Of a stretch of DNA of 48,643 nucleotides, positions 1 through 48,643 are shown one piece after another. The translations under genes were made by a program, and so were the position numbers. Origin of the DNA: an uncultured Solibacteraceae bacterium (lineage in GTDB: Bacteria > Acidobacteriota > Vicinamibacteria > Vicinamibacterales > SCN-69-37); the NCBI GenBank assembly GCA_964517075.1, contig CAZFAT010000062.1:1-48643 (forward strand), in the 5' to 3' direction. The notes under the pieces are model-generated. The model saw only the letters and a list, made by a program, of their open reading frames with translations. It did no database searches and was not told where the DNA came from. The stretch's first letter is position 1; the number at the start of each line of letters is the position of its first letter.

Positions 1-627
1 CAGCCACTGCGGAATCTGCGTGTGCGTCTTCACCGCGCGGTCCATGCGGACGAGGCTCTCGTCGTTGGCGAGCATCTGCGACGTCTCGAGTTCGCTTGCG
101 TGCCAGCCCGGCGTCTCGTCCGCCGGATTCTCCATCAGGCCCTGGAGCAGGCCGACGTAACGCTCCATGTACGGCACGCAGAAGCCGACCATCGCGCCCG
201 TGTCGTAGCGGATCTTTCTCAGAATCGGATCGACGACCTTGACGTTCGACCCGTGTCCGTTGATGAACACGATCTTGTTGAACCCGTGATGGATCAGGCT
301 CCGGGAGACGTCGTACATCAGCGCCTGGAGCGTGGACGCGCGCACCGTGATGGTGCCGCGCCCCTCGCCCGGGGCCGCCATGTGTTGCGGCGAGTAGCCG
401 GTCCAGATGGGCGGCGTGTGCAGCATGTTGTTGAGGGCCGCGACGCGCGAGGCGACCTGCACCGCGGTGACCGTATCGGTCGAGAGCGGCAGGTGCGGGC
501 CGTGCTGCTCCGTGCTGGCCATCGGCACGAGCACCAGGTCGCAGACCTTCAGGTAGGCCTGGATGTCGGGATAAGCCAGGTCGGCCATGTTGTGAGACGG
601 CAGTTCGACGGGAATCGGCACGGTCAT
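1..627 (-). CDS. creatininase-family amidohydrolase (3' end cut by window edge)
   Basis: Absent from the ORF track because it is open at the edge. My reverse-strand translation from ATG at 627 reads MTVPIPVELPSHNMADLAYPDIQAYLKVCDLVLVPMASTEQHGPHLPLSTDT...SLIHHGFNKIVFINGHGSNV. EQHGPHLPL.TD and NGHG.N are creatininase-family motifs. ATGA start/stop overlap with the upstream gene at 624-627. Confidence 0.7.
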   Translation of the reverse strand, partial: MTVPIPVELPSHNMADLAYPDIQAYLKVCDLVLVPMASTEQHGPHLPLSTDTVTAVQVASRVAALNNMLHTPPIWTGYSPQHMAAPGEGRGTITVRASTLQALMYDVSRSLIHHGFNKIVFINGHGSNVKVVDPILRKIRYDTGAMVGFCVPYMERYVGLLQGLMENPADETPGWHASELETSQMLANDESLVRMDRAVKTHTQIPQWL

Positions 628-1859
628 GAGTTCGGTCCTCGGTGGTCGACGAGCGCGACGAAACGGTCGGCGACCGCCCGTGCGAACTCGGGATCATTGA
701 TGTGGTGGTCGTGAGTGGACACCGGGATGTCCCGGCGGAGATCGGCCCGCAGCGCGGCGAGAAACCCGGCGTCGGCGTCGGGATCCCAGAACTCGCCGCC
801 GGGCACGCTGGGAATGGACAAGCCGCGCGTCGGGACCATCACCGCGACGGGGCCCGTCGCCTCGTTCAACCGCTCGGCGAAAATGCCGCCGAGCTGGCGC
901 ATTTCGTCCGGGCGCGTGCGCACGAGCGTGAACTCGGGATTGTGCAGGTACATCGGCCGGCCGGCGAGCCTCGCCGGGACGGCCTCGGGCCGGCCGTGCA
1001 CCGAGAAATCAATGCAGCCGGGCACGACCACCTGCGGCAGGCCGAGCTGGCCGATGCGGCGCAACCGTGTCGGGCTGGCGGCGTGAAATCCGCCGACCAG
1101 CTCGTCGGTCAGTTCGTCGGTCGTGTAGTCGATGACACCGGCAAACAACCCGGCCTCGGCCAGTTCTTCCATCGCCGGCCCGCCCACGCCGTTCGAGTGA
1201 AAGATCACGGCCTCGAAGCCCCGCTCGTGCAGCCGGTCGCGGATCATCATCACGGCCTTCGTCGTATTGCCGAGCATCGTGATGGCGACGCGCCGCTGAT
1301 CACCCGTCAGCCGCATGGGTCCGCCATGCGTGACCATGCCGGCCAGCGCGGCCGCCACGTTGTCGAAGACAGCCGTGCTGATCGGATTCAGGCCGAGGAT
1401 GTCGACCACCGAGTGCACGACCATCACGTCCTTCGTGCCGATGAGCGGCCCGAACCGCCGATGGCCGGACGCGATGGGCGTGACGATGATCTTCGGAACG
1501 CCAATCGGCAGTCCCATCATCGCGCTCGCGCCCAGCACGGCGCCCTCGGCGCCGCCGAGCGCGGCCGCGCCATCCAAACGCCCTTCCTGGTACAGATTCA
1601 TCGCGAGCGTCCGCAGCCCCGCCAGCATGCCATGCACGGCCTTGCCGCGGCTGCCTGCCTGCTGCAACGCCTCGATCGTGGTCCCACCCAGCCTGGCGAC
1701 CTCGGCGTGCGAGACGTCGGGGACGATGTCGAGCGGCTCGCCGAGGATGCCGGAGTCGGCGACGATGGTGCCGACACCAAGCGCCCGCAGGCGGTCGCGG
1801 ACGTACGCGATCTCGGGCCCCTTCGTGTCGAGTGTACCGATGAGCAGGACGGTTTTCAT
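624..1859 (-). CDS. Tm-1-like ATP-binding protein (UPF0261 family)
   Basis: 411-aa ORF. The N-terminus MKTVLLIGTLDTKGPEIAYVRDRL and overall composition resemble the UPF0261/Tm-1-like family. Translationally coupled to the downstream creatininase-family gene. Confidence 0.75.
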   Translation of the reverse strand: MKTVLLIGTLDTKGPEIAYVRDRLRALGVGTIVADSGILGEPLDIVPDVSHAEVARLGGTTIEALQQAGSRGKAVHGMLAGLRTLAMNLYQEGRLDGAAALGGAEGAVLGASAMMGLPIGVPKIIVTPIASGHRRFGPLIGTKDVMVVHSVVDILGLNPISTAVFDNVAAALAGMVTHGGPMRLTGDQRRVAITMLGNTTKAVMMIRDRLHERGFEAVIFHSNGVGGPAMEELAEAGLFAGVIDYTTDELTDELVGGFHAASPTRLRRIGQLGLPQVVVPGCIDFSVHGRPEAVPARLAGRPMYLHNPEFTLVRTRPDEMRQLGGIFAERLNEATGPVAVMVPTRGLSIPSVPGGEFWDPDADAGFLAALRADLRRDIPVSTHDHHINDPEFARAVADRFVALVDHRGPNS

Positions 1860-1920
1860 GCGGAAGGGCGCAAGGACATTCGGGCCGACCTGAAGGTCGT
1901 CCCCTCCATCGCGGACCTGT

Positions 1921-2805
1921 CTACATGCTCTTCCTGAGCGTCTTGATCGTCTCGTCCACGAGCCAGGTGTAGAACTCGTTCGACAGATCGCCGGTGCCGT
2001 GATCGATCATGAACTTGCGCTCTTCGGGCGTCATGTCGGCCGTCTCGGCCGCGAGCATGTTCGTGTACGGGTTGGCGGGCGTGCGATCGAGCGGCGCGAC
2101 GAACTCCACGGTCAGCGCTCCATCGTAGCCGACCGACTTGAGCGTGTCGATGATGCGCTTCCAGTCGAGCGCGCCCATGCCGCAGGCCATCCGGTTGTTG
2201 TCGGCGACGTGGAAGTCGTTCAGGCGGGACCCGGTGGCCTTGATCGCCGCGAACATGTCCTGCTCCTCGATGTTCATATGAAAACAGTCGAGGCAGACGC
2301 CGCACGTGGGGCCGACCTGCTCGGCGAGGAGCACGGCCTGGTCGTGTCGATTCAGGAAGTAGGTCTCGAAACGATTCAGCGGTTCGATGGCGAGTCGGAC
2401 GCCTTCCTTCATCCCGTGCTCGTAACACTCCTTCAGGCTGGCGACCGCCCACTTCCACTCCTCGTCGGGCGACGCCTCGGGCACGAGCTTGCCGACCGTG
2501 CAGGGGACGATGGTCACTTCCTGCCCGCCGAGCTCCTTCACCATCGTGATGGTGTCCTTGACGTACTTCACCGACATGGCGCGCGAGGCGGGCTGTGACG
2601 CCAGCAGGTTGCGCTCGCCGAGCATCAGCGTGACCGAGCCCCAGCACGTGATGCCGTGCTCGCTCATCAGCGTCCGGACGTGCTTCGTGTCGTACTTCTC
2701 CGGCTCGCCGCTGATCTCGATGGCGTCGTACCCACTCTTGCCCAGCCGGGCAATCGTCACCTCAATCGGCTCGGCTCGCATCCAGTTGTGCATCGCGACG
2801 TGCAT
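1921..2805 (-). CDS. sugar phosphate isomerase/epimerase (xylose isomerase-like TIM barrel)
   Basis: 294-aa ORF with AIEPLNRFETYF, CLDCFHMNIEE and DFHVADNNR metal-ligand style motifs of the AP_endonuc_2/xylose-isomerase-like fold. AGGAGGA Shine-Dalgarno at about 2811-2817 on the minus strand. Confidence 0.85.
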   Translation of the reverse strand: MHVAMHNWMRAEPIEVTIARLGKSGYDAIEISGEPEKYDTKHVRTLMSEHGITCWGSVTLMLGERNLLASQPASRAMSVKYVKDTITMVKELGGQEVTIVPCTVGKLVPEASPDEEWKWAVASLKECYEHGMKEGVRLAIEPLNRFETYFLNRHDQAVLLAEQVGPTCGVCLDCFHMNIEEQDMFAAIKATGSRLNDFHVADNNRMACGMGALDWKRIIDTLKSVGYDGALTVEFVAPLDRTPANPYTNMLAAETADMTPEERKFMIDHGTGDLSNEFYTWLVDETIKTLRKSM

Positions 2806-2824
2806 CGGTCCTCCTGAAAATTCG

Positions 2825-2898
2825 GTAGTTCTCGGTGCTCGGTTCTCGGTTCTGGCTCCCGGTTGCCGACCACCGAAAACCGATGACCGAAAACCAAC
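2825..2898. repeat. heptamer-periodic hairpin element A (GTTCTCG / ACCGAAA type)
   Basis: Left arm GTTCTCG GTGCTCG GTTCTCG GTTCTGG (2828-2855). Right arm CACCGAA AACCGAT GACCGAA AACCAAC (2871-2898). The arms pair in register (2828 with 2894 ... 2850 with 2872). It lies between the stop of the 2904-3836 gene and the SD/start of the 1921-2805 gene. Confidence 0.8.
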
Positions 2899-2903
2899 GT
2901 GTC

Positions 2904-3836
2904 TTACAACCCCTTCAGCCAGATATTCCTGAACTCCACCTTCATCGGCGGCCCCGAGTGCAGTTGCAGGCCGATCAGGCCCTTCATCGACCGGTTCGCC
3001 GCGTCATCGTCCACGAAGGCGGCCATGACGCGGCCGTTGAGGATGTGGATCAGCACCGTACCGCGCGCGATGACGTGGAACTGGTTCCAGTCGTTCTGCT
3101 TGATGTGCGCCTGGAGCGCCGCGCCGTCCTCGAGGGCGGCGAGCTGGCCGCGCGGACCAGGCGCCGGCGCACCCGCGGCCGGCGGCGTCTGGCCGCGCTG
3201 TCCCGCCGGCGGCTGGTTCAGGCCGACGTAGCCGAGCGTGCCGCGCGGCGCGAGGAACGCGCGCCCGCGCTCCTCATAGAGCATCCCCGTGTATTGATTG
3301 TTGAAGTCGATGTCCGCCTGGTACCCCTTCAACACCCACTTGGCGACCTCGGGCATCTCGACGCTTCGGTACTGCACGCCCGTGTTGCCGCCGCTGATCC
3401 GGAACTCGACCTTCAGCTCGAAGTCCGCCGGCTCGCCGCCACGCCAGACGATGAAGGTGTTGGGCTTGACGACCTTCTCCGGCGTGCTCTCACCGGTGAT
3501 GGCGCCGTTCTCCACGCGCCAGAACTGGGGATCGCCATCCCAGCCGGCGAGCGTCTTGCCATTGAAGATGGGCTTGAAGCCGCTCTGGTCGGTGAAGGGA
3601 ATCGGCGCGCCGCCGCGGCCGCCGCCCCCGTCCCCGCCGCCGCGACGGCCTCCCCGGGCGCCTCGACCCGCGTCCTGATCCTGCCCGGCGGCCGATGCCG
3701 GAGCCGCGCCCTGATCCGGCGCGGCCGCGGCCGACGCCTCGTCAGTACTCAGGAGCGAGCCCGACCACCCGGCCGTCAGCCCGACGGCAACGGCTGCCCC
3801 GATCGCAAGTCGACGAGTGCGCGGTAAGTGCCCCAT
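2904..3836 (-). CDS. secreted DUF1080 (3-keto-disaccharide hydrolase-like) domain protein
   Basis: C-terminal 230 aa match the DUF1080 pattern ([15 protein letters not shown]...[11 protein letters not shown]...[17 protein letters not shown]...[23 protein letters not shown]). I use the internal ATG at 3836 ([20 protein letters not shown], signal/Tat-like) because GGAGGAAG lies 7 nt upstream. The track ORF extends to 3968. Confidence 0.8.
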
Positions 3837-3915
3837 GGCTGCTTCCTCCGAAGTCAGCCGCGGACGCGGCTGGAATGGGCCGGAAATGTGCCGGAGAGCA
3901 TAACATGCGGGTTGC

Positions 3916-4680
3916 GTGTCCTCGACCACACCCGTTGCCCGGCCCACTCGCGTCCAGCTGCTGGTCACGTGCCTCGTCGATCGGCTCTACCCGGACACGG
4001 GCATCGCCGTGGCGACCGTGCTCGAACGGCTCGGCCTCGAGGTCCACTGCCCGCCGGCGCAGACCTGCTGCGGCCAGCCGGCGTTCAACGCCGGTTTCAC
4101 CGACGAAGCCCGGGCCCTCGCCCGCCACACCATCGACGTGCTCTCCGAACGCGACGATCCGATCGTCATTCCGTCCGGATCCTGCGGCGACATGGTGATC
4201 CACCAGTACGAAGCGCTCCTGGCCGACGAGCCGGCCTACGCCGAGCGCGCCCGCGCGGTGGCGCACCGGACCCACGAGTTCACGCAGTTCCTGGTGAACG
4301 TGCTGGGCGTGATGGACGTCGGCGCCTTCTCGCGCGGCACCATCGCATATCACGCCTGCTGTCACGGGCTGCGCGGTCTTGGGGTCAAGGACGAGCCGGT
4401 GGCGCTGCTCAGTCACGTCCAGGGCGCCACCCTCTGCCCGCTCGCGGAGAGCGACGTCTGCTGCGGTTTCGGCGGATTGTTCGCCATCAAGATGGCGAAC
4501 ATTTCGTCGGCCATGCTCGCGCGAAAGCTTGCCAGCATCCAGCAGGCGCAGCCTGGCGCCGTGGCGGTGACCGACGTCAGCTGTCTCATGCACATGGCGG
4601 GCGGACTCCGCCGGGCCGGCAGCCCGGTCGAGGTGCGTCATATCGCCGACATCCTCGCCGACTCGCTCCCACCGGCATGA
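3916..4680 (+). CDS. lutA: L-lactate utilisation protein LutA ((Fe-S)-binding CCG-domain oxidoreductase)
   Basis: 254 aa with [24 protein letters not shown] and CCGFGG motifs typical of LutA/YkgE. GTG start. TGA overlaps the ATG of the next gene (ATGA at 4677-4680). Confidence 0.85.
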
Positions 4681-6137
4681 TCGCCCCCGTGTCGTTCCAC
4701 CGGCGCGCGGAAGAGGCGCTGGGCAACGCCCGGCTGCGCGGCGCGCTCCGAAGCGTCAGCTCGCGCGTGCTGGCCTCGCGGGCCGCGGCGCTCGAGGAAC
4801 TGCCGTCGGCCGATGGCTGGCGCGATCACGCCCGGCGCATCCGGGCCCACACACTGGCGCGCCTCGACACCTACCTCGACCAGTTCATCGTCGCGGTCGA
4901 GGCCCGGGGCGGCCACGTCCACTACGCGCGGACGGCCGACGATGCCGTGCGGTACGTGTGCGACCTCGCGCGGGCGCGCGGGTTGCGGCTGGCGGTGAAG
5001 TCGAAGTCGATGATCAGCGAGGAGATCCTGCTGAACCATCACCTCGAACAGGCGGGCGTCCGCGTCGTCGAAACCGATCTCGGCGAGTTCGTGGTCCAGC
5101 TCGCCGGCGAGCATCCGTCGCACATCGTGATGCCGATCATCCACAAGACGAAGGACGACGTGGCGGAGCTGTTCCGGCGCCAACTGGGCGCCACCGCCGA
5201 GGACCTGGCGGACGTCGAACGCATGACGCAGTTCGCGCGCCGCATCCTCCGCACCGAGTTCCTGCACGCCGACCTCGGCGTCAGCGGCGTCAATTTCGGC
5301 GTCGCCGAGACCGGCAGCCTCTGCATCGCGACGAACGAGGGCAACGGCCGGCTGGTGACATCGCTGCCGCGCGTGCACGTGGCGATGATGGGCATCGAGC
5401 GGCTGGTGCCGACGCTGCCCGACCTGGCCGTGATGCTGCAGGTGCTGGCCCGGAGCGCCACCGGCCAGCGCCTCACGGTCTACACGAACATCATCAACGG
5501 CCCGAGGCCCCGCGGCGAAGCCGACGGCCCGGAGGAACTGCACGTCGTCCTGCTCGACAACGGCCGATCGCGCGTCCTCGGATCCGAACTGGCGGAGATT
5601 CTGTACTGCATCCGGTGCGGCGCGTGCCTGACCGCGTGTCCCGTCTATCAGCAGATTGGCGGGCACGCCTACGGCAGCATCTACTCCGGCCCCGTCGGCG
5701 CCGTGCTGACGCCCGCGCTGAAGGGTGTCGCCGACGCGGTCGACCTGCCGCACGCGAGCAGCCTGTGCGGCGCGTGCCGCGAGGTCTGCCCCGTGCGGAT
5801 CGACATCCCGCGCATGCTGCTGGCGCTGCGCGCGGACCCGGCGTCCGTCACGGCCACGCCCCGCTGGATCCGCCTCGGCATGCGCCTGTACGCGTGGCTG
5901 GGCACACGGCCGAGGCTGTTCCGGACAGCCGGCCGCGTGGCGGCGGCCGCGACGAGACTCACGGCGCGCGACGGCTGGATCCGCCGGCTCCCCGGCCCCT
6001 TGCGCGGATGGACGACGACGCGGGACTTTCCCGCGATGGCAGGTCGGTCCTTTCAGCAGCGTTGGGCCGATCGGACACCCAGGCGGTCGGCGTCGGGCAT
6101 GGCGGAGCCGCCGACGGATGCCGGGCGGCGCGAATGA
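4677..6137 (+). CDS. lutB: L-lactate utilisation iron-sulfur protein LutB
   Basis: In-frame ATG at 4677 inside the 769-aa track ORF. The sequence [25 protein letters not shown]..., the ferredoxin motif CIRCGACLTACPVY and a second CGACREVCPV cluster match LutB/YkgF. The first 283 aa of the track ORF overlap lutA out of frame and are rejected. Confidence 0.85.
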   Translation: MIAPVSFHRRAEEALGNARLRGALRSVSSRVLASRAAALEELPSADGWRDHARRIRAHTLARLDTYLDQFIVAVEARGGHVHYARTADDAVRYVCDLARARGLRLAVKSKSMISEEILLNHHLEQAGVRVVETDLGEFVVQLAGEHPSHIVMPIIHKTKDDVAELFRRQLGATAEDLADVERMTQFARRILRTEFLHADLGVSGVNFGVAETGSLCIATNEGNGRLVTSLPRVHVAMMGIERLVPTLPDLAVMLQVLARSATGQRLTVYTNIINGPRPRGEADGPEELHVVLLDNGRSRVLGSELAEILYCIRCGACLTACPVYQQIGGHAYGSIYSGPVGAVLTPALKGVADAVDLPHASSLCGACREVCPVRIDIPRMLLALRADPASVTATPRWIRLGMRLYAWLGTRPRLFRTAGRVAAAATRLTARDGWIRRLPGPLRGWTTTRDFPAMAGRSFQQRWADRTPRRSASGMAEPPTDAGRRE

Positions 6138-6832
6138 CGGAAGACGAACGCGCGCGCGTGCGCCAGCTCCTGCGCGCGGCCGTCGCACAGGCGCGCCTGC
6201 CCGACGCGCTGTTCGAACATCCGGGCTCCGTGCCCGTGCCGGCCGGCACGACGGGCCACATGGTGGAACGCTTCTCGGGGCAGCTCACCGCCCTGGGCGG
6301 CGCCGTGCACGAAGCGGACACGCCGGAAGCGATCGCGCTGCTCGTCGCGTCCATGGCACGACGTGAGGCGGCCCGGCAGCCATCAACCGGCGCGCCTGGC
6401 GTGCTGCTGTGGAACGAGGACCGCCTGCCCGTGCCCGGACTGGGCACCGCCCTGAGAGGTCTCGGTCTGCGGATGCTGTTTCAGTCCGACACGGACCTCT
6501 CATCGACGGCACGGCGCGCCGAACTGGCCGGCGCGCTCGTGGGCATCACGAGCGCGGCGGCCGCTCTCGCGGAAACCGGATCGCTCGTGCTGGCCTCGGG
6601 CCCCGGTCGCGGCCGGCTGGCGTCGCTGCTGCCGCCGATTCACGTCGCGCTCCTCGAACGCCGGCTCATCGTCGAGTCCCTGCCGGACTTGATCGCCCAG
6701 CGACCGGAGGTCATGACGTCAGGAGCCAATGTGGTCTGCATCACGGGACCGAGCCGCACGGCCGACATCGAACACACGCTCACCCGGGGGGTGCATGGGC
6801 CAAGGGAAGTTCATGTGGTGCTCGTGAATTGA
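6134..6832 (+). CDS. lutC: L-lactate utilisation protein LutC (LUD domain)
   Basis: ATG at 6134 forms an ATGA overlap with the lutB stop. The C-terminal GANVVCITGPSRTADIEHTLTRGVHGPREVHVVLV is the LUD-domain signature. Gene order lutA-lutB-lutC. Confidence 0.8.
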   Translation: MTEDERARVRQLLRAAVAQARLPDALFEHPGSVPVPAGTTGHMVERFSGQLTALGGAVHEADTPEAIALLVASMARREAARQPSTGAPGVLLWNEDRLPVPGLGTALRGLGLRMLFQSDTDLSSTARRAELAGALVGITSAAAALAETGSLVLASGPGRGRLASLLPPIHVALLERRLIVESLPDLIAQRPEVMTSGANVVCITGPSRTADIEHTLTRGVHGPREVHVVLVN

Positions 6833-6843
6833 CGATTGAATCC

Positions 6844-9762
6844 ATGTCCAAGCCGCGCGTCGTCGTTCTCGCCGTAGTCCTCGGCGTGCTGGTCGCGCAG
6901 GCCGACGGCAGGTCCCAGGGGCTCCTCCGAAACCAGCTCGCCGGCATGGTCGACCAGACGGTCGCCGGCGTCCGATTCCGCACGCAGCCGGGCTTCGTCA
7001 TCGAGCGGGTGACGCCGGCCACCAGGATTGACAGCTACATCGTCATCACGTTCGACAGCCGTGGACGGCTGGTCGTGTCGAAGGAGAACGACACGCCGCG
7101 CATGCTGCTCGACCACGACGGCGACGGCGTCTACGAAGTCGACGCCAGCATCACGGAGCGGGTACGCAACTGCCAGGGCCTGTGGTTCGACGGTCCGACG
7201 CTGTACGGCGCCTGCGCGGAAGCGCCTGCGCCTGCGGCTCCTGGTGCCGCCGTGCCGCAGGGCCGCGGCAACCAGGCCACGGCGCCCGCCGGCATCTTCC
7301 GGATGACCGACACGAACGGCGACGACGTCACCGACACGTTCGAGATGCTGGCGCGGCTGGGGCGGATTCAGGAGCACGGGCCGCACGCCATTCGCCGCGC
7401 GCCCGACGGCGGCGTCATGGTGCTGGTCGGCAACAACGAGACCATCCCGGATGCGGCCCTGGATCTGACGTCGCCGGTCCTGCGGGACCGTGACGGCCAG
7501 TTCCTGCCCCCCCTGCCGGGTCAGGGCGCGAGCCGTCGCGAAGGCGCGCACAGCGCGCTCTTCGCGTGGCACGAAACGACCAGAAGGTTCGCGGTGTTCT
7601 CGGGCGGGAACCGCAACGCGTACGACTTCGCGTTCAACCTCTCGGGCGAGGCGTTTCTGTTCGACAGCGACAACGAAGCGGACATCGGCACGCCGTGGTA
7701 CCGCGAAGTGCGGACGGTCCATCAGATCCCGAATGGCAACTACGGCTACCGCAACAGCTCCGGCAAGTATCCGGCCTACTACCTGGACTCGCTGCCGCCC
7801 GTGCGCGACATCGGACGCGGATCGCCGGTCGGTGTCGAAACCTACTCGAGCTATACGTACCCACGCGAGTACTTCGAGACCCTGTTTGAAGCGGACTGGT
7901 CACGCGGCCGACTGCTCTTCACGACGCTCACGCCGAGTGGCGCGACGTTCCGCGCGAGGCCGGATCCCGCTGAGTTCGTTCATGGCGAACCGCTAAACAT
8001 CACGGACGTGGAAGTCGGGCCGGACGGTCTCCTCTATTTCACGACGGGAGGACGCACCACGGAGGGCGGTGTCTGGCGCGTCCGCTACACGGGACGCACG
8101 CCAGCCCGTCCCGAACCGACGGGCATCCTCGCCGTCGTCAGGCAGCCGCAGCCGTTGTCGAGCTGGGGCTGGCAGGCGATCGAAGACGTGAAGAGGGCGA
8201 TGACCGCCGCGAGCTTCGGCGCGCACCTGGAACGGCTCGCTCGGGACACGTCGGCCGACGGCATGGACCGGGCGCGCGCCGTCTACGAGCTGCAGCGGCA
8301 CGGCCCGGCGCCCTCGACCGCGCTCCTCCGCGCGCTCGTCAGCGACCGTGACGCCGCCGTCCGCGCGGCCGTGATGTACGTCGCTGGCGTTCAGGGCGAG
8401 ACCGCCGCGGCGGACGCGGCCGCCATTGCTGCTGCCGGACTGCGGGATCGCGATCCGGTGGTGAAGCGCCGCGCCGCCGAGGCGCTCGTTGGCCTGGGAC
8501 AGGCGCCGGATCGCCCGAGCCTCGCCCCCGTCGCCGACGTCCTCGCACTCCTGAACCATCCGGACCGGTTCGTCCGCTGGTCCGGACGGATTCTCGTCGA
8601 GCAGACACCGCGCGCGGACTGGACGAATCGCGTGCTGGCGGAGACGAACCCGCTCGGCGCGATCGACGGCATGCTGGCCTGGGTTCGCACGGCCGGAGCC
8701 GAGAGCCTCGATCCCGTCCTCGAGACGCAGCTCGCTCTGCTGGCGCGGACCGGCCTGTCAGTGACCAACCGGCTCCGGCTCTACCGCGCGTTCATGTACA
8801 CGACGACTGAGATACCTGGCGGCCTGTCAGCGGTGCATCGCCGCCGGCTCCACGACCTGATCGCGGGCCAGTTCCCGGCGACGGACGAACGGCTGAACCG
8901 CGAGCTTGCACTGATGCTGGCGTATGCCGGACAGACCGACGGCATCGACGAGGTACTCGCGGCGATGCCCGCGGGCAATGACAACCAGCCCCTGCAGCTC
9001 CACTATCTGTACGCACTGCGCACGGTTCGGCAGGGCTGGACGACGGCGCAGAAGACCGCGGTTGCCGATGTGCTCGGCCGGGGCAGCCGCTGGCGCGGCG
9101 GATCCCGGTTCGCGGACTTCCTGGCGGCGATCTACGACCCGCTGGCGGAACTGTACGCCACCGATGCCGAGCGGCAGATCCTGCACGCCCGCGCGCCCGA
9201 CTTCGCGCCGCTCGCGCCGCGCGAGGCCACGACCGTCCCGGCGGGCGGCCGCGGCCGGGCCGGCAACCCCATCGTGGCGCGCACGCAGGGCCGCGTCCTG
9301 AACAAGGGAGAGATCTTCGACGATGTGATCTACACGCCGCGCACGGAGCGCCCGGCCCCGGAGTCGGGCCGGACGATCTTCCAGGCGCACTGCGCGTCGT
9401 GCCATCGCATGGGCAGCGTCGGGACGGATCACGGCGTGGCAGCCTTGAATCTGACCTCGCTCGCGCCAGCCCTCGAGCGCCGTGCGCTGCTCGAGTCGAT
9501 CATGTTCCCGTCGCGGCGCGTGGGCACGGGCCAGGAGTCAACCGTGGTCGTCGCCAGCGACGGGCGGACCAGCACCGGCCTGGTCATCCGGGACGACGCC
9601 GGCGCGGTCACCCTGCTCACGGCTGACGGCACGACGGTCGACATCACGAAGCCGGTCCGTTCCCGGCGCCGGGTCGGGACGACGATCATGACCGACGCCC
9701 TCACAGATGCGATGACCCAGGCGGACCTGTCGGCCTTGCTGGCCTTCCTGCGGGCGCAATGA
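6844..9762 (+). CDS. secreted beta-propeller / HEAT-repeat / cytochrome c (CxxCH) protein (membrane-bound dehydrogenase-like heme-binding family)
   Basis: ATG at 6844 gives the signal peptide MSKPRVVVLAVVLGVLVAQA. The mid region carries HEAT-like repeats (DRDAAVRAAVMYVAG, RDRDPVVKRRAAEALVGLG). The C-terminus has the heme motif CASCH (FQAHCASCHRMGSVG). The upstream 145 aa of the track ORF overlap lutC and are rejected. Confidence 0.75.
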   Translation: MSKPRVVVLAVVLGVLVAQADGRSQGLLRNQLAGMVDQTVAGVRFRTQPGFVIERVTPATRIDSYIVITFDSRGRLVVSKENDTPRMLLDHDGDGVYEVDASITERVRNCQGLWFDGPTLYGACAEAPAPAAPGAAVPQGRGNQATAPAGIFRMTDTNGDDVTDTFEMLARLGRIQEHGPHAIRRAPDGGVMVLVGNNETIPDAALDLTSPVLRDRDGQFLPPLPGQGASRREGAHSALFAWHETTRRFAVFSGGNRNAYDFAFNLSGEAFLFDSDNEADIGTPWYREVRTVHQIPNGNYGYRNSSGKYPAYYLDSLPPVRDIGRGSPVGVETYSSYTYPREYFETLFEADWSRGRLLFTTLTPSGATFRARPDPAEFVHGEPLNITDVEVGPDGLLYFTTGGRTTEGGVWRVRYTGRTPARPEPTGILAVVRQPQPLSSWGWQAIEDVKRAMTAASFGAHLERLARDTSADGMDRARAVYELQRHGPAPSTALLRALVSDRDAAVRAAVMYVAGVQGETAAADAAAIAAAGLRDRDPVVKRRAAEALVGLGQAPDRPSLAPVADVLALLNHPDRFVRWSGRILVEQTPRADWTNRVLAETNPLGAIDGMLAWVRTAGAESLDPVLETQLALLARTGLSVTNRLRLYRAFMYTTTEIPGGLSAVHRRRLHDLIAGQFPATDERLNRELALMLAYAGQTDGIDEVLAAMPAGNDNQPLQLHYLYALRTVRQGWTTAQKTAVADVLGRGSRWRGGSRFADFLAAIYDPLAELYATDAERQILHARAPDFAPLAPREATTVPAGGRGRAGNPIVARTQGRVLNKGEIFDDVIYTPRTERPAPESGRTIFQAHCASCHRMGSVGTDHGVAALNLTSLAPALERRALLESIMFPSRRVGTGQESTVVVASDGRTSTGLVIRDDAGAVTLLTADGTTVDITKPVRSRRRVGTTIMTDALTDAMTQADLSALLAFLRAQ

Positions 9763-9935
9763 CCAGGCGGCCGGCCGGGCCGCGCCCCCTTGGCCAGGCC
9801 CCGGCGGCGCCGGGGGCTATAATGATGGACGTGACTGACCGCTCTGACCTCCGCTGTTGTCGGTGCTTCACGGGCCGCCATCGGAGGCACGCGTCTACGA
9901 GCCAGGGTTAGTCGCAGGCCGCAGGTGCTTTCCGG

Positions 9936-9972
9936 GCCCGGAACGGCTGTTCGTTCCGGGCTCTTTTCTTTT
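9936..9972 (+). terminator. intrinsic terminator-like hairpin in the 5' leader of the CysO-MoeZ fusion gene
   Basis: 10-bp stem GCCCGGAACG (9936-9945) / CGTTCCGGGC (9952-9961) and a 6-nt loop, followed by TCTTTTCTTTT (9962-9972). It ends 18 nt before the ATG at 9991. Confidence 0.6.
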
Positions 9973-9990
9973 CCGTCCAGGGACATCGAC

Positions 9991-11450
<1,460 letters not shown>

Positions 11451-11454
<4 letters not shown>

Positions 11455-12608
11455 CCTCCGTCTCCTTTCGTCGTCCGCGCCGGGTACGACCCGAAGATCT
11501 TCAGTGACAACGTCAGGCCGCTGATCTCGTCGAGCGCCCGCTGAACGTTGGGGTCGGTGACGTTGCCCTCGAAATCCACGTAGAACAGGTACTCGAACGG
11601 CCGGCCGGGGCGTGGTCGCGATTCCAGCTTCGTCAGGTTGAGGCCGTGCCCGGCGAGCACGTTCAGGCACGCCAGCAGCGCGCCGCGCTCGTGCGGCGTC
11701 ACGAACATCACCGACGTCTTGCAGGGAACGCGCGCGTCCCAGGGCTCGACCTCGCGCGCAATCACCAGGAACCGGGTGTAGTTCTCGCGGTGGTTCGCGA
11801 TGTCGCGCCGCAGCACGTGCAGGCCGTGCAGCGCGGCGGCCTCGGCGCTCGCAATCGACGCGTGCGTCGGGTTGTTCTCCGCCTTGACCCGCTCGACGCT
11901 CATCGCCGTGTCGGTGAAGGACTCGATCGTGCAATGGGGCAGCGAGGCCAGAAACGCGGTGCACTGCGAGAGCGCCTGCGGGTGCGAGTAGATCTTGCGC
12001 AGATCCTCGAGCGGTACGTCCGCCACGCCGACGAGGCACATCTCGATGCGCAGGACCTCCTCACCGACAATCGCCAGATCGGTGTGCGACAGCGCGTCGT
12101 AGGCGTCGTGCACCGAACCCGACGTCGTGTTCTCGATCGGCAGCATCGCGTAGTCGGCCGCGCCGGCGCGAACCTCCTCGAGAATCCCCCGGAACGTCGG
12201 CAGGCCCCGGTAGGTGACCGGCCCCTGCCGCGGCGCGAAGAACCGCCGCCCGGCGATATGGCTGAACGCGCCCTCCGATCCCTGGAAGACCACCGTGATG
12301 GGGCGATGACCGTCGCCGCCGCGCACGTTCATGCCGAGGTGGGCCTCCTGGGTCCGGACGGAGAAATCGACAATCTCCCGGAAGATGCGGACGACGAAGA
12401 GCTCGTCGAGTCCCAGGGCACGGGCCCGCTCAGCCAGCCGCGCCACCTGGCGCGACTCGCGCAGCACGTCGCGCAGCGGCACGTTCGTCCGCGATTTGAC
12501 GGCCGCCACCCGCTCGACCGCCTTCGATCGGCGCGCGAGCAGGTCCACGAGCTCGCCATCGATCTGGTCGAGTTCCTGTCGCAGGGTTTCGAGCCGGTCG
12601 CCGTCCAT
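11451..12608 (-). CDS. pheA: bifunctional chorismate mutase / prephenate dehydratase (P-protein)
   Basis: N-terminal CM_2 helix (LRQELDQIDGELVDLLARR), PDT domain (VVFQGSEGAFSH, LPIENTTSGSV) and ACT domain with ESRP (LTKLESRPRPG). GGAGAGGA SD upstream of the ATG at 12608. Its stop shares CTAG with the convergent gene. Confidence 0.9.
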
Positions 12609-12774
12609 GCGTATCCTCTCCGGCCGGCGGGACCACCGCGATCCTGCCGCCGACCCCCGCCACCCGGGCGGGAGGCATCAACATAGCGCGCCCCGGCGGG
12701 TTCGGCCAGCGTGGCGCCGCTCAGCCAATCCATTGACGATAAACATTAGTGATTCAGATTTAAACATTATTCGA

Positions 12775-12804
12775 TTGTCAAATAGCAGGCCCGACCGATA
12801 TAAG
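12775..12804 (+). promoter_or_regulatory. candidate sigma70-type promoter for ilvD (TTGTCA-18 nt-TATAAG)
   Basis: TTGTCA at 12775-12780 and TATAAG at 12799-12804, inside the only AT-rich patch of the pheA/ilvD divergent intergenic region. Promoter consensus for this lineage is unknown, so confidence is low. Confidence 0.3.
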
Positions 12805-12839
12805 TGTCAGGTCGGGTGGCTGAGGAACACCCCGGAAGC

Positions 12840-14531
12840 ATGAGCGAACGACAACCTACTCCGCCGGCCCGAGGCTCGAACCGGTCCCGGCTGGTCGAGG
12901 GACCCCAGCGGGCGCCGGCGCGTGCCATGCTCAAGGCCGTCGGCTATACCGACCGGGATCTCGAGCGCCCCCTCATCGGCGTGGCGAACACCTGGATCGA
13001 GATCGGCCCTTGCAATTACCACCTCCGCGAGCTCGCCGGTCCCGTGCGTGAAGGCATCCGCGCGGCCGGGGGCACTCCCATGGAGTTCAACACGGTCTCG
13101 ATTTCCGACGGGATCACGATGGGCACCTCGGGCATGCGGATGTCGCTGGTCAGCCGCGAGCTGATTGCGGACTCCATCGAGATGGTCGTGGACGGCAACC
13201 AGCTCGACGGCGTCATTGCGCTCGTGGGGTGCGACAAGACCATTCCGGGGGCGGTCATGGCGCTGGCCCGCATCAACGTCCCGGGCCTCGTGCTGTACGG
13301 CGGGTCCATTGCGCCGGGCCGGTTCGCCGGGCACGACGTGACGATTCAGGACGTGTTCGAGGCGGTGGGCGCGCACGCGGCGGGCCGCATGACCGGCGTG
13401 GAGCTCACCGCGCTCGAGAATGTCGCGTGTCCGGGCGCCGGGGCGTGCGGCGGGCAGTTCACCGCCAACACGATGTCTGGTGTCTGCGAGTTCCTGGGCA
13501 TCTCGGCCATGGGCAGCAATAACGTGCCCGCGCGTGACGGCGCCAAGGCCGGCATCGCGCGCGCGGCCGGCGCCCTCGTCGTGGACCTCGTGAAGCGTGG
13601 GGTCAGACCGCGGCAGATCCTGACGCCGGCCGCATTCGAGAACGCCATCGCGTCGGTCGCGGCCACGGGCGGCTCGACGAATGCCGTCCTGCACCTGCTG
13701 GCCATCGCCCGCGAGGCGGGCGTCGCGCTGGACCTCGGCCTCTTCGATCGCATCAGCGCGTCGGTGCCCTGGCTGGCCGACCTCAAGCCCGCCGGCCGGT
13801 TCGTCGCGACGGACCTGTATCGCGCCGGCGGTACGGCTCTCGTCGCGCGGCGGCTCGCGGAGCACGGCATGCTGAACACGGACGCGGTCACCGTGACCGG
13901 AAAGACGATCGGCGAGGAAGCCGCGGCGGCCACGGAAGCCGCCGGGCAGCAGGTCGTCCGCCCGCTCGCCTCGCCCCTCTCGCCGACCGGGGGGCTGGTC
14001 ATCCTGCGCGGCAGCCTGGCGCCTGACGGCTGCGTCCTGAAGGTGGCCGGCCACACGCGGCACAGCCATCGCGGCCCGGCCCGGGTCTTCGACGGCGAGG
14101 AGGCTACGTTCGCGGCCGTTCAGACGGGACAGATCGTTCCGGGCGACGTCATCGTCATTCGCTACGAAGGCCCGCGGGGCGGCCCGGGCATGCGCGAAAT
14201 GCTCGGGGTCACGGGCGCCATCGTCGGCGCCGGCCTGGGCGAATCGGTCGCGCTCGTCACCGACGGCCGCTTCTCGGGCGCCACGCACGGGTTCATGGTC
14301 GGACATGTCGCGCCGGAAGCCGCCTCGGGCGGCCCGATCGCCGTCGTGCGGAATGGCGACATCGTGTCGATCGACGTCGAGGCGCGCCGGATTGATCTCG
14401 AGGTGCCCGCGGCCGAGCTGGCGTCGCGGCTGAAGGCCTGGTCGGCGCCCCCGCCGCGCGCGACCGGCGGTGTGCTCCCGAAGTACGCGAAGCTCGTGTC
14501 GTCGGCCTCCGAGGGGGCGGTTACGGGATAA
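12840..14531 (+). CDS. ilvD: dihydroxy-acid dehydratase
   Basis: [42 protein letters not shown] and TDGRFSG motifs. I prefer the ATG at 12840 over the GTG at 12804. Confidence 0.9.
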
Positions 14532-14538
14532 GGACGGA

Positions 14539-14666
14539 CATTGACGATTGGTTGATTGGGAGATTGAGGATTGGATTGACGATTGACTCATTGCCGATCG
14601 ATGCCGGTTTCAATCGTCAATCGCACAAATCCAATCCTCAATCACCGAATCAGCAAATCGTCAATG
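14539..14666. repeat. heptamer-periodic hairpin element B (GATTGNN / CAATCNN type), 128 nt
   Basis: The left arm 14539-14587 pairs with the right arm 14616-14666 (14539 with 14666 inward, about 40 Watson-Crick pairs, few mismatches, one U:G at 14552/14653). ATTG recurs every 7-8 nt. It lies 7 nt after the ilvD stop and 34 nt before the ilvB ATG. Confidence 0.85.
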
Positions 14667-14700
14667 AACCGTTCTTGACGGTGTCAGTGAGGAGTCATTT

Positions 14701-16410
14701 ATGCGTCTGACAGGTGCGGAAATTCTCTGGGACTGTCTGGTCCGCGAAGGGGTGACCGACGTGTTCGGCTATCCCGGCGGCGCGATTCTCCCGGCCTACG
14801 ACGCGATGCTGAAGTACCCGATCCGCCACGTGCTCGTACGCCACGAGCAGGGCGCGACGCACATGGCCGACGGCTACGCGCGCGCGAGCGGCCGCGTGGG
14901 CGTGGCCGTCGCCACGAGCGGGCCCGGCGCCACCAACATGGTCACCGGCATCGCCACCGCCATGATGGACTCCTCGCCGATCGTCTGCATCACCGGCCAG
15001 GTCGGCAGCCGGCTCATCGGGTCGGACGCGTTCCAGGAGACGGACATCACCGGCATCACGCTGCCGGTGACCAAGCACAACTACCTGGTGACGCGCGCGG
15101 ACGAAGTCGCGTCGCCAGTGCGCGAGGCCTTTCTCGTCGCGAAATCCGGTCGGCCCGGCCCGGTCCTGATCGACATCACCAAGGACGCCCAGCAGTCGTC
15201 GTGCGCCTTCGACTGGGACGCGGCCGCTCCGGACGACAGCGTGAACCGGAAATCGCCACCGATGAACGACGAGAACATGCGGCAGGCCATCGCGCTCATC
15301 GCGTCGGCCCGGCGACCGCTGATTCTGGCCGGCCACGGCATCCTCCTCGCCAACGCCACCGAGGATCTGCGCGCGTTCGTGACCGCGACCGGGATTCCGG
15401 TCGCGGTCACCCTCCTCGGCATCGGCTGTCTGCCCGCCTCGCATCCACTGAATCTGGGCATGATGGGCATGCACGGCGAGGCCTGGGTGAACACCGCCAT
15501 CCAGGAGGCCGACCTGCTCATCGCGCTCGGCATGCGCTTCGACGATCGGGTGACCGGCAACCTGAAGACCTACGCGCAGGAAGCCCGCAAGATTCACGTG
15601 GACATCGACCCGGCCGAGATCGGCAAGAACGTCCCGACCGACGTCGGCATCGTCGCCGACGTCCGCGACGCCCTGCGGGCGTGGGGGCCGGCGCTCGAGC
15701 GGCTGGACGTGTCCGACTGGGTGGCCCGCATCGACGCGTTGAAGGGCGATTCGGCCGTGCGCGATATCCAGAACCTGCCCGATGACGGACATCTGTACGC
15801 GGCCCACGTGATCAACGACCTCTGGCGCGCGACGCACGGTCAGGCCGTGGTCGTGACCGACGTCGGCCAGCATCAGATGTGGGAAGCGCAGTACTACCAC
15901 CACGAGCTGCCGCGAACGCTGATTACGTCGGGCGGGCTCGGCACGATGGGCTTCGCGCTTCCGGCCGCCATCGGCGCCAAGATGGCCTGCCCCGATGCCG
16001 AGGTCTGGGCGATTGTCGGCGACGGCGGTTTCCAGATGACGATGTGCGAGCTGGCGACGATTCAGCAGGAGCGGCTGAAGGTCAATATCGCGATCATCAA
16101 CAACGGCTATCTCGGCATGGTGCGCCAGTGGCAGGAGTTCTTCTACGAGCGCCGCTACGCCGCCACGCCGCTCTTGAGCCCCGACTTCGTCAAACTCGCG
16201 GGGGCCTACGGCATCGAGTCGTGCGGCGTGACCTCGCGCAAGGACGTGATCCCGGCCGTCGAGTCGGCGCGCGCCCACACCGGCGCGGTGCTGCTGGACT
16301 TCAAGGTCGAGCAGGAAGACTCGGTGTTCCCGATGGTGCCGGCCGGCGCGGATCTCCACAAGATGATCCGTCGCCCGACGCCGCTCGCGGAGACGGGCGC
16401 GGACCGGTAG
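14701..16410 (+). CDS. ilvB: acetolactate synthase, large (catalytic) subunit
   Basis: MRLTGAEILWDCLVREGVTDVFGYPGGAILP..., the TPP motif GDGGFQMTMCELATI and NNGYLGMVRQWQ. GAGGAG SD upstream. Confidence 0.92.
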   Translation: MRLTGAEILWDCLVREGVTDVFGYPGGAILPAYDAMLKYPIRHVLVRHEQGATHMADGYARASGRVGVAVATSGPGATNMVTGIATAMMDSSPIVCITGQVGSRLIGSDAFQETDITGITLPVTKHNYLVTRADEVASPVREAFLVAKSGRPGPVLIDITKDAQQSSCAFDWDAAAPDDSVNRKSPPMNDENMRQAIALIASARRPLILAGHGILLANATEDLRAFVTATGIPVAVTLLGIGCLPASHPLNLGMMGMHGEAWVNTAIQEADLLIALGMRFDDRVTGNLKTYAQEARKIHVDIDPAEIGKNVPTDVGIVADVRDALRAWGPALERLDVSDWVARIDALKGDSAVRDIQNLPDDGHLYAAHVINDLWRATHGQAVVVTDVGQHQMWEAQYYHHELPRTLITSGGLGTMGFALPAAIGAKMACPDAEVWAIVGDGGFQMTMCELATIQQERLKVNIAIINNGYLGMVRQWQEFFYERRYAATPLLSPDFVKLAGAYGIESCGVTSRKDVIPAVESARAHTGAVLLDFKVEQEDSVFPMVPAGADLHKMIRRPTPLAETGADR

Positions 16411-16456
16411 TGACGTCGTTGCCGGGAACAGCAGAGCAACGTTTCAGGAGACCGAG

Positions 16457-17005
16457 ATGTCCATCACCTTCGTCGTCTACGTCGCCGACAAGCCGGGGGC
16501 GCTCAATCGCGTCGCTTCGCTGGTGCGCCGGCGCGGGTACAACATCGAATCGCTGACGGTGGGCCACACCGGCACGCCGGGCCTCTCGCGCATGACGGTC
16601 GTCGTCGACGCGACGGCCGACGCGGCGGCCCGCATCGAGGCCAACCTCTACAAGCTCGTGCACGTGCAGCGCGTCGAGAACGTCACGGCCGTTCCCGCCG
16701 TGTACCGCTATCTCGCGCTGATCAAGGTGGCCGCCACCGCCGAGTCGCGCAGCCAGGTCATGCAGCTCGTGGACGGGTTCCGCGCGCGGGTGGTGGACGT
16801 CGCGCCCGATTCGCTGATCATCGAGATCACCGGCGCCGACGAGAAGATCGACGGCCTGCTCGAAATTCTGCGGCCGTTCGGCGTGCTCGAAGTAGCGCGC
16901 ACCGGATGCCTGGCGATGGCGCGCGGCGTGTCCGGCCGGACGCCGGCACAGGCCGCGGGTTCATCCACCGATCACCTCGACGCCACCGTCTCGTTTTCCG
17001 TCTAA
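16457..17005 (+). CDS. ilvN: acetolactate synthase, small (regulatory) subunit
   Basis: ACT domain [26 protein letters not shown] and position directly after ilvB. AGGAGA SD. Confidence 0.9.
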
Positions 17006-17069
17006 TCGGCCGCGCGGGCGGCGCCGCCCGCGCGTGTCAGTGCCCTTTTCTTTCCCAGCGAGGAGTTCC

Positions 17070-18098
17070 ATGGCCACGATCTACTCCGCCCGCGATGCCG
17101 ACCTGTCCCTGATCCGCGCGAAGCGCGTGGCCGTGCTCGGCTACGGGTCGCAGGGACACGCGCACGCCCTCAACCTGCGCGACAGCGGCGTCACGGTGAA
17201 GGTCGGCCTCCCACCGGCCAGCCGCTCGCGGGCGGCCGCGCAGAAAGACGGCCTCGAGGTGGTCACGCCCGGCGACGCCGCGCAGTGGGCCGACGTGATC
17301 ATGGTACTGGTCCCCGATACGAGCCAGGCGGCGCTCTATCGCGACGCCATCGCGCCCGCGCTCACGGCCGGCAAGATGCTCATGTTCGCTCACGGCTTCA
17401 ACATCCGCTTCGGCACCATCGTCCCGCCGGCCAACGTGGACGTGGCGATGATCGCGCCGAAGTCGCCGGGCCATCGGGTGCGCGAGCTGTATGTCGAGGG
17501 CGGCGGCACGCCGGCGCTCATCGCGGTGCACCAGGACGCCACGGGGAAGGCCAAGGCGCTCGCGCTCTCCTACGGGTCCGCCATTGGCGTCGGCCGCGCC
17601 GGGATCGTCGAAACCACGTTTGCCGAGGAGACGGAAACCGACCTGTTCGGGGAGCAGGCAGTGCTCTGCGGCGGCGTCAGCGCGCTCGTCAAGGCCGGGT
17701 TCGAGACGCTCGTCGAGGCCGGCTACCAGCCTGAGATCGCCTACTTCGAGTGCCTGCACGAGCTGAAGCTCATCGTCGACCTGATGTACCGCGGCGGTCT
17801 GAACTACATGCGGTACTCGGTCAGCGACACGGCCGAGCACGGCGACTACACGGGCGGTCCACGCATCGTCACCGACGAGACGCGCCGCGAGATGCGGAAG
17901 ATGCTGACGGAGATCCAGGAGGGCGTCTACGCGAAGAAGTGGGTCGCCGAGCACGAGGCCGGTCGCCCCTGGTTCAATGCGACCCGGGCGCGCGAGCGGG
18001 AGCAGCTCCTCGAGCGCGTCGGCGCCGACCTGCGCCGGATGATGCCCTTCGTCAACCCGGTGGTGGCGCCCGACCAGACGGCCCTGCAGACGCGATAA
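17070..18098 (+). CDS. ilvC: ketol-acid reductoisomerase (NADP+)
   Basis: The ATG at 17070 is preceded by AGGAG at 17061-17065. Motifs [28 protein letters not shown] and the C-terminal LxEIQ.G.YAK.W. Confidence 0.92.
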
Positions 18099-18106
18099 GT
18101 CGCCGC

Positions 18107-18168
18107 GAGTTCAGTTCGGGGGTCTCGACAGCTACCGGAGACCGAAGACCGGCGACCGAAAACCGCCT
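18107..18168. repeat. heptamer-periodic element C (short hairpin plus GACCGAA array)
   Basis: GGTCTC (18121-18126) pairs with GAGACC (18138-18143). An exact 7-nt array follows: GACCGAA GACCGGC GACCGAA AACCGCC (18141-18168), then a pyrimidine tract. It starts 9 nt after the ilvC stop. Confidence 0.6.
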
Positions 18169-18245
18169 CCTTCCCTTTCTCTCCTGAAACGGGACATGAT
18201 CGGATGTTCGCTCGCGTCCCCCGCGAGCCACAGGAGACGTCTCTC

Positions 18246-19421
18246 GTGTTCAAAGTGCTCACACTCAACAACATCGCGAAGGTCGGGCTGTCCCGCCTTC
18301 CCTCCGACGCCTATCAGATTGGCAACGACATCAAGGACCCTGACGCCGTGCTCGTGCGCTCGGCGAGCATGCATGCGAGCCCGATTCCGCCGAGCCTGAA
18401 GGCTGTGGGGCGGGCCGGCGCCGGCGTGAACAACATTCCGGTGGCCCGGCTCAGCGAGAAGGGGATTCCCGTCTTCAACGCCCCGGGCGCCAACTCGAAC
18501 GCCGTCAAGGAGCTGGTGGTCGCCGGCCTCGTGCTGGCCTGCCGCCAGATCTGCGAGGCCTGGGACTTCGCCCGGACGCTCGAGGGCTCGGACGACGAGC
18601 TGGCGAAGGCGGTGGAGGCCGGCAAGAAGAACTTCGCGGGCTTCGAGCTGCCCGGCCGGACGCTGGGCGTCATCGGCCTGGGCGCCATTGGCCGGCTCGT
18701 CGCAAATGCCGGCGTGGGCCTCAGCATGCAGGTCATCGGGTTCGACCCCGGCCTGACGGTCGAAGGCGCCTGGCACCTCTCGTCCTCGGTCAAGAAGGCC
18801 CGATCGATTGAAGAAGTGCTGCGCGAGGCGGACTTCCTGACGGTGCACGTCCCGCTGAACGACGCGACCCGCCATCTCGTCAACGCCGACCGGATCAAGA
18901 CGATGAAGAAGGGCGTGGTCCTGCTGAACTTCGCGCGTGAGGGCATCATGGACGACCAGGCCATCGTGGACGCCATCGACGCCGGGCGCGTGCACGCCTA
19001 CATCAGCGATTTTCCGACGAACCTGACGAAGAACCACCGTCGGTGCGTGACGCTGCCGCACCTGGGCGCGTCGACCGCCGAGGCCGAAGACAACTGCGCC
19101 ATCATGGTGGCCGATCAGGTGCGGGACTTCCTGGAGAACGGCAACGTCCGCAACGCGGTCAACTTCCCGGAAGTCGTCGTGCCGCGCCGGACGGCCCACC
19201 GGCTGATCTGCGCGAACGCCAACGTGCCGAACATGCTCGGCCAGATCTCCGAGGCCTTCGGCCAGGCCGGCCTGAACATCCACGACATGGTCAACTCGTC
19301 GAAGGGCGACCTCGCCTACACGGTCGTCGACCTGGACGTGCCGGTTCCTCCGACGGTCTTCAAGCAAGTGTCCTCGATCAAAGGCGTGCTGATGGCGCGG
19401 TTGATGGATCAACCGAAGTAG
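18246..19421 (+). CDS. serA: D-3-phosphoglycerate dehydrogenase (with C-terminal ACT domain)
   Basis: 2-Hacid_dh fold (GRTLGVIGLGAIGRLVA, LTVHVPL, LLNFAREG, PHLGAST) plus an ACT-like tail. I prefer the GTG at 18246 (VFKVLTLNN) because AGGAG lies 9 nt upstream. The track start is the ATG at 18204. Confidence 0.85.
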   Translation: MFKVLTLNNIAKVGLSRLPSDAYQIGNDIKDPDAVLVRSASMHASPIPPSLKAVGRAGAGVNNIPVARLSEKGIPVFNAPGANSNAVKELVVAGLVLACRQICEAWDFARTLEGSDDELAKAVEAGKKNFAGFELPGRTLGVIGLGAIGRLVANAGVGLSMQVIGFDPGLTVEGAWHLSSSVKKARSIEEVLREADFLTVHVPLNDATRHLVNADRIKTMKKGVVLLNFAREGIMDDQAIVDAIDAGRVHAYISDFPTNLTKNHRRCVTLPHLGASTAEAEDNCAIMVADQVRDFLENGNVRNAVNFPEVVVPRRTAHRLICANANVPNMLGQISEAFGQAGLNIHDMVNSSKGDLAYTVVDLDVPVPPTVFKQVSSIKGVLMARLMDQPK

Positions 19422-19429
19422 CCATCTGC

Positions 19430-19645
19430 CTATCGGCTATTGGCTATTGGCTATCGCGATTGAGTTATTGGGCTATTGAACGGTTATTGGGCTATTGATT
19501 GGGTTATTGGAGGATTGGGTTATTGGACAATTTGGCTATTGATGGGCGAGTCGCTGATTCGCGACTGCGCGCTTCAGCGACTACCAATAACCCGATCAAT
19601 AGCCCAATAACTCAATCGCGATAGCCAATAACCAATAGCCGATAG
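19430..19645. repeat. heptamer-periodic hairpin element D (GGCTATT / AATAGCC type), 216 nt with a 50-bp outer stem
   Basis: 19430-19479 is the reverse complement of 19596-19645 with a single mismatch (C19444/A19631). TTATTGG-type units recur every 7 nt. A nested GC-rich hairpin spans 19549-19582. It fills the whole gap between the convergent stops. Confidence 0.9.
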
Positions 19646-20101
19646 CTAGATGCGACCGATAGCCGCCATCAGTTCCTCGACATCCGGCTGTTCGGGGATG
19701 TCATACAGCCGGATCCATTTGATGGTCCCTTCCTTGTCTATGACAAAGATGGCTCTTTCCGCGATGCCGTCGTCGCGCATCACTCCGTAGCTCGCGGCGG
19801 CCTGGCCGCGGGGGTGGAAGTCGCTCAGCAGATCGAACGAGATGCCGCCGAGGGCGTCGGCCCAGGCGCGCTTCGCGGGTGAGGCGTCGGTGCTGATCGC
19901 CAGCACGTGCGTGTCCAGCGCCGCGAACCGGGGCTGCTCGCGCTCGTACGTCTGCATCTGCACCGCACAGACCGGCGTGAACGCCAGCACGTGAAACGCC
20001 AGCACTACCGTCTTCTTCCCACGGAAGTCCGTGAGGCGGACCGTGTGTCCCTGGTGGCTGAGCAGCGCAAAGTCAGGAGCGGCCGTTCCGACCGGCAGCA
20101 T
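19646..20101 (-). CDS. peroxiredoxin (AhpC/TSA family)
   Basis: 151 aa from the internal ATG at 20101 ([18 protein letters not shown]...[18 protein letters not shown]). The peroxidatic Cys sits in FTPVC. The longer track ORF (to 20353) runs into the aquaporin gene and is rejected. Confidence 0.85.
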
Positions 20102-20112
20102 CGAAGACACCG

Positions 20113-20793
20113 TTACTTCTTCTCCAGAATGACGTGGTGATACAGCAGGCCGGCGACGACGCCGCCGGCGATCGGAGCGATCCAGTAGAAGAGGTGCCAG
20201 TCCCAAAACTGATGGACCAGGGCCGGGCCGAATGACCGGGCCGGGTTCATGGACGCACCCGTCACCGCGCCGGCCGCCAGAATGTCGAAGGCCACCGTCA
20301 GCCCGACGCCGAAACCGCCAATCTTCAGGGCCGCCCCCCGCGGGTCCACACACGTGCCGAAGATGGCGATGACGAGCAGGAACGTGAGGACGAACTCGAC
20401 CGTCACCAGGACGCCGGGGGTCACCCAGGGCGCGGGCAGCGGGATCCCGAGACTGGCTTCGGTCACGGCGGCTTCAGGGAAGACCGAACAGCAGATCGCC
20501 GCGGCCAGCGTGGCGCCGATGAGCTGGCAGACGACATAGGTGCCGGCCCAGGACGGCGTGATCCGCCCGGTCGCCAGCATCGCGGCCGTGACGGCTGGGT
20601 TGAAGTGCGCGCCGGACACGCCGCCGAACGCGTTGACGGCCACCGAGAGCGCCAGGCCATGGGCGAGCGCGACCGCGACCAGACCGCCGCCGCCGCCCAC
20701 CACGCTCGTGCCGCTGAGAATCGCGGCAATGCCCGCGAAGCACAGGAAAAAGGTGCCCAGCGCTTCCGCCAGCGGTGCACTCCATTTCGTCAT
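20113..20793 (-). CDS. aqpZ: MIP-family aquaporin
   Basis: Two NPA boxes (HFNPAVT and MNPARS) and six hydrophobic segments. The ATG at 20793 is preceded by GGGGGAGAG. Confidence 0.9.
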
Positions 20794-20885
20794 CGGCAGC
20801 TCTCCCCCGCCCCGTGGCGGCCGTACTGTGTACCACACCCTCCGCGGACCCGCATGATAAGGTTGTTCGCACCGAGGATGTCACG

Positions 20886-23735
20886 ATGAGATTGCGCGGC
20901 CTCCCAGGCCTGTTGATCCTGGCGATGGTGCTGCTGTTCGTGGTGCCGTCCGCCGTCGCGTTCTACACCGACTGGCTCTGGTTCCAGGAACTGGGCTACC
21001 AGCGGATCTTCCTGCGATCGCTGAACGCCCAGGGCGCCGCGTTCGTGGTGACGTTCCTGGCGGTGTTCCTCTTCCTCCACACCAACCTGCGGTTCGCGCG
21101 GCGGCGCACGTTCGATCGCCCGCGCGTGGTGCTCGGTACGGGCGCCGACGGGCGGACCATCTCGGTGGAAGGCCGGCGGCTGGCCGGCCTGGCGCTGCCG
21201 CTCTCGCTCGCCGTGGCCTTCGGCGTGGGCATGATGGGCGCGGCCATGTGGATGTCGTGGCTGACGTTCTTCAACGCCGTGCCGTTCGGCGACACGGACC
21301 CGCTGTTCGGCCGCGAAATCGGCTTCTACGTCTACCGACTGCCCGTCTACCAGGCGGTCCGCCACCAGGCGCTGCTCGTCTCCGTGGTCGCGCTCATCGG
21401 CTGCGCCCTGTACTACGTGCTCTCGGGCAGCTTCGTGGTCGAGGCACGGCCGGGCGTGCCATGGCCGCGCGTCCGGCTGATCCAGGCGGCGCGCCGGCAC
21501 CTCTCCCTGCTCGTGGCCGTGATTCTGGGCCTGCTGGCCTGGGGCGCCTGGCTGGAAGTGCCGAACACGCTGCTGACGCCGACGCCGGCCAGCGTCGCCT
21601 TTGGCGCCTCGTACGCCGACGTCTACGCCCGCATCCCGTTCCTGTGGCTGACGATGGCGACGCTGGTGCTGAGCGCGGTGCTGGCGGCATGGCACGGGTT
21701 CGGCCGGCGGAGCTGGATGCTGCCGCTGGCCGTGGCGTTGTACTTCGCGGTGTCGCTGGGCGGCGGGCTGTACGCCAGCTTCGTCCAGCGCTTCGTCGTC
21801 ACGCCCGACGAGCAGAACAAAGAGCAGCCGTACATCGTGCACAACATCGCGGCGACGCGGAAGGCCTACGGGCTGGACCGGGTCGTCGAGCGTGAGCTGT
21901 CAGGCGATGCCGAGCTGACCGCGACCGACATCATCGACAACGCCGGCACGATCGAGAACGTCCGCCTCTGGGATCACGACGTCCTGCTCCAGACGTTCGG
22001 CCAGCTCCAGGAGATACGCACCTACTACGACTTCCTGGCGGTCGACAACGACCGGTACCGGATTGGCGGGAAGTCCCGCCAGGTCATGCTCTCGGCGCGC
22101 GAGCTGAACACGAGCAGCATGCAGAACCGATCCTGGGTGAACGAACGCCTCACGTTCACGCATGGCTACGGCATCACGCTCGGCCCGGTGAACCAGGTGA
22201 CGACCGAAGGGCTGCCGGTGTTGTTCATCCGTGACCTGCCGCCCGTCTCGACGGTCGACCTGCGCGTGGACCAGCCGAGCATCTACTACGGCGAGCTGCA
22301 GAACATGTATGCGCTCGTCAAGACCAACACGGCCGAGTTCCATTACCCCCGCGGCGACGACAACGTCACGACGACCTACGACGGCACCGGGGGGGTGCCC
22401 ATCGGATCGCTGTGGCGCCGGCTACTGTTCGCGATCCGGTTCGCCAGCACCGACATCCTCGTGTCGCCCATGCTCACCAGCGAGAGCCGGATCATGTTCC
22501 ATCGCCAGATCCGGGAGCGGGTCGAGCGTCTCGCGCCGTTCCTGATGCTGGATTTCGACCCGTACCTCGTCGTCAGCGAGGGGCGGCTGTTCTGGATGCA
22601 GGACGCCTACACGACGACGGCGAACTATCCCTACTCGACCCCGCGATCTTCCGCGACCCAGCCGTCGCTGAACTACATCCGGAACTCGGTGAAGATCGTC
22701 ATCGACGCCTACCACGGCGACGTGACGTTCTACCTCGCGGATCCGGCGGATCCCATCGTGCGCACGCTGGCGAACGTCTTTCCGTCACTGCTGCGGCCGC
22801 TGGCCGAGATGCCGGCGGACCTGCGCAGCCACATCCGGTATCCGGAACAGCTCTTCCGCACGCAGTCGGCGATTTACACGACCTACCACATGACCAATCC
22901 GCTGGTCTTCTACAACAAGGAGGATCAATGGGACGTACCCGCGCTCGACAGCGGCCAGTCGACGCCGAGCGCCGCGGCCGCCGCGGCGGCGGGTGGCGGA
23001 TCGGCGGCGATGTTGCCCTACTACACGATGATGCGGCTGCCGGGTGAAGAGGAGACCGAGTTCATCCAGATGCTGCCGTTCACGCCGCGCGCCAAAGCGA
23101 ACCTCGCCGCCTGGATGGTCGCCCGGAGCGACGCCGAGTACTACGGCCAGCTCGTCGTATTTCAGTTCCCCAAGAACCAGATCGTCTACGGCCCGCGCCA
23201 GATCGTCGGCCGGATCAATCAGGACCAGGTCATCTCGCCGCAGATCACGCTCTGGAGCCAGCAGGGATCGCGCGTCATCTGGGGGACGCTGCTCGTCATC
23301 CCGGTCAACGAGTCGCTGATTTACGTGCGCCCGCTGTACCTGCTCTCGCCCGAGGGGCGCATTCCGGAGCTCAAGCGCGTCGTCGTCGCCTACAAGGATC
23401 GGATCGTGATGCGCGAGACGCTGACCCTCGGCCTCGTGGACATCTTCGGCCCGAAGATCATGACGGCGCTCGAGCCCGATCGCCTGCAGGGGGCCGGAAC
23501 GACACTGCCGCTGACGCCGGCACCCGACGGCGTCTCGACGATGCCAGCGGCGCCGGCGGCGGCGACGGCCCCCGCCGTCGATTCCGGCGTGGAGACGCTC
23601 ATCGCGGAGCTCCTGGCTCACCGCGATCGCGAGACGGCCGCGCTCAAAGCCGGCGACTGGACCCGAGCCGCCGAGGAACGGAAAGCGCAGGACGCCGTGG
23701 CTGAGAAGCTGCGGGCCGCGATGCGGCGCAACTAG
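20886..23735 (+). CDS. UPF0182 family large membrane protein
   Basis: 949 aa. N-terminal multi-TM region beginning FYTDWLWFQELGY, then NIAATRKAYGL, SARELN, TFTHGYG and YYTMMRLPGE, as in the UPF0182 family. ATG at 20886 with GAGGA upstream. Confidence 0.8.
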   Translation: MRLRGLPGLLILAMVLLFVVPSAVAFYTDWLWFQELGYQRIFLRSLNAQGAAFVVTFLAVFLFLHTNLRFARRRTFDRPRVVLGTGADGRTISVEGRRLAGLALPLSLAVAFGVGMMGAAMWMSWLTFFNAVPFGDTDPLFGREIGFYVYRLPVYQAVRHQALLVSVVALIGCALYYVLSGSFVVEARPGVPWPRVRLIQAARRHLSLLVAVILGLLAWGAWLEVPNTLLTPTPASVAFGASYADVYARIPFLWLTMATLVLSAVLAAWHGFGRRSWMLPLAVALYFAVSLGGGLYASFVQRFVVTPDEQNKEQPYIVHNIAATRKAYGLDRVVERELSGDAELTATDIIDNAGTIENVRLWDHDVLLQTFGQLQEIRTYYDFLAVDNDRYRIGGKSRQVMLSARELNTSSMQNRSWVNERLTFTHGYGITLGPVNQVTTEGLPVLFIRDLPPVSTVDLRVDQPSIYYGELQNMYALVKTNTAEFHYPRGDDNVTTTYDGTGGVPIGSLWRRLLFAIRFASTDILVSPMLTSESRIMFHRQIRERVERLAPFLMLDFDPYLVVSEGRLFWMQDAYTTTANYPYSTPRSSATQPSLNYIRNSVKIVIDAYHGDVTFYLADPADPIVRTLANVFPSLLRPLAEMPADLRSHIRYPEQLFRTQSAIYTTYHMTNPLVFYNKEDQWDVPALDSGQSTPSAAAAAAAGGGSAAMLPYYTMMRLPGEEETEFIQMLPFTPRAKANLAAWMVARSDAEYYGQLVVFQFPKNQIVYGPRQIVGRINQDQVISPQITLWSQQGSRVIWGTLLVIPVNESLIYVRPLYLLSPEGRIPELKRVVVAYKDRIVMRETLTLGLVDIFGPKIMTALEPDRLQGAGTTLPLTPAPDGVSTMPAAPAAATAPAVDSGVETLIAELLAHRDRETAALKAGDWTRAAEERKAQDAVAEKLRAAMRRN

Positions 23736-23742
23736 CGCCTGT

Positions 23743-24045
23743 ATGACTCGCACGAGCGACGCCGTCAAGGAGCGCACGGACACCCGCCAGCAGGAGCCGA
23801 CGCTCTACAAGGTGGTGTTGCTCAACGACGACTACACCACCATGGAGTTCGTGCTGCAGGTGCTCGAGACGCTCTTCCAGAAGTCGCCGGCCGAGGCCTA
23901 CCAGATCATGATGCACGTGCACGTGAACGGCAGCGGCATCGCGGGGATCTACCCATGGGAAGTCGCTGAGACCAAGGCCGCCAGCGTGATTGCCATGGCC
24001 CGAGAGGCCGGGTTCCCGCTCAAGGCGGTCACGGAAGAAGCGTAG
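23743..24045 (+). CDS. clpS: ATP-dependent Clp protease adaptor ClpS
   Basis: 100 aa with YKVVLLNDDYTTMEFVLQVLETLF...A..IM..VH..G. Confidence 0.9.
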   Translation: MTRTSDAVKERTDTRQQEPTLYKVVLLNDDYTTMEFVLQVLETLFQKSPAEAYQIMMHVHVNGSGIAGIYPWEVAETKAASVIAMAREAGFPLKAVTEEA

Positions 24046-24097
24046 TTCTATAATCAATCTGTCCGGCCGTGACGGCCGGGCCAGACAGGATTGTCAG

Positions 24098-26533
<2,436 letters not shown>

Positions 26534-26539
26534 TTCCGC

Positions 26540-26610
26540 CAATCGTCAATCGACCAATCATCAATCGTCAATTCAAATCATCAATGAATCGATCGCCAAT
26601 CATCAATTCC
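26540..26610 (+). repeat. one-armed heptamer array E (CAATCNN units), homologous to the right arm of element B
   Basis: CAAT recurs at 26540, 26547, 26555, 26562, 26569, 26582, 26597 and 26604. It shares the exact 13-mer CAATCGTCAATCG with 14611-14623 and a near-identical tail (AAATCATCAATGAA vs AAATCGTCAATGAA). No complementary arm is present. It lies between the clpA stop and the grpE start. Confidence 0.75.
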
Positions 26611-26621
26611 GTTTGCCTTCC

Positions 26622-27206
26622 ATGTCTGATCTGAAAGTCACCGACCGCCGCTGGTGGGCGCGGAACGACGAGGGCCCCGTCGCCGCCGACGAGGAACCCA
26701 AGCTGAAGCCCACGTACATCGAGGAGCTCGAACAGCGGCTCGCGGCGAAAGACGCCGAGCTGCAGCAACTGCTCGCGAAATACCGCGGCGCGTCCGAGGA
26801 GTTCGACCAGGCGCGGGCGCGGCTCCGGAAGGAAGTCACCAAGGACGTGGAGCGCGGTCGCCGGGCGATGCTCGTGCCGTTCCTGGAGATTCTCGACAAT
26901 CTCGACCGCGCCCTGGTCGCGGCCTGCGACCGGCGCGAGGACCCTTTCGTGGACGGCATTTCACTCGTCCGGCAGCAGTTCCTGCAGGCGCTGTCGGCCC
27001 TGGGCGTGGTTCCGGTCAATCCGCTGGGCGCGATGTTCGACCCGGCGCAGCACGAGGCCGTGGCGACGACGCCAGGCAGCGCCGGTACGCCCGAAGGCCA
27101 GATCGTCGGCGTGGTCCGGCCCGGCTATCTGATTGGCGACGAGGTGCTGCGGCCGGCGATGGTGGCCGTCGCCGGCCCTGAGCCCGAGGGCACCCGGCCG
27201 ACCTGA
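26622..27206 (+). CDS. grpE: nucleotide exchange factor GrpE
   Basis: Coiled-coil N-terminus, then LVPFLEILDNLDRAL and the C-terminal FDP..HEAV...G.V..V.RPGY. I prefer the ATG at 26622 over the TTG at 26613. Confidence 0.85.
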   Translation: MSDLKVTDRRWWARNDEGPVAADEEPKLKPTYIEELEQRLAAKDAELQQLLAKYRGASEEFDQARARLRKEVTKDVERGRRAMLVPFLEILDNLDRALVAACDRREDPFVDGISLVRQQFLQALSALGVVPVNPLGAMFDPAQHEAVATTPGSAGTPEGQIVGVVRPGYLIGDEVLRPAMVAVAGPEPEGTRPT

Positions 27207-27224
27207 AGATCGGCCCGGCGCCGG

Positions 27225-27989
27225 TCAGCCCTGCGGATCCACCGACCCGGATCGCGTCGCGATCCGTGCGCGCGCCGGATGACCCGCTGGCGGCGTCCAC
27301 TTCGCGTAACGCAGGATGGTCCAGATCGCCTGGAAACCGTCCTTCACGCCAATCTTCTTTCCCTCGGCGTACGTCCGCCCGTTATAGGAAATGGGGACCT
27401 CGTAGATCCGCAGTCCGAGGCGGCTGACCTTGCACGTCAGCTCCGGCTCAATGCCGAACCGCTGGGACCGCAGGTCGATGATCGTCGCCACGTCACGCGT
27501 CATGGCCTTGTAGCAGCTCTCCATGTCGGTGAGGTTGAGGTCCGTGAAGGCGTTCGAGAACAGCGTGAGCAGCCGATTGCCGACCGAGTGCCAGAAGTAG
27601 AGGACGCGATGCCCGCGCGGGGTGCCGAGGAATCGCGATCCGAACACGACGTCGGCCCGCCCGTCGAGAATCGGCTGCAGCATGACGGGATACTCGGCCG
27701 GGTCGTACTCGAGATCGGCGTCCTGAATCAGCACGAGATCGCCGATGGCTTCCTTGATCCCGCGCGCCACGGCCGCCCCTTTGCCGAAGTTTCGCGGCTG
27801 CAGGAACACGCGAATGTCCGGACGCGCCTCGAACTCGCGAAGGATGTCCCGCGTGCCGTCCGTGGAGCCGTCGTCGACGATGACCAGTTCCTTCTCGATG
27901 CCCGCGAGCGGGACGGCGAACACCCGCGCGACAATCTCGCGAATGGTATGCCGCTCGTTGTAGGCGGGCATGATGACGGACAGCTTCAC
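27225..27989 (-). CDS. family 2 glycosyltransferase (polyprenyl-phosphate sugar synthase-like, DPM1/GtrB/ArnC type)
   Basis: [28 protein letters not shown] and [10 protein letters not shown] motifs. GTG start. Last gene of the minus-strand glycosylation array. Confidence 0.85.
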
Positions 27990-28019
27990 GGCCGGTTATG
28001 GTACCCCAGGACGCTTGCG

Positions 28020-30308
28020 TTATCGCCCAATCACCCTCAGCCCCGCGACCGACCAGAGTTGTCCACCCTGCGACGTGGTCAACGTCAGTGTCACGCGATC
28101 GCCGACCACGCCGTCAGGCAGCGGGACGAGGACCGGCGCGCGCCGCAGATCCAGGAGGATGCCGCGCGCCGCGAAGCCGGCGGTGTCGCCCTCCCAGACG
28201 ATCGTCTTGCCACCCCCGGCGTCACCGACCGCCACCTGCAGGCGCTTCGGGTAATCGTAGGTGTACGGACCGAGGTCCAGCTCGAGGCGCGTCAGTGGTC
28301 CGGAGGCTTGAAGCACGAGATCGAGGCGCGCCCCCGCGGCCGGCGTGCCGGAGTGCCACCGCGTGTCGGGCCGGCCGTCGGTGATCAGCGGCAGGAGGTC
28401 GCGGCTGGCGTTCGCGCTGATCGCGGCGATCGGCACCGGGGTCCCCTCCAGCGGCGGCAGCGGCCGCTCCGGCAGCCTGTACATCGGACCGTCGTCGGTC
28501 GCGCCCATCCGCTCGGCGCCGGGCTGTTCGGCGATGAACGCTTCCGTGGTCCCGGAGGGATCCCGTCCGCGGTGCACGAACACGAGCACACCGCCGTACT
28601 GGCGCAGCACGTCGAGGGCCACGCGATCGTGGCTGGCGAGGGCGTTCCGCAGAGGAAAGTAGTGCGGCGGCGCGTAGCCGCTGAAGCCGTTCACGAGCGG
28701 CACGCGGTGGCCCACGGCACGCAGCATCGCCGCGGTTTCAGCAAAGACGTCCGCCATCGGCAGTTCGAGCACGGCGGTGGATCCGGCACGCGCGCTGGCG
28801 GACAGATCGAGCGGCGCCGGCACCGACGCGGTCGGCATCCGCGGCACCCAGCCTTCGAGGGTAATCACCACCGCGAGCACGGCGACAATCGGCGCGAGTC
28901 CGGCCCGGCCGTTCGAGAGCCGGGCGAAGGCAAGGGCGGCGAACTGCGACAGGCAGAGCACGAACAGCATGGCGAACCGGGCGGGGACGCGAAGCGCGCG
29001 GCCGCCGGGCAGGTCCATGACCCAGAGGTACGGCGCGCGCGGCCAGAAGACTTCGCCGAAGGCCCGCGCCACGGGACCCAGCGCGAGGATGAGCATGACG
29101 ATGGCGGCCGCCCCGTAGAAGAGGAAAACGGATCGTCGGCGCCAGCCCTGACGGGTGCGCGGATCGGCCAACCACGCCACCGCCAAGAGGCACACGACGA
29201 TGAACAACGGTTTTCCCGCCCGTGTCATCGACACGGGGACGCCGAAGGGCGACGCGTGCCAGGGGCCGAGCCACATGGTCAGGAGCACGGCCTCGGCGAG
29301 GTACGCGCCGACAAGGGCCACCCCGATGCGCCAGCGTGACCAGCGTGTGCGGCCAGCGGCCCGCCAGGCCATGAATCCGCCGGCCAGCGATAACGCCATG
29401 ATCACCAGGCCCGGATACAGCTCACCCTCTTGCCTGGGCGTCAGGGTCCAGAACGCGGGCAGCCAGGCGGTGCGCGACACCCACAGGCCGCTCAGGTCCG
29501 CGGCAAACTGGCTGATTTCACCGGGATCGCGCGCGAGACCGAGCGCGCCCTGACGCTGGATGTAGCCGATCAGGACCGGCGCCATGGCGAGCGACGCCAC
29601 GGCCAGGACGCCGCTGATGGCGATCCAGAGCCGCCACGACCGGGCGAACCACAGCATCCACAACCCGACGAGCACGCCGAAGTACATCAGGAAATAGCCG
29701 CTCGTCAGGCCGTTGAGCAGCCAGCACACGCCCGCCAGCGCGAGGAATCGCGCGCGCGGCGACTCCAGGTAGCGGTGCAGGCCGAGCAGGCAGAGCGGCA
29801 TCCAGCAGGACCACAGCACCTGCAGGTGGGGCAACTGCGCCGCGCGATACGGGTTGAAGCCGAACGCGAGCCCGGCCAGCAGCGCCGCGTCATGGCGTCC
29901 GGTGAGCCGGTGCGCCAACGCATGCGCGGCCAGAGCGGCGGCCGGAAACGACGCGAGAAATGCCACGTTGTAAGCCACGACGTGGCTCGCGCCCGCCCAC
30001 TGGAGCGGCGTGGTGAGCGGCGTCAACGCCAGGAGCGTTTCCGACAGAGCAAACGCCCCGGGCGTGGGAAAGAAAATCGGCGCGTTCCACCAGGCCGGCG
30101 TGAGCGGAACCGCGTGGGCGTTCCACCAGAAGATCCACGCGTTCAGAGCGGGATCGCCCGCGTCGAACGGGAGCCGCGTGCCCAGGGCGCCGAGGAGCGG
30201 CCAGCCGTAGACCAGCGCGAGAACGACGTACAGGGCCGAGACCCGCGTCCAGGGCGATCGAATCCACTGACGAGAGCGAGCCCGCGTCTGGTCCGCTCCG
30301 GCGTCCAT
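28020..30308 (-). CDS. polytopic membrane protein (GT-C-like) with C-terminal discoidin/F5-8 type C-like domain
   Basis: The ATG at 30308 (ATGA overlap with the upstream gene) gives MDAGADQTRARSRQW..., with an LPFDAGDPALNAWIFWW first-loop acidic motif and many TM segments. The C-terminal 150 aa (ISANASRDLLPLITDGRPDTRWHSG...) look like a galactose-binding/discoidin fold. The upstream 375 aa of the 1137-aa track ORF overlap the next gene out of frame and are rejected. Confidence 0.7.
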   Translation of the reverse strand: MDAGADQTRARSRQWIRSPWTRVSALYVVLALVYGWPLLGALGTRLPFDAGDPALNAWIFWWNAHAVPLTPAWWNAPIFFPTPGAFALSETLLALTPLTTPLQWAGASHVVAYNVAFLASFPAAALAAHALAHRLTGRHDAALLAGLAFGFNPYRAAQLPHLQVLWSCWMPLCLLGLHRYLESPRARFLALAGVCWLLNGLTSGYFLMYFGVLVGLWMLWFARSWRLWIAISGVLAVASLAMAPVLIGYIQRQGALGLARDPGEISQFAADLSGLWVSRTAWLPAFWTLTPRQEGELYPGLVIMALSLAGGFMAWRAAGRTRWSRWRIGVALVGAYLAEAVLLTMWLGPWHASPFGVPVSMTRAGKPLFIVVCLLAVAWLADPRTRQGWRRRSVFLFYGAAAIVMLILALGPVARAFGEVFWPRAPYLWVMDLPGGRALRVPARFAMLFVLCLSQFAALAFARLSNGRAGLAPIVAVLAVVITLEGWVPRMPTASVPAPLDLSASARAGSTAVLELPMADVFAETAAMLRAVGHRVPLVNGFSGYAPPHYFPLRNALASHDRVALDVLRQYGGVLVFVHRGRDPSGTTEAFIAEQPGAERMGATDDGPMYRLPERPLPPLEGTPVPIAAISANASRDLLPLITDGRPDTRWHSGTPAAGARLDLVLQASGPLTRLELDLGPYTYDYPKRLQVAVGDAGGGKTIVWEGDTAGFAARGILLDLRRAPVLVPLPDGVVGDRVTLTLTTSQGGQLWSVAGLRVIGR

Positions 30309-32230
30309 CAGTTCGTCCCCGGCTGGAAGACGAGCGTCGGCGCTGGCTCGGGCGGCACGGCGCGCAGACCATCGTCGACGCCCGTGACGATGACCGCCGG
30401 GTTCGGAGGTGGATCGCGCAGGTCGTACAGGAACAGATGGCCGGGCTCGTCGTAGACCGCGAGCGGCGGTCCTTCCAGCTTCGAGACGGTTCCAGAACCG
30501 TCGAACCGGCGCACGACCTCGGGAAGCTCCCACGGCTCGACGAGGAGGTAAGGGTGCGCGCCGTGGCTGTCGAGCCACGCCACGGCCCGGTCGAGCCACC
30601 CGGGGTCCAGTTGGTCGTACCGCAGGGTCATCCGGCTGCCGTAGTAGCGGACCGTCCCGCTGTGCTGCATGGAGATGATGACGCTGTTGGGCGGCGTCAG
30701 GCGCTCGACCATCCGGGCGGCCGTGATGTAGCGCCGTTCCCCGCGCCATTGATCGAACACCGGCACATCCGCGACGACACCGGCCTGAAAGAGTAGCTGC
30801 AGCACGACACCGGCCACCACGGCGGCGCGCGCGAAGCGGCCGCCCGGCTGCCAGATGCCCATCGCGACGATGCCGGCACCGACCATCATGAACGGCCAGG
30901 CCGTCAGGAGGAATCGGAGATACCACCAGGCGTCGAAGACGAGATACGCGACGTATTGCGCCCAGGTCGAGAAGACGAACAGGGCCGCGATGACCACGCG
31001 GCGCCGTTCGCGAAGGTCCGGCCAGAGCCAGGAGAACGGCAGGGCCAGCGCGATGAGGCCGGCCACCGCCACCGGCGAGTGCGTCTGCACCAGCCAGATG
31101 AGATAGCGCCGGACGTTGGGACGGATGTGTTCCCACGCGAAGAGGTCGCTCAACCGACCGTAGCCTGACAGGAAGGGCGATCCGTACAAGTCGTTGTTGA
31201 TCGCGCCGACCGCGATGACACCTGGCAGCACGCCGAGGAAGAACAGCACGGCGAGCCGGAACGCACGGCCGCGCGACTCGCGCCTGAAGAGATCGGGCAG
31301 GTAGTAACACCCCGCAAAAGCGGCGAGTGGCACGAGGTTGGGCCGGATCATCACCGCGACGCCGCTCAGCACACCGGCGGCGAGGGCGCTTCTCGCGCCC
31401 GGGCCCGTCAGAAGGTAGAAAGCCGCCGCCCACATGGCCGCCACGGGCACGTCGGTCATGGGCGGCATCAGCATGAACAGCACGGCCGGACTCGTGGCGA
31501 CGAGCGCCGCGCCGATCAGTCCAGCGCCGGGTGAGCCCAGCCGGCAGCCGATGCCGTAGGTGGCCAGCACGAGCAGGGCGCCGAGGAGCGGCACGACGTA
31601 GAACAGCGCGTCGTGGCCGCCGATGGCCTTGAAGACCGCGAAGATCAGCGGCAATCCCGGTGAGTAGATCGGCACGATCGACGGGATGTCGTCACGAAAC
31701 GTCGCCTTGTAGCCGAGCGGCATGAACGTGTCGCGGCCGCGCGGCCACGGCACCTCGCCGGCAAACGGCTGCGCGATCGCCAGCCGGCCCTCGAGCCACA
31801 GGTCGGCCTGGCTCACGTAGCCGTAGGCGTCCGCGCCGCCCGCGCTCTTCGTCGCGAAAATGGCGCCCAGCAGGAAGACGCCGGCTGCCATGGCGATGGT
31901 GGCGGTCCGCGGCGACGGCAGCCATCGGGCCACGCCGCGGTCCCATGCGCGAAGGAGCCGTTCGAACGAGTGGAGGAAATTGCGCCAGGCCGGGAGAGGT
32001 CGCCCGCCGAGGGCGACAAACGCGATGGCGCCGGCCGCGACGACCCACAGGGCGCGCAGCGGCCGATGTGCGCGGATCTCGACGCCGGAGATTCGCACCT
32101 CGAAACCGCCGGTCACGTAGAGCAGCGGCACTGCGGCGAGGCCGATCAGGACCAGCGTGAACGCCGCGTGCCGCAGCACGCGGCGCGTGCGGCCTTCAGG
32201 CCGGCTGGCCGGCAGGTCCAAGGGCGTCAT
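30308..32230 (-). CDS. GT-C fold glycosyltransferase (ArnT/PMT-like), paralog 2
   Basis: The ATG at 32230 (ATGA overlap with the upstream paralog) gives MTPLDLPASRPEGRTRRVLRHAAFTLVLIG. It shares GADAYGYVSQADLWLEG, YSPGLPL, IRPN, LYGSPFLSGYGR, YLRFLLTAWPF and SGTVRYYGSRMTLRYD blocks with the adjacent gene. At least 10 TM segments. Confidence 0.75.
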   Translation of the reverse strand: MTPLDLPASRPEGRTRRVLRHAAFTLVLIGLAAVPLLYVTGGFEVRISGVEIRAHRPLRALWVVAAGAIAFVALGGRPLPAWRNFLHSFERLLRAWDRGVARWLPSPRTATIAMAAGVFLLGAIFATKSAGGADAYGYVSQADLWLEGRLAIAQPFAGEVPWPRGRDTFMPLGYKATFRDDIPSIVPIYSPGLPLIFAVFKAIGGHDALFYVVPLLGALLVLATYGIGCRLGSPGAGLIGAALVATSPAVLFMLMPPMTDVPVAAMWAAAFYLLTGPGARSALAAGVLSGVAVMIRPNLVPLAAFAGCYYLPDLFRRESRGRAFRLAVLFFLGVLPGVIAVGAINNDLYGSPFLSGYGRLSDLFAWEHIRPNVRRYLIWLVQTHSPVAVAGLIALALPFSWLWPDLRERRRVVIAALFVFSTWAQYVAYLVFDAWWYLRFLLTAWPFMMVGAGIVAMGIWQPGGRFARAAVVAGVVLQLLFQAGVVADVPVFDQWRGERRYITAARMVERLTPPNSVIISMQHSGTVRYYGSRMTLRYDQLDPGWLDRAVAWLDSHGAHPYLLVEPWELPEVVRRFDGSGTVSKLEGPPLAVYDEPGHLFLYDLRDPPPNPAVIVTGVDDGLRAVPPEPAPTLVFQPGTN

Positions 32231-34083
32231 GGGGCAAACACCAGCGTCGGCGCCGGCACCGGCAAAGCGGCGCGGAGGCGGTCCGTGAAACGTTCCGTCA
32301 CAACCACCGGGGGCGCGATCAGGCCGCCGGCCGGCTCCGGGGCCGACAGATCGTACAGGCGGATCGTCTCGTGGCTGCGGTACTCGAGCATCGGGGGCCT
32401 GCCGATCCGCTGCGCACGGCGTTCGCCGGAGAACCGCGCCGCAAAGGGCTCGATCTCCCATTCCTCGAGCACCGCGTATACCGGCACGCCCCGCGCGGTG
32501 AGCCACTCGACGCCCCGGTCAAGCCAGCCCTCGTCGAGGATGTCATACCGAATCGTCATGCGGCCGCTGTAGTACCGGAGGCTGCCGCTGTGAATCATCG
32601 CGAGCACGGCGCTGTTAGGCGGCGTCGCGTCGCGCACGAGCCGGGCCACGGCAGCGAACCGCCGGTCGCTCTGCCACGCCCTGAACGCGCCCTCCTGCGC
32701 GGCCTGGCGCCAGCACGTGATGCCCAGTGCCAGCACGAAACCTGCGGTGACGAGGGTCAGCGACGGCCGATCGCGCCGGGTCAACCCCACCGCCACCACA
32801 CCCACGCCAAGCATCACGAAGGGCCAGGTTGGGAGGAGGAACCGAAGGTAGCGGAAGTTGTCGAACACGAGATACGCGAAATACTGCACCCAGGTCACGA
32901 CCACGAACGCGGCAATCATCGCGAGGGCGCGACGGTCCGCGATGTGGGGCCAGACGCGGCGAAGCGGGACCAGGACGACCGAAAGTCCCACGAGTCCGAT
33001 CACGGTTTGCGTGTCCACGAACCACGAGAAGTAGTTGCGGATGTTCGGCAGGATGTTCGCCCAAGCGAACTGATCGGAGAACCGTCCGTAACCCGAGACG
33101 AACGGCGAGCCGTACAGCGACTGGTAGATGGCGGCAATCGCCAGACCGGACGCGACGAGAGGCACACCGAACGCGAGACCGGAGGCGATGCGATGACGCC
33201 GGCCGGCGCCGGGAGGAACCTGCCGACAGACGGCGTAGAGGCCCGTGACCGCGGCGACCAGGAAGAGGTTGGGCCGGATCAGCATCGCAACGCCAGCCGC
33301 GATGCCGGCCGCCGCGGTCGCGGGGACGCCCCCCACGAGCAGGAAGTAGATCGCCACCGTCCAGGCGCCGGCCGTGGCGACGTCGCTCATCGGCACGACG
33401 AGGTGCAGCAGGAACACCGGGCTGGTCGCCACGAGCCAGGCGGCGATCAGGCCGGCCCGCGACGAGCCCAGGCGGCGACCGATGCTCCAGGTGGCCAGCA
33501 CCATCAGGCCGCCGAACAGCGGCACGACCGCGAACAGCGCCTCCTGCCCGCCCACGGCCTTCGCCGCCGCCATGAGCAGCGGGAGGCCCGGCGAGTAGGT
33601 CGGGACGTTCGCCCACCGGCCCTCCTCCTCCACGGGGCGGTAGCCGAGGGGCGCGAAGCTCCATCGCTTCGAGGGCCAGGGCACGTGCTCGGCCCAGGGC
33701 TGCGGCACGTGCAGGTTGCCGTCCAGCCACAGGTCCGCCTGGCTGACGTAGCCGTACTGATCCGGCCCGTTTGCGGCGGTGGTGTTGTAAGCGATGCCGG
33801 CCGCAACGACGGCGCCCGACATCGCAAGGACCAGGCCGCGATCGCCCAACGGGGCGACGGCCCGGGTCCAGAGCCGCTCGGATCGCTCGACGCCGTTGGC
33901 GACCACGAAGACGGTCAGCGCCAGCGCGGCGAGGATCAGGGGCCGGAGCGGCTCGTAAGAGGTGACGGTGGACCCGAAGAGTTGGAACTCGAACCCGCCG
34001 TGGAAGGCGATGACGAAGGCCCAGACCAGGGCGGCGACGGCCAGCGCCAGGGCCGCCACGCTGATCGAGCGTCTTGATGTCAC
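32227..34083 (-). CDS. GT-C fold glycosyltransferase (ArnT/PMT-like), paralog 1
   Basis: 618 aa, GTG start. Blocks GPDQYGYVSQADLWLDG, YSPGLPL, IRPN, LYGSPFVSGYGR, YLRFLLPTWPF and SGSLRYYSGRMTIRYD are collinear with the downstream paralog. Confidence 0.75.
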   Translation of the reverse strand: MTSRRSISVAALALAVAALVWAFVIAFHGGFEFQLFGSTVTSYEPLRPLILAALALTVFVVANGVERSERLWTRAVAPLGDRGLVLAMSGAVVAAGIAYNTTAANGPDQYGYVSQADLWLDGNLHVPQPWAEHVPWPSKRWSFAPLGYRPVEEEGRWANVPTYSPGLPLLMAAAKAVGGQEALFAVVPLFGGLMVLATWSIGRRLGSSRAGLIAAWLVATSPVFLLHLVVPMSDVATAGAWTVAIYFLLVGGVPATAAAGIAAGVAMLIRPNLFLVAAVTGLYAVCRQVPPGAGRRHRIASGLAFGVPLVASGLAIAAIYQSLYGSPFVSGYGRFSDQFAWANILPNIRNYFSWFVDTQTVIGLVGLSVVLVPLRRVWPHIADRRALAMIAAFVVVTWVQYFAYLVFDNFRYLRFLLPTWPFVMLGVGVVAVGLTRRDRPSLTLVTAGFVLALGITCWRQAAQEGAFRAWQSDRRFAAVARLVRDATPPNSAVLAMIHSGSLRYYSGRMTIRYDILDEGWLDRGVEWLTARGVPVYAVLEEWEIEPFAARFSGERRAQRIGRPPMLEYRSHETIRLYDLSAPEPAGGLIAPPVVVTERFTDRLRAALPVPAPTLVFAP

Positions 34084-34092
34084 GGAGAAACG

Positions 34093-34126
34093 ACGTCGGG
34101 TGTATTTTCGAAAACACGCCCGACGT
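34093..34126 (-). terminator. intercistronic hairpin between speA and the GT-C genes
   Basis: ACGTCGGG (34093-34100) pairs with CCCGACGT (34119-34126). The stem continues through TGT/ACA and the TTTTCGAAAA palindrome. On the minus strand it is followed by CGTTTCTCC and the GTG start at 34083. It may attenuate rather than terminate. Confidence 0.4.
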
Positions 34127-34137
34127 AATTTCGGAAC

Positions 34138-36087
<1,950 letters not shown>

Positions 36088-36140
36088 AGCGCAACATCAT
36101 AAGACATCGGCCGCGTGTTTTCTTGGGCAGGCGGAAAAAA

Positions 36141-37445
36141 TCACCGGCTCAGTCCGGCGCCGAAGGTGACGCGCGTGCCGGCGCCGCGACCGTGCGCGAC
36201 CGTCAGCCCCATCCGGAACACGGTCGCGGCGAGCCAGACGCTCGCGCCGCCGCCCACCCGCAGTGGCTGGTCGCGAAAGGCCTGGCCATGGTCGTACGCA
36301 GTGCCGGCGTCGACAAAGACGCTCACCCCGACCTTGCCGGCCGACAGGGCTGCCGACAGCGGCACGCGCAGCTCGAGCGAGCCGGCCACCAGAATGTCAC
36401 CCGCAAACGCCCCCGGCTCGAACCCGCGAAGGTTGGTGTCGCCGCCGAGCAGGAACGTGAGATACGGCGGCAGCGATCGATTCGCCTGATCTCGCCGGGC
36501 GCTGGCGACCAAAACCGACTGTCCGAGCAGGCCGACATACGCGCGCCCGTCGACAGTCGACAGCGTGGCGGGCAGACCGCCTGAGGCGAAATGCACGCGC
36601 TCCACCGCGGCCCGGGCGAACACCGCGTTTCGCGGCAGGGCCGGATCGAGGCGCGTGTCCAGCGTGGCCTCGGCCTGGATGGAGCGAAGCCGGTCCGCTT
36701 CCCCGGCAAACAAGACCCGCTGCCAGGCAGCGCCCCCGTCGACTCGAAGCGGACCCACAGCCCGCCCAGCCCGCGCCCACAGCCGCCGGCGATCGTCGTT
36801 CTCGTCGAACGCTGGATGGCGCCGGCGATCGATCGAGACGCCGGCCTCCACCCGGCTGAGCAGCCCGGCGACGAACGTCCGGTCGAACTCCACCGCCGCC
36901 TGCTTGAAGCCGCCCCAGGTGAGCGGGAACGACACGCGGCTGCGCCTGCCAGCCATCCCGACGTACGCCATCCGCACGCCGTAGGTCGCGCCGTAGCCAT
37001 CCTCGATGTGGAACACCGGCAGGACGAGCAGGTTCGTCAGCGCCCGCCGCCGCACCACTCTCGCCGGCCCGCCCTCGTCCGGCACCTCGATGTCGACCGG
37101 ACCTTCGTTGACGATGATGACAAGGACGATGCGCGAAGGATCGGCGATGGAGGCGAAGCGCTTGAGCACCTGGACGTCCTGGAAGCGCCCGGTTCGTCGC
37201 AGCCGATCGGCGACCTCGTCCAGCGTGGTGGCCGTGAACGGCGCGCCAACGGCCACGCCGGCGAGCCGCAGCAGCTCATCGTCAGGCGTGATCTGATTGC
37301 CGTGCAGGCGGACCTCGGCGATGACCTCGGCGGTCGGCGGAGGCGACGGCGGCGCTCCCGCCTGCGCGGCGCCTCCCGCCTCCGCCAGCCTGACGACGCC
37401 GGCCAGGACGCCGACGAGGGCCAGCGCCGCCGCGAGGCGGCTCAC
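36141..37445 (-). CDS. Omp85/BamA-family outer-membrane barrel with a single POTRA-like domain
   Basis: The GTG at 37445 (GTGA overlap with the upstream gene) gives the signal peptide VSRLAAALALVGVLAGVV. A POTRA-like segment (EVRLHGNQITPDDELLRLAGV...) and a C-terminal surface-antigen barrel (LGGDTNLRGF, SLELRVPL, VFVDAGTAY) follow. Confidence 0.75.
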   Translation of the reverse strand: MSRLAAALALVGVLAGVVRLAEAGGAAQAGAPPSPPPTAEVIAEVRLHGNQITPDDELLRLAGVAVGAPFTATTLDEVADRLRRTGRFQDVQVLKRFASIADPSRIVLVIIVNEGPVDIEVPDEGGPARVVRRRALTNLLVLPVFHIEDGYGATYGVRMAYVGMAGRRSRVSFPLTWGGFKQAAVEFDRTFVAGLLSRVEAGVSIDRRRHPAFDENDDRRRLWARAGRAVGPLRVDGGAAWQRVLFAGEADRLRSIQAEATLDTRLDPALPRNAVFARAAVERVHFASGGLPATLSTVDGRAYVGLLGQSVLVASARRDQANRSLPPYLTFLLGGDTNLRGFEPGAFAGDILVAGSLELRVPLSAALSAGKVGVSVFVDAGTAYDHGQAFRDQPLRVGGGASVWLAATVFRMGLTVAHGRGAGTRVTFGAGLSR

Positions 37446-38449
37446 GGCACCACCACGGACTTGATGCGTCCGCTCGTGGCCGCTTCGCGGTAGTCGGAGT
37501 AGTCGATGCGGTAGCGCGCGGTCACGGAACCCGCGGCCATCGTCGCGCCAAACTGCATCTCGAGGTCGCGCGGCAGCCACACATCCGTGAACGGCTGGCT
37601 CATCGTCATCGTGGCGCGCAGGTCGTCGAGCCGGACGAGCCAGGCGGCGGGCAGGAAATCGAGGTGAAGGTTGTCGAAGGTGTATTTGACGATCTGGTGC
37701 GTCGCCGGCTCCACCCAGATGGTGATGAGCGCAACTTTGTTCATCAGCCGTCCGACGGCGGCGCCCGCCGCGTCCTCGCGGCTCCGCTTCCCCTCGCGCG
37801 CGTCGTTGTCTACAGGGTCCCCAGGGTCCCCGGGCTCGTGCTCTTTGGCGAACATGCGCGTCGGGTAGTACTCGATGCGCAGCACCTCGCGGTTCTCGAA
37901 GGTCTCACGGCCGACGAGGGCGTACTTGCCCGCCTCGAACTTGAACTTCAGGAAGTAGGCGGAGTCGATGAACTGCGGCCGGCGAGTCTGCGAGAGGAAC
38001 GCTTCCATGTCGGCCGGCGCCTCCACCTCGGCCTGCCGTTCAGGCGTCCGCTCACCGGCCTGTCCGACACCCCGCTTGGTGGCTTCCTGGTCGCGTCCCT
38101 TCGCGCGGCGCAGGAACTCGTCTTCGTACTTCCGGCGTTCGTCCTCGGGCACGGTGACGCCGTTGGCCGTGCGCGGGCTGCGCACGAAGAACCCCTCGCG
38201 GATGTACCAGGTGTACTCGCGCCGCTGGCCCCAGATAGGCACGCTCAGGAGTCCGCGCAGCTCGAACTGCTCGCGCTCGTCGAGAATGTACTGGTGGAGG
38301 CGTTTCCAGTTCTCGTCGCGCCGGGCGAGCACGCGCTCCATGAACTGGTCCAGGTCGGACTGAGCGGGTCGGCCGGCGGCAACCACCGCGCCACCAGCGG
38401 CGAGGGCGGCGAACAGGAAGAGCCTGCCTGCGAGCGGTCGTATTGACAC
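37442..38449 (-). CDS. secreted hypothetical protein, possibly LolA-like fold
   Basis: Signal peptide (SIRPLAGRLFLFAALAAGGAVVAA). Beta-rich segments (FKFEAGKYALVGRETFENREVLRIEYYP, IWVEPATHQIVKYTF, VWLPRDLEMQF) recall LolA-like/lipoprotein-sorting domains. The fold assignment is tentative. Translationally coupled to the Omp85 gene. Confidence 0.6.
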   Translation of the reverse strand: MSIRPLAGRLFLFAALAAGGAVVAAGRPAQSDLDQFMERVLARRDENWKRLHQYILDEREQFELRGLLSVPIWGQRREYTWYIREGFFVRSPRTANGVTVPEDERRKYEDEFLRRAKGRDQEATKRGVGQAGERTPERQAEVEAPADMEAFLSQTRRPQFIDSAYFLKFKFEAGKYALVGRETFENREVLRIEYYPTRMFAKEHEPGDPGDPVDNDAREGKRSREDAAGAAVGRLMNKVALITIWVEPATHQIVKYTFDNLHLDFLPAAWLVRLDDLRATMTMSQPFTDVWLPRDLEMQFGATMAAGSVTARYRIDYSDYREAATSGRIKSVVVP

Positions 38450-38517
38450 CGGACTGTCCCCGTCTCAGGCTGGCGCGACCGTCCCGTGCAAGGCGGCACC
38501 ATGATTAGACGTCAGAC

Positions 38518-38573
38518 CTGACGGGCAGGTTGCAGGACCCTCTGGCTTCCAACTTCCAACCTGCCCGCGTCAG
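38518..38573 (-). terminator. hairpin 5 nt downstream of the PhoX-like gene
   Basis: CTGACGGGCAGGTTG (38518-38532) pairs with CAACCTGCCCGCGTCAG (38557-38573): 15 bp with a 2-nt bulge. The loop contains CTTCCAA CTTCCAA. No clean U-tract. Confidence 0.45.
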
Positions 38574-38578
38574 TTCCC

Positions 38579-39928
38579 TTAGAGCGGCCCCTTCCCCCAC
38601 GGCCCCGTGATCGCCACGGTGATGCCCGGCGACTGGATGTTCACGAACAGCCATCGCCCCTCCGGGCTGTAGCAGACGCCGCACAGCTCGCTCTGGCGGT
38701 AGTCGCGCGCCGGCACGCGATCGTTGTACGCGGTCGTCAGGTTGACGTTGTTAATCGCGAAGATGAAGCTCTGTCCCTCGAGCGTGAGGCCGACGAGCCG
38801 CTCGCCCTCGGCCACGGCATTGCCGTCCTCGGCGAGGACGAGGCCGCCGCGCGGGGTGACCGCCATGTTGTCGGGGTTGTTGCATTCGATTGCCGCCGGC
38901 GAGTCGTAGATGAGCTTCAGCGTCTCGTTGTCCGGGTCGTACTCGAACACCTGGCCCTCGGCCACTTGGCCGCCGCTCGTGGAGAGGAAGTAGCCCGTGC
39001 GATCGCCCCACCAGGCGCCTTCCAGCCGATGGAACTGCGCGGCGCCAGCGGCGCGGCCCTGTACGAAGGGCGACTGGGTGGCCGCGTGCGGATCCGGCAC
39101 CCGCACCCAGGTCACCGGCCAGGTCGTGCCCAGCGGATAGGCCAGACCGAGATTGATGTCCGGCCGGCCCTTGACGCCGAGCATGAACAGCTCGCCGCCT
39201 TCCTTGAGCTTTCCCTTCTCGTTCGGCACGAAGCGGTAGAAGCCGCTCGTCACGCCCGCGTCCTCGGTCTCGTACACGTTGCCGCTCCGCGGGTCGACCA
39301 TGACCGCTTCGTGCGAGAACCGGCCCATGTCCTTGAGCGGCGTCGGATCGCCCTGCTCCTTGCCGACATCGAAACACCAGCCGAGATCGGGGTCGGTCGT
39401 TTCCTCGCACGTGATCCAGGTGCCCCAGGGCGTCACGCCGCCGGCGCAGTTGCGCCGCGTGCCCGTCAAGGACGCCCACGCGCGCTTCCAGGTGCCGGTC
39501 GTCGTGTCGAAGAGCAGGTTCGTCGTGCCGCCACCGCTCACATCCGAGGCCTTGAACGACCCGTCCGCGACGAACGGCGGCCCGGCACCGATTTCGTGAT
39601 TGCGGACGAGAACCACGTGTCCGGCCTCGTCACCGCGATCGACGACGGCCATGCCGTCGTGAGAGGCAGGACAGCGCAGCCCTTCGGCAATGAGATCGCC
39701 CGTCCAGGCGAACGAGCGGTACCGAAAGCCGTCGGGCAGTTGCAGCAGCGGCAGTCCGGTGGTCTCGTCGAGCTTCGGGCTGACCGGGCCGTACGGTCCC
39801 TGCACCCGCGGCGACTCGACCGCGCGCCGCGCCAGCAGTTCCTCGAGCGAGAACATCCACAAGGCCCCGGCGCCCATGGCGCCGCGGCGAAGGAACGTCC
39901 GCCGGTCGTGGTTCACGAGTTCCGCCAT
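38579..39928 (-). CDS. Tat-exported PhoX/DUF839 family protein (putative phosphatase)
   Basis: The ATG at 39928 is preceded by AAGGAGGA. Twin-arginine signal (HDRRTFLRRGAMGAGAL). NCAGGVTPWGTWITCEE, NPDN and SPEGRWLFVNIQSPG are characteristic of PhoX/DUF839. The upstream part of the 602-aa track ORF is rejected. Confidence 0.8.
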   Translation of the reverse strand: MAELVNHDRRTFLRRGAMGAGALWMFSLEELLARRAVESPRVQGPYGPVSPKLDETTGLPLLQLPDGFRYRSFAWTGDLIAEGLRCPASHDGMAVVDRGDEAGHVVLVRNHEIGAGPPFVADGSFKASDVSGGGTTNLLFDTTTGTWKRAWASLTGTRRNCAGGVTPWGTWITCEETTDPDLGWCFDVGKEQGDPTPLKDMGRFSHEAVMVDPRSGNVYETEDAGVTSGFYRFVPNEKGKLKEGGELFMLGVKGRPDINLGLAYPLGTTWPVTWVRVPDPHAATQSPFVQGRAAGAAQFHRLEGAWWGDRTGYFLSTSGGQVAEGQVFEYDPDNETLKLIYDSPAAIECNNPDNMAVTPRGGLVLAEDGNAVAEGERLVGLTLEGQSFIFAINNVNLTTAYNDRVPARDYRQSELCGVCYSPEGRWLFVNIQSPGITVAITGPWGKGPL

Positions 39929-39969
39929 CGCATCCTCCTTTCGTCCACCCTGCGGCCTGCCCGAACCGA

Positions 39970-40296
39970 CTAGTACAACCCGCCTTCTTTGGTCTGAGAG
40001 ATCACGACGAGCATCGCGACAACTCCGCCACCAATCACGTACGGCCATGGCGTTTTCCAGAAAGACCTGCTTCCGGTCGCTTGCGCCGCGACCGGCGCGG
40101 CTCGGCGCAGGTCCGGGCGCTTCGAGGTCTTGGCCATCTCGGCGATCCCGGCGGATCTGGCGGAGAAGTCGTATTCGATCGTCGCCGGTGCCGCGGGCGG
40201 TACCGGCGCTGGCGATTTGGCTTCGGCACCCGCCGCGAACGCAGGGCGCGCCCCGAGCCACGTGACGAGGACGACGAACAGCACCACACGCTTCAT
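39970..40296 (-). CDS. small hypothetical exported protein with C-terminal hydrophobic anchor
   Basis: The ATG at 40296 is preceded by AAGGGAG. Signal peptide MKRVVLFVVLVTWLGARPAFA, a Pro/Ala-rich middle and a C-terminal PWPYVIGGGVVAMLVVISQ helix. No recognisable family. The rest of the 390-aa track ORF is rejected. Confidence 0.5.
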   Translation of the reverse strand: MKRVVLFVVLVTWLGARPAFAAGAEAKSPAPVPPAAPATIEYDFSARSAGIAEMAKTSKRPDLRRAAPVAAQATGSRSFWKTPWPYVIGGGVVAMLVVISQTKEGGLY

Positions 40297-40440
40297 GACC
40301 TGCTCCCTTCGGGTGAGCCCTGAGCGGCGACCTGTTTCTACCACGAGACGGGACGGCCGCGCTCCAGCCGGCGGGTTGCGCCGGCATCGGCCGGGCCGAA
40401 GCCCCGCGTTATGATCGACGGGCTCACTCAAGGAGTCCTT

Positions 40441-41229
40441 ATGCGCGCGATTCGGTCCACCCTGACGCTGTTTCTGCTCCTCATGCTCCCGGTCATGGCC
40501 TCCGCCGCCATTCAGACGAGAGAGATCGAATTGAAGCAGGGCGGCACGGTCCTGAGAGGATTCATCGCGTGGGACGATGCGTTCACCGAGCCCCGGCCGG
40601 GGGTACTCGTCGTTCACGAGTGGTGGGGGCATGAAGAGCACGCCCGCGCGCAGGCGCGCCGGCTGGCCGAAGCCGGGTATGTCGGATTCGCGCTCGACCT
40701 CTACGGCGGCGGCAAGGTCGCCGCGCACCCCGCCGATGCCGAGAAGTTCATGATGGAAGCGGTGAAGGATCCCGCCGCGATCCGCGCGCGGTTCGATGCC
40801 GCGCTGGCGGCGCTCAAGGCCGACTCGCACGTGGACCCGGCACGCATCGCCGCCATTGGCTACTGCTTTGGCGGGGGCGTCGTGCTCAACATGGCCCGCG
40901 CGGGCCATCCGGATCTCGATGCCGTCGTGAGCTTCCACGGCGTCCTGGCCACACAGACGCCGGCACAGAAAGGCGCCGTCCACGCGCGCGTGCTCGTTCT
41001 GCACGGCGCGGACGACCCGATGGCGCCCGCGGCTGACGTCGAGGCGCTCCGCAAGGAACTGGACGCCGCCGGCGCCACCTATGCCATCGTCACCTACCCG
41101 GGCGCGAAGCATGCCTTCACCAACCCCAAAGCCGACAGCCACGGCATGGCCGCGCTGAGCTACAACGCCGACGCGGACAAGCGATCGTGGGCGGCGATGC
41201 TTGGACTGTTGAAGGACATCTGGCGCTGA
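40441..41229 (+). CDS. dienelactone hydrolase family protein (secreted)
   Basis: The ATG at 40441 is preceded by AAGGAG. Signal peptide MRAIRSTLTLFLLLMLPVMASA. Motifs GVLVVHEWWG, the nucleophile elbow GYCFGG and LHGADDP. Confidence 0.85.
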   Translation: MRAIRSTLTLFLLLMLPVMASAAIQTREIELKQGGTVLRGFIAWDDAFTEPRPGVLVVHEWWGHEEHARAQARRLAEAGYVGFALDLYGGGKVAAHPADAEKFMMEAVKDPAAIRARFDAALAALKADSHVDPARIAAIGYCFGGGVVLNMARAGHPDLDAVVSFHGVLATQTPAQKGAVHARVLVLHGADDPMAPAADVEALRKELDAAGATYAIVTYPGAKHAFTNPKADSHGMAALSYNADADKRSWAAMLGLLKDIWR

Positions 41230-41245
41230 CGGTGGCTCGAGGTTT

Positions 41246-41316
41246 GTTCTCGGTTCTCGCTTCTCGGTTCCGGGAGCATGTCAGTACCGAAAACCCGGAA
41301 CCGAAAACCGACAACG
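41246..41316. repeat. heptamer-periodic hairpin element F (GTTCTCG / ACCGAAA type)
   Basis: Left arm GTTCTCG GTTCTCG CTTCTCG GTTCCGG (41246-41273). Right arm TACCGAA AACCCGG AACCGAA AACCGAC (41285-41312). The pairing register is 41253 with 41315 inward to 41274 with 41294. It lies between convergent stops (41229 and 41324). Confidence 0.75.
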
Positions 41317-41323
41317 CCGCACG

Positions 41324-42475
41324 CTACAGCAGCAGCGCCTCCACCCGATGCGCCTGCACCATGTCCTCATCGCCGGACCACTTGAAGATCGTGAAGCGGC
41401 CGTCCTGGGAAGCGACGAGGGCGGTGGCGTCCGGTTGATCCTGGACGAACTGCGCAGCGGAGAAGTGGCGCGTGCCGCCAAGCTGGTAGGGATTGACGAC
41501 TGTCACGACGGCGCCTTCGACCGGCTCGCTCAGCAGCACGCGCTCGACCGGCGGACGCCCGCGGCGGCGGGTAATCTTCGCGCCAAAGGCCATCAACTGG
41601 TAGCGCTCGGTCAGAAGCGTGGCGCCGTCCACGGCCGTCAGGCCGGCCAGGGCGTCGACCGCGCGCCGTAAATCCTCCTGCCATTCGTGCGAGGCCTCGA
41701 CCCGGCCGGGAGCCTCAATGAGCGCGGACAATTCCGAGTACGGCGGCGAGACCGCGTACGTCACCGGGTGGACGATGGACTCGGGCCACTCGCGGTTGTC
41801 GGAGGGAATCACCAGCAGCGCGCCGCCGCGCTGGTGCGCGCGCATCGAGGCCGCAATCTGGACGAGCACATTCATCGAGTCCGGCACGAGTCCAGGCAGA
41901 TCGACACCCAGCAGTGAGGCGACAACGCCCGGGCAATCCGGCCGGCGGGCGCGCCCCTCGTCCACGACCTTGATGGCGTTGCCTTCGAGCACGACCATGT
42001 TGACGAACTTGCCGAACGACTCGCTGCGATGTTTGATGACCAGCAGTCCGGAGGTCACGACTTCGAGCACGAAGCACAGCGCCGGCAGGCGGCGCGTCGT
42101 CCCCCAGACCCGCAGCTCGCCGCCGAAGTCACGCCAGACGCCCAGATGGATGCCCGGACGCTCGACCGCGGGCGCGAGCTTCGCGAGGGCCGGGGCCGAG
42201 AGCGGGAGCGGACGCTCGAACGTCAGGGGACTGCCGGCCGGATCGGGCGGCACGAAGGCCAGCGAGATGCGCGGCAGCACCCCCTCCTCGCGCCGGAGGC
42301 TGGCCCAGAACGCCGCGTCCACGATGGCCTCGATGGCGTCGGCATCCGGCTCGGGCGCCAGATCCTGCCGTCCCTGGGCCCGCGCCGCCTCCAGGTGACG
42401 CGCGAAGTGCTCGCGCGCACGGAGCGCCACCGCGTGCGCCGCCGGGTACGGTGGGGTGACGGGCGTCGTGGACAC
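41324..42475 (-). CDS. hypothetical protein with diverged C-terminal DAC (DisA_N, diadenylate cyclase-like) domain
   Basis: 383 aa, GTG start. The C-terminal half aligns by eye to DAC motifs. RGGALLVI corresponds to GALIVI. AVDGATLL...LMAFGAKI corresponds to LHDGAVII...AA. LGGTRHFSAAQF corresponds to LGTRHRAA. ATALVASQDGRFTIF corresponds to VVSEETG.IS. The N-terminal ~190 aa have no family I recognise. Confidence 0.65.
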   Translation of the reverse strand: MSTTPVTPPYPAAHAVALRAREHFARHLEAARAQGRQDLAPEPDADAIEAIVDAAFWASLRREEGVLPRISLAFVPPDPAGSPLTFERPLPLSAPALAKLAPAVERPGIHLGVWRDFGGELRVWGTTRRLPALCFVLEVVTSGLLVIKHRSESFGKFVNMVVLEGNAIKVVDEGRARRPDCPGVVASLLGVDLPGLVPDSMNVLVQIAASMRAHQRGGALLVIPSDNREWPESIVHPVTYAVSPPYSELSALIEAPGRVEASHEWQEDLRRAVDALAGLTAVDGATLLTERYQLMAFGAKITRRRGRPPVERVLLSEPVEGAVVTVVNPYQLGGTRHFSAAQFVQDQPDATALVASQDGRFTIFKWSGDEDMVQAHRVEALLL

Positions 42476-42496
42476 GGGGTCTCAGGATCTTAGATT

Positions 42497-42577
42497 AGTT
42501 TGAGTTCTGAGTCGTGAGTTCAGAGTTCCCGACTGCGACCAGAGCCTCAAGACTCATGACTCAAAACTCAGAACTAC
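42497..42577. repeat. heptamer-periodic hairpin element G (GAGTTCN / NNGACTC type)
   Basis: Left arm GAGTTCT GAGTCGT GAGTTCA GAGTTCC (42502-42529). Right arm AAGACTC ATGACTC AAAACTC AGAACTA (42549-42576). The GTTCTGAG/CTCAGAAC core pairs 42504-42511 with 42567-42574. It sits in the divergent 5' region between the DAC-like and MutS-like genes. Confidence 0.7.
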
Positions 42578-44388
42578 CGCGAAGCCCCTCAGGCCACAAT
42601 AACGCCGTGACCGATGCCGGCTCCATCGACGCGGAGTACCGCCGGCGGCTCGAGGCCCGTCGCGCGGCCCTGGCCACCGAGGAGCGCACGCACGCGCGCT
42701 TCAGTTACGTGCGCCTGCTCATTGCCGCGAGTGTGCCCGTATTACTCGCCCTGCTGGGCTGGACTCCGTGGCTGTTCGTCCCTCCCCTGGCATTTGCCGT
42801 CGTGGCGCTGCTGCACGGCCGGCTGCTGAACGCGCGGGATCGAACGGCATCCGCCGTCGCCCATTACGAACGCGGACTCGCCAGGCTGGCGAATGACTGG
42901 ATCGGCCGCGGCCGGCCCGGGGAGGCGTTCCTTCCGGCCGACCATCTCTACGCCGCCGACCTGGACCTGTTCGGACGAGGCAGCCTCTTCGAATTGCTGG
43001 CCACGATGCGTACGCAGATGGGCGAGGAGATCCTGGCGCGCTGGCTGCTCGAGCCGGCGCCGCCTGATGTCATCCGCCAGCGGCAGGCGGCCGTCGCCGA
43101 GTTGGTGCCGCGAATCGACCTGCGCGAGACCGTGGCGGTGATGGGTGATCCCCTCCGCGTGAGCGTGGACGCCAGCCTGCTTCGACGGTGGGCCACTTCA
43201 CGCATCGTCCTCAGCAGCACCGTCGCGCGCCCGATGCTCGCGCTGCTGAGCGCGGCCACGATCGGCGCGCTCGTGACGTGGGTATCGACGGGAGCGTGGG
43301 GCGGCGTGGCGGCCGCACTCATCCTCGTCCAGTCGCTCGTCGCCCAGGCGCTCAAGCCCCACGTCCTCGCTGTGATTGACGCCGTCGACGCGCCCGCGCA
43401 CGACCTGGATCTCGTGGCCGAACTGCTCGCCCTCGTTGAGCGCGAGTCATTCGCGAGTCCGTGCCTGACCGACCTGCAAACCACCATAGCCACAACCGGC
43501 CGGACCGCGTCGGCAGAGATCAACCGCCTCTCGAAGCTCGTCGCCATGCTGGCGTCACGGCGCAACGTGATGTTCGCGGTACCGGCGGCCCTGATGCTCT
43601 GGGCGACGCAGTGGGCGTTCGCGATCGAAGCCTGGCGCCGCCGCTCCGGGCCGCACGTGCCCCGGTGGCTCGACGCCATCGGCGAGTTCGAGGCGCTCGT
43701 CGCGCTCGCAACCTTCGCCGCCGAGCACCCGACCTACGTGTTTCCGGCGCTGACCGACGGGCCGGCCATGGTCGCCGCCACCGCGCTGGCGCATCCCGTG
43801 CTGCCGTCCACCGCCGTGACGAACGACGTGGCTCTGCACAGCAGCGGGATGGCGCTGCTCGTCGTCAGCGGATCCAACATGTCAGGCAAGAGCACGCTCC
43901 TCCGCACACTCGGCGTGAGCGTCGTTCTCGCACAAATGGGAGCGCCGGTGCGCGCGACGGCGTTCCGGCTGACGCCGCTGGCGGTCGGCGCGGCCATCCG
44001 CGTGCAGGATTCACTGACCGATGGCCGGTCACGGTTCTTCGCCGAGATCACCCGCCTGAAACAGATCGTCGATCTCGCCACCCGCTGCCAGGGCGGCGTG
44101 CTGTTCCTGCTCGACGAGATTCTGGCCGGCACGAACTCCCACGATCGCCGGCTGGGCGCCGAGGCGGTGCTCGCGGGCCTGATTGACCTTGGCGCCATCG
44201 GCCTCGCCACCACGCACGACCTGGCGCTCGGCGAGATTGCCACACGCCTGGCGGGCCGTGCGGAGAACGTTCACTTCGTCGATCACCTGGCGGATGGCGT
44301 GCTCACGTTCGACTATCGGCTCCGCGCCGGTATCGTGCAAAGCAGCAACGCGCTGGCACTGATGCGGTCGATCGGATTGAAGGTGTGA
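42556..44388 (+). CDS. membrane-anchored MutS-related ATPase (MutS domain V only)
   Basis: N-terminal hydrophobic helices (VRLLIAASVPVLLALLGWTPWLFVPPLAFAVVALL and LALLSAATIGALVTWVSTGAWGGVAAALILV). C-terminal MutS ABC-ATPase domain (SGSNMSGKSTLLRTLG Walker A, LFLLDEILAGTN Walker B, ATTHD). No mismatch-binding domain. The start is uncertain (GTG 42514, ATG 42556 or GTG 42607) because element G covers the 5' end. Confidence 0.75.
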   Translation: MTQNSELPRSPSGHNNAVTDAGSIDAEYRRRLEARRAALATEERTHARFSYVRLLIAASVPVLLALLGWTPWLFVPPLAFAVVALLHGRLLNARDRTASAVAHYERGLARLANDWIGRGRPGEAFLPADHLYAADLDLFGRGSLFELLATMRTQMGEEILARWLLEPAPPDVIRQRQAAVAELVPRIDLRETVAVMGDPLRVSVDASLLRRWATSRIVLSSTVARPMLALLSAATIGALVTWVSTGAWGGVAAALILVQSLVAQALKPHVLAVIDAVDAPAHDLDLVAELLALVERESFASPCLTDLQTTIATTGRTASAEINRLSKLVAMLASRRNVMFAVPAALMLWATQWAFAIEAWRRRSGPHVPRWLDAIGEFEALVALATFAAEHPTYVFPALTDGPAMVAATALAHPVLPSTAVTNDVALHSSGMALLVVSGSNMSGKSTLLRTLGVSVVLAQMGAPVRATAFRLTPLAVGAAIRVQDSLTDGRSRFFAEITRLKQIVDLATRCQGGVLFLLDEILAGTNSHDRRLGAEAVLAGLIDLGAIGLATTHDLALGEIATRLAGRAENVHFVDHLADGVLTFDYRLRAGIVQSSNALALMRSIGLKV

Positions 44389-44395
44389 GGGATTC

Positions 44396-45943
44396 CTACC
44401 GCGTGTCCTCGAACCGGTCTGCGGCCGCGTTCCACACGAACGAACATCCGGGCGCAGCGTCGGGCCGCACGATGACGCCGAGCGGAGCAAAGGCTTCGGC
44501 CGTGCCGTTGCGAAAGAGGTAGGCGCCCGCCACGTGGTCCGGCAGGCCCGTCAGACTCACGATGCCGCACCCGCGGATGCCGCCGTGCACGCTCGCGGCG
44601 GCGAGGATGCGATCGCGCCCGGCCGCGGCCGCCACCCAGGGTTCGAGATGCGCGCGGACACCGGCCGCTGAACCAGCCGCCAACACCGCCCCGGCCGCCG
44701 CGCCGATGACGCGGACCCTGACCGGCAGGCCGGCCGCCAGTCCTGCAATCAACGCGGCCCAGGCCGGCGCCGCCAGGTAGAGGTACCGCGCCCCCTGCAG
44801 GTCCGGCGCAATGAAGAGCATCGGCGCGACGGGGAGCACGGAGATCAGCACCCAGCCCGCGGCGCCTGCTGCGAACCGCGGGCGCATTTCCCCAGTCGTG
44901 ACGAAGAAGACGCTCAGCAGGCTGATGACGACCAACGCCGCCACAATCGCCGCCCAGGGCGCCGCGGCCAACCAGTTCTCGTGCCATGGCACGGCGAGAC
45001 TGCCGTAACTCTCGAACACCACGCGCTGCGCCAGGTAGCGGCTCATCGCCGGCGCGTCGGCCCCGAACGCACCGAGTAGACGAGCGCCGGCGAAGACCGC
45101 GGCGAGACCAGTGACCAGAGCCAGATCCCGCAGGAGAGCCGGCCGGATTGCACGACGGACCCAGGCATCGATGAGCACGAGCACGCCGGCGACAACGGCC
45201 GTCTCCTTGGCCGCCATGGCGAGGATCGCGGTGAGGAGAAAGGCCGCCCGCGCCGCCCGCGTGGGTGCCCGGTCCCAGGCACGGGCGAACGTCACGGCCA
45301 GCAGGACGAGCAGCGTGGCCGACACGTCGAAGATTCCTGATGCCCACGCCACCGCCTCAACCGCCAGCGGCGCCGCCAGCATCAGCCCTCCAGCCAGGAC
45401 GGGCCAGCGGCCCGGCATCCAGCCTTCCGCAAGCTTCATCGTCAGAAAGGCGTTGACGCCGTGCAGCACGACGTTGAGGGCGTGCCATACGGCGGGCGGT
45501 GCCTGCAGGGCGCTGAGCATTGCCCAGACGACGAGCGGCAGCGGACGAAAGAGCATGGGTGTGACCTCGCCGATCTCCCAGCGTGTGGCGCGCGCCAGCA
45601 ACCCGAAATCATCCGACAGAAAGCCGATGGTCAACACCGGCCAGTACAACGCGAGACTGCCGGCGACACACAGGAGGAGCGCCCATACGGGAGTCGAGCG
45701 GGCAGACCGGCTGGCATTCGTCCCGCACGGCCCGGCTGACAAGCGGAACACGAGGCCGGCCACGACGAACAGGGTGACCGCAGCCTCAACGTGATACCGG
45801 CGAGTGGCGCCGTCGAGCAGGTAGTCGACGACCAGGAACGCCGCGCGCGTGCCGAGCATGACAACGACAAGAGCGCCGGCGACGCGCCAGCGCGATCGAA
45901 CGTTCGGCGTCCATCGGGCCGACCTCGAGGTCGGTCCCTCCAT
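44396..45943 (-). CDS. polytopic membrane protein, GT-C/PMT_2-like (putative glycosyltransferase)
   Basis: 515 aa, at least 10 TM segments. The first-loop acidic motif IGFLSDDFGLL resembles the DD/DE motif of TMTC/PMT-type GT-C enzymes. The start abuts the stop of the upstream VOC gene (TAG then ATG). Confidence 0.6.
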   Translation of the reverse strand: MEGPTSRSARWTPNVRSRWRVAGALVVVMLGTRAAFLVVDYLLDGATRRYHVEAAVTLFVVAGLVFRLSAGPCGTNASRSARSTPVWALLLCVAGSLALYWPVLTIGFLSDDFGLLARATRWEIGEVTPMLFRPLPLVVWAMLSALQAPPAVWHALNVVLHGVNAFLTMKLAEGWMPGRWPVLAGGLMLAAPLAVEAVAWASGIFDVSATLLVLLAVTFARAWDRAPTRAARAAFLLTAILAMAAKETAVVAGVLVLIDAWVRRAIRPALLRDLALVTGLAAVFAGARLLGAFGADAPAMSRYLAQRVVFESYGSLAVPWHENWLAAAPWAAIVAALVVISLLSVFFVTTGEMRPRFAAGAAGWVLISVLPVAPMLFIAPDLQGARYLYLAAPAWAALIAGLAAGLPVRVRVIGAAAGAVLAAGSAAGVRAHLEPWVAAAAGRDRILAAASVHGGIRGCGIVSLTGLPDHVAGAYLFRNGTAEAFAPLGVIVRPDAAPGCSFVWNAAADRFEDTR

Positions 45944-46831
45944 CTACGGCTCCTGCGCCACGAGCCGCACGCGCGTGCCCCAGGGATCGGCGACCGTCCA
46001 TGCCGTGTCGCGTCCGCTGGGCGTGTGCCCCGCGGCGGCCAGGCTGCCGACGGCCGCCGCCAGGTCCTCGAGGGTCGGGAGGACGAGGTCCCAGGTCAGC
46101 AGGCGCGCCTGATCGTCGGTGGCTGGAGGGCCCGGCGACCAGGTGTTCGTGCCCAGATGGTGATGGTAGCCGCCTGCCGAGAAGAACAGCGCGCCCGGAT
46201 AACCCCACACGACTTTGTCGAAGCCGAGCGCCTGGTGATAGAACCGCGCCGCCTCGTCCAGATTGCCGACGTGAAGATGCACGTGACCCATCACCGTGCC
46301 AGCGGGTGCTCCGGTCCATCGTTCGCCGGCCGCGGCGTCGAGGAGACTCCCGATGTGCAGCGGAGCCGTGGTCATGAACAGTTGCCCGTCCTCCTGGACG
46401 CGCCACGTGTACGGCGAACGGTCCGCGTAGACCTCGATGCCCAGGCCGTCCGGATCCGTCAGGTAGACGCTCTCGCTGACGGCGTGATCGGCGGTCCCCA
46501 CGGCGATGCCCGCCGTCTGCAGGTGGCCGAGGAACCGGCCCAGTGCCGGGCGATCGGGCAGCAGGATGGCGAAATGATAGAGGCCCAGCGCGCCGCGGCG
46601 CGGCGTGTGGCGCAGGCCGGGCCGCGCCTCGAGCCGGACGAGCACCCGATCGTCGTCGTGCGGGCCCAGCGCCGCGCTGGACCTCGCGCGCTCGATCACG
46701 CGCAGGCCGAGCACGCGCTCGTAGTAGCCAATGGAGTGATCCAGGTCCGCGATCTGCAGGACGACGGGCCCCGGATGGGTCGCGGCGGGGAGTCGATACC
46801 CCGGCGGGAGGATGCCAAAGGTCTCACTCAT
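45944..46831 (-). CDS. two-domain VOC (glyoxalase / extradiol dioxygenase-like) family protein
   Basis: 295 aa with a duplicated beta-alpha-beta-beta-beta module (VVLQIADLDHSIGYYERVLGL and HVHLHVGNLDEAARFYHQALGF) and GYHHHLG. Confidence 0.8.
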   Translation of the reverse strand: MSETFGILPPGYRLPAATHPGPVVLQIADLDHSIGYYERVLGLRVIERARSSAALGPHDDDRVLVRLEARPGLRHTPRRGALGLYHFAILLPDRPALGRFLGHLQTAGIAVGTADHAVSESVYLTDPDGLGIEVYADRSPYTWRVQEDGQLFMTTAPLHIGSLLDAAAGERWTGAPAGTVMGHVHLHVGNLDEAARFYHQALGFDKVVWGYPGALFFSAGGYHHHLGTNTWSPGPPATDDQARLLTWDLVLPTLEDLAAAVGSLAAAGHTPSGRDTAWTVADPWGTRVRLVAQEP

Positions 46832-47001
46832 GAACGAACCGAGCCTATCCCGCGCGGCAAGGGCGCGTCCATGTTCCCGGTCCGCCCTCGTGGTCGCGTC
46901 CCGCCCCCCCGTCGTGAAACAATGGCGTTCACCCGACCCACAGGCCCCTCCCCTGCCTGTCTGATCGACCCCGGGCTCGCGCCCGGGTCGCCGGATTGCG
47001 C

Positions 47002-48012
47002 ATGAAGACCAAAGTGCTCAAGTTCATGCAGGCGACGGGCGCGTTCGCGCCGTTTCGCTTCGCCCACCGCGGCAAGGCCCTGGTGCTGATGTACCACCGC
47101 TTCAGCCTCGGCGAGAACGGCCCGGGGCTCCCCGTCCGCGTCTTCCGCGAGCAGCTTGAGTACCTGACGACGCACTACCAGGTCGTGCCGCTGTCCTACC
47201 TGGCCATGCTCCTCGCCTCGGGCCGGCCCGTGCCCCCCCGCACCGCGGTCATCACCATCGACGACGCCTACCGCGACGCGTATGGGGTGGCGTTTCCACT
47301 GCTCCGCGCACGGCGGATTCCCGCGACGGTCTTCGTCGTCACCGGGTTCACCGACCGGACGGCCTGGATCTGGACCGACAAGCTGCGCTACCTCGTCGCG
47401 CAGGCGTCGGCCGACGCGCTCCAGGCTTCGATGGCGGGCGCGCCGGCCGAATGGGGAGCGGGCGGGCATCGGTCACGCGCAGACCTGACGGCGGTCTTCA
47501 ACACCGGGATGAAGGCGCTCGAGGATCACGCCAAGGACGAAGCGATCGCCGGGATTGCGCGCCGGCTGGGCCTGACCGTGCCGGACGCGCCTCCCGAAGA
47601 GTTCGCGCCAATCGACTGGGACCAGGCCCGCGAGATGGACCAGTCGGGAGTCGAGATCGGCTCGCACACGATCACCCATCCCATCCTGACGAACGTGGAC
47701 GCTGGACGGCTGGAGCGCGAGCTCAGCGGGTCCCGCGCGCGGATCGAGGATGAGCTTGGCCGGCGGGTCGACCTGTTCTGCTACCCGAACGGCAGCCTGA
47801 ACGCCAAGGTGCGGCAGGCGGTCCGGCGCGCCGGGTACATGTGCGCGGTGACCAGCGCTCCGGGGTTCAACGGCGATCGCAGCGACGTGTTCGCACTGCG
47901 GCGAATCAGCACGGAACCCGACCTGCCGCGCTTCATCCAAAGCACGAGCGGCTTCGAGCACGTCAAGATCCGGATGCTGTACGGGGCCGCGGCGGTCCAG
48001 CGGCACGCGTAG
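47002..48012 (+). CDS. polysaccharide deacetylase (NodB homology, CE4) family protein
   Basis: VITIDDAYRD (the DD metal/catalytic motif), ATVFV, IGSHTITHP and FCYPNG. I prefer the ATG at 47002 over the TTG at 46996. Confidence 0.85.
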   Translation: MKTKVLKFMQATGAFAPFRFAHRGKALVLMYHRFSLGENGPGLPVRVFREQLEYLTTHYQVVPLSYLAMLLASGRPVPPRTAVITIDDAYRDAYGVAFPLLRARRIPATVFVVTGFTDRTAWIWTDKLRYLVAQASADALQASMAGAPAEWGAGGHRSRADLTAVFNTGMKALEDHAKDEAIAGIARRLGLTVPDAPPEEFAPIDWDQAREMDQSGVEIGSHTITHPILTNVDAGRLERELSGSRARIEDELGRRVDLFCYPNGSLNAKVRQAVRRAGYMCAVTSAPGFNGDRSDVFALRRISTEPDLPRFIQSTSGFEHVKIRMLYGAAAVQRHA

Positions 48013-48033
48013 GTGGATGGGGACCGCCTGGGC

Positions 48034-48055
48034 CCGCGGGGCTGAAGCCCCGCGG
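48034..48055. terminator. GC-rich hairpin between convergent genes
   Basis: 9-bp stem CCGCGGGGC / GCCCCGCGG with a TGAA loop, 22 nt after the deacetylase TAG. No U-tract on either strand. Confidence 0.4.
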
Positions 48056-48643
48056 CGACGAGCCCGCGGCGACGGACGGTTCCGCGTCGCGCTGGCGAGC
48101 GCCAGCTGCTTCACGGCCCTCAGGTCGGTCTTGCCGGTGCCCAGCGTGGGAATCGCGTCGATGCGCAGCAGGTTGTCGCGCCGGGGAATCCACAGCCGCG
48201 GCAGATCGCTCCGGCACAGCCGTTCCCACCGGGTTTCAGGTCGCACGTCCTGACGGGCGTAGAAGGCGACGAGCCGCTCGCCCCTGGCCGCGTCGGGACG
48301 GCGGTGACGACCGAGCAGGCGTGCCCGAGGATGTCATTGATGGCCTCCTCGATCCGTGCGTGCGGCACCATCTCGCCGCGCAGGTCCTCGAGGAACACCA
48401 CGAACCGCCGCAAGATCTCCTGCTGCTCGCGCGCGGGCACCCGCGCGTTCGCTGGATCGCTCGCGCCCGGCCGGCCCAGCGCCGGCGACGGCCGGGCCGT
48501 CGGCGTGGTCGACGAGTGCGACGCGATCCCGCCGCGCGTCCGCGCGGGCCGCGGCCTCGTCGAGCCACGTGCGCACGACGGAGGGCGTCACGGCCAGCGC
48601 GACCCACTCGCGCCCCTCCATCCGGCTCAGCACGGTCACCGGC
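48056..48643 (-). pseudogene. 3' portion of an Aas-like AMP-dependent acyl ligase, apparently frameshifted and lacking a normal stop
   Basis: Two minus-strand frames together give an AMP-binding C-terminal domain. One reads ...GEMVPHARIEEAINDILGHACSVVTAVP (track ORF 48120-48440). After a -1 shift near the GGG run at 48294-48296, the other reads DAARGERLVAFYARQDVRPETRWERLCRSDLPRLWIPRRDNLLRIDAIPTLGTGKTDLRAVKQLA (track ORF 47473-48246). Upstream of about 48440 no single frame looks coherent. The 5' and 3' limits are uncertain. Confidence 0.45.

Follow-up and report, generated by a model that had tools for sequence, protein, structure and literature searches.

Seven intergenic gaps of a Vicinamibacterales contig (69% G+C) contain low-GC arrays of units of about 7 nt. 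We analysed 48,643 nucleotides of this contig (referred to as the window in the rest of the text), in which the seven elements, A to G, span 60 to 230 nt and have a G+C content of 42-62%, compared to about 69% for the window as a whole, in agreement with the first-pass annotation of this DNA. The elements and their flanking genes (those of A named from Pfam) are as follows.

Element A, 2825..2899, minus strand: GTTCTCG-type array and inverted CGAAAAC-type array, between a 3-keto-disaccharide hydrolase gene (2904-3968, minus strand, stop side) and a xylose-isomerase-like gene (1921-2805, minus strand, start side)
Element B, 14539..14666, plus strand: GATTGNN array and inverted NNCAATC array, in the ilvD-ilvB gap (ilvD stop 14531, ilvB start 14701)
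Element C, 18107..18168, plus strand: 4.6 copies of ACCGRRN in a single A+C-rich array, downstream of ilvC (stop 18098)
Element D, 19423..19652, unstranded: GGCTATTG/CTATTGG arrays and inverted copy, the largest hairpin, flanked by two convergent genes, PGDH (stop 19421) and AhpC (stop 19646-19648)
Element E, 26540..26610, plus strand: single A+C-rich CAATCNN array, flanked by a Clp ATPase gene (stop 26533) and grpE (probable start ATG 26622)
Element F, 41246..41316, unstranded: GTTCTCG array and inverted ACCGAAA array, flanked by two convergent genes, dienelactone hydrolase (stop 41229) and DACNV (stop 41324-41326)
Element G, 42497..42577, unstranded: GAGTTCN array and inverted NGAACTC array, in a 131-nt gap between the divergent DACNV (start 42475) and MutS-like (start probably 42607) genes

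Structure and placement of the elements

In every gap but B, TRF identified arrays of period 7: A (2828-2864 and 2872-2895), C (18134-18165), E (26539-26607, with periods 7, 15 and 22), D, F and G. B gave an irregular array of 7 and 12 nt, and the initial description of seven gaps built from tandem units of about 7 nt holds. A self-similarity scan of the window at lag 7 returned seven regions, all of them intergenic and inside the named gaps, compared to zero or one region at lags 4, 5, 8, 10, 11 and 13; among lags that are not multiples of 3, enrichment was seen at lag 7 only. Relatives gave the same picture, with 1.27 regions per 10 kb at lag 7 compared to 0-0.51 per 10 kb at the other six lags. 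The units are GTTCTCG, GATTGNN, CTATTGG and GAGTTCN, none of which contains GGG. The GATTGNN/CAATCNN unit had been assigned to B, D and E, which is correct for B and E, whereas D mixes 7- and 8-nt units (GGCTATTG and CTATTGG). The statement that primary sequence differs between copies is only partly right: A and F can be aligned end to end and have a common consensus (62% mean column identity in a five-sequence alignment), so that sequence families do exist, and the same two to three unit families reappear at several loci of one genome (in the window, and at B and C of the relative L091).

Five of the seven gaps (A, B, D, F and G) contain an array and its inverted copy and fold as long hairpins, whereas C and E are single A+C-rich arrays without an array-array hairpin. 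Scored against dinucleotide shuffles, the folds had z values of -16/-18 for D, -8.5/-8.2 for B, -2.7/-4.0 for A, -2.8/-4.0 for F and -4.0/-3.4 for G. C has a small local hairpin only (z = +0.1), and E is nearly unstructured as plus-strand RNA (minimum free energy -4.7 kcal/mol over 88 nt, z = +0.9), neither folding better than its shuffles. The inverted repeat of D has 61-nt arms with 93% complementarity and folds at -131.4 kcal/mol (z = -15.6) with 50 consecutive pairs on the minus strand, compared to the stem of up to 50 bp with one mismatch reported earlier; the left arm of D carries about 60 extra unpaired units, and a GC-rich mini-hairpin lies at its centre. Inverted repeats were also recovered in B (39-nt arms, 90%; -82.5 kcal/mol, z = -8.5), F (22 nt, 86%; -43.3 kcal/mol on the minus strand and -38.2 on the plus strand) and G (24 nt, 79%). 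In D and B, the 3′ arm mirrors the order of the variant units of the 5′ arm, and none of 200 unit-order shuffles reached the native energy, suggesting that one arm was copied from its partner or that selection keeps the two matched. Unit-order shuffles of the 3′ arm nevertheless remained far beyond dinucleotide shuffles (-105 compared to -62 kcal/mol for D).

Mismatches compatible with G:U pairing on the transcribed strand had been pointed out in A and B, and the transcribed strand is indeed the better folder in both (A, -40.5 kcal/mol on the minus strand compared to -33.2 on the plus strand, and -42.5, z = -4.0, compared to -34.8 in the folds scored against shuffles; B, -69.5 on the plus strand compared to -65.6 on the minus strand). 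The observation does not generalise. Of 21 hairpins with same-strand genes on both sides, 11 folded better and 10 worse on the sense strand, a split that gives no support for RNA-level selection and led us to discard the G:U pairs as a basis for inferring it. The arm polarity, said to be invariable with the G+T-rich arm 5′, held in all five window hairpins, in 13-15 high-GC metagenome GATTGNN hairpins compared to none of the mirror type, and in about 13 of 17 unit families by hand count, but four Acidobacteriaceae unit families (L021, L073, L026 and L076) have the opposite polarity. Single arrays at metagenome loci had a G+T-rich sense strand in eight cases compared to an A+C-rich one in two, plus E.

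Arrays A to F begin 0-16 nt past a stop codon, within the 0-20 nt originally proposed, and the exception is G, which lies in a divergent gap with no real stop nearby. At 35 high-GC metagenome loci with GATTGNN arrays, a credible stop lay at a median distance of 4 nt; one array begins at most about 12 nt past a tRNA-Ser gene. When the gaps of at least 40 nt in the window and in the relatives L081, L082 and L091 were tallied by hand, arrays occupied 15 of the 39 gaps holding a gene 3′ end compared to 1 of the 10 divergent gaps. Metagenome hairpins lie in co-directional (nine), convergent (three) and divergent (zero) gaps, and both convergent window gaps longer than 25 nt contain a hairpin. Since single arrays (C, E and 20 of the 35 metagenome loci, which lack a hairpin) are at least as frequent as hairpins, array upkeep does not need the hairpin.

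B ends 34 nt upstream of the ilvB start, which leaves space for a GAGGAG ribosome-binding site only. Because B fills the gap up to this site, there is no space for an ilvB promoter and transcription must read through the element; no sigma-70-like promoter was found in 12-31 kb. At G, the MutS-like gene probably starts at GTG 42607 because GC3 rises only from about 42604, and G is possibly a 5′-UTR hairpin of the MutS-like mRNA. A promoter-like TGGACA-16-TAGATT at 42469-42496 ends just before the G hairpin, a weak match (one found compared to 0.8 expected).

Turnover of the elements among relatives

Close relatives keep the elements in the same gaps with altered length and pairing register, and in more distant relatives those gaps have either an ordinary GC hairpin or nothing. 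When B, D, E, F and G were followed into L081, L082, L084 and L213, they were located in the same gaps but varied in length and sequence. The structural description first given for the window extends to relatives, and turnover is fast. D measures 216 nt in the window, compared to 335 nt in L081 and 384 nt in L082; its outer ends are conserved and the variation lies at the centre. L082 and L084 are one 16-nt unit apart, in one arm. The orthologue of B in L082 (6403-6495) differs in sequence. E retains its strand and unit type in L081 (8666-8701) and L082 (18395-18503) and is missing from L087 and L089. F is kept in another pairing register in L213 (96% DACNV identity), and a single CAAACTN array takes its place in L214 (88%); G is kept in L213 and replaced by a GC-rich hairpin in L214. 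The C gap contains an ordinary GC-rich hairpin in L082 and L087 and a GAAGTNN hairpin in L091, in which the D gap has an ordinary GC-rich stem-loop. That GC-rich stem-loops occupy the same gaps in distant relatives (C in L082 and L087, D in L091, G in L214) suggests functional substitution, and array-free orthologous gaps usually hold some other hairpin.

Arrays have come and gone between relatives with about 97% identity in the neighbouring proteins. The clpS stop of L081 is followed by an array of about 90 nt made of already diverged GGTTCYC/GGTTTTC units, which is found neither in the window nor in the outgroup L082. The empty site of the window still carries a partial unit, GTTCT, and comparison of the filled L081 site with it revealed no target-site duplication or defined termini. 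Array density ranges from 0 in the Vicinamibacterales relatives L085 and L087 (no array in 15-21 kb), indicating that the elements are dispensable, to 3.5 per 10 kb in L081. The units differ widely in sequence, with the purine-rich AGAAGTT and AGAGGTN among them.

Possible origin and role of the hairpins

We tentatively propose, at somewhat less than an even chance, that the elements are slippage-driven heptamer microsatellites in palindromes, acting like REP-type 3′ RNA hairpins and not as canonical terminators. The arrays would represent the heptanucleotide "long simple sequence repeat" class, over-represented in many bacterial genomes and located here in non-coding DNA right after genes. 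Comparison of relatives shows whole units being added or removed, which is what replication slippage predicts. The second arm would be copied from the first, with intra-strand template switching at the palindrome as the probable route, or selection would keep the arms matched. Since both arms are repeats, the hairpin re-forms in a new register after slippage, as seen in F (window compared to L213) and in unit-order shuffles of D and B, which still fold strongly. In transcripts, the hairpins would act as 3′-end or intercistronic stem-loops blocking 3′ exonucleases, as REP/BIME do, or alternatively as double-strand processing sites, and would tune the relative stability of neighbouring cistrons rather than end transcription.

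REPs of Enterobacteriaceae and Pseudomonas are 20-40 nt long and conserved in sequence, with a GT[AG]G head, no internal period and a link to RAYT, and REP/BIME provide protection from 3′ exonucleases and differential stability within operons. Like them, the elements are extragenic palindromes after gene ends or between cistrons, presumably transcribed as stem-loops without U-tracts and probably present in many copies; unlike them, the elements are internally periodic. By analogy, a REP/BIME-like function is the most plausible one for the hairpins. As regards geometry, G lies in a 5′/5′ gap and the stems, at 30-50 bp, are much longer than exonuclease protection requires, two observations that speak against a REP-like role. 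The abundance of single arrays without a hairpin, the even split between strands in folding and the array-free relatives L085 and L087 speak against it as well.

Nearly as likely as the REP-like reading, though rather unlikely when judged by itself, is a neutral or selfish by-product of slippage and palindrome-templated copying, accumulating where selection is weakest, in the short non-coding DNA behind a gene, with hairpins that are tolerated and not used. Such an origin would account for the fast gain, loss and remodelling among relatives, the patchy lineage spread, the many hairpin-less single arrays, the many differing unit sequences and the lack of a strand preference in RNA folding. In addition, among long repeat units it is heptamers that are most over-represented in many bacteria, an excess that passages in PMC4679880 and PMC4692102 attribute to polymerase slippage. 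It fits less well with the recurrence of two to three unit families at several loci in one genome, the consistent G+T-first polarity, the tight abutment to stop codons, the scarcity of arrays in divergent gaps despite the length of these gaps, and the other hairpins usually borne by array-free orthologous gaps.

We consider it improbable that the elements are non-autonomous mobile elements of REP/BIME or MITE type, copied by a transposase such as a RAYT, with the heptamer period internal to them. They are small, intergenic, able to form long hairpins and present or absent between close relatives; the diverged units of the L081 clpS array are better explained by copying than by de novo growth, and a palindromic element has the same polarity in either orientation, which would explain the constant polarity per unit family. 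A and F have a full-length consensus in common, yet lengths vary continuously (60 to 380 nt overall, 60-230 nt on the 48.6 kb of genome in which the consensus was seen) and many copies have a single arm. A and G both start GGTAGTTCT, and GTAG is the usual REP head; however, their GGTAG head is on one strand only, no GT[AG]G head is present in B or F, and the GTAG of D overlaps the stop codon TAG. No terminal inverted repeats distinct from the element body, as expected of a MITE, were defined, the GTTCT of the empty clpS site fits in-situ growth or deletion equally well, and no transposase was present among the 20 proteins scanned on the contig.

Very unlikely, and wholly speculative, is the idea that the arrays are sites for a single-strand-binding protein reading about 7 nt, such as a cold-shock-domain protein, whose binding to the G+U-rich arm would block the hairpin and gate read-through; in a variant of this idea, exposed C-rich single arms would be Rho loading sites masked by the G-rich arm. 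Among the ideas offered here, only this one would explain both the 7-nt period and the 5′ position of the G+T arm on both strands, the G+U-rich arm being the first to emerge from RNA polymerase. A passage reviewing CspB describes the binding of a single protein to each heptamer, T-rich sequence being preferred (PMC4679880), and the C-rich, G-poor, unstructured RNA of E resembles a Rho loading site. The diversity of the units, some of them purine-rich, the four Acidobacteriaceae families of opposite polarity and the occurrence of single arrays in either sense argue against it.

Canonical Rho-independent terminators, bidirectional in the convergent gaps, are scarcely credible: hairpins directly after gene ends, in both of the longer convergent gaps and, as GC-rich versions, in the same gaps of relatives would suit them, but no U-tract follows the stem of any element (none of the seven appeared in terminator scans) although ordinary stem-plus-T-tract terminators exist on the contig at 9934-9973 and 36142-36159, A and B are internal to apparent operons and leave no space for a downstream promoter, C and E lack a hairpin, and G is in a divergent gap. 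The terminator role implied by the first-pass annotation is therefore abandoned.

It is conceivable, if a long shot, that high-GC soil bacteria (Acidobacteriota, Chloroflexota, Xanthomonas and others) make wide use of palindromic heptamer microsatellites. Their repeats would render the hairpins slip-tolerant and self-repairing, and the near-universal order with the G/U-rich arm first would reflect a co-transcriptional mechanism in which a single-strand reader of about 7 nt (a cold-shock-domain protein) or Rho competes with folding. If so, hundreds of gene ends per genome would carry condition-gated switches of read-through or decay, and the excess of 7-nt repeats noted long ago in bacteria would have the same cause.

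Comparison with known heptameric repeats

The possibility of a match to a described RNA family came to nothing, as Rfam returned no match at the gathering score; at E <= 1, the sole match was a spurious microRNA-precursor inside D (32.7 bits compared to a gathering score of 70). The view that these elements belong to no described class must nonetheless be given up, since their architecture is already on record in Xanthomonas (Rehm et al. 2015, PLoS One, PMC4692102) and related arrays occur in cyanobacteria, Beggiatoaceae and Geobacter. That study covers GGGAATC heptamers of Xanthomonas and GGGGA(C/T)T heptamers of Nostoc. The GGGAATC repeats of Xanthomonas are 89-93% intergenic and lie at a mean of 28 nt from the upstream ORF; 70-75 cases per genome consist of two convergent arrays forming inverted repeats, and arrays are located in the same gaps in two species with highly variable length and sequence (PMC4692102).

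Heptamer arrays are also known in Nostoc/Calothrix, Beggiatoaceae and Bacteroidetes (MacGregor 2015, PMC4679880). Examples are TTTTGAA in Nostoc (bioRxiv 10.1101/2022.06.06.494920), the intergenic direct repeat TAACTGA of cyanobacteria, Beggiatoaceae and Bacteroidetes (PMC4679880), and MTYCTGA and GGGACCG in Geobacter (PMC2700814). These are likewise tandem, intergenic, variable in copy number and of several unit types, a post-transcriptional role has been proposed for them as for the elements here, and Acidobacteriaceae loci have NNNCTGA/TCAGNNN units similar to TAACTGA. However, those arrays are direct repeats lying mostly just 5′ of start codons, with 1 inverted set among 170 in a Beggiatoaceae genome (PMC4679880), whereas those described here abut stops and about half are inverted pairs.

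The sole detailed study of the heptamers over-represented in bacterial genomes linked them to G-quadruplexes. Finding the same architecture, position and polarity without G-tracts uncouples the architecture from quadruplexes and directs attention to the hairpin or to the 7-nt period itself. In one lineage of abundant uncultured soil bacteria, many gene ends are marked by hairpins that are very long and change fast, instead of by ordinary terminators. This matters for operon annotation, for metagenome assembly and for the use of these loci as strain markers, although the practical value is modest for now.

The elements share their architecture with the intergenic heptamer arrays of Xanthomonas. 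Both have a 7-nt unit, a mostly intergenic location much nearer to the end of the upstream ORF than to the next gene, convergent array pairs in which the G-rich array is 5′ on each strand and which can fold into stem-loops, a position in the same gaps of related species despite variation in length and sequence, and a high-GC host. The G-tracts do not match: units here have none, so that quadruplexes, the focus of the Rehm study, cannot form. In addition, several unrelated unit families stand side by side in one genome, the arms far exceed those of Xanthomonas in length (paired over up to 61 nt in the window, with elements reaching 384 nt in a relative), and the host belongs to the Acidobacteriota (Vicinamibacterales), for which our literature search found no description of such arrays.

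Heptameric arrays in the intergenic gaps

The window (48.6 kb, G+C about 69%) carries, according to Pfam, the housekeeping genes ilvD-ilvB-ilvN-ilvC, PGDH (phosphoglycerate dehydrogenase), AhpC, aquaporin, UPF0182, ClpS/ClpA and GrpE, and the nearest homologues of its PGDH and DACNV bear the names Vicinamibacterales or Acidobacteria. Two of its proteins, looked up by exact sequence, gave no record. The first-pass annotation had described seven gaps, here elements A to G, as low-GC arrays of ~7-nt units, and Tandem Repeats Finder confirmed a period of 7 in six of them, B giving an irregular 7/12-nt array.

Period-7 arrays detected by Tandem Repeats Finder in the seven gap elements (window coordinates)
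A, 2825-2899, hairpin: arrays at 2828-2864 and 2872-2895
B, 14539-14666, hairpin between ilvD and ilvB: array at 14562-14587
C, 18107-18168, single array after ilvC: array at 18134-18165
D, 19423-19652, hairpin between convergent PGDH and AhpC: arrays at 19430-19478 and 19597-19646
E, 26540-26610, single array between the Clp ATPase gene and grpE: array at 26540-26572
F, 41246-41316, hairpin between convergent dienelactone hydrolase and DACNV genes: arrays at 41246-41270 and 41286-41315
G, 42497-42577, hairpin between the DACNV and MutS-like genes: array at 42546-42575

We also scanned the whole window for self-similarity lag by lag (28-nt window, at least 19 matches). Lag 7 returned seven regions, each within one of the A-G gaps, and none in coding DNA; lags 4, 5, 8, 10, 11 and 13 returned 0 or 1 region each. 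An assembly artefact was ruled out, since the elements lie well inside a contig of 48.6 kb and turn up again in independently assembled relatives (L081-L084, L213).

The claim that hairpins fill these gaps stood for A, B, D, F and G but not for C and E. The two longest inverted repeats of the window are D (arms of 61 nt, 93%) and then B (39 nt, 90%), and F and G were also among those found. Compared with dinucleotide shuffles, the native fold gave z-scores of −16 to −18 for D, −8.5 for B, −2.7/−4.0 for A, −2.8/−4.0 for F and −4.0/−3.4 for G. C and E are single A+C-rich arrays folding no better than the shuffles (z of +0.1 and +0.9, respectively), and E as plus-strand RNA is nearly devoid of structure (−4.7 kcal/mol over 88 nt). 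The window thus holds five hairpins and two single arrays, with a G+C of 0.42-0.62 throughout. An MFE-based automatic hairpin caller proved too noisy when flanks were included, and alignment of each array with its reverse complement was used instead.

Reordering the units of the 3′ arm at random weakened the fold of D from −138.6 to −105 kcal/mol and that of B from −69.5 to −47 kcal/mol. None of 200 shuffles reached native stability in either case, indicating that the arms are mirror copies, beyond complementary unit types. Unit-shuffled arms still folded far better than random sequence, and the native order of B in the relative L091 was no better than shuffled (90/200); the repeats thus provide a register-independent baseline of pairing. 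Such pairing is seen in nature in F of L213, where the register has changed.

Two other hairpins of the window lack heptamer periodicity. A near-perfect palindrome of 23+23 nt without spacer (GAAACGACGTCGGGTGTATTTTC / GAAAACACGCCCGACGTAATTTC, 34087-34132, z of −4.8) separates two minus-strand genes, and a GC-rich hairpin (CTGTCCGGCC...GGCCAGACAG, z of −3.7) in the clpS-clpA gap (24058-24090) is kept in a close relative (L081:6190-6222). ARAGORN called an 86-nt tRNA-Ala(GGC) at 28374-28459 (+), probably a false positive; it sits within an apparent long minus-strand membrane-protein ORF (28020-31433) without Pfam match. Plus-strand AT skew is strongly positive (0.2-0.38) over the run of minus-strand genes at 29000-34000, whose products are probably membrane proteins or glycosyltransferases (PMT_2 match at 30308-32506).

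Placement and arm polarity

Placement within 0-20 nt of a stop codon held for A-F, whose arrays start 0-16 nt past a real stop codon. Same-strand genes flank A, B, C and E on both sides. Only two convergent gaps of the window exceed 25 nt, and these are filled by D and F. G departs from this placement. Third-position G+C climbs only from about 42604, so that the start of the MutS-like gene is most likely GTG 42607, which puts G in a 131-nt gap separating divergent genes. Since a weak promoter-like match (42469-42496) stops right at its 5′ arm, G may be a 5′-UTR hairpin. A lies 19 nt and B 34 nt (ilvB) from the next start, leaving room for a ribosome-binding site only, and no sigma-70-like promoter was found in 12-31 kb; transcription must therefore run through both hairpins. 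The same absence of matches in 12-31 kb ruled out the TTGAC-containing G+T-rich arms as promoters. All-frame stop codons were likewise rejected as the purpose of the arrays, as arrays of GTTCTCG, CTATTGG and ATTGCGG are free of them.

The G+T-rich arm had been said to be always 5′ of its A+C-rich reverse complement. This order was found in 5/5 window hairpins, in every hairpin of Vicinamibacterales relatives and in all 13-15 metagenome GATTGNN hairpins, with no mirror case among these three sets, but four families elsewhere, with AGC(T)-containing units, are reversed (L021/L073:9208, L073:7298, L026 near 2700, and L076). About 13 unit families, by our own count, conform, so that G+T-first is a tendency across families and no law. 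Uniform polarity inside one unit family could reflect simple inheritance, because an inverted palindrome keeps its polarity. L091 and L082 have a first arm rich in purines, not in G+T; what Vicinamibacterales share is a 5′ arm with no less G than C. Transcription-linked mutational skew was ruled out as the cause, given that the arms of co-directional hairpins are co-transcribed yet opposite in composition.

Remodelling in relatives and wider occurrence

We compared orthologous gaps from contigs encoding PGDH or DACNV homologues. At 96-97% protein identity (L081, L213), elements occupy the same gaps in remodelled form: D measures 335 nt against 216 in the window, its outer ends being conserved and its centre different, F pairs in another register, and G carries several substitutions. 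At 92% identity (L082-L084), B, D (384 nt) and E are retained with other sequences, and the C gap holds a GC-rich hairpin instead; a single 16-nt unit within one arm distinguishes L082 from L084. At 78-88% identity, ordinary GC-rich hairpins fill the C gap of L087, the D gap of L091 and the G gap of L214, gaps of L085 and L087 hold nothing, and further gaps bear arrays of another unit. The B and C gaps of L091 both carry GAAGTNN/NNACTTC, and another convergent gap of L082 carries AGAGGTN/NACCTCT. Past the clpS stop, L081:6087-6175, in a relative 97% identical, holds a GGTTCYC/GGTTTTC array of ~90 nt with a short hairpin, absent from the window (only GTTCT at 24046-24050) and from the outgroup L082; it is a recent gain or loss. 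Array density per 10 kb ranges from 0 (L085, L087) to 3.5 (L081). Directly upstream of ilvD, L091 (Acidobacteria bacterium SCN 69-37, 1502-3931) has three successive PIN-toxin/antitoxin pairs (VapBC/PhdYeFM type), missing from the window synteny.

A contig scan with ilvC, too conserved to return a close relative, yielded 80 loci from many phyla. This cross-phylum comparison set is no clean negative control, as several Acidobacteriota and Chloroflexota carry heptamer hairpins of their own. Like arrays occur in other Acidobacteriota (L001, L007, L016, L021, L026, L073), in Anaerolineae and Dehalococcoidia (L005, L057, L074) and in a Nitrospirota MAG (L076), and several of these are hairpins of an array and its inverted copy. 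Lag 7 reached 0.33 per 10 kb in these 80 loci, compared to at most 0.13 for other lags that are not multiples of 3 or 7.

A metagenome scan with GATTGNNGATTGNNGATTG (GATTGNN x3) gave 120 loci, of which 83 with G+C below 0.35 were discarded and 35 high-GC loci analysed. The 83 are contigs of 1-6 kb and 15-30% G+C, starting with (CCCCAAT)n and ending with (ATTGGGG)n (e.g. L096:1-50 and L096:2672-2736), some with telomere-to-telomere junctions across a 4-nt gap. Their appearance is that of gene-sized macronuclear chromosomes of ciliates, with a telomeric repeat of 7 nt, and their matches were excluded as unrelated. The high-GC loci contained 13-15 hairpins (co-directional 9, convergent 3, divergent 0) and 20 single arrays. 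The median distance between a credible stop codon and the array is 4 nt; one array starts within about 12 nt past a tRNA-Ser gene.

Possible origin and known heptamer repeats

We tentatively favour slippage-driven heptamer microsatellites, often self-matching palindromes adjoining gene 3′ ends, that would probably act as REP-type RNA stem-loops. The main rival, a purely neutral by-product, we judge somewhat less likely. G:U pairs had been said to favour the transcribed strand, and this strand indeed folds better in A, B and three more co-directional hairpins of Vicinamibacterales relatives (5/5, including two orthologues and two near-copies of each other), but over all 21 co-directional hairpins it is better in 11 and worse in 10, giving no general evidence for RNA-level selection. 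For these comparisons the longest-ORF rule was unreliable at high GC, and flanking strands were assigned by phase-specific GC classification, which agreed with the annotation in every annotated case.

That the elements are mobile seems improbable. Protein-gated switching would be a still less probable role. Hardest to credit are canonical terminators: A-G all lack a U-tract, and the contig has ordinary stem-plus-T-tract sites at 9934-9973 (+; GC-rich 13-bp stem, then TTTTCTTTTC) and 36142-36159 (−; 6-bp stem then ATTTTTT, just past an Omp85 gene). The host does have canonical terminators alongside its heptamer hairpins.

At the gathering score the seven elements had no Rfam match, and below that threshold a single spurious one; our literature search on Acidobacteria/Vicinamibacterales found no description of such elements. 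The view that they belong to no described class was nevertheless not borne out, as heptamer arrays in Xanthomonas are a close precedent. Two Xanthomonas genomes carry GGGAATC repeats, of which 89-93% are intergenic, at a mean distance of 28 nt from the upstream ORF. Array pairs "with convergent orientation" that form inverted repeats number 70-75, and both species have arrays in the same gaps, these showing "extensive length and sequence variation" (Rehm et al. 2015, PMC4692102). In bacteria, no long repeat unit is as over-represented as the heptamer according to a 2007 finding, and polymerase slippage has been proposed for their excess, both as cited in that paper and in MacGregor 2015 (PMC4679880). 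Regulatory roles have been proposed for heptamer arrays in Nostoc (bioRxiv 10.1101/2022.06.06.494920), in Beggiatoaceae, cyanobacteria and Bacteroidetes (PMC4679880) and in Geobacter (PMC2700814). NNNCTGA / TCAGNNN arrays in Acidobacteriaceae and Dehalococcoidia loci (L026, L001, L073, L074; e.g. L026:1546-1598 and L026:15462-15501) are similar to two heptamers, TAACTGA from Beggiatoaceae and cyanobacteria and MTYCTGA from Geobacter. The class is therefore already known; the elements of the window and its relatives differ from it in that G-tracts are absent, one genome combines several unit families, the arms are far longer and the host phylum is new.

Follow-up and report, generated by a model that had tools for sequence, protein, structure and literature searches.

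Is the 128-nt hairpin between ilvD and ilvB in an uncultured Solibacteraceae bacterium a regulatory device of this branched-chain amino acid operon, or a repeat of wider distribution that has settled in it? The window analysed in the present study is the whole stretch of 48,643 nt (GCA_964517075.1 CAZFAT010000062.1:1-48643), which makes up contig C62 of a genome (G000) of 4.30 Mb in 424 contigs, with a GC content of 68.7% and a completeness of 97%; the contigs of this fragmented assembly are probably broken by repeats. An earlier, sequence-only reading of the junction implied a device specific to the locus, which would uncouple or differentially stabilise ilvD and ilvBNC-serA and would act through the sense RNA.

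Structure and position of the hairpin

The features of the junction, with the basis of each assignment where one applies, are as follows.

12804..14531, + strand: ilvD (dihydroxy-acid dehydratase), start maybe at 12927 (Pfam ILVD_EDD_N and ILV_EDD_C; ORF lists)
14529..14538, + strand: 5' flank forming the stem base, overlapping the ilvD TAA stop at 14529-14531 (MFE pair list)
14539..14666, no strand assigned: copied unit, ORF-less hairpin of the ATTGAYG (7-nt) family, with ends CATTGACGAT ... ATCGTCAATG (paralogue alignment and fold)
14539..14593, + strand: left arm, eight ATTG-containing units with spacings of 5-8 nt
14594..14610, no strand assigned: apical region with a small sub-hairpin (centre GATCGATG), akin to the loop in the copy on contig C51
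14611..14666, + strand: right arm, complementary CAAT units
14667..14677, + strand: 3' flank pairing with 14529-14538 (MFE pair list)
14689..14694, + strand: GAGGAG, Shine-Dalgarno-like sequence of ilvB, outside the hairpin (read from the sequence)
14701..16410, + strand: ilvB, acetolactate synthase large subunit (Pfam TPP_enzyme_N, M and C domains)

Pfam searches revealed IlvN, IlvC and a SerA-like 2-hydroxyacid dehydrogenase downstream of ilvB, in agreement with the gene order given earlier. The sequence-level statements about the hairpin at 14539-14666 hold in full, both in the fold and in the inverted-repeat search: the minimum free energy structure of 14525-14680 contains 62 pairs, those within the hairpin being 50 Watson-Crick and three G.U pairs, and the search found arms at 14539-14577 and 14628-14666 (39 nt, 90% complementary). 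ATTG recurs at spacings of 7, 8, 8, 7, 5, 7 and 8 nt, and the GC content is 44.5% vs 69% in the 2-kb flanks. The distances of 7 nt from the end of the ilvD TAA stop (14531) to the hairpin and of 34 nt from the hairpin to the ilvB ATG (14701) are exact. The stem also grows outward, with 14529-14538 pairing with 14667-14677, so that its base reaches the ilvD stop codon and the whole stem measures approximately 60 bp; the loop of about 17-28 nt contains no ORF. Among the 1616 intergenic regions of the genome that were surveyed, this hairpin ranks fifth by length.

The folding energies, which had been suggested as a check, are -79.8 kcal/mol for the plus-strand RNA (shuffles, mean -38; z = -11.3; 0 of 200 shuffles as good) and -72.5 kcal/mol for the minus-strand RNA (z = -9.4). 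The wobble U14552:G14653, earlier taken to point to the sense RNA, is indeed the sole wobble of the main stem, but carries no weight alone (transition mismatches in this copy, two favouring the sense and one the antisense strand). The TTGACG hexamer at 14675-14680 lacks a -10 partner, as had been noticed, and the consensus scan of 14300-14900 found no sigma-70-like promoter and no terminator-like sites.

Rfam searches revealed nothing at gathering score in the window, and the hairpin itself gave only sub-threshold hits resembling microRNA precursors. An intrinsic terminator was rejected, as the combination of a G+C-rich stem and a U tract is not found (the tail is UGACGGUGUCAG), and so was an amino-acid-responsive leader (attenuator, T-box or riboswitch), in view of the lack of a match to curated RNA families and of conservation at the orthologous site. 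No leader peptide was found at the ilvD-ilvB junction.

Dispersed ATTG families in the genome

A search of the genome with the 146-nt hairpin region as the query returned 71 matches, and runs of ATTG/CAAT define 116 arms vs approximately six expected by chance. The arms split into two related families with units ATTGAYG (7 nt) and ATTGGGYT (8 nt), together amounting to about 100 copies, and in both families the arms occur either as inverted doublets, whose outer termini always face outward, or as solo arms. At the outer end of each arm, the 7-nt family has a conserved terminus that spans about 45 nt and is not itself a repeat (cTGMATTGAYGATyTgyyGATCGnrTCATTGAyGATTGA; 50 strong termini); a variable run of ATTGAYG heptamers follows. 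The 8-nt family has the outer terminus GCATCTGGCTATCGGCTATTGGYTATTGGCTATCGCGATTGGG and 59 strong termini, counted before the removal of four internal pseudo-termini (about 55-60 overall). The ilvD-ilvB copy is a diverged member of the 7-nt family. Its closest paralogue lies at G000:C51:9742-9861, where both arms and the loop align; the similarity starts at CATTGACGAT and stops at ATCGTCAATG, which corresponds exactly to 14539-14666, and the flanks are unrelated. The hairpin is, thus, one of about 100 dispersed copies, absent or replaced in relatives (see below), and the implied locus-specific regulatory device is not supported.

Two further members are found in the window.

19422..19653, no strand assigned: 8-nt ATTGGGYT doublet between convergent genes (terminus profile 61.0 and 58.3 bits; inverted repeat)
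26538..26613, - strand: solo arm of the 7-nt family that reads as CAAT units on the + strand and stops 9-20 nt short of the start of grpE

The second one forms the grpE leader, which is G-poor and lies in the stop-free CAAT orientation, and no Shine-Dalgarno sequence is visible before the called start; C/A-rich unstructured leaders of this type could affect translation or Rho loading. Arrays in the ATTG orientation contain TGA in all three frames and those in the CAAT orientation contain no stop codons, and for the latter reason ORF callers run into the arms. The terminus of the 8-mer family (e.g., 19646-19653) contains CAT/ATG and sometimes TAG, and automated gene calls can start or end inside the elements; the minus-strand gene 19646-20101 has its TAG stop within such a terminus. 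An apparent start codon in the 8-mer terminus (GCATCTGG on the other strand) was dismissed as an artefact, the 8 of 24 cases being the chance in-frame rate.

An arm resembles its own partner no more than it does the best-matching arm of another element (own partner closer in 0/16 elements of the 7-mer family and 2/10 of the 8-mer family), and since the similarity within elements does not exceed that between elements, there is no clear compensatory co-evolution. A MITE was also considered and rejected: neither the approximately 100 termini nor the C62/C51 pair show a target duplication, and an insertion sequence that could be the parent was not found, the genes between distant inverted arms being VWA-domain and other ordinary genes and not transposases. 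No transposase, RAYT or target duplication accompanies the 7-nt and 8-nt families at the genomic termini and neighbouring genes checked. The VWA-domain genes are two paralogues (C15:4572-6821 and C51:3610-5852; about 610-690 aa) bracketed by inverted arms of the 7-nt family approximately 2.15 kb apart; this arrangement may be a coincidence, or the genes may belong to a larger unit carried between the arms.

The ATTGAYG family is one of several heptamer/octamer hairpin families in this acidobacterial lineage. The intergenic tandem arrays of the genome number 159 at period 7, 30-40 at periods 3-6, 66 at period 8 and 22 at period 9, and coding tandem arrays track multiples of three; further unit types, e.g., GGTTCTC, AGAAGTT, GAGGTTA and GAGCTAT, build similar hairpins. 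The elements occupy a distinct niche, based on crude codon-model gene calls: most outer termini are situated 0-14 nt from a stop codon, and convergent gaps are enriched in elements, which fall there in 32% of cases compared with 15% for gaps in general (p = 5e-5). Divergent gaps hold 9 of 98, below the 15% expected, a shortfall that is not significant (p = 0.11).

The distribution of the 7-nt family is patchy: 7 of the 24 genomes from this bacterial family have it, and it is also found in two other families of the order. A strict two-unit pattern was matched by 3 of 301 genomes across the phylum, but is too stringent to gauge the distribution. The core motif of the family, GATCGNNTCATTGAYGATTGA, is also multi-copy in a Phycisphaerae MAG, in compact 78-nt hairpins, and occurs in other Planctomycetota. 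CATTGAYGAT is found twice per arm and recurs across phyla with variable loops. In the Phycisphaerae MAG (JANMES01; L074-L112), about 25 copies follow the same 78-nt plan of AATTGAATCATTGACGATCGGGTCATTGACGATTGA, loop and complement, with conserved arms and variable loops; their terminal module is also that of the 7-nt family of the acidobacterial genomes, which belong to another phylum. No relevant publication on the motif of the 7-nt family was found in the searchable literature.

The ilvD-ilvB junction in related genomes

The junction was compared in relatives that keep ilvD adjacent to ilvB, a set of related genomes and hence not of independent samples. It was found in two states. In the first, represented by half of the relatives, it is tight and translationally coupled, with a 3-18 nt spacer or a GTGA stop/start overlap. 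In the second it holds a different short-repeat hairpin or array, with units such as CGTAAGT, AGAAGTT, GAACTTC, GTCAGGG and CACATCAC; the junction repeats of genomes G007 and G010 are multi-copy families too, matching 75 and 113 sites, respectively, of the genome concerned. The GTGA overlap of ilvD and ilvB in genomes G004 and G013 (L050, L051) shows the ancestral translational coupling, which the hairpin in the window interrupts. A metagenome scan for the junction found relatives of at most 77% identity, mostly without ilvB downstream.

A tree built from the flanking proteins places all five of the family's occupied junctions in a single clade of seven genomes (98/98 support), the sister group of which has overlapping ilvD and ilvB genes. 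This pattern fits a spacer that opened once, in an ancestor, and in which one resident repeat family has since replaced another; a permissive site that received insertions repeatedly is a possible alternative. A repeat hairpin of some kind occupies the ilvD-ilvB junction in 5 of 10 genomes of the family vs 1 of 11 for the junction after ilvC (p = 0.06). At the latter junction, a heptamer hairpin is present in 3 of 26 genomes (G000, G031 and G036), and in the window a hairpin of the GGTCTCG / GAGACCG / GAAAACCG type lies at 18099-18168, directly 3' of the ilvC stop.

Sense-strand bias of periodic hairpins

Hairpins located between co-directional genes permit a strand test, as a transition mismatch in the stem is G.U on one strand and A.C on the other. 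The numbers of hairpins more stable as sense vs antisense RNA, and of G.U pairs in the sense vs antisense RNA, are listed below.

G000, periodic hairpins: 17 vs 4 (p = 0.007); G.U 67 vs 44
G000, non-periodic hairpins (control): 40 vs 36; G.U 165 vs 167
G007 and G010, own families: 9 vs 3; G.U 26 vs 17
Periodic hairpins combined: 26 vs 7 (p = 0.0013); G.U 93 vs 61 (p = 0.012)

The replicate of G007 and G010 taken alone is not significant. The role of the sense RNA, which the earlier reading had derived from a single uninformative wobble, gains indirect support from the whole class, where 26 of 33 periodic hairpins fold better on the sense strand. The bias fits selection on the transcript and suggests that the stems act as RNA; it could instead stem from transcription-associated C-to-T mutation of the non-template strand.

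PF05635 genes between inverted heptamer arrays

Inverted arrays enclose all three PF05635/TIGR02436 (four-helix-bundle protein) genes of the genome, and the unit family of the arrays differs from gene to gene.

G000:C126:22727-23621: gene in an 8-mer doublet (ATTGGGYT), arms 85/88 identical with consensus termini, the best-matched 8-mer doublet
G000:C264:~5245-5545: gene in GGTTTTC/GAAAACC arrays
G000:C202:~6560-7105: gene in GGTGAAG/AGGTCAA arrays (L273)

PF05635 genes occur in 23 of the 24 genomes of the bacterial family. Flanking inverted repeats with a score of at least 20 are found at 19 of 29 PF05635 loci vs 0 of 200 size-matched control genes, and flanking arms at 29 of 34 loci vs 2 of 68 displaced-window controls in the same loci (p = 5e-18). 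The period of the arms around these genes is 7 in 19 cases, 8 in five, 9 in four and 12 in one. Arms of the ATTG type are among them: in G009 the gene lies amid long ATTGAxG/GATTGGG arrays, the right end of which resembles the family terminus by eye; in G002 an ATTG-type array abuts the ATG of the gene; and in G024 a terminus of the 7-nt family (profile E = 1.8e-10) is located about 65 nt from a degraded gene copy. The single PF05635 gene of the Phycisphaerae MAG has a GGGGCAAG array on one side and a CTTGCCCC array on the other.

The layout extends to cyanobacteria, Chloroflexota and Treponema. Annotated plasmids (L288-L295 among them) of Nostoc punctiforme, Planktothrix, Gloeocapsa, Dolichospermum, Anabaena cylindrica, Chlorohelix and Treponema carry armed four-helix-bundle genes, which are wedged in operons and whose inverted heptamer arrays often touch the start and stop codons. 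Insertion sites in defence operons (L288-L295) include DISARM drmD|MmeI, cas2|cas1, helicase|methylase and DUF1156|HEPN, and such insertions may be the cause of the CRISPR- or defence-associated scoring of this family.

No intact PF05635 gene was found in a copy of the 7-mer family in this genome (424 contigs, 97% complete). The arm families outnumber the three PF05635 genes, and any dependence of gene-less arms on the PF05635 protein in trans is, therefore, hypothetical. No RVT_1 reverse transcriptase gene was found in the genome either, and mobility of the retro type, in the style of Avd and a reverse transcriptase, is thus unsupported here. The literature search found no paper tying the PF05635 gene family to intergenic arrays.

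Origin and probable effect of the ilvD-ilvB hairpin

The preferred reading, to which we assign a probability of roughly 0.6, is that the ilvD-ilvB hairpin is a gene-less copy of an element of the type of the intervening sequences (IVSs) of rRNA, tolerated after the stop codon, where probable cutting by RNase III or a block to exonucleases would uncouple ilvD from ilvBNC; its tie to the gene-carrying form is one of family resemblance and not of direct descent. The element lies in what was ancestrally a tight, translationally coupled junction and takes up the only position tolerated there: it follows the ilvD stop directly and spares GAGGAG, the ribosome-binding site of ilvB further downstream. 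On this proposal, cotranscription with the operon would yield the stem of about 60 bp that starts at the stop codon; this stem would either be cleaved by RNase III, like those of IVSs, or act as a barrier to 3'-5' exonucleases, an effect known from REP elements. In the gene-carrying relatives, the PF05635/TIGR02436 gene occupies the loop, in the same design as in ORF-bearing IVSs of 23S rRNA. The predicted outcome is a separation of ilvD from ilvBNC physically, in stability and in translation, with no sensing of amino acids by the element.

RNase III is encoded in the genome, and a near-perfect stem of about 60 bp within an mRNA is very unlikely to evade this enzyme. By analogy with the related IVS stems, which RNase III cuts, cleavage or stabilisation probably takes place at the ilvD-ilvB stem, and to this extent the uncoupling or differential stabilisation proposed earlier for ilvD and ilvBNC is retained.

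Among the alternatives, the one that survives best, though we consider it unlikely, is a neutral selfish DNA repeat, which would spread or expand as DNA (through slippage, template switching or some route of transposition), would persist only in harmless sites and would fold as RNA with no effect on ilv. The dispersed copies with variable unit numbers are compatible with this, as are the solo arms, which are incapable of forming hairpins and show no bias of orientation in tandem gaps (19 vs 16), the patchy distribution (7/24) and the orthologous junctions, which are often empty. Selfish spread alone leaves aside the preferentially greater stability of the sense RNA among the hairpin copies, and it would require a stem of this length to escape an encoded RNase III, which is improbable given the general knowledge of the substrates of this enzyme.

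It is more doubtful that the heptamers are operator-like DNA sites, candidates for binding by a global regulator, a nucleoid protein or the four-helix-bundle protein. Such arrays would explain the conservation of CATTGAYGAT, twice per arm and across phyla, and the PF05635 genes abutting arrays, and the paired arrays of Geobacter were annotated as global regulator sites (PMC2700814). The copies, however, are located at the 3' ends of genes and in convergent gaps, with fewer at divergent promoters (9/98 vs 15%, non-significant), and many unrelated unit sequences share one architecture in a single genome.

A dedicated cis-regulator of ilv (an attenuator, a terminator or a processing site for the differential expression of ilvD vs ilvBNC) is less probable still. 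It is suggested by the position inside a biosynthetic operon and by the higher occupancy of this junction compared to that after ilvC (5/10 vs 1/11, p = 0.06), but the elements occupying the junction belong to unrelated genome-wide families, half of the relatives manage with tight or overlapping junctions, and neither an Rfam match nor a leader peptide, a U-tract terminator or a promoter consensus was found.

A REPIN, i.e., a REP doublet mobilised by a RAYT (Y1 transposase), is already largely refuted and scarcely credible: the inverted intergenic doublets and decayed singlets, which lack target duplication, and the presence of a Y1_Tnp gene in the genome would agree with it, but the sole Y1_Tnp gene over the threshold (RAYT-like, L029, G000:C360:41830-42364) adjoins REPs of a different, classical GGCCGACCTTCAGGTCGGCC type, the Y1 genes of the motif-rich Phycisphaerae MAG have no ATTGACG hairpins nearby, and the arms are heptamer arrays of 50-60 nt starting with CATTGA and not GTAG- or CGTC-tagged palindromes of 20-40 nt. 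GTAG-tagged REP hairpins are dispersed genome-wide, which indicates a separate REP system existing beside the heptamer hairpins.

The reading as an IVS-type copy removes the tempting but mistaken interpretation of the hairpin as a branched-chain amino acid regulator and replaces it with an insertion-type repeat that split a formerly coupled junction; any effect on ilv expression would then be a by-product. More broadly, and only tentatively, ORF-less heptamer hairpins, including the cyanobacterial STRR and the arrays of Xanthomonas and Geobacter, might be non-autonomous derivatives of one class of elements. The complete form of this class would carry an Avd-like PF05635 gene flanked by inverted heptamer arrays, on the pattern of the IVSs of 23S rRNA, the protein would recognise or maintain its own unit arrays, the active family would overwrite the residents of fixed spacers, and the stems would serve as RNase III sites splitting operon transcripts. 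To our knowledge, two puzzles have stood since the 1990s: why heptamer repeats are in excess in the intergenic DNA of bacteria, and what the ORF of rRNA IVSs is for. The present genome is a compact system for such questions, as it combines three elements that carry a gene, each with its own arm family, and about 100 gene-less hairpins sharing those arm types. Two points become testable in it: binding of the four-helix-bundle protein to the heptamers of its own arms, and cleavage of the stems in mRNAs by RNase III.

Comparison with known systems

The elements share with MITEs a small size, non-coding nature, terminal inverted repeats, multiple copies and intergenic location; unlike MITEs, they have neither a target-site duplication nor a transposase parent, and their interior consists of variable-number tandem repeats. 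With the REP/REPIN-RAYT system (Bertels and Rainey 2011, PMC3116915), they have in common many intergenic doublets and singlets, the lack of target duplication and likely effects on mRNA 3' ends, but there is no association with a RAYT, and the arms are tandem heptamers and not a single short palindrome.

Closer counterparts are found among heptamer and octamer arrays. Xanthomonas contains GGGAATC arrays in 70-75 convergent pairs, near stop codons and mostly transcribed (Rehm et al. 2015, PMC4692102), and Geobacter metallireducens contains paired arrays of octa- and heptanucleotides, in 48, 47 and 16 copies, read as sites of global regulators (Aklujkar et al. 2009, PMC2700814); neither paper ties the arrays to a gene family. 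Common to these systems and to the families described here are many intergenic copies of tandem 7-8-nt units in variable number, frequently arranged as convergent opposite-strand pairs capable of forming stem-loops and situated about 50 nt or less from stop codons. The arrays of Xanthomonas and Geobacter are under-represented between divergent genes, as are the families described here, with a shortfall that is non-significant (p = 0.11). Unlike the Xanthomonas/Nostoc subclass, the ATTGAYG/CAATCRT units have no G runs, are not quadruplex-forming and are A+T-rich in a genome of 69% GC. The conserved outer terminus (about 45 nt, not a repeat) and the occurrence of the core motif in Planctomycetota also distinguish the 7-nt family from the arrays of Xanthomonas and Geobacter.

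The IVS of the 23S rRNA of Coxiella burnetii has a 28-bp stem of terminal inverted repeats with an S23p (PF05635) ORF in the loop (Warrier et al. 2016, PMC4990558), PF05635 being regarded as Avd-like (PMC10053308). Two or three tandem GACAGAT heptamers, depending on the strain, precede the ORF immediately, and it is at the first of these that RNase III cleaves the stem (PMC4990558). The ilvD-ilvB copy differs from this IVS in lying between protein genes and not in helix 25 or 45 of 23S rRNA, in having no ORF and in arms that are much longer arrays. Common to both are a stem of terminal inverted repeats containing tandem heptamers, a PF05635 ORF in the loop, although here in the gene-carrying relatives (G009, G002 and the degraded copy of G024, and the sister 8-mer element on C126), and, by analogy, RNase III as the expected processing enzyme.

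Follow-up and report, generated by a model that had tools for sequence, protein, structure and literature searches.

Here we describe an intergenic element, termed D, that lies between a serA-like gene and a convergent peroxiredoxin gene in a stretch of DNA of 48,643 nt (the window, by which we mean the whole of that stretch). The gene order at the locus is ilvD, ilvB, ilvN, ilvC and serA, followed by the convergent peroxiredoxin gene and then a UPF0182 gene, with an aquaporin-like gene upstream of the peroxiredoxin gene. The contig belongs to the Acidobacteriota and probably to the Vicinamibacterales. Searches of genome collections with serA gave MAGs of Acidobacteriota as the best matches (Vicinamibacterales, 84%; others, 78–83%). 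GC content per kilobase is 67–72% over the window, 61% in the kilobase that contains D and 47% in D itself. The genes and the parts of the element are as follows.

18204–19421, plus strand: serA-like D-2-hydroxyacid dehydrogenase gene (Pfam 2-Hacid_dh_C and 2-Hacid_dh; open reading frame), with its TAG stop at 19419–19421
19423–19483, no strand: 5′ (left) arm of D, G/T-rich, made of YTATTGG and GATTGRG units, with the near-perfect core at 19430–19479
19484–19548, no strand: left-only units of D, about seven, with no right-hand partner
19549–19582, no strand: GC-rich nested hairpin at the tip of D (9 bp plus 4 bp), missing from the orthologous element in contig L082
19584–19652, no strand: 3′ (right) arm of D, C/A-rich, made of CCAATAR units
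19646–20101, minus strand: peroxiredoxin (AhpC/TSA) gene (Pfam; translation), with its TAG stop at 19646–19648 and a probable ATG start at 20101

Elsewhere in the window, the segment upstream of ilvD (12720–12800) is AT-rich (about 45% GC) and holds ATTGACGAT / GATTGTCAA together with the direct repeat TAAACATTA. The segment might serve the ilv cluster as promoter or operator, and its words are similar to those of element B, a second hairpin described below. ARAGORN called an 86-nt tRNA-Ala(GGC) at 28374–28459 within very long open reading frames (27279–29339 on the plus strand and 28020–31433 on the minus strand), a call that may be false. The AT skew of the 29–34 kb stretch is unusually high (0.2–0.38).

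Architecture of element D

Direct checking of the arms showed that 19430–19479 is the reverse complement of 19596–19645 with C19444/A19631 as the sole mismatch, and the 50-bp arms of the preliminary description are thus exact. Its account of the boundaries held and could be refined. Both TAG stops are where it had placed them, and the inverted repeat, which it had ended at the base before the peroxiredoxin stop, runs further, from 19423 to 19652, and includes that stop. The arms returned by the repeat finder (19423–19483 and 19592–19652; 61 nt, 93%) are accordingly longer than the core. The base of the stem (CATCT/AGATG) begins 2 nt past the serA stop and takes in the peroxiredoxin stop codon, so that the right arm overlaps this codon and the final two sense codons of the gene. 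Inwards of the core, CGGTTATTGG (19481–19490) pairs with 19584–19594 after a 1-nt bulge, which is the resumption of pairing after a 1-nt offset that had been noted before. At the tip, AGTCGCTGA (19549–19557) is the exact reverse complement of 19574–19582 and forms the nested hairpin, again as first described. The spacer between the arms is 108 nt, and a shifted register, in which 19483–19510 pairs with 19584–19611, is also possible. The earlier statement that no open reading frame lies inside D holds but for two mechanical TTG-start frames of 41 and 44 aa.

The arms are themselves tandem arrays. Tandem Repeats Finder reports a period of 7 for both arms (6.9 and 7.0 copies), together with super-repeats of period 8, 16, 19 and 21; arrays of period 16–19 are found in the 19484–19548 tract. 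The tract at 19491–19545, initially read as about eight heptamers present on the left side only, is indeed one-sided, and unit decomposition gives a close count of about seven. The word YTATTGGNYTATTG occurs four times in the window, every time within D, where 0.01 occurrences would be expected. When the arms are split into units, both yield the same heterogeneous series, mirrored: CTATCGG, CTATTGG, YTATTGG, CTATCGC, GATTGAG, TTATTGGG, CTATTGA and so on. The 50-bp arms are near-perfect although the units inside each arm differ among themselves. Independent slippage in two arrays would not give a mirrored order, and the arms are therefore a true inverted duplication and not two independent arrays. 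The mirrored heterogeneous order implies that they came from inverted duplication of an existing array, or that they have been held in register. The GC skew of the 5′ arm is +0.28.

Folding and motif searches

For the segment 19415–19660, the folding energies are −140.2 kcal/mol (plus strand) and −135.2 kcal/mol (minus strand), compared with −69 and −59 kcal/mol for its shuffles (z = −16.1 and −18.0, respectively; 0 of 200 shuffles were as good). No T-run follows either arm on either side of D, and a promoter and terminator scan of 19200–19900 placed no site in D and no site of the intrinsic-terminator type within 19422–19652. A canonical intrinsic terminator was rejected for want of a U-tract. 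A G-quadruplex was likewise rejected, as no G3+N1-12 x4 motif is present in D on either strand. An Rfam scan of the whole window returned no match at the gathering threshold.

We also looked for signs of mobility. The flanks of D, taken at three choices of boundary, share no direct repeat, in agreement with the preliminary description, which had seen no target-site duplication. BLAST of the D arms and of the GC-rich central hairpin against the contig and 1.8 Mb of fetched loci returned no copies besides orthologues. The ordinary MITE that had been raised as an alternative is thus contradicted over the contig and the 1.8 Mb of related loci, where D has neither an identical copy nor a target-site duplication.

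The serA–peroxiredoxin gap across related strains

Contigs spanning the serA–peroxiredoxin gap were retrieved both through serA and through peroxiredoxin homologues. The resulting series is listed here with the identity of the peroxiredoxin.

L168: peroxiredoxin 83%; gap of 29 nt; GTCGATGCGATAGCCAAATAGCCAGATGG, similar to the outer part of the right arm of D
L082: peroxiredoxin 91%, serA 98%; gap of 165 nt; hairpin of −105 kcal/mol including flanks
L162: peroxiredoxin 91%; gap of at least 165 nt (partial); hairpin whose right arm is degraded
L172: peroxiredoxin 88%; gap partial; right arm resembling that of the window
Window: peroxiredoxin 100%; gap of 224 nt; element D
L164, L167 and L163: peroxiredoxin 87%; gaps of 258, 286 and 288 nt, respectively; one-sided tandem array of 16-mers (L164 567–824, L167 622–907, L163 2168–2455)

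The length polymorphism among strains that the preliminary description had proposed looking for is thus present, with gaps of 29, 165, 224, 258, 286 and 288 nt. All versions of the gap have the cores CCATCTGG and GGCTATC(GCGATTG) in common. The arms of the window and of L082 differ at 3 and 5 of 50 positions, and one pair has changed on both sides (a compensatory change from A-T to G-C). Their interiors are unalignable: L082 lacks the GC-rich nested hairpin and carries its extra unpaired units on the right and not on the left. The peroxiredoxin protein is identical in L164, L167 and L163, which were obtained from three samples, and the copy number of the 16-nt unit GGGCTATCGACRATCG differs among them. 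Because unit number varies among samples with an identical peroxiredoxin, D evolves in place by slippage. The series shows that D is homologous across strains and that it changes by gain and loss of units (slipped-strand mispairing) and not by insertion. The suggestion that the left-hand array had expanded by slippage is therefore borne out, both by L082, with its conserved arms, different interior and extra units on the other side, and by the three samples that vary in unit number.

The same comparison bears on the single mismatch of the core. The preliminary description had pointed out, correctly, that C19444/A19631 would be G:U on a minus-strand transcript. The mismatch is also present in L082, in which the remaining mismatches give wobble equally on both strands, and so it provides no evidence for a minus-strand RNA. 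A minus-strand-specific RNA deduced from this one G:U pair was rejected, as this mismatch is inherited from an ancestor and the remaining ones favour neither strand. An assembly artefact was also rejected, since three independent assemblies (L082, L162 and L172) have an element of this kind at the corresponding position.

No heptamer hairpin follows serA in L003, L004, L037 or L168, and D is consequently not required. Hairpins of this kind, with other words, are nevertheless present in acidobacterial loci retrieved through serA. In L002, the serA stop gives way at once to a GGTTCTA / TAGAACC hairpin, beyond which lie a T-run and a peroxiredoxin gene that is co-directional with serA. L004 contains a 241-nt GGGGTTC / GAACCCC hairpin of −135 to −155 kcal/mol, and L037 contains two GAAGTNA / ACTTCTC hairpins, one of which is just upstream of serA. 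Periodic inverted repeats are absent from L083, L084 and L086, each of which is about 20 kb long.

Several other features of these contigs were recorded. The peroxiredoxin gene beside serA runs in the direction of serA in L002 (2163–2330) but is convergent with it in the window (19422–20101), with a heptamer hairpin in between both times; in L004, another gene lies between serA and the peroxiredoxin gene and there is no hairpin. In L170 (P0012 contigs), a transposase gene is found downstream of a homologous peroxiredoxin gene; this downstream context is a different one, and the contigs were uninformative. The only contig with the exact serA protein (L001; Logan, SRR10083321; 1.6 kb) stops 31 nt into the array (1592–1622). 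A 79-aa open reading frame called inside the 16-mer array of L167 is probably spurious. The end of a Vicinamibacterales MAG contig (L003 1–268) consists of a 71-nt tandem repeat (3.8 copies, 96% identity). At a more distant acidobacterial locus, L022, a pair of short, inverted 9-mer arrays, GGTACGACG / TCGTACCCG, occur about 90 nt apart (11886–11910 and 11997–12021), an architecture as in D but with a 9-nt unit.

Other repeat-built elements on the contig

Besides D, the 48.6-kb contig has at least six hairpins or arrays of degenerate 7–8-nt units, each in an intergenic gap of its own.

A, 2826–2895, no strand: GGTTCTC / CCGAAAA hairpin, flanked by two minus-strand genes
B, 14539–14666, no strand: GATTGRN hairpin in the ilvD / ilvB gap
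C, 18110–18165, no strand: ACCGAAG array with a weak partner in the ilvC / serA gap
E, 26539–26607, no strand: one-sided C/A-rich CAATCGT array in the clpB / grpE gap
F, 41246–41315, no strand: GTTCTCG / ACCGAAA hairpin between convergent genes
G, 42490–42578, no strand: GAGTTCT / AGAACTC hairpin between divergent genes (a DACNV-domain gene on the minus strand and a MutS-domain gene on the plus strand)

The preliminary description had also considered that D might be a one-off palindrome; this is contradicted by structures of similar pattern, built of other words, that are abundant in the window and in its relatives. The words on the contig form families, of GGTTCT type in A, C and F and of ATTGR type in B, D and E, with each element having its own word. 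The arrays form AT-rich islands of 44–50% GC in a genome of 69% GC. On a rough GC3-based gene map, elements A–G occupy 7 of about two dozen gaps of at least 50 nt; their density is about one per 7 kb, and they take up roughly one-quarter to one-third of the larger gaps between genes. When the whole window was scanned for folding, B, D, F and G came out within the six strongest GC-corrected outliers, whereas A and E rank lower and are outliers on the minus strand only. A simple lag-7 autocorrelation scan, being too stringent, failed to pick up most of the elements.

The sense strand of array E, right after the clpB stop, is C/A-rich and G-poor and is almost unstructured (−4.7 kcal/mol; antisense, −18.8 kcal/mol). 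Another one-sided array with a C/A-rich, G-poor sense strand lies right after a stop codon in L002 (7323–7384). In composition, both of these one-sided arrays resemble a Rho-loading (rut) site.

Periodic inverted repeats in the fetched loci

The window and 161 fetched loci (L001–L161; 1.8 Mb) were scanned for inverted repeats of at least 18 nt lying no more than 200 nt apart. A strong periodicity of 7–12 nt was seen in 32 of the 139 inverted-repeat elements. These periodic elements occur in acidobacterial loci and in many loci from gammaproteobacterial MAGs, and are built of words such as AGTGAGG, AGTTAGG, TAATTGG, ACGGAGGAC and AACAGGATT. Of the 85 tandem arrays with a period of 6–10, 35 are heptamers, more than for any other unit length.

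G outnumbers C in the 5′ arm of 29 of the 32 periodic elements (binomial p = 2.6e-6), some of which are mutually related, bringing the effective number nearer to 27; the corresponding split for non-periodic inverted repeats is 60 versus 40. This 5′-G polarity points to a constraint acting on single strands. The gap could be classified for 27 elements: it is tandem for 18, convergent for about 8 and divergent for 0–1, the background being 436 tandem, 54 convergent (9.5%) and 79 divergent (14%) gaps; these assignments use crude gene calls, with D, L082 and G reassigned by hand. Periodic inverted repeats are thus enriched in convergent gaps. For elements in tandem gaps, with D removed, folding favours the sense over the antisense strand in 15 cases and the antisense strand in 6, a weak bias, and one to which the non-periodic controls also lean.

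Comparison with known repeat systems

The closest parallels to D are pairs of inverted heptamer arrays of the Xanthomonas and Geobacter type, with which it shares tandem units of 7–9 nt, a 5′-G-rich stem-loop, a position near stop codons and a gap of variable length. In Xanthomonas campestris/axonopodis, Rehm et al. (2015; PMC4692102) found about 185 GGGAATC heptamer arrays per genome, of which 70–75 cases per genome are two convergently oriented arrays that could form stem-loops. The G-rich array is on the sense strand at most 50 bp from the stop, or antisense just upstream of the next open reading frame; arrays are under-represented between divergent open reading frames, and their length and sequence vary among close relatives at the same gap (PMC4692102). 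Like these arrays, D is an inverted pair of intergenic tandem heptamers in a GC-rich genome, near stop codons, with 5′-G-rich polarity and with length and sequence that vary at the same gap among relatives. It differs in its phylum, in its far longer and nearly perfect arms (50–61 bp), and in that the word here changes from locus to locus, whereas one word dominates in Xanthomonas. The Xanthomonas arrays were interpreted by the authors as formers of G-quadruplexes (PMC4692102), a reading that cannot apply to D, which lacks G-quadruplex potential.

In Geobacter metallireducens, Aklujkar et al. (2009; PMC2700814) described paired sites on opposite strands, each of 3–5 tandem 7–9-mers, with 8–24 pairs per class (classes 1–3: GTTGCTYN, TCTCCGTS[Y] and MTYCTGA). 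The pairs are a variable distance apart, are intergenic, including inside operons (for example, proB/proA), and are not found in the sister species; it was guessed that they bind IHF/HU-type proteins or a global regulator (PMC2700814). The likeness to D and its neighbours lies in the short tandem units on opposite strands, the few word families per genome and the intergenic location. The Geobacter arrays are shorter than D, and a comparison of strains is available only here.

A further likeness is to long simple sequence repeats (SSRs) and to the STRR heptamers of cyanobacteria, in which, as here, the heptamer is the commonest unit. These are described as direct arrays, and an inverted, hairpin-forming layout is outside that definition. 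The long SSRs of Mrazek et al. in 2007 (units of 5–11 nt) reportedly lie in noncoding DNA, in free-living bacteria whose genomes are large, and owe their variation in length to slippage. As summarized in PMC4679880 and PMC4692102, Mrazek (2007) found heptanucleotide SSRs to be the most abundant long SSRs of bacteria.

D also invites comparison with the common intergenic hairpins. REP/BIME and REPIN elements are intergenic hairpins, often at 3′ ends, that number in the hundreds per genome; REP stem-loops stabilize upstream mRNA, and REPs have a conserved motif of 20–35 nt that is spread by RAYT transposases. D, by contrast, has no second copy in the contig or the 1.8 Mb of fetched loci and is built of tandem units, and the other hairpins of the window use other words. 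With intrinsic terminators, D shares a hairpin directly downstream of a stop codon, here symmetric in a convergent gap; it differs from them in having no U-tract, in its 108-nt interior and in a stem that is far longer and more AT-rich than their 5–14 GC-rich pairs. Our search of the literature on heptamer repeats or hairpins in Acidobacteria or Vicinamibacter found nothing specific. D is therefore an acidobacterial example, without a G-quadruplex, of a class that has already been described, and not a categorically new element.

A possible shared 3′ stem-loop and its alternatives

We propose, with a probability of roughly 0.55, that D, a 'microsatellite palindrome', is not mobile, that it both arose and evolves in place, and that its most likely role is that of a 3′ stem-loop shared by the two mRNAs. 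D consists of two inverted arrays of degenerate 7–8-nt units, which take up the whole gap between serA and the convergent peroxiredoxin gene. Template switching within a strand is an established source of mutations at quasipalindromes, and such quasipalindrome correction, selection for pairing, or both may have kept the arms complementary. An RNA entering D from either side would form a stem of about 70 bp, with a G/U-rich 5′ arm that starts right after the stop codon. This stem could act as a common 3′ stem-loop that blocks convergent read-through and 3′-to-5′ exonucleases, in the manner of REP/BIME-type stem-loops. It would not be a canonical intrinsic terminator but would modulate expression, and would be dispensable and not essential. 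We infer a role at transcript 3′ ends from the position of D, from the excess of such elements in convergent gaps, from the G-first polarity and from the slight preference for folding on the sense strand. Against such a role stand the lack of a U-tract, the lack of D in close relatives, the divergent setting of G and the one-sided E, which has no hairpin.

The main rival, which we consider possible though on balance unlikely, invokes the same evolutionary mechanism and differs only on whether the hairpin acts. It holds that D is a functionless by-product: heptanucleotide microsatellites would expand readily in this lineage, give rise to inverted copies through template switching and be tolerated in spacers that are free of promoters. 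Such neutrality agrees with the absence of D from the same gap in close relatives, with the extremely fast turnover of its interior, and with a divergence of the arms that is close to the flanking synonymous-site rate and includes only one compensatory pair. Tolerance alone also predicts both the enrichment in convergent gaps and the depletion in divergent ones, and Mrazek (2007), as relayed in PMC4679880 and PMC4692102, explained the abundance of 5–11-nt SSRs by a general tendency to expand. The 5′-G-rich polarity (29 of 32) is harder to accommodate, for it needs a cause that distinguishes the arms at the level of the single strand. Neutral expansion is also at odds with the small number of words per genome, which are common to genomes at non-orthologous sites (for example, the GGTTCT-type words of A, C and F in the window, and of L002 and L004), and with the maintenance of near-perfect 50-bp arms despite the heterogeneity of the units within them.

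The arrays might instead be bound by a DNA-bending or nucleoid-associated protein or by a global regulator, which we judge improbable. Binding of IHF/HU has been proposed for the paired tandem 7–9-mers of Geobacter metallireducens, for which PMC2700814 gives no experimental support, and the AT-rich islands that the arrays form in a GC-rich genome would suit such a protein. The words nevertheless differ on one contig (CTATTGG, GATTGAC, GGTTCTC and GAGTTCT), and a single sequence-specific protein cannot bind them all; unit number and spacing, moreover, vary freely among strains. A role at the level of DNA, with the hairpin or cruciform as a hotspot of replication or recombination that leads, for instance, to local inversion or rearrangement, is highly improbable. 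The oppositely oriented peroxiredoxin gene beside the heptamer hairpin of L002 and the transposase gene after the homologous peroxiredoxin gene of L170 could be taken in its favour, but these rearrangements are between distant relatives and have no connection with the ends of the element. A long spacer between the arms of a palindrome makes extrusion of a cruciform from duplex DNA unfavourable, and the 108-nt spacer of D counts against it accordingly. Insertion of a MITE or REPIN-like miniature mobile element between the two stop codons, to which the long terminal inverted repeat, the intergenic position and the lack of coding capacity might point, is largely refuted and deserves next to no credence, because there is no target-site duplication, the arms have no second copy in the window or in the 1.8 Mb of related loci, they are tandem arrays and not a unique terminal inverted repeat, and homologues of graded length with a common core are present in the same gap of several strains, as expected of evolution in place; the MITE/REPIN reading was rejected on these grounds.

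The proposal of a shared 3′ stem-loop can be extended from D to repeat hairpins in general, a step that we regard as speculative and doubtful. Repeat-built hairpins whose 5′ arm is rich in G and whose 3′ arm is rich in C would then constitute one class found across phyla, with a polarity selected at the RNA level; its members would be the elements seen here in Acidobacteriota and many gammaproteobacterial MAGs and those reported from Xanthomonas and Geobacter. Their structure might be 'Rho-proof' at the 3′ end: the G-rich arm, which emerges first, could not load Rho, and the C-rich arm would be sequestered at once.

In practical terms, such repeats break short-read assemblies, as in the Logan contig, and yield spurious gene calls, as in L167. 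The series of related strains allows an element of this kind to be seen growing and shrinking at one locus. As D has no G-tracts, the feature common to the class is the hairpin and not the G-quadruplex. The high density of hairpins (about one per 7 kb) makes Vicinamibacterales-like genomes a good system for asking what such repeats do. Should the class prove to be as outlined above, it would be a widespread and unrecognized means of shaping transcript ends and operon polarity, of which D would be an unusually large and clean example.

Follow-up and report, generated by a model that had tools for sequence, protein, structure and literature searches.

Diadenylate cyclases and MutS paralogs

Catalysis by diadenylate cyclase (DAC) domains requires two such domains, as established for DisA and CdaA. 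The RHR motif is called essential in DisA-type enzymes, where it has been examined only as a triple AAA mutant, and in the case of M. tuberculosis DisA the change of RHR to AAA abolishes ATP binding (PMC3328451). Incomplete motifs do not preclude activity, however, as PanS DAC enzymes that carry DGF and GGR instead of DGA and RHR are still active (bioRxiv 10.64898/2026.08.10.743927). Both the PanS minimal DACs and CdaG/DS-2C, with its DACNG-DACNH-DAC arrangement, belong to anti-phage systems (bioRxiv 10.64898/2026.08.10.743927, 10.64898/2026.08.10.743972). For the MutS proteins, the relevant group is the MutS3 subfamily, whose members possess MutSac near the C-terminus, optionally MutSd, and no other MutS domains (PMC2190696; Lin, Nei & Ma 2007).

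Here, a divergent gene pair that encodes a DAC-like protein and a MutS-like ATPase is compared with these systems. The pair lies in a window of 48,643 nucleotides, the whole stretch of DNA analysed, from an uncultured Solibacteraceae bacterium.

Organization of the locus

The ORFs of 383 aa (41324-42475, minus strand) and 624 aa (42514-44388, plus strand) that an earlier note had singled out were recovered as it described them, and the locus is laid out as follows.

41324..42475, minus strand: gene for the DACNV plus DAC-like protein, a 383-aa ORF with its stop codon at 41324-41326
42607..44388, plus strand: MutS-like ATPase gene, 593 aa from the probable GTG start at 42607; the maximal ORF, from 42514, is 624 aa
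42476..42606, no strand: divergent intergenic region, including a low-GC heptamer-repeat hairpin at about 42496-42577

The hairpin in the intergenic region has a fold energy of -34.3 kcal/mol (z -4.24), a stability equalled in 0 of 200 shuffles, and the low-GC element covers the first 93 bases of the listed 624-aa ORF. The GTG at 42607 is probably the true start of the MutS-like gene, giving a protein of 593 aa, because the closest homologues (87-94% identity) are exactly 593 aa long, and because alignments with relatives begin only at residues 24-41 of the 624-aa ORF, mostly at 31-41. Homologue searches retrieved at least 8000 sequences for the DACNV protein and at least 7390 for the MutS-like protein, the best ones in each case being 55-96% identical; judged from sequence comparison, both genes are under selection.

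A member of the DACNV-DAC family

The N-terminal domain of ~190 aa, which had seemed unassignable from the sequence, is a catalogued one. It corresponds to Pfam DACNV (PF21751), matched at residues 38-127 with 104.5 bits against a cut-off of 27 (E 3.5e-30), and is followed by a DAC-like half, as set out below.

41888..42475, minus strand: N-terminal domain, residues 1-196, with the Pfam DACNV match at residues 38-127 (nt 42095-42364)
41327..41878, minus strand: predicted C-terminal DAC-fold domain, residues 200-383, from Foldseek on the AF2 model
41621..41629, minus strand: DGA motif, D283 G284 A285, invariant in three family alignments
41462..41473, minus strand: TRHF motif, T335 R336 H337 F338, an RHR motif with the second Arg changed to Phe

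The Pfam title of PF21751 is 'Probable sensor domain DACNV', and homologues carrying it bear the NCBI name 'putative sensor domain DACNV-containing protein'. The definition of the domain is reportedly that of Galperin in 2023. Invariant residues of the N-terminal domain in the family are S59, E64, W124 and G125, situated within the motifs FWAS..EEG and VWG.

With 2299 clusters at 50% identity, the DACNV-DAC family is a large one, and it ranges over Acidobacteriota, Gemmatimonadota and Bacteroidota. The type-1 gene, to which that of the window belongs, is near-core, being present in 22 of 24 same-family genomes, with 55-75% identity across phyla. Orthologues that are 55-58% identical occur in cultivable strains of Dyadobacter, Pontibacter and Pedobacter, which offer a route to experiments. 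Related loci in the wider set were collected with a 14-sequence alignment as query, yielding at least 600 matched stretches, of which at least 577 encode relatives; the same search with the single 383-aa protein as query gave no match. The searchable literature contained no relevant paper on DACNV, no enzyme assay of any DACNV-DAC member, and no experimentally established function for the DACNV-DAC or the MutS-like protein type, in agreement with what had been supposed for both. The 383-aa protein is an ordinary member of this known, large and uncharacterised family.

The protein has no transmembrane (TM) helix, the sole hydropathy peak (residues 129-149) being a beta-hairpin in the AF2 model, and a Pfam search found no HhH domain. 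Hydropathy, model and domain search thus bear out the earlier remark that the TM helices of CdaA and the HhH domain of DisA are both absent. The model itself has a pLDDT of 88.9 and a pTM of 0.87, and the N-terminal domain modelled by itself a pLDDT of 83.

The C-terminal half and its motifs

The predicted structure supports a diadenylate cyclase fold for the C-terminal half. The top 50 Foldseek matches of this domain in the PDB are all DisA, CdaA, CdaM or DacA, the best with an E of 4.9e-5, a probability of 1.0 and a TM of ~0.55 normalised to isolated DAC domains; matches to DisA, CdaA and CdaM extend from E 4.9e-5 to 1e-3, and the best structural matches of the 383-aa protein are the DisA structures 9y4s, 9y9y and 3c1y. 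Sequence profiles give a different picture. The Pfam DAC model (PF02457) stays below its cut-off in the 383-aa protein (13 bits against 27, E 0.076, residues 334-363 only), and profile searches of the family against PDB sequences gave no match. By hhalign, the family aligns with canonical CdaA, represented by one sequence or by a 25-sequence profile, over 25-27 columns only; with the profile, only GTRH..VASQD is aligned (25 columns, E 0.0044). As the sequence links to canonical DACs are marginal, the assignment rests on the predicted fold together with the motifs, and the DAC core recognised in the earlier note is supported by Foldseek on the AF2 model and not by the Pfam or PDB-sequence searches.

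The motifs on which the DAC core was originally recognised (GALLVI, DGA and GTRH) are situated as described, with GGALLVI at residues 217-223, DGA at 283-285, TRHF at 335-338 and SQDG at 356-359. A DAC-type domain C-terminal to DACNV, the arrangement that defines membership of the family, is found here, with DGA and TRH conserved and all of the top 50 Foldseek matches being DAC domains. Across 32 sequences that share 28-52% identity, there is no variation at D283, G284, A285, R336 or S356, and conservation of H337 and D358 is at least 90%. From the GG motif to DGA the distance is 66 residues, as compared with ~42 in the genome's own CdaA, and the 'long insertion' that had been noticed between the first two motifs is thus one of ~24 residues.

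RHF in place of RHR

By hhalign, F338 aligns with the second Arg of the CdaA RHR motif, confirming that this Arg is replaced by Phe; the complete RHR of the DAC / DisA_N superfamily (PF02457) is absent, the motif reading RHF. Among 231 close relatives, 184 have L at position 338, 42 have F and 3 have M (hydrophobic in 229), and none has R, such that the motif is RHL in 80% and RHF in 18%. In wider representatives, L, Q, F, I, R, K or A is found at this position. Because 226 of the 231 close relatives have L or F directly after RH and none has R, RHF is, as far as the alignments indicate, a trait of the whole clade rather than a lesion private to the window gene. With the second Arg absent throughout the close clade, activity could be lost or changed.

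A proposed second input to the c-di-AMP network

The genome carries a canonical cdaA-cdaR-glmM operon, with a CdaA possessing the CdaA_N domain (on contig C76), a c-di-AMP riboswitch (RF00379, 79 bits), and a second DACNV paralog that retains RHR. Of the c-di-AMP pathway genes for which the earlier note had proposed a check, the cdaA operon is thus present, and a search of the genome for a PgpH-type phosphodiesterase gave no match.

The reading that we favour, with a probability of roughly 60%, is that the 383-aa protein is a soluble, stand-alone DACNV-DAC that likely acts as a conditional cyclase, and that its adjacency to the MutS-like gene is synteny only. The DAC domains of two chains would pair face to face in the manner of DisA and CdaA, with each domain binding one ATP via DGA, TRH and S-x-D, and the paired domains would produce c-di-AMP or a related cyclic dinucleotide. 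Productive pairing may be gated by the N-terminal domain, which is tightly packed, in response to a cytoplasmic cue. Such a protein would represent a second, conditional input to the c-di-AMP network, alongside the housekeeping cdaA-cdaR-glmM operon and the riboswitch.

The same motifs could instead belong to a sensor or adaptor protein whose cyclase activity has been lost and that binds c-di-AMP or ATP made by CdaA. The absence of the second Arg, the change of SEE to SQD, the hydrophobic residue that follows RH in nearly all close relatives, the sub-threshold Pfam DAC match and the loss of ATP binding in the AAA mutant of M. tuberculosis DisA (PMC3328451) are all consistent with a receptor of this kind, and a second cyclase is not required, since 40 of 41 relatives possess the housekeeping cdaA. 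However, little or no variation is seen in the Asp and Gly of DGA, in the first Arg and the His of RHR, or in the Ser and the acidic residue of the final strand. Such a pattern is typical of retained catalysis, and the active DGF- and GGR-bearing enzymes (bioRxiv 10.64898/2026.08.10.743927) show that such motifs can be functional. A receptor without catalysis is accordingly judged somewhat unlikely.

The N-terminal domain raises a further alternative, namely that DACNV is itself a degenerate DAC copy and that the chain forms a pseudo-dimer of one dead and one live half, the dead half gating catalysis or redirecting it, for example to a product other than c-di-AMP or to nucleotide sensing. Were this the case, the RH[L/F/Q] family would be a single-chain asymmetric DAC, and in the Vicinamibacterales sub-clades where it lies beside the membrane MutS-like ATPase, it might feed that ATPase. 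In a Foldseek search of the PDB, the N-terminal domain had no match at E 1e-3, and ranks 1-29 are all DAC (E 0.08-1.4, TM ~0.3), a ranking of the modelled domain that gives a hint of DAC-likeness. An internal duplication found no sequence support, whether by hhalign of N against C, of N against CdaA, or with the N profile against the PDB. It was not adopted, as the hint comes from the weak Foldseek ranking alone, and the pseudo-dimer is considered decidedly unlikely.

The MutS-like neighbour

The features of the divergent neighbour are as follows, in the numbering of the 624-aa ORF.

42694-42828, plus strand: TM hairpin 1, residues 61-105, from hydropathy
42976-43161, plus strand: MutS_III, residues 155-216, Pfam, E 1.7e-8
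43219-43377, plus strand: TM hairpin 2, residues 236-288, from hydropathy
43861-44370, plus strand: MutS_V, residues 450-619, Pfam
Residues 453-460, plus strand: Walker A, GSNMSGKS
Residues 530-535, plus strand: Walker B, LFLLDE

There is an extra, weaker hydrophobic segment at residues 352-371. The protein had been described as MutS domain V behind about four TM helices; the membrane anchor is upheld, as two hairpins, but domain V does not stand alone, given that MutS_III is also matched. MutS_III and MutS_V are the only Pfam matches, with neither the mismatch-binding domain I of MutS1 nor the Smr nuclease domain of MutS2 found, and the NCBIfam MutS and MutS2 models score 84-116 bits, below their cut-offs of 400-642. 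This domain content is that by which MutS3 is defined, and the neighbour is, on that basis, a membrane-anchored MutS3-like ABC-type ATPase without mismatch-recognition or nuclease domains.

Linkage of the two genes across genomes

The earlier note had thought it plausible that the two genes form a signalling or conflict module, in which a nucleotide-second-messenger generator or sensor is paired with the membrane MutS-like ATPase; the ATPase would then be the effector. In support of such a pairing, the genes are at most 3.5 kb apart in 9 of 22 same-family genomes and are linked in three further metagenomic relatives; the pair is retained where the immediate flanks (DLH, PhoX, GT, VOC) differ, and G001 and G024 have the two genes side by side though convergent. 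Persistence with differing flanks and in convergent order might exceed what purely neutral gene order predicts.

In the DACNV tree, however, the linked cases fall into two supported clades, one with 8 of its 10 members linked and the other with all 4; none of the other 25 rows is linked, which implies one or two evolutionary events. A MutS-like gene was found within 8 kb of DACNV in 0 of 80 wider loci (Acidobacteriota, Gemmatimonadota, Bacteroidota), where the commonest neighbour cluster of DACNV genes reaches only 13 of 80; for instance, the Bacteroidota and Gemmatimonadota DACNV genes have no MutS-like gene adjacent. Conversely, the MutS-like gene occurs without a DACNV gene in at least 10 related genomes, with orthologues of 54-58% identity in DACNV-less genomes that include G002, G020 and G025. 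Other genes interrupt the pair in five linked relatives (G022, G021, G015, L117, L118), and the inserts identified in three linked relatives, a hybrid histidine kinase, a PQQ-repeat protein and an NMT1-type binding protein, are unrelated. Synteny also extends to other genes of the window, as a longer block, in which the MutS-like and DACNV genes are followed by g37442, Omp85 and speA, is common to the window, G019 and L116. This block explains the retention of adjacency.

The adjacency is therefore best described as a gene order passed down in two sub-clades of a single Vicinamibacterales family, and not as a functional operon-like module. Co-occurrence across genomes had been named as the test of the proposed module, and the two genes largely fail to co-occur. 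A PADLOC search moreover assigned no defence family to the DAC-like protein and gave only P-loop matches at chance level (E 0.003-0.03) for the MutS-like protein. With each gene found without the other and linkage confined to two clades, a two-gene module is highly doubtful, and a cyclase plus membrane ATPase module is not to be pursued as a conserved system.

Paralogs and defence

A hetero-oligomeric cyclase, in which the RH[L/F] type-1 protein and the RHR-bearing second paralog form an asymmetric active site, draws on the second, weaker DACNV-type match that 17 of the 22 genomes with a type-1 gene carry, the one examined in full, in G006, being a DACNV-domain protein with GMRHRS, and on the asymmetric DAC dimers that PanS shows to be possible (bioRxiv 10.64898/2026.08.10.743927). 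Type-1 and type-2 paralogs are never adjacent, however, being separated by more than 150 kb or located on separate contigs, and five type-1 genomes have no type 2, making this arrangement very improbable. An anti-phage DAC of the CdaG/DS-2C or PanS kind, brought to mind by the DACNG and DACNH N-terminal domains on DACs recently shown to act in defence, is extremely improbable and was rejected, given the lack of a PADLOC family match, the housekeeping genes that are its neighbours, the absence of 2TM-beta effector, CD-NTase and mobile-element genes among the DACNV neighbours examined, the near-core distribution and cross-phylum identity of the gene, and the different domain architecture.

Acidobacteriota are not classical c-di-AMP model organisms. 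The presence in this genome of a CdaA operon and a c-di-AMP riboswitch, together with two DACNV paralogs, points to a c-di-AMP network with several inputs in these abundant soil bacteria.

Comparison with known systems

As compared with CdaA (DacA), the window protein shares the DAC fold, with DGA, TRH and the Ser-acidic strand in equivalent order, and dimerisation would be expected for catalysis. It differs in the lack of the CdaA_N TM domain, in its position outside the cdaA-cdaR-glmM operon, in the missing second Arg of RHR, in SQD for SEE, and in an interval from the first motif to the second that is ~24 residues longer. DisA structures are its best structural matches, and the two have a soluble multi-domain architecture in common; in DisA, however, the DAC domain comes first, at the N-terminus, with a helical linker and an HhH DNA-binding domain after it, whereas in the window protein it is C-terminal, after the DACNV domain, with no HhH.

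The likeness to CdaG/DS-2C and PanS is that of a diverged DAC with incomplete DGA/RHR motifs, active in those systems, and of N-terminal domains of unknown function; DACNH of CdaG/DS-2C is said to be distantly DAC-like, as DACNV may be. The N-terminal domains and protein lengths are different, and the defence-island or CBASS context with 2TM-beta effectors is absent around the window gene. In the case of the neighbour, the resemblance is to MutS3 ('MutS-related protein'), with only MutSd (domain III) and MutSac (domain V), a C-terminal ATPase, no domain I, no Smr domain and no known function, although membrane hairpins such as those of the window protein go unmentioned in PMC2190696. The closest correspondence is with the DACNV-domain DAC family, which has the same domain, a length of ~380 aa, a C-terminal DAC-like half and solubility; nothing sets the window protein apart from its hundreds of members at 55-96% identity.

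A DACNV-family protein with a predicted DAC fold

The earlier note described a 383-aa protein with diadenylate-cyclase (DAC) motifs beside a divergent MutS-like ATPase, and its reading frames and motifs prove accurate, with both genes recovered in the ORF listing:

41324-42475, minus strand: DACNV gene, 383-aa ORF
42514-44388, plus strand: MutS-like gene, maximal 624-aa ORF

The motifs GGALLVI (residues 217-223), DGA (283-285), TRHF (335-338) and SQDG (356-359) are all found in the 383-aa protein. Judged by sequence searches, both genes are clearly genuine, since each has thousands of database homologues (at least 8000 for the DACNV protein and at least 7390 for the MutS-like protein). The G+C content is ~68-70% across the entire window, and a composition scan detected no compositional island at the locus. 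The AT skew is +0.25 to +0.26 across the 6 kb of positions 28001-34000 versus ~0 elsewhere, a stretch that coincides with two very long ORFs on the minus strand (28020-31433 and 30308-32506).

The N-terminal domain, previously considered unassignable, is a catalogued one, with residues 38-127 matching PF21751, 'Probable sensor domain DACNV', in Pfam (E 3.5e-30, 104.5 bits); searches against NCBIfam and PADLOC profiles returned no match for the protein. Homologues carry the NCBI name 'putative sensor domain DACNV-containing protein' and are hosted by Vicinamibacterales and other Acidobacteriota, and when representatives clustered at 50% identity are searched exhaustively, 2299 clusters match at E <= 1e-3, of which 220 reach E <= 1e-30. 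The 383-aa protein is an ordinary member of an already known family. According to two preprints of 2026, the DACN-type domain names originate in a census of DAC architectures by Galperin from 2023 (bioRxiv 10.64898/2026.08.10.743927 and 10.64898/2026.08.10.743972), and no mention of DACNV was found in the searchable literature.

For the C-terminal half, the sequence-level link to DAC proteins is marginal. The Pfam DAC model covers residues 334-363 only, at 13 bits versus a cut-off of 27, and in hhalign comparison with the CdaA of the same genome only GGTRHF-SAAQFVQDQPDATALVASQD aligns, to LGTRHR-AAIGLSEESDAIAVVVSEE (E 0.0044), with a similar short alignment whether a single CdaA or a profile of 25 sequences is used. 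No match came from searching PDB sequences with profiles. It is structure prediction that is decisive for the assignment: in a Foldseek search of the PDB with the full AlphaFold2 model (74-sequence alignment, mean pLDDT 88.9, pTM 0.87), DAC domains fill the entire top 50 (best E 4.9e-5, probability 1.0; TM ~0.55 relative to isolated DAC domains), including DisA of M. tuberculosis and T. maritima, CdaA/DacA of Bacillus, Listeria, Staphylococcus and Streptococcus, and Mycoplasma CdaM. Across 32 members of the family at 28-52% identity, no substitution occurs at D283, G284, A285, R336 or S356, and conservation is at least 90% at H337 and D358. These Foldseek matches and conserved motif residues indicate that the protein has kept the predicted DAC fold along with most of the nucleotide-binding constellation. 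The DAC-fold proposal of the earlier note was right.

Modelled separately, the N-terminal domain (pLDDT 83) has no match in a PDB fold search at E <= 1e-3. Below that threshold, ranks 1-29 are all DAC domains (E 0.08-1.4, TM ~0.3), a hint only that the DACNV domain may be a degenerate DAC-like fold; hhalign gave no support for a duplication between the N- and C-terminal halves. A comparable distant DAC resemblance has been reported for DACNH by one of the two 2026 preprints.

RHF in place of RHR

The RHF motif, which replaces the catalytic RHR, is a trait of the family by sequence comparison. Of 231 close relatives, 184 have L after RH, 42 have F, three have M, and one each has Y and E; none has R. 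A wider set of representatives carries L, Q, F, I, R, K or A there. An incomplete RHR does not by itself imply an inactive enzyme, because its essentiality is based on a triple AAA mutant (PMC3328451), and because the PanS DAC enzymes are active with DGF and GGR replacing DGA and RHR, some yielding 3'3'-cUA (bioRxiv 10.64898/2026.08.10.743927).

The firm points are the DACNV domain, the predicted DAC fold, the conserved DGA, TRH and S-x-D, a soluble protein, c-di-AMP machinery in the genome, and no conserved partner gene. The protein would dimerise via its DAC domains, and the dimer would make c-di-AMP or a related dinucleotide, with synthesis controlled by the N-terminal domain. As the main alternative, the protein may bind nucleotides without acting as an enzyme.

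c-di-AMP machinery and DACNV paralogs

Two elements elsewhere in the genome of the window, and two genes of a second DACNV type, can be listed as follows:

Contig C76, L021:3-3128: canonical folP-cdaA-cdaR(YbbR)-glmM
Contig C3, 10353-10501: c-di-AMP riboswitch (ydaO-type), RF00379, 79 bits
Start of contig C79, 8-319 (L022): second DACNV-type gene, partial, keeping GMRHRS
L113:1767-3239, minus strand, related genome G006: full-length counterpart of the C79 paralog, 436 aa, DACNV 2e-13

The presence of the cdaA operon, whose CdaA scores 142.6 bits for DAC and also carries CdaA_N, and of the riboswitch indicates that c-di-AMP signalling operates in this acidobacterium; a PgpH-type phosphodiesterase was not found in the genome. 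The cdaA gene is present in 40 of 41 relatives, and the window-type DACNV gene in 22 of 24 same-family genomes but in no more than one or two of 16 other families of the order. The RHR-keeping paralog, which may act as a partner or as a cyclase with a separate function, occurs in 17 of the 22 genomes with the window-type gene, and adjacent to it in none.

Eight Bacteroidota loci (L060, L066, L076, L087, L093, L095, L099 and L100) encode orthologues that share 54-58% identity with the acidobacterial protein, which is unusually high across such distant phyla and suggests horizontal transfer or strong constraint. Cultivated carriers include Pontibacter vulgaris, several Dyadobacter, Pedobacter superstes and Rufibacter hautae, and provide experimentally tractable organisms for the family.

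Gene neighbourhood of the pair

The suggestion that the two genes form a signalling or conflict module found no support when neighbourhood conservation was surveyed. The pair is linked in nine of the 22 same-family genomes whose DACNV gene is full-length: the MutS-like gene directly adjoins the DACNV gene divergently in four (the window's genome, G019, G009 and G018) and convergently in two (G001 and G024), and lies 1-3.3 kb away in three (G015, G021 and G022). In the remainder, the genes are on separate contigs or at least 17 kb apart. Three metagenomic relatives have the pair adjacent (one) or ~2 kb apart (two). Intervening genes differ, being an NMT1-type binding protein in locus L117, a PQQ-repeat protein in L118, and in G022 the following:

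L104:6645-9356, plus strand: hybrid sensor histidine kinase, 903 aa, between the DACNV and MutS-like genes

This kinase gene shares its strand with the DACNV gene, from which it is separated by 65 bp on the upstream side, and the two may form a local operon, in G022 only, that joins two-component signalling to signalling of the DAC type.

In a maximum-likelihood tree of 39 DACNV proteins, linked cases are confined to two clades, with support 100/99 (8 of 10 linked) and 98/93 (4 of 4 linked); the other 25 rows, which include other Vicinamibacterales, Pyrinomonadaceae, Longimicrobiaceae, Pontibacter and Dyadobacter, are unlinked. When 80 loci of a species-level genome collection were searched by tblastn, with flanks of up to 8 kb, none contained the MutS-like protein, and the commonest neighbour cluster of whatever kind was present at 13 of them. 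MutS-like orthologues occur in genomes that lack a DACNV gene, for instance G002, G020 and G025. The window, G019 and locus L116 share a longer run of genes, in which the MutS-like and DACNV genes are followed by g37442, Omp85 and arginine decarboxylase, and this run has the appearance of inherited gene order. Taken together, these observations indicate that the adjacency reflects one or two evolutionary events and is now eroding. A functional link specific to this lineage keeps a small probability, since the adjacency persists, including through one local inversion.

A further gene of the window is of note:

38579-40387, minus strand: PhoX-type alkaline phosphatase, maximal ORF

Its true start is probably internal, because ~150 surplus N-terminal residues precede a twin-arginine-like signal (RRTFLRRGAMGAGA). 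PhoX and the adjoining dienelactone hydrolase are missing from the otherwise syntenic block of G019 and L116.

The MutS-like neighbour

The intergenic region contains one structured element:

42496-42577: low-GC heptamer-repeat hairpin (-34.3 kcal/mol, z -4.2)

The hairpin consists of about four GAGTTCN heptamers opposite inverted copies, and overlaps the two candidate start codons that lie further upstream in the MutS-like ORF. A search with the exact repeat pattern recovered this copy and no other. The start is most likely the GTG at 42607, because the closest homologues among the matches listed are exactly 593 aa and alignments of relatives begin only at residues 24-41 (mostly 31-41); with this start, the intergenic region is 131 bp.

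In the 624-aa ORF, Pfam identifies MutS_III (residues 155-216, 1.7e-8) and MutS_V (450-619, 7e-21), and neither MutS domain I nor an Smr domain was detected with Pfam or NCBIfam. Walker A and Walker B are intact, and hydropathy indicates hairpins at 61-105 and 236-288, plus a single weaker segment. The protein would form an ATP-driven, dimeric ABC-type head, which the core helices of MutS would couple to a small bundle in the membrane, presumably with no role in mismatch repair. Its domain content matches that of the MutS3 subfamily, described without an assigned function by Lin, Nei and Ma (2007, PMC2190696).
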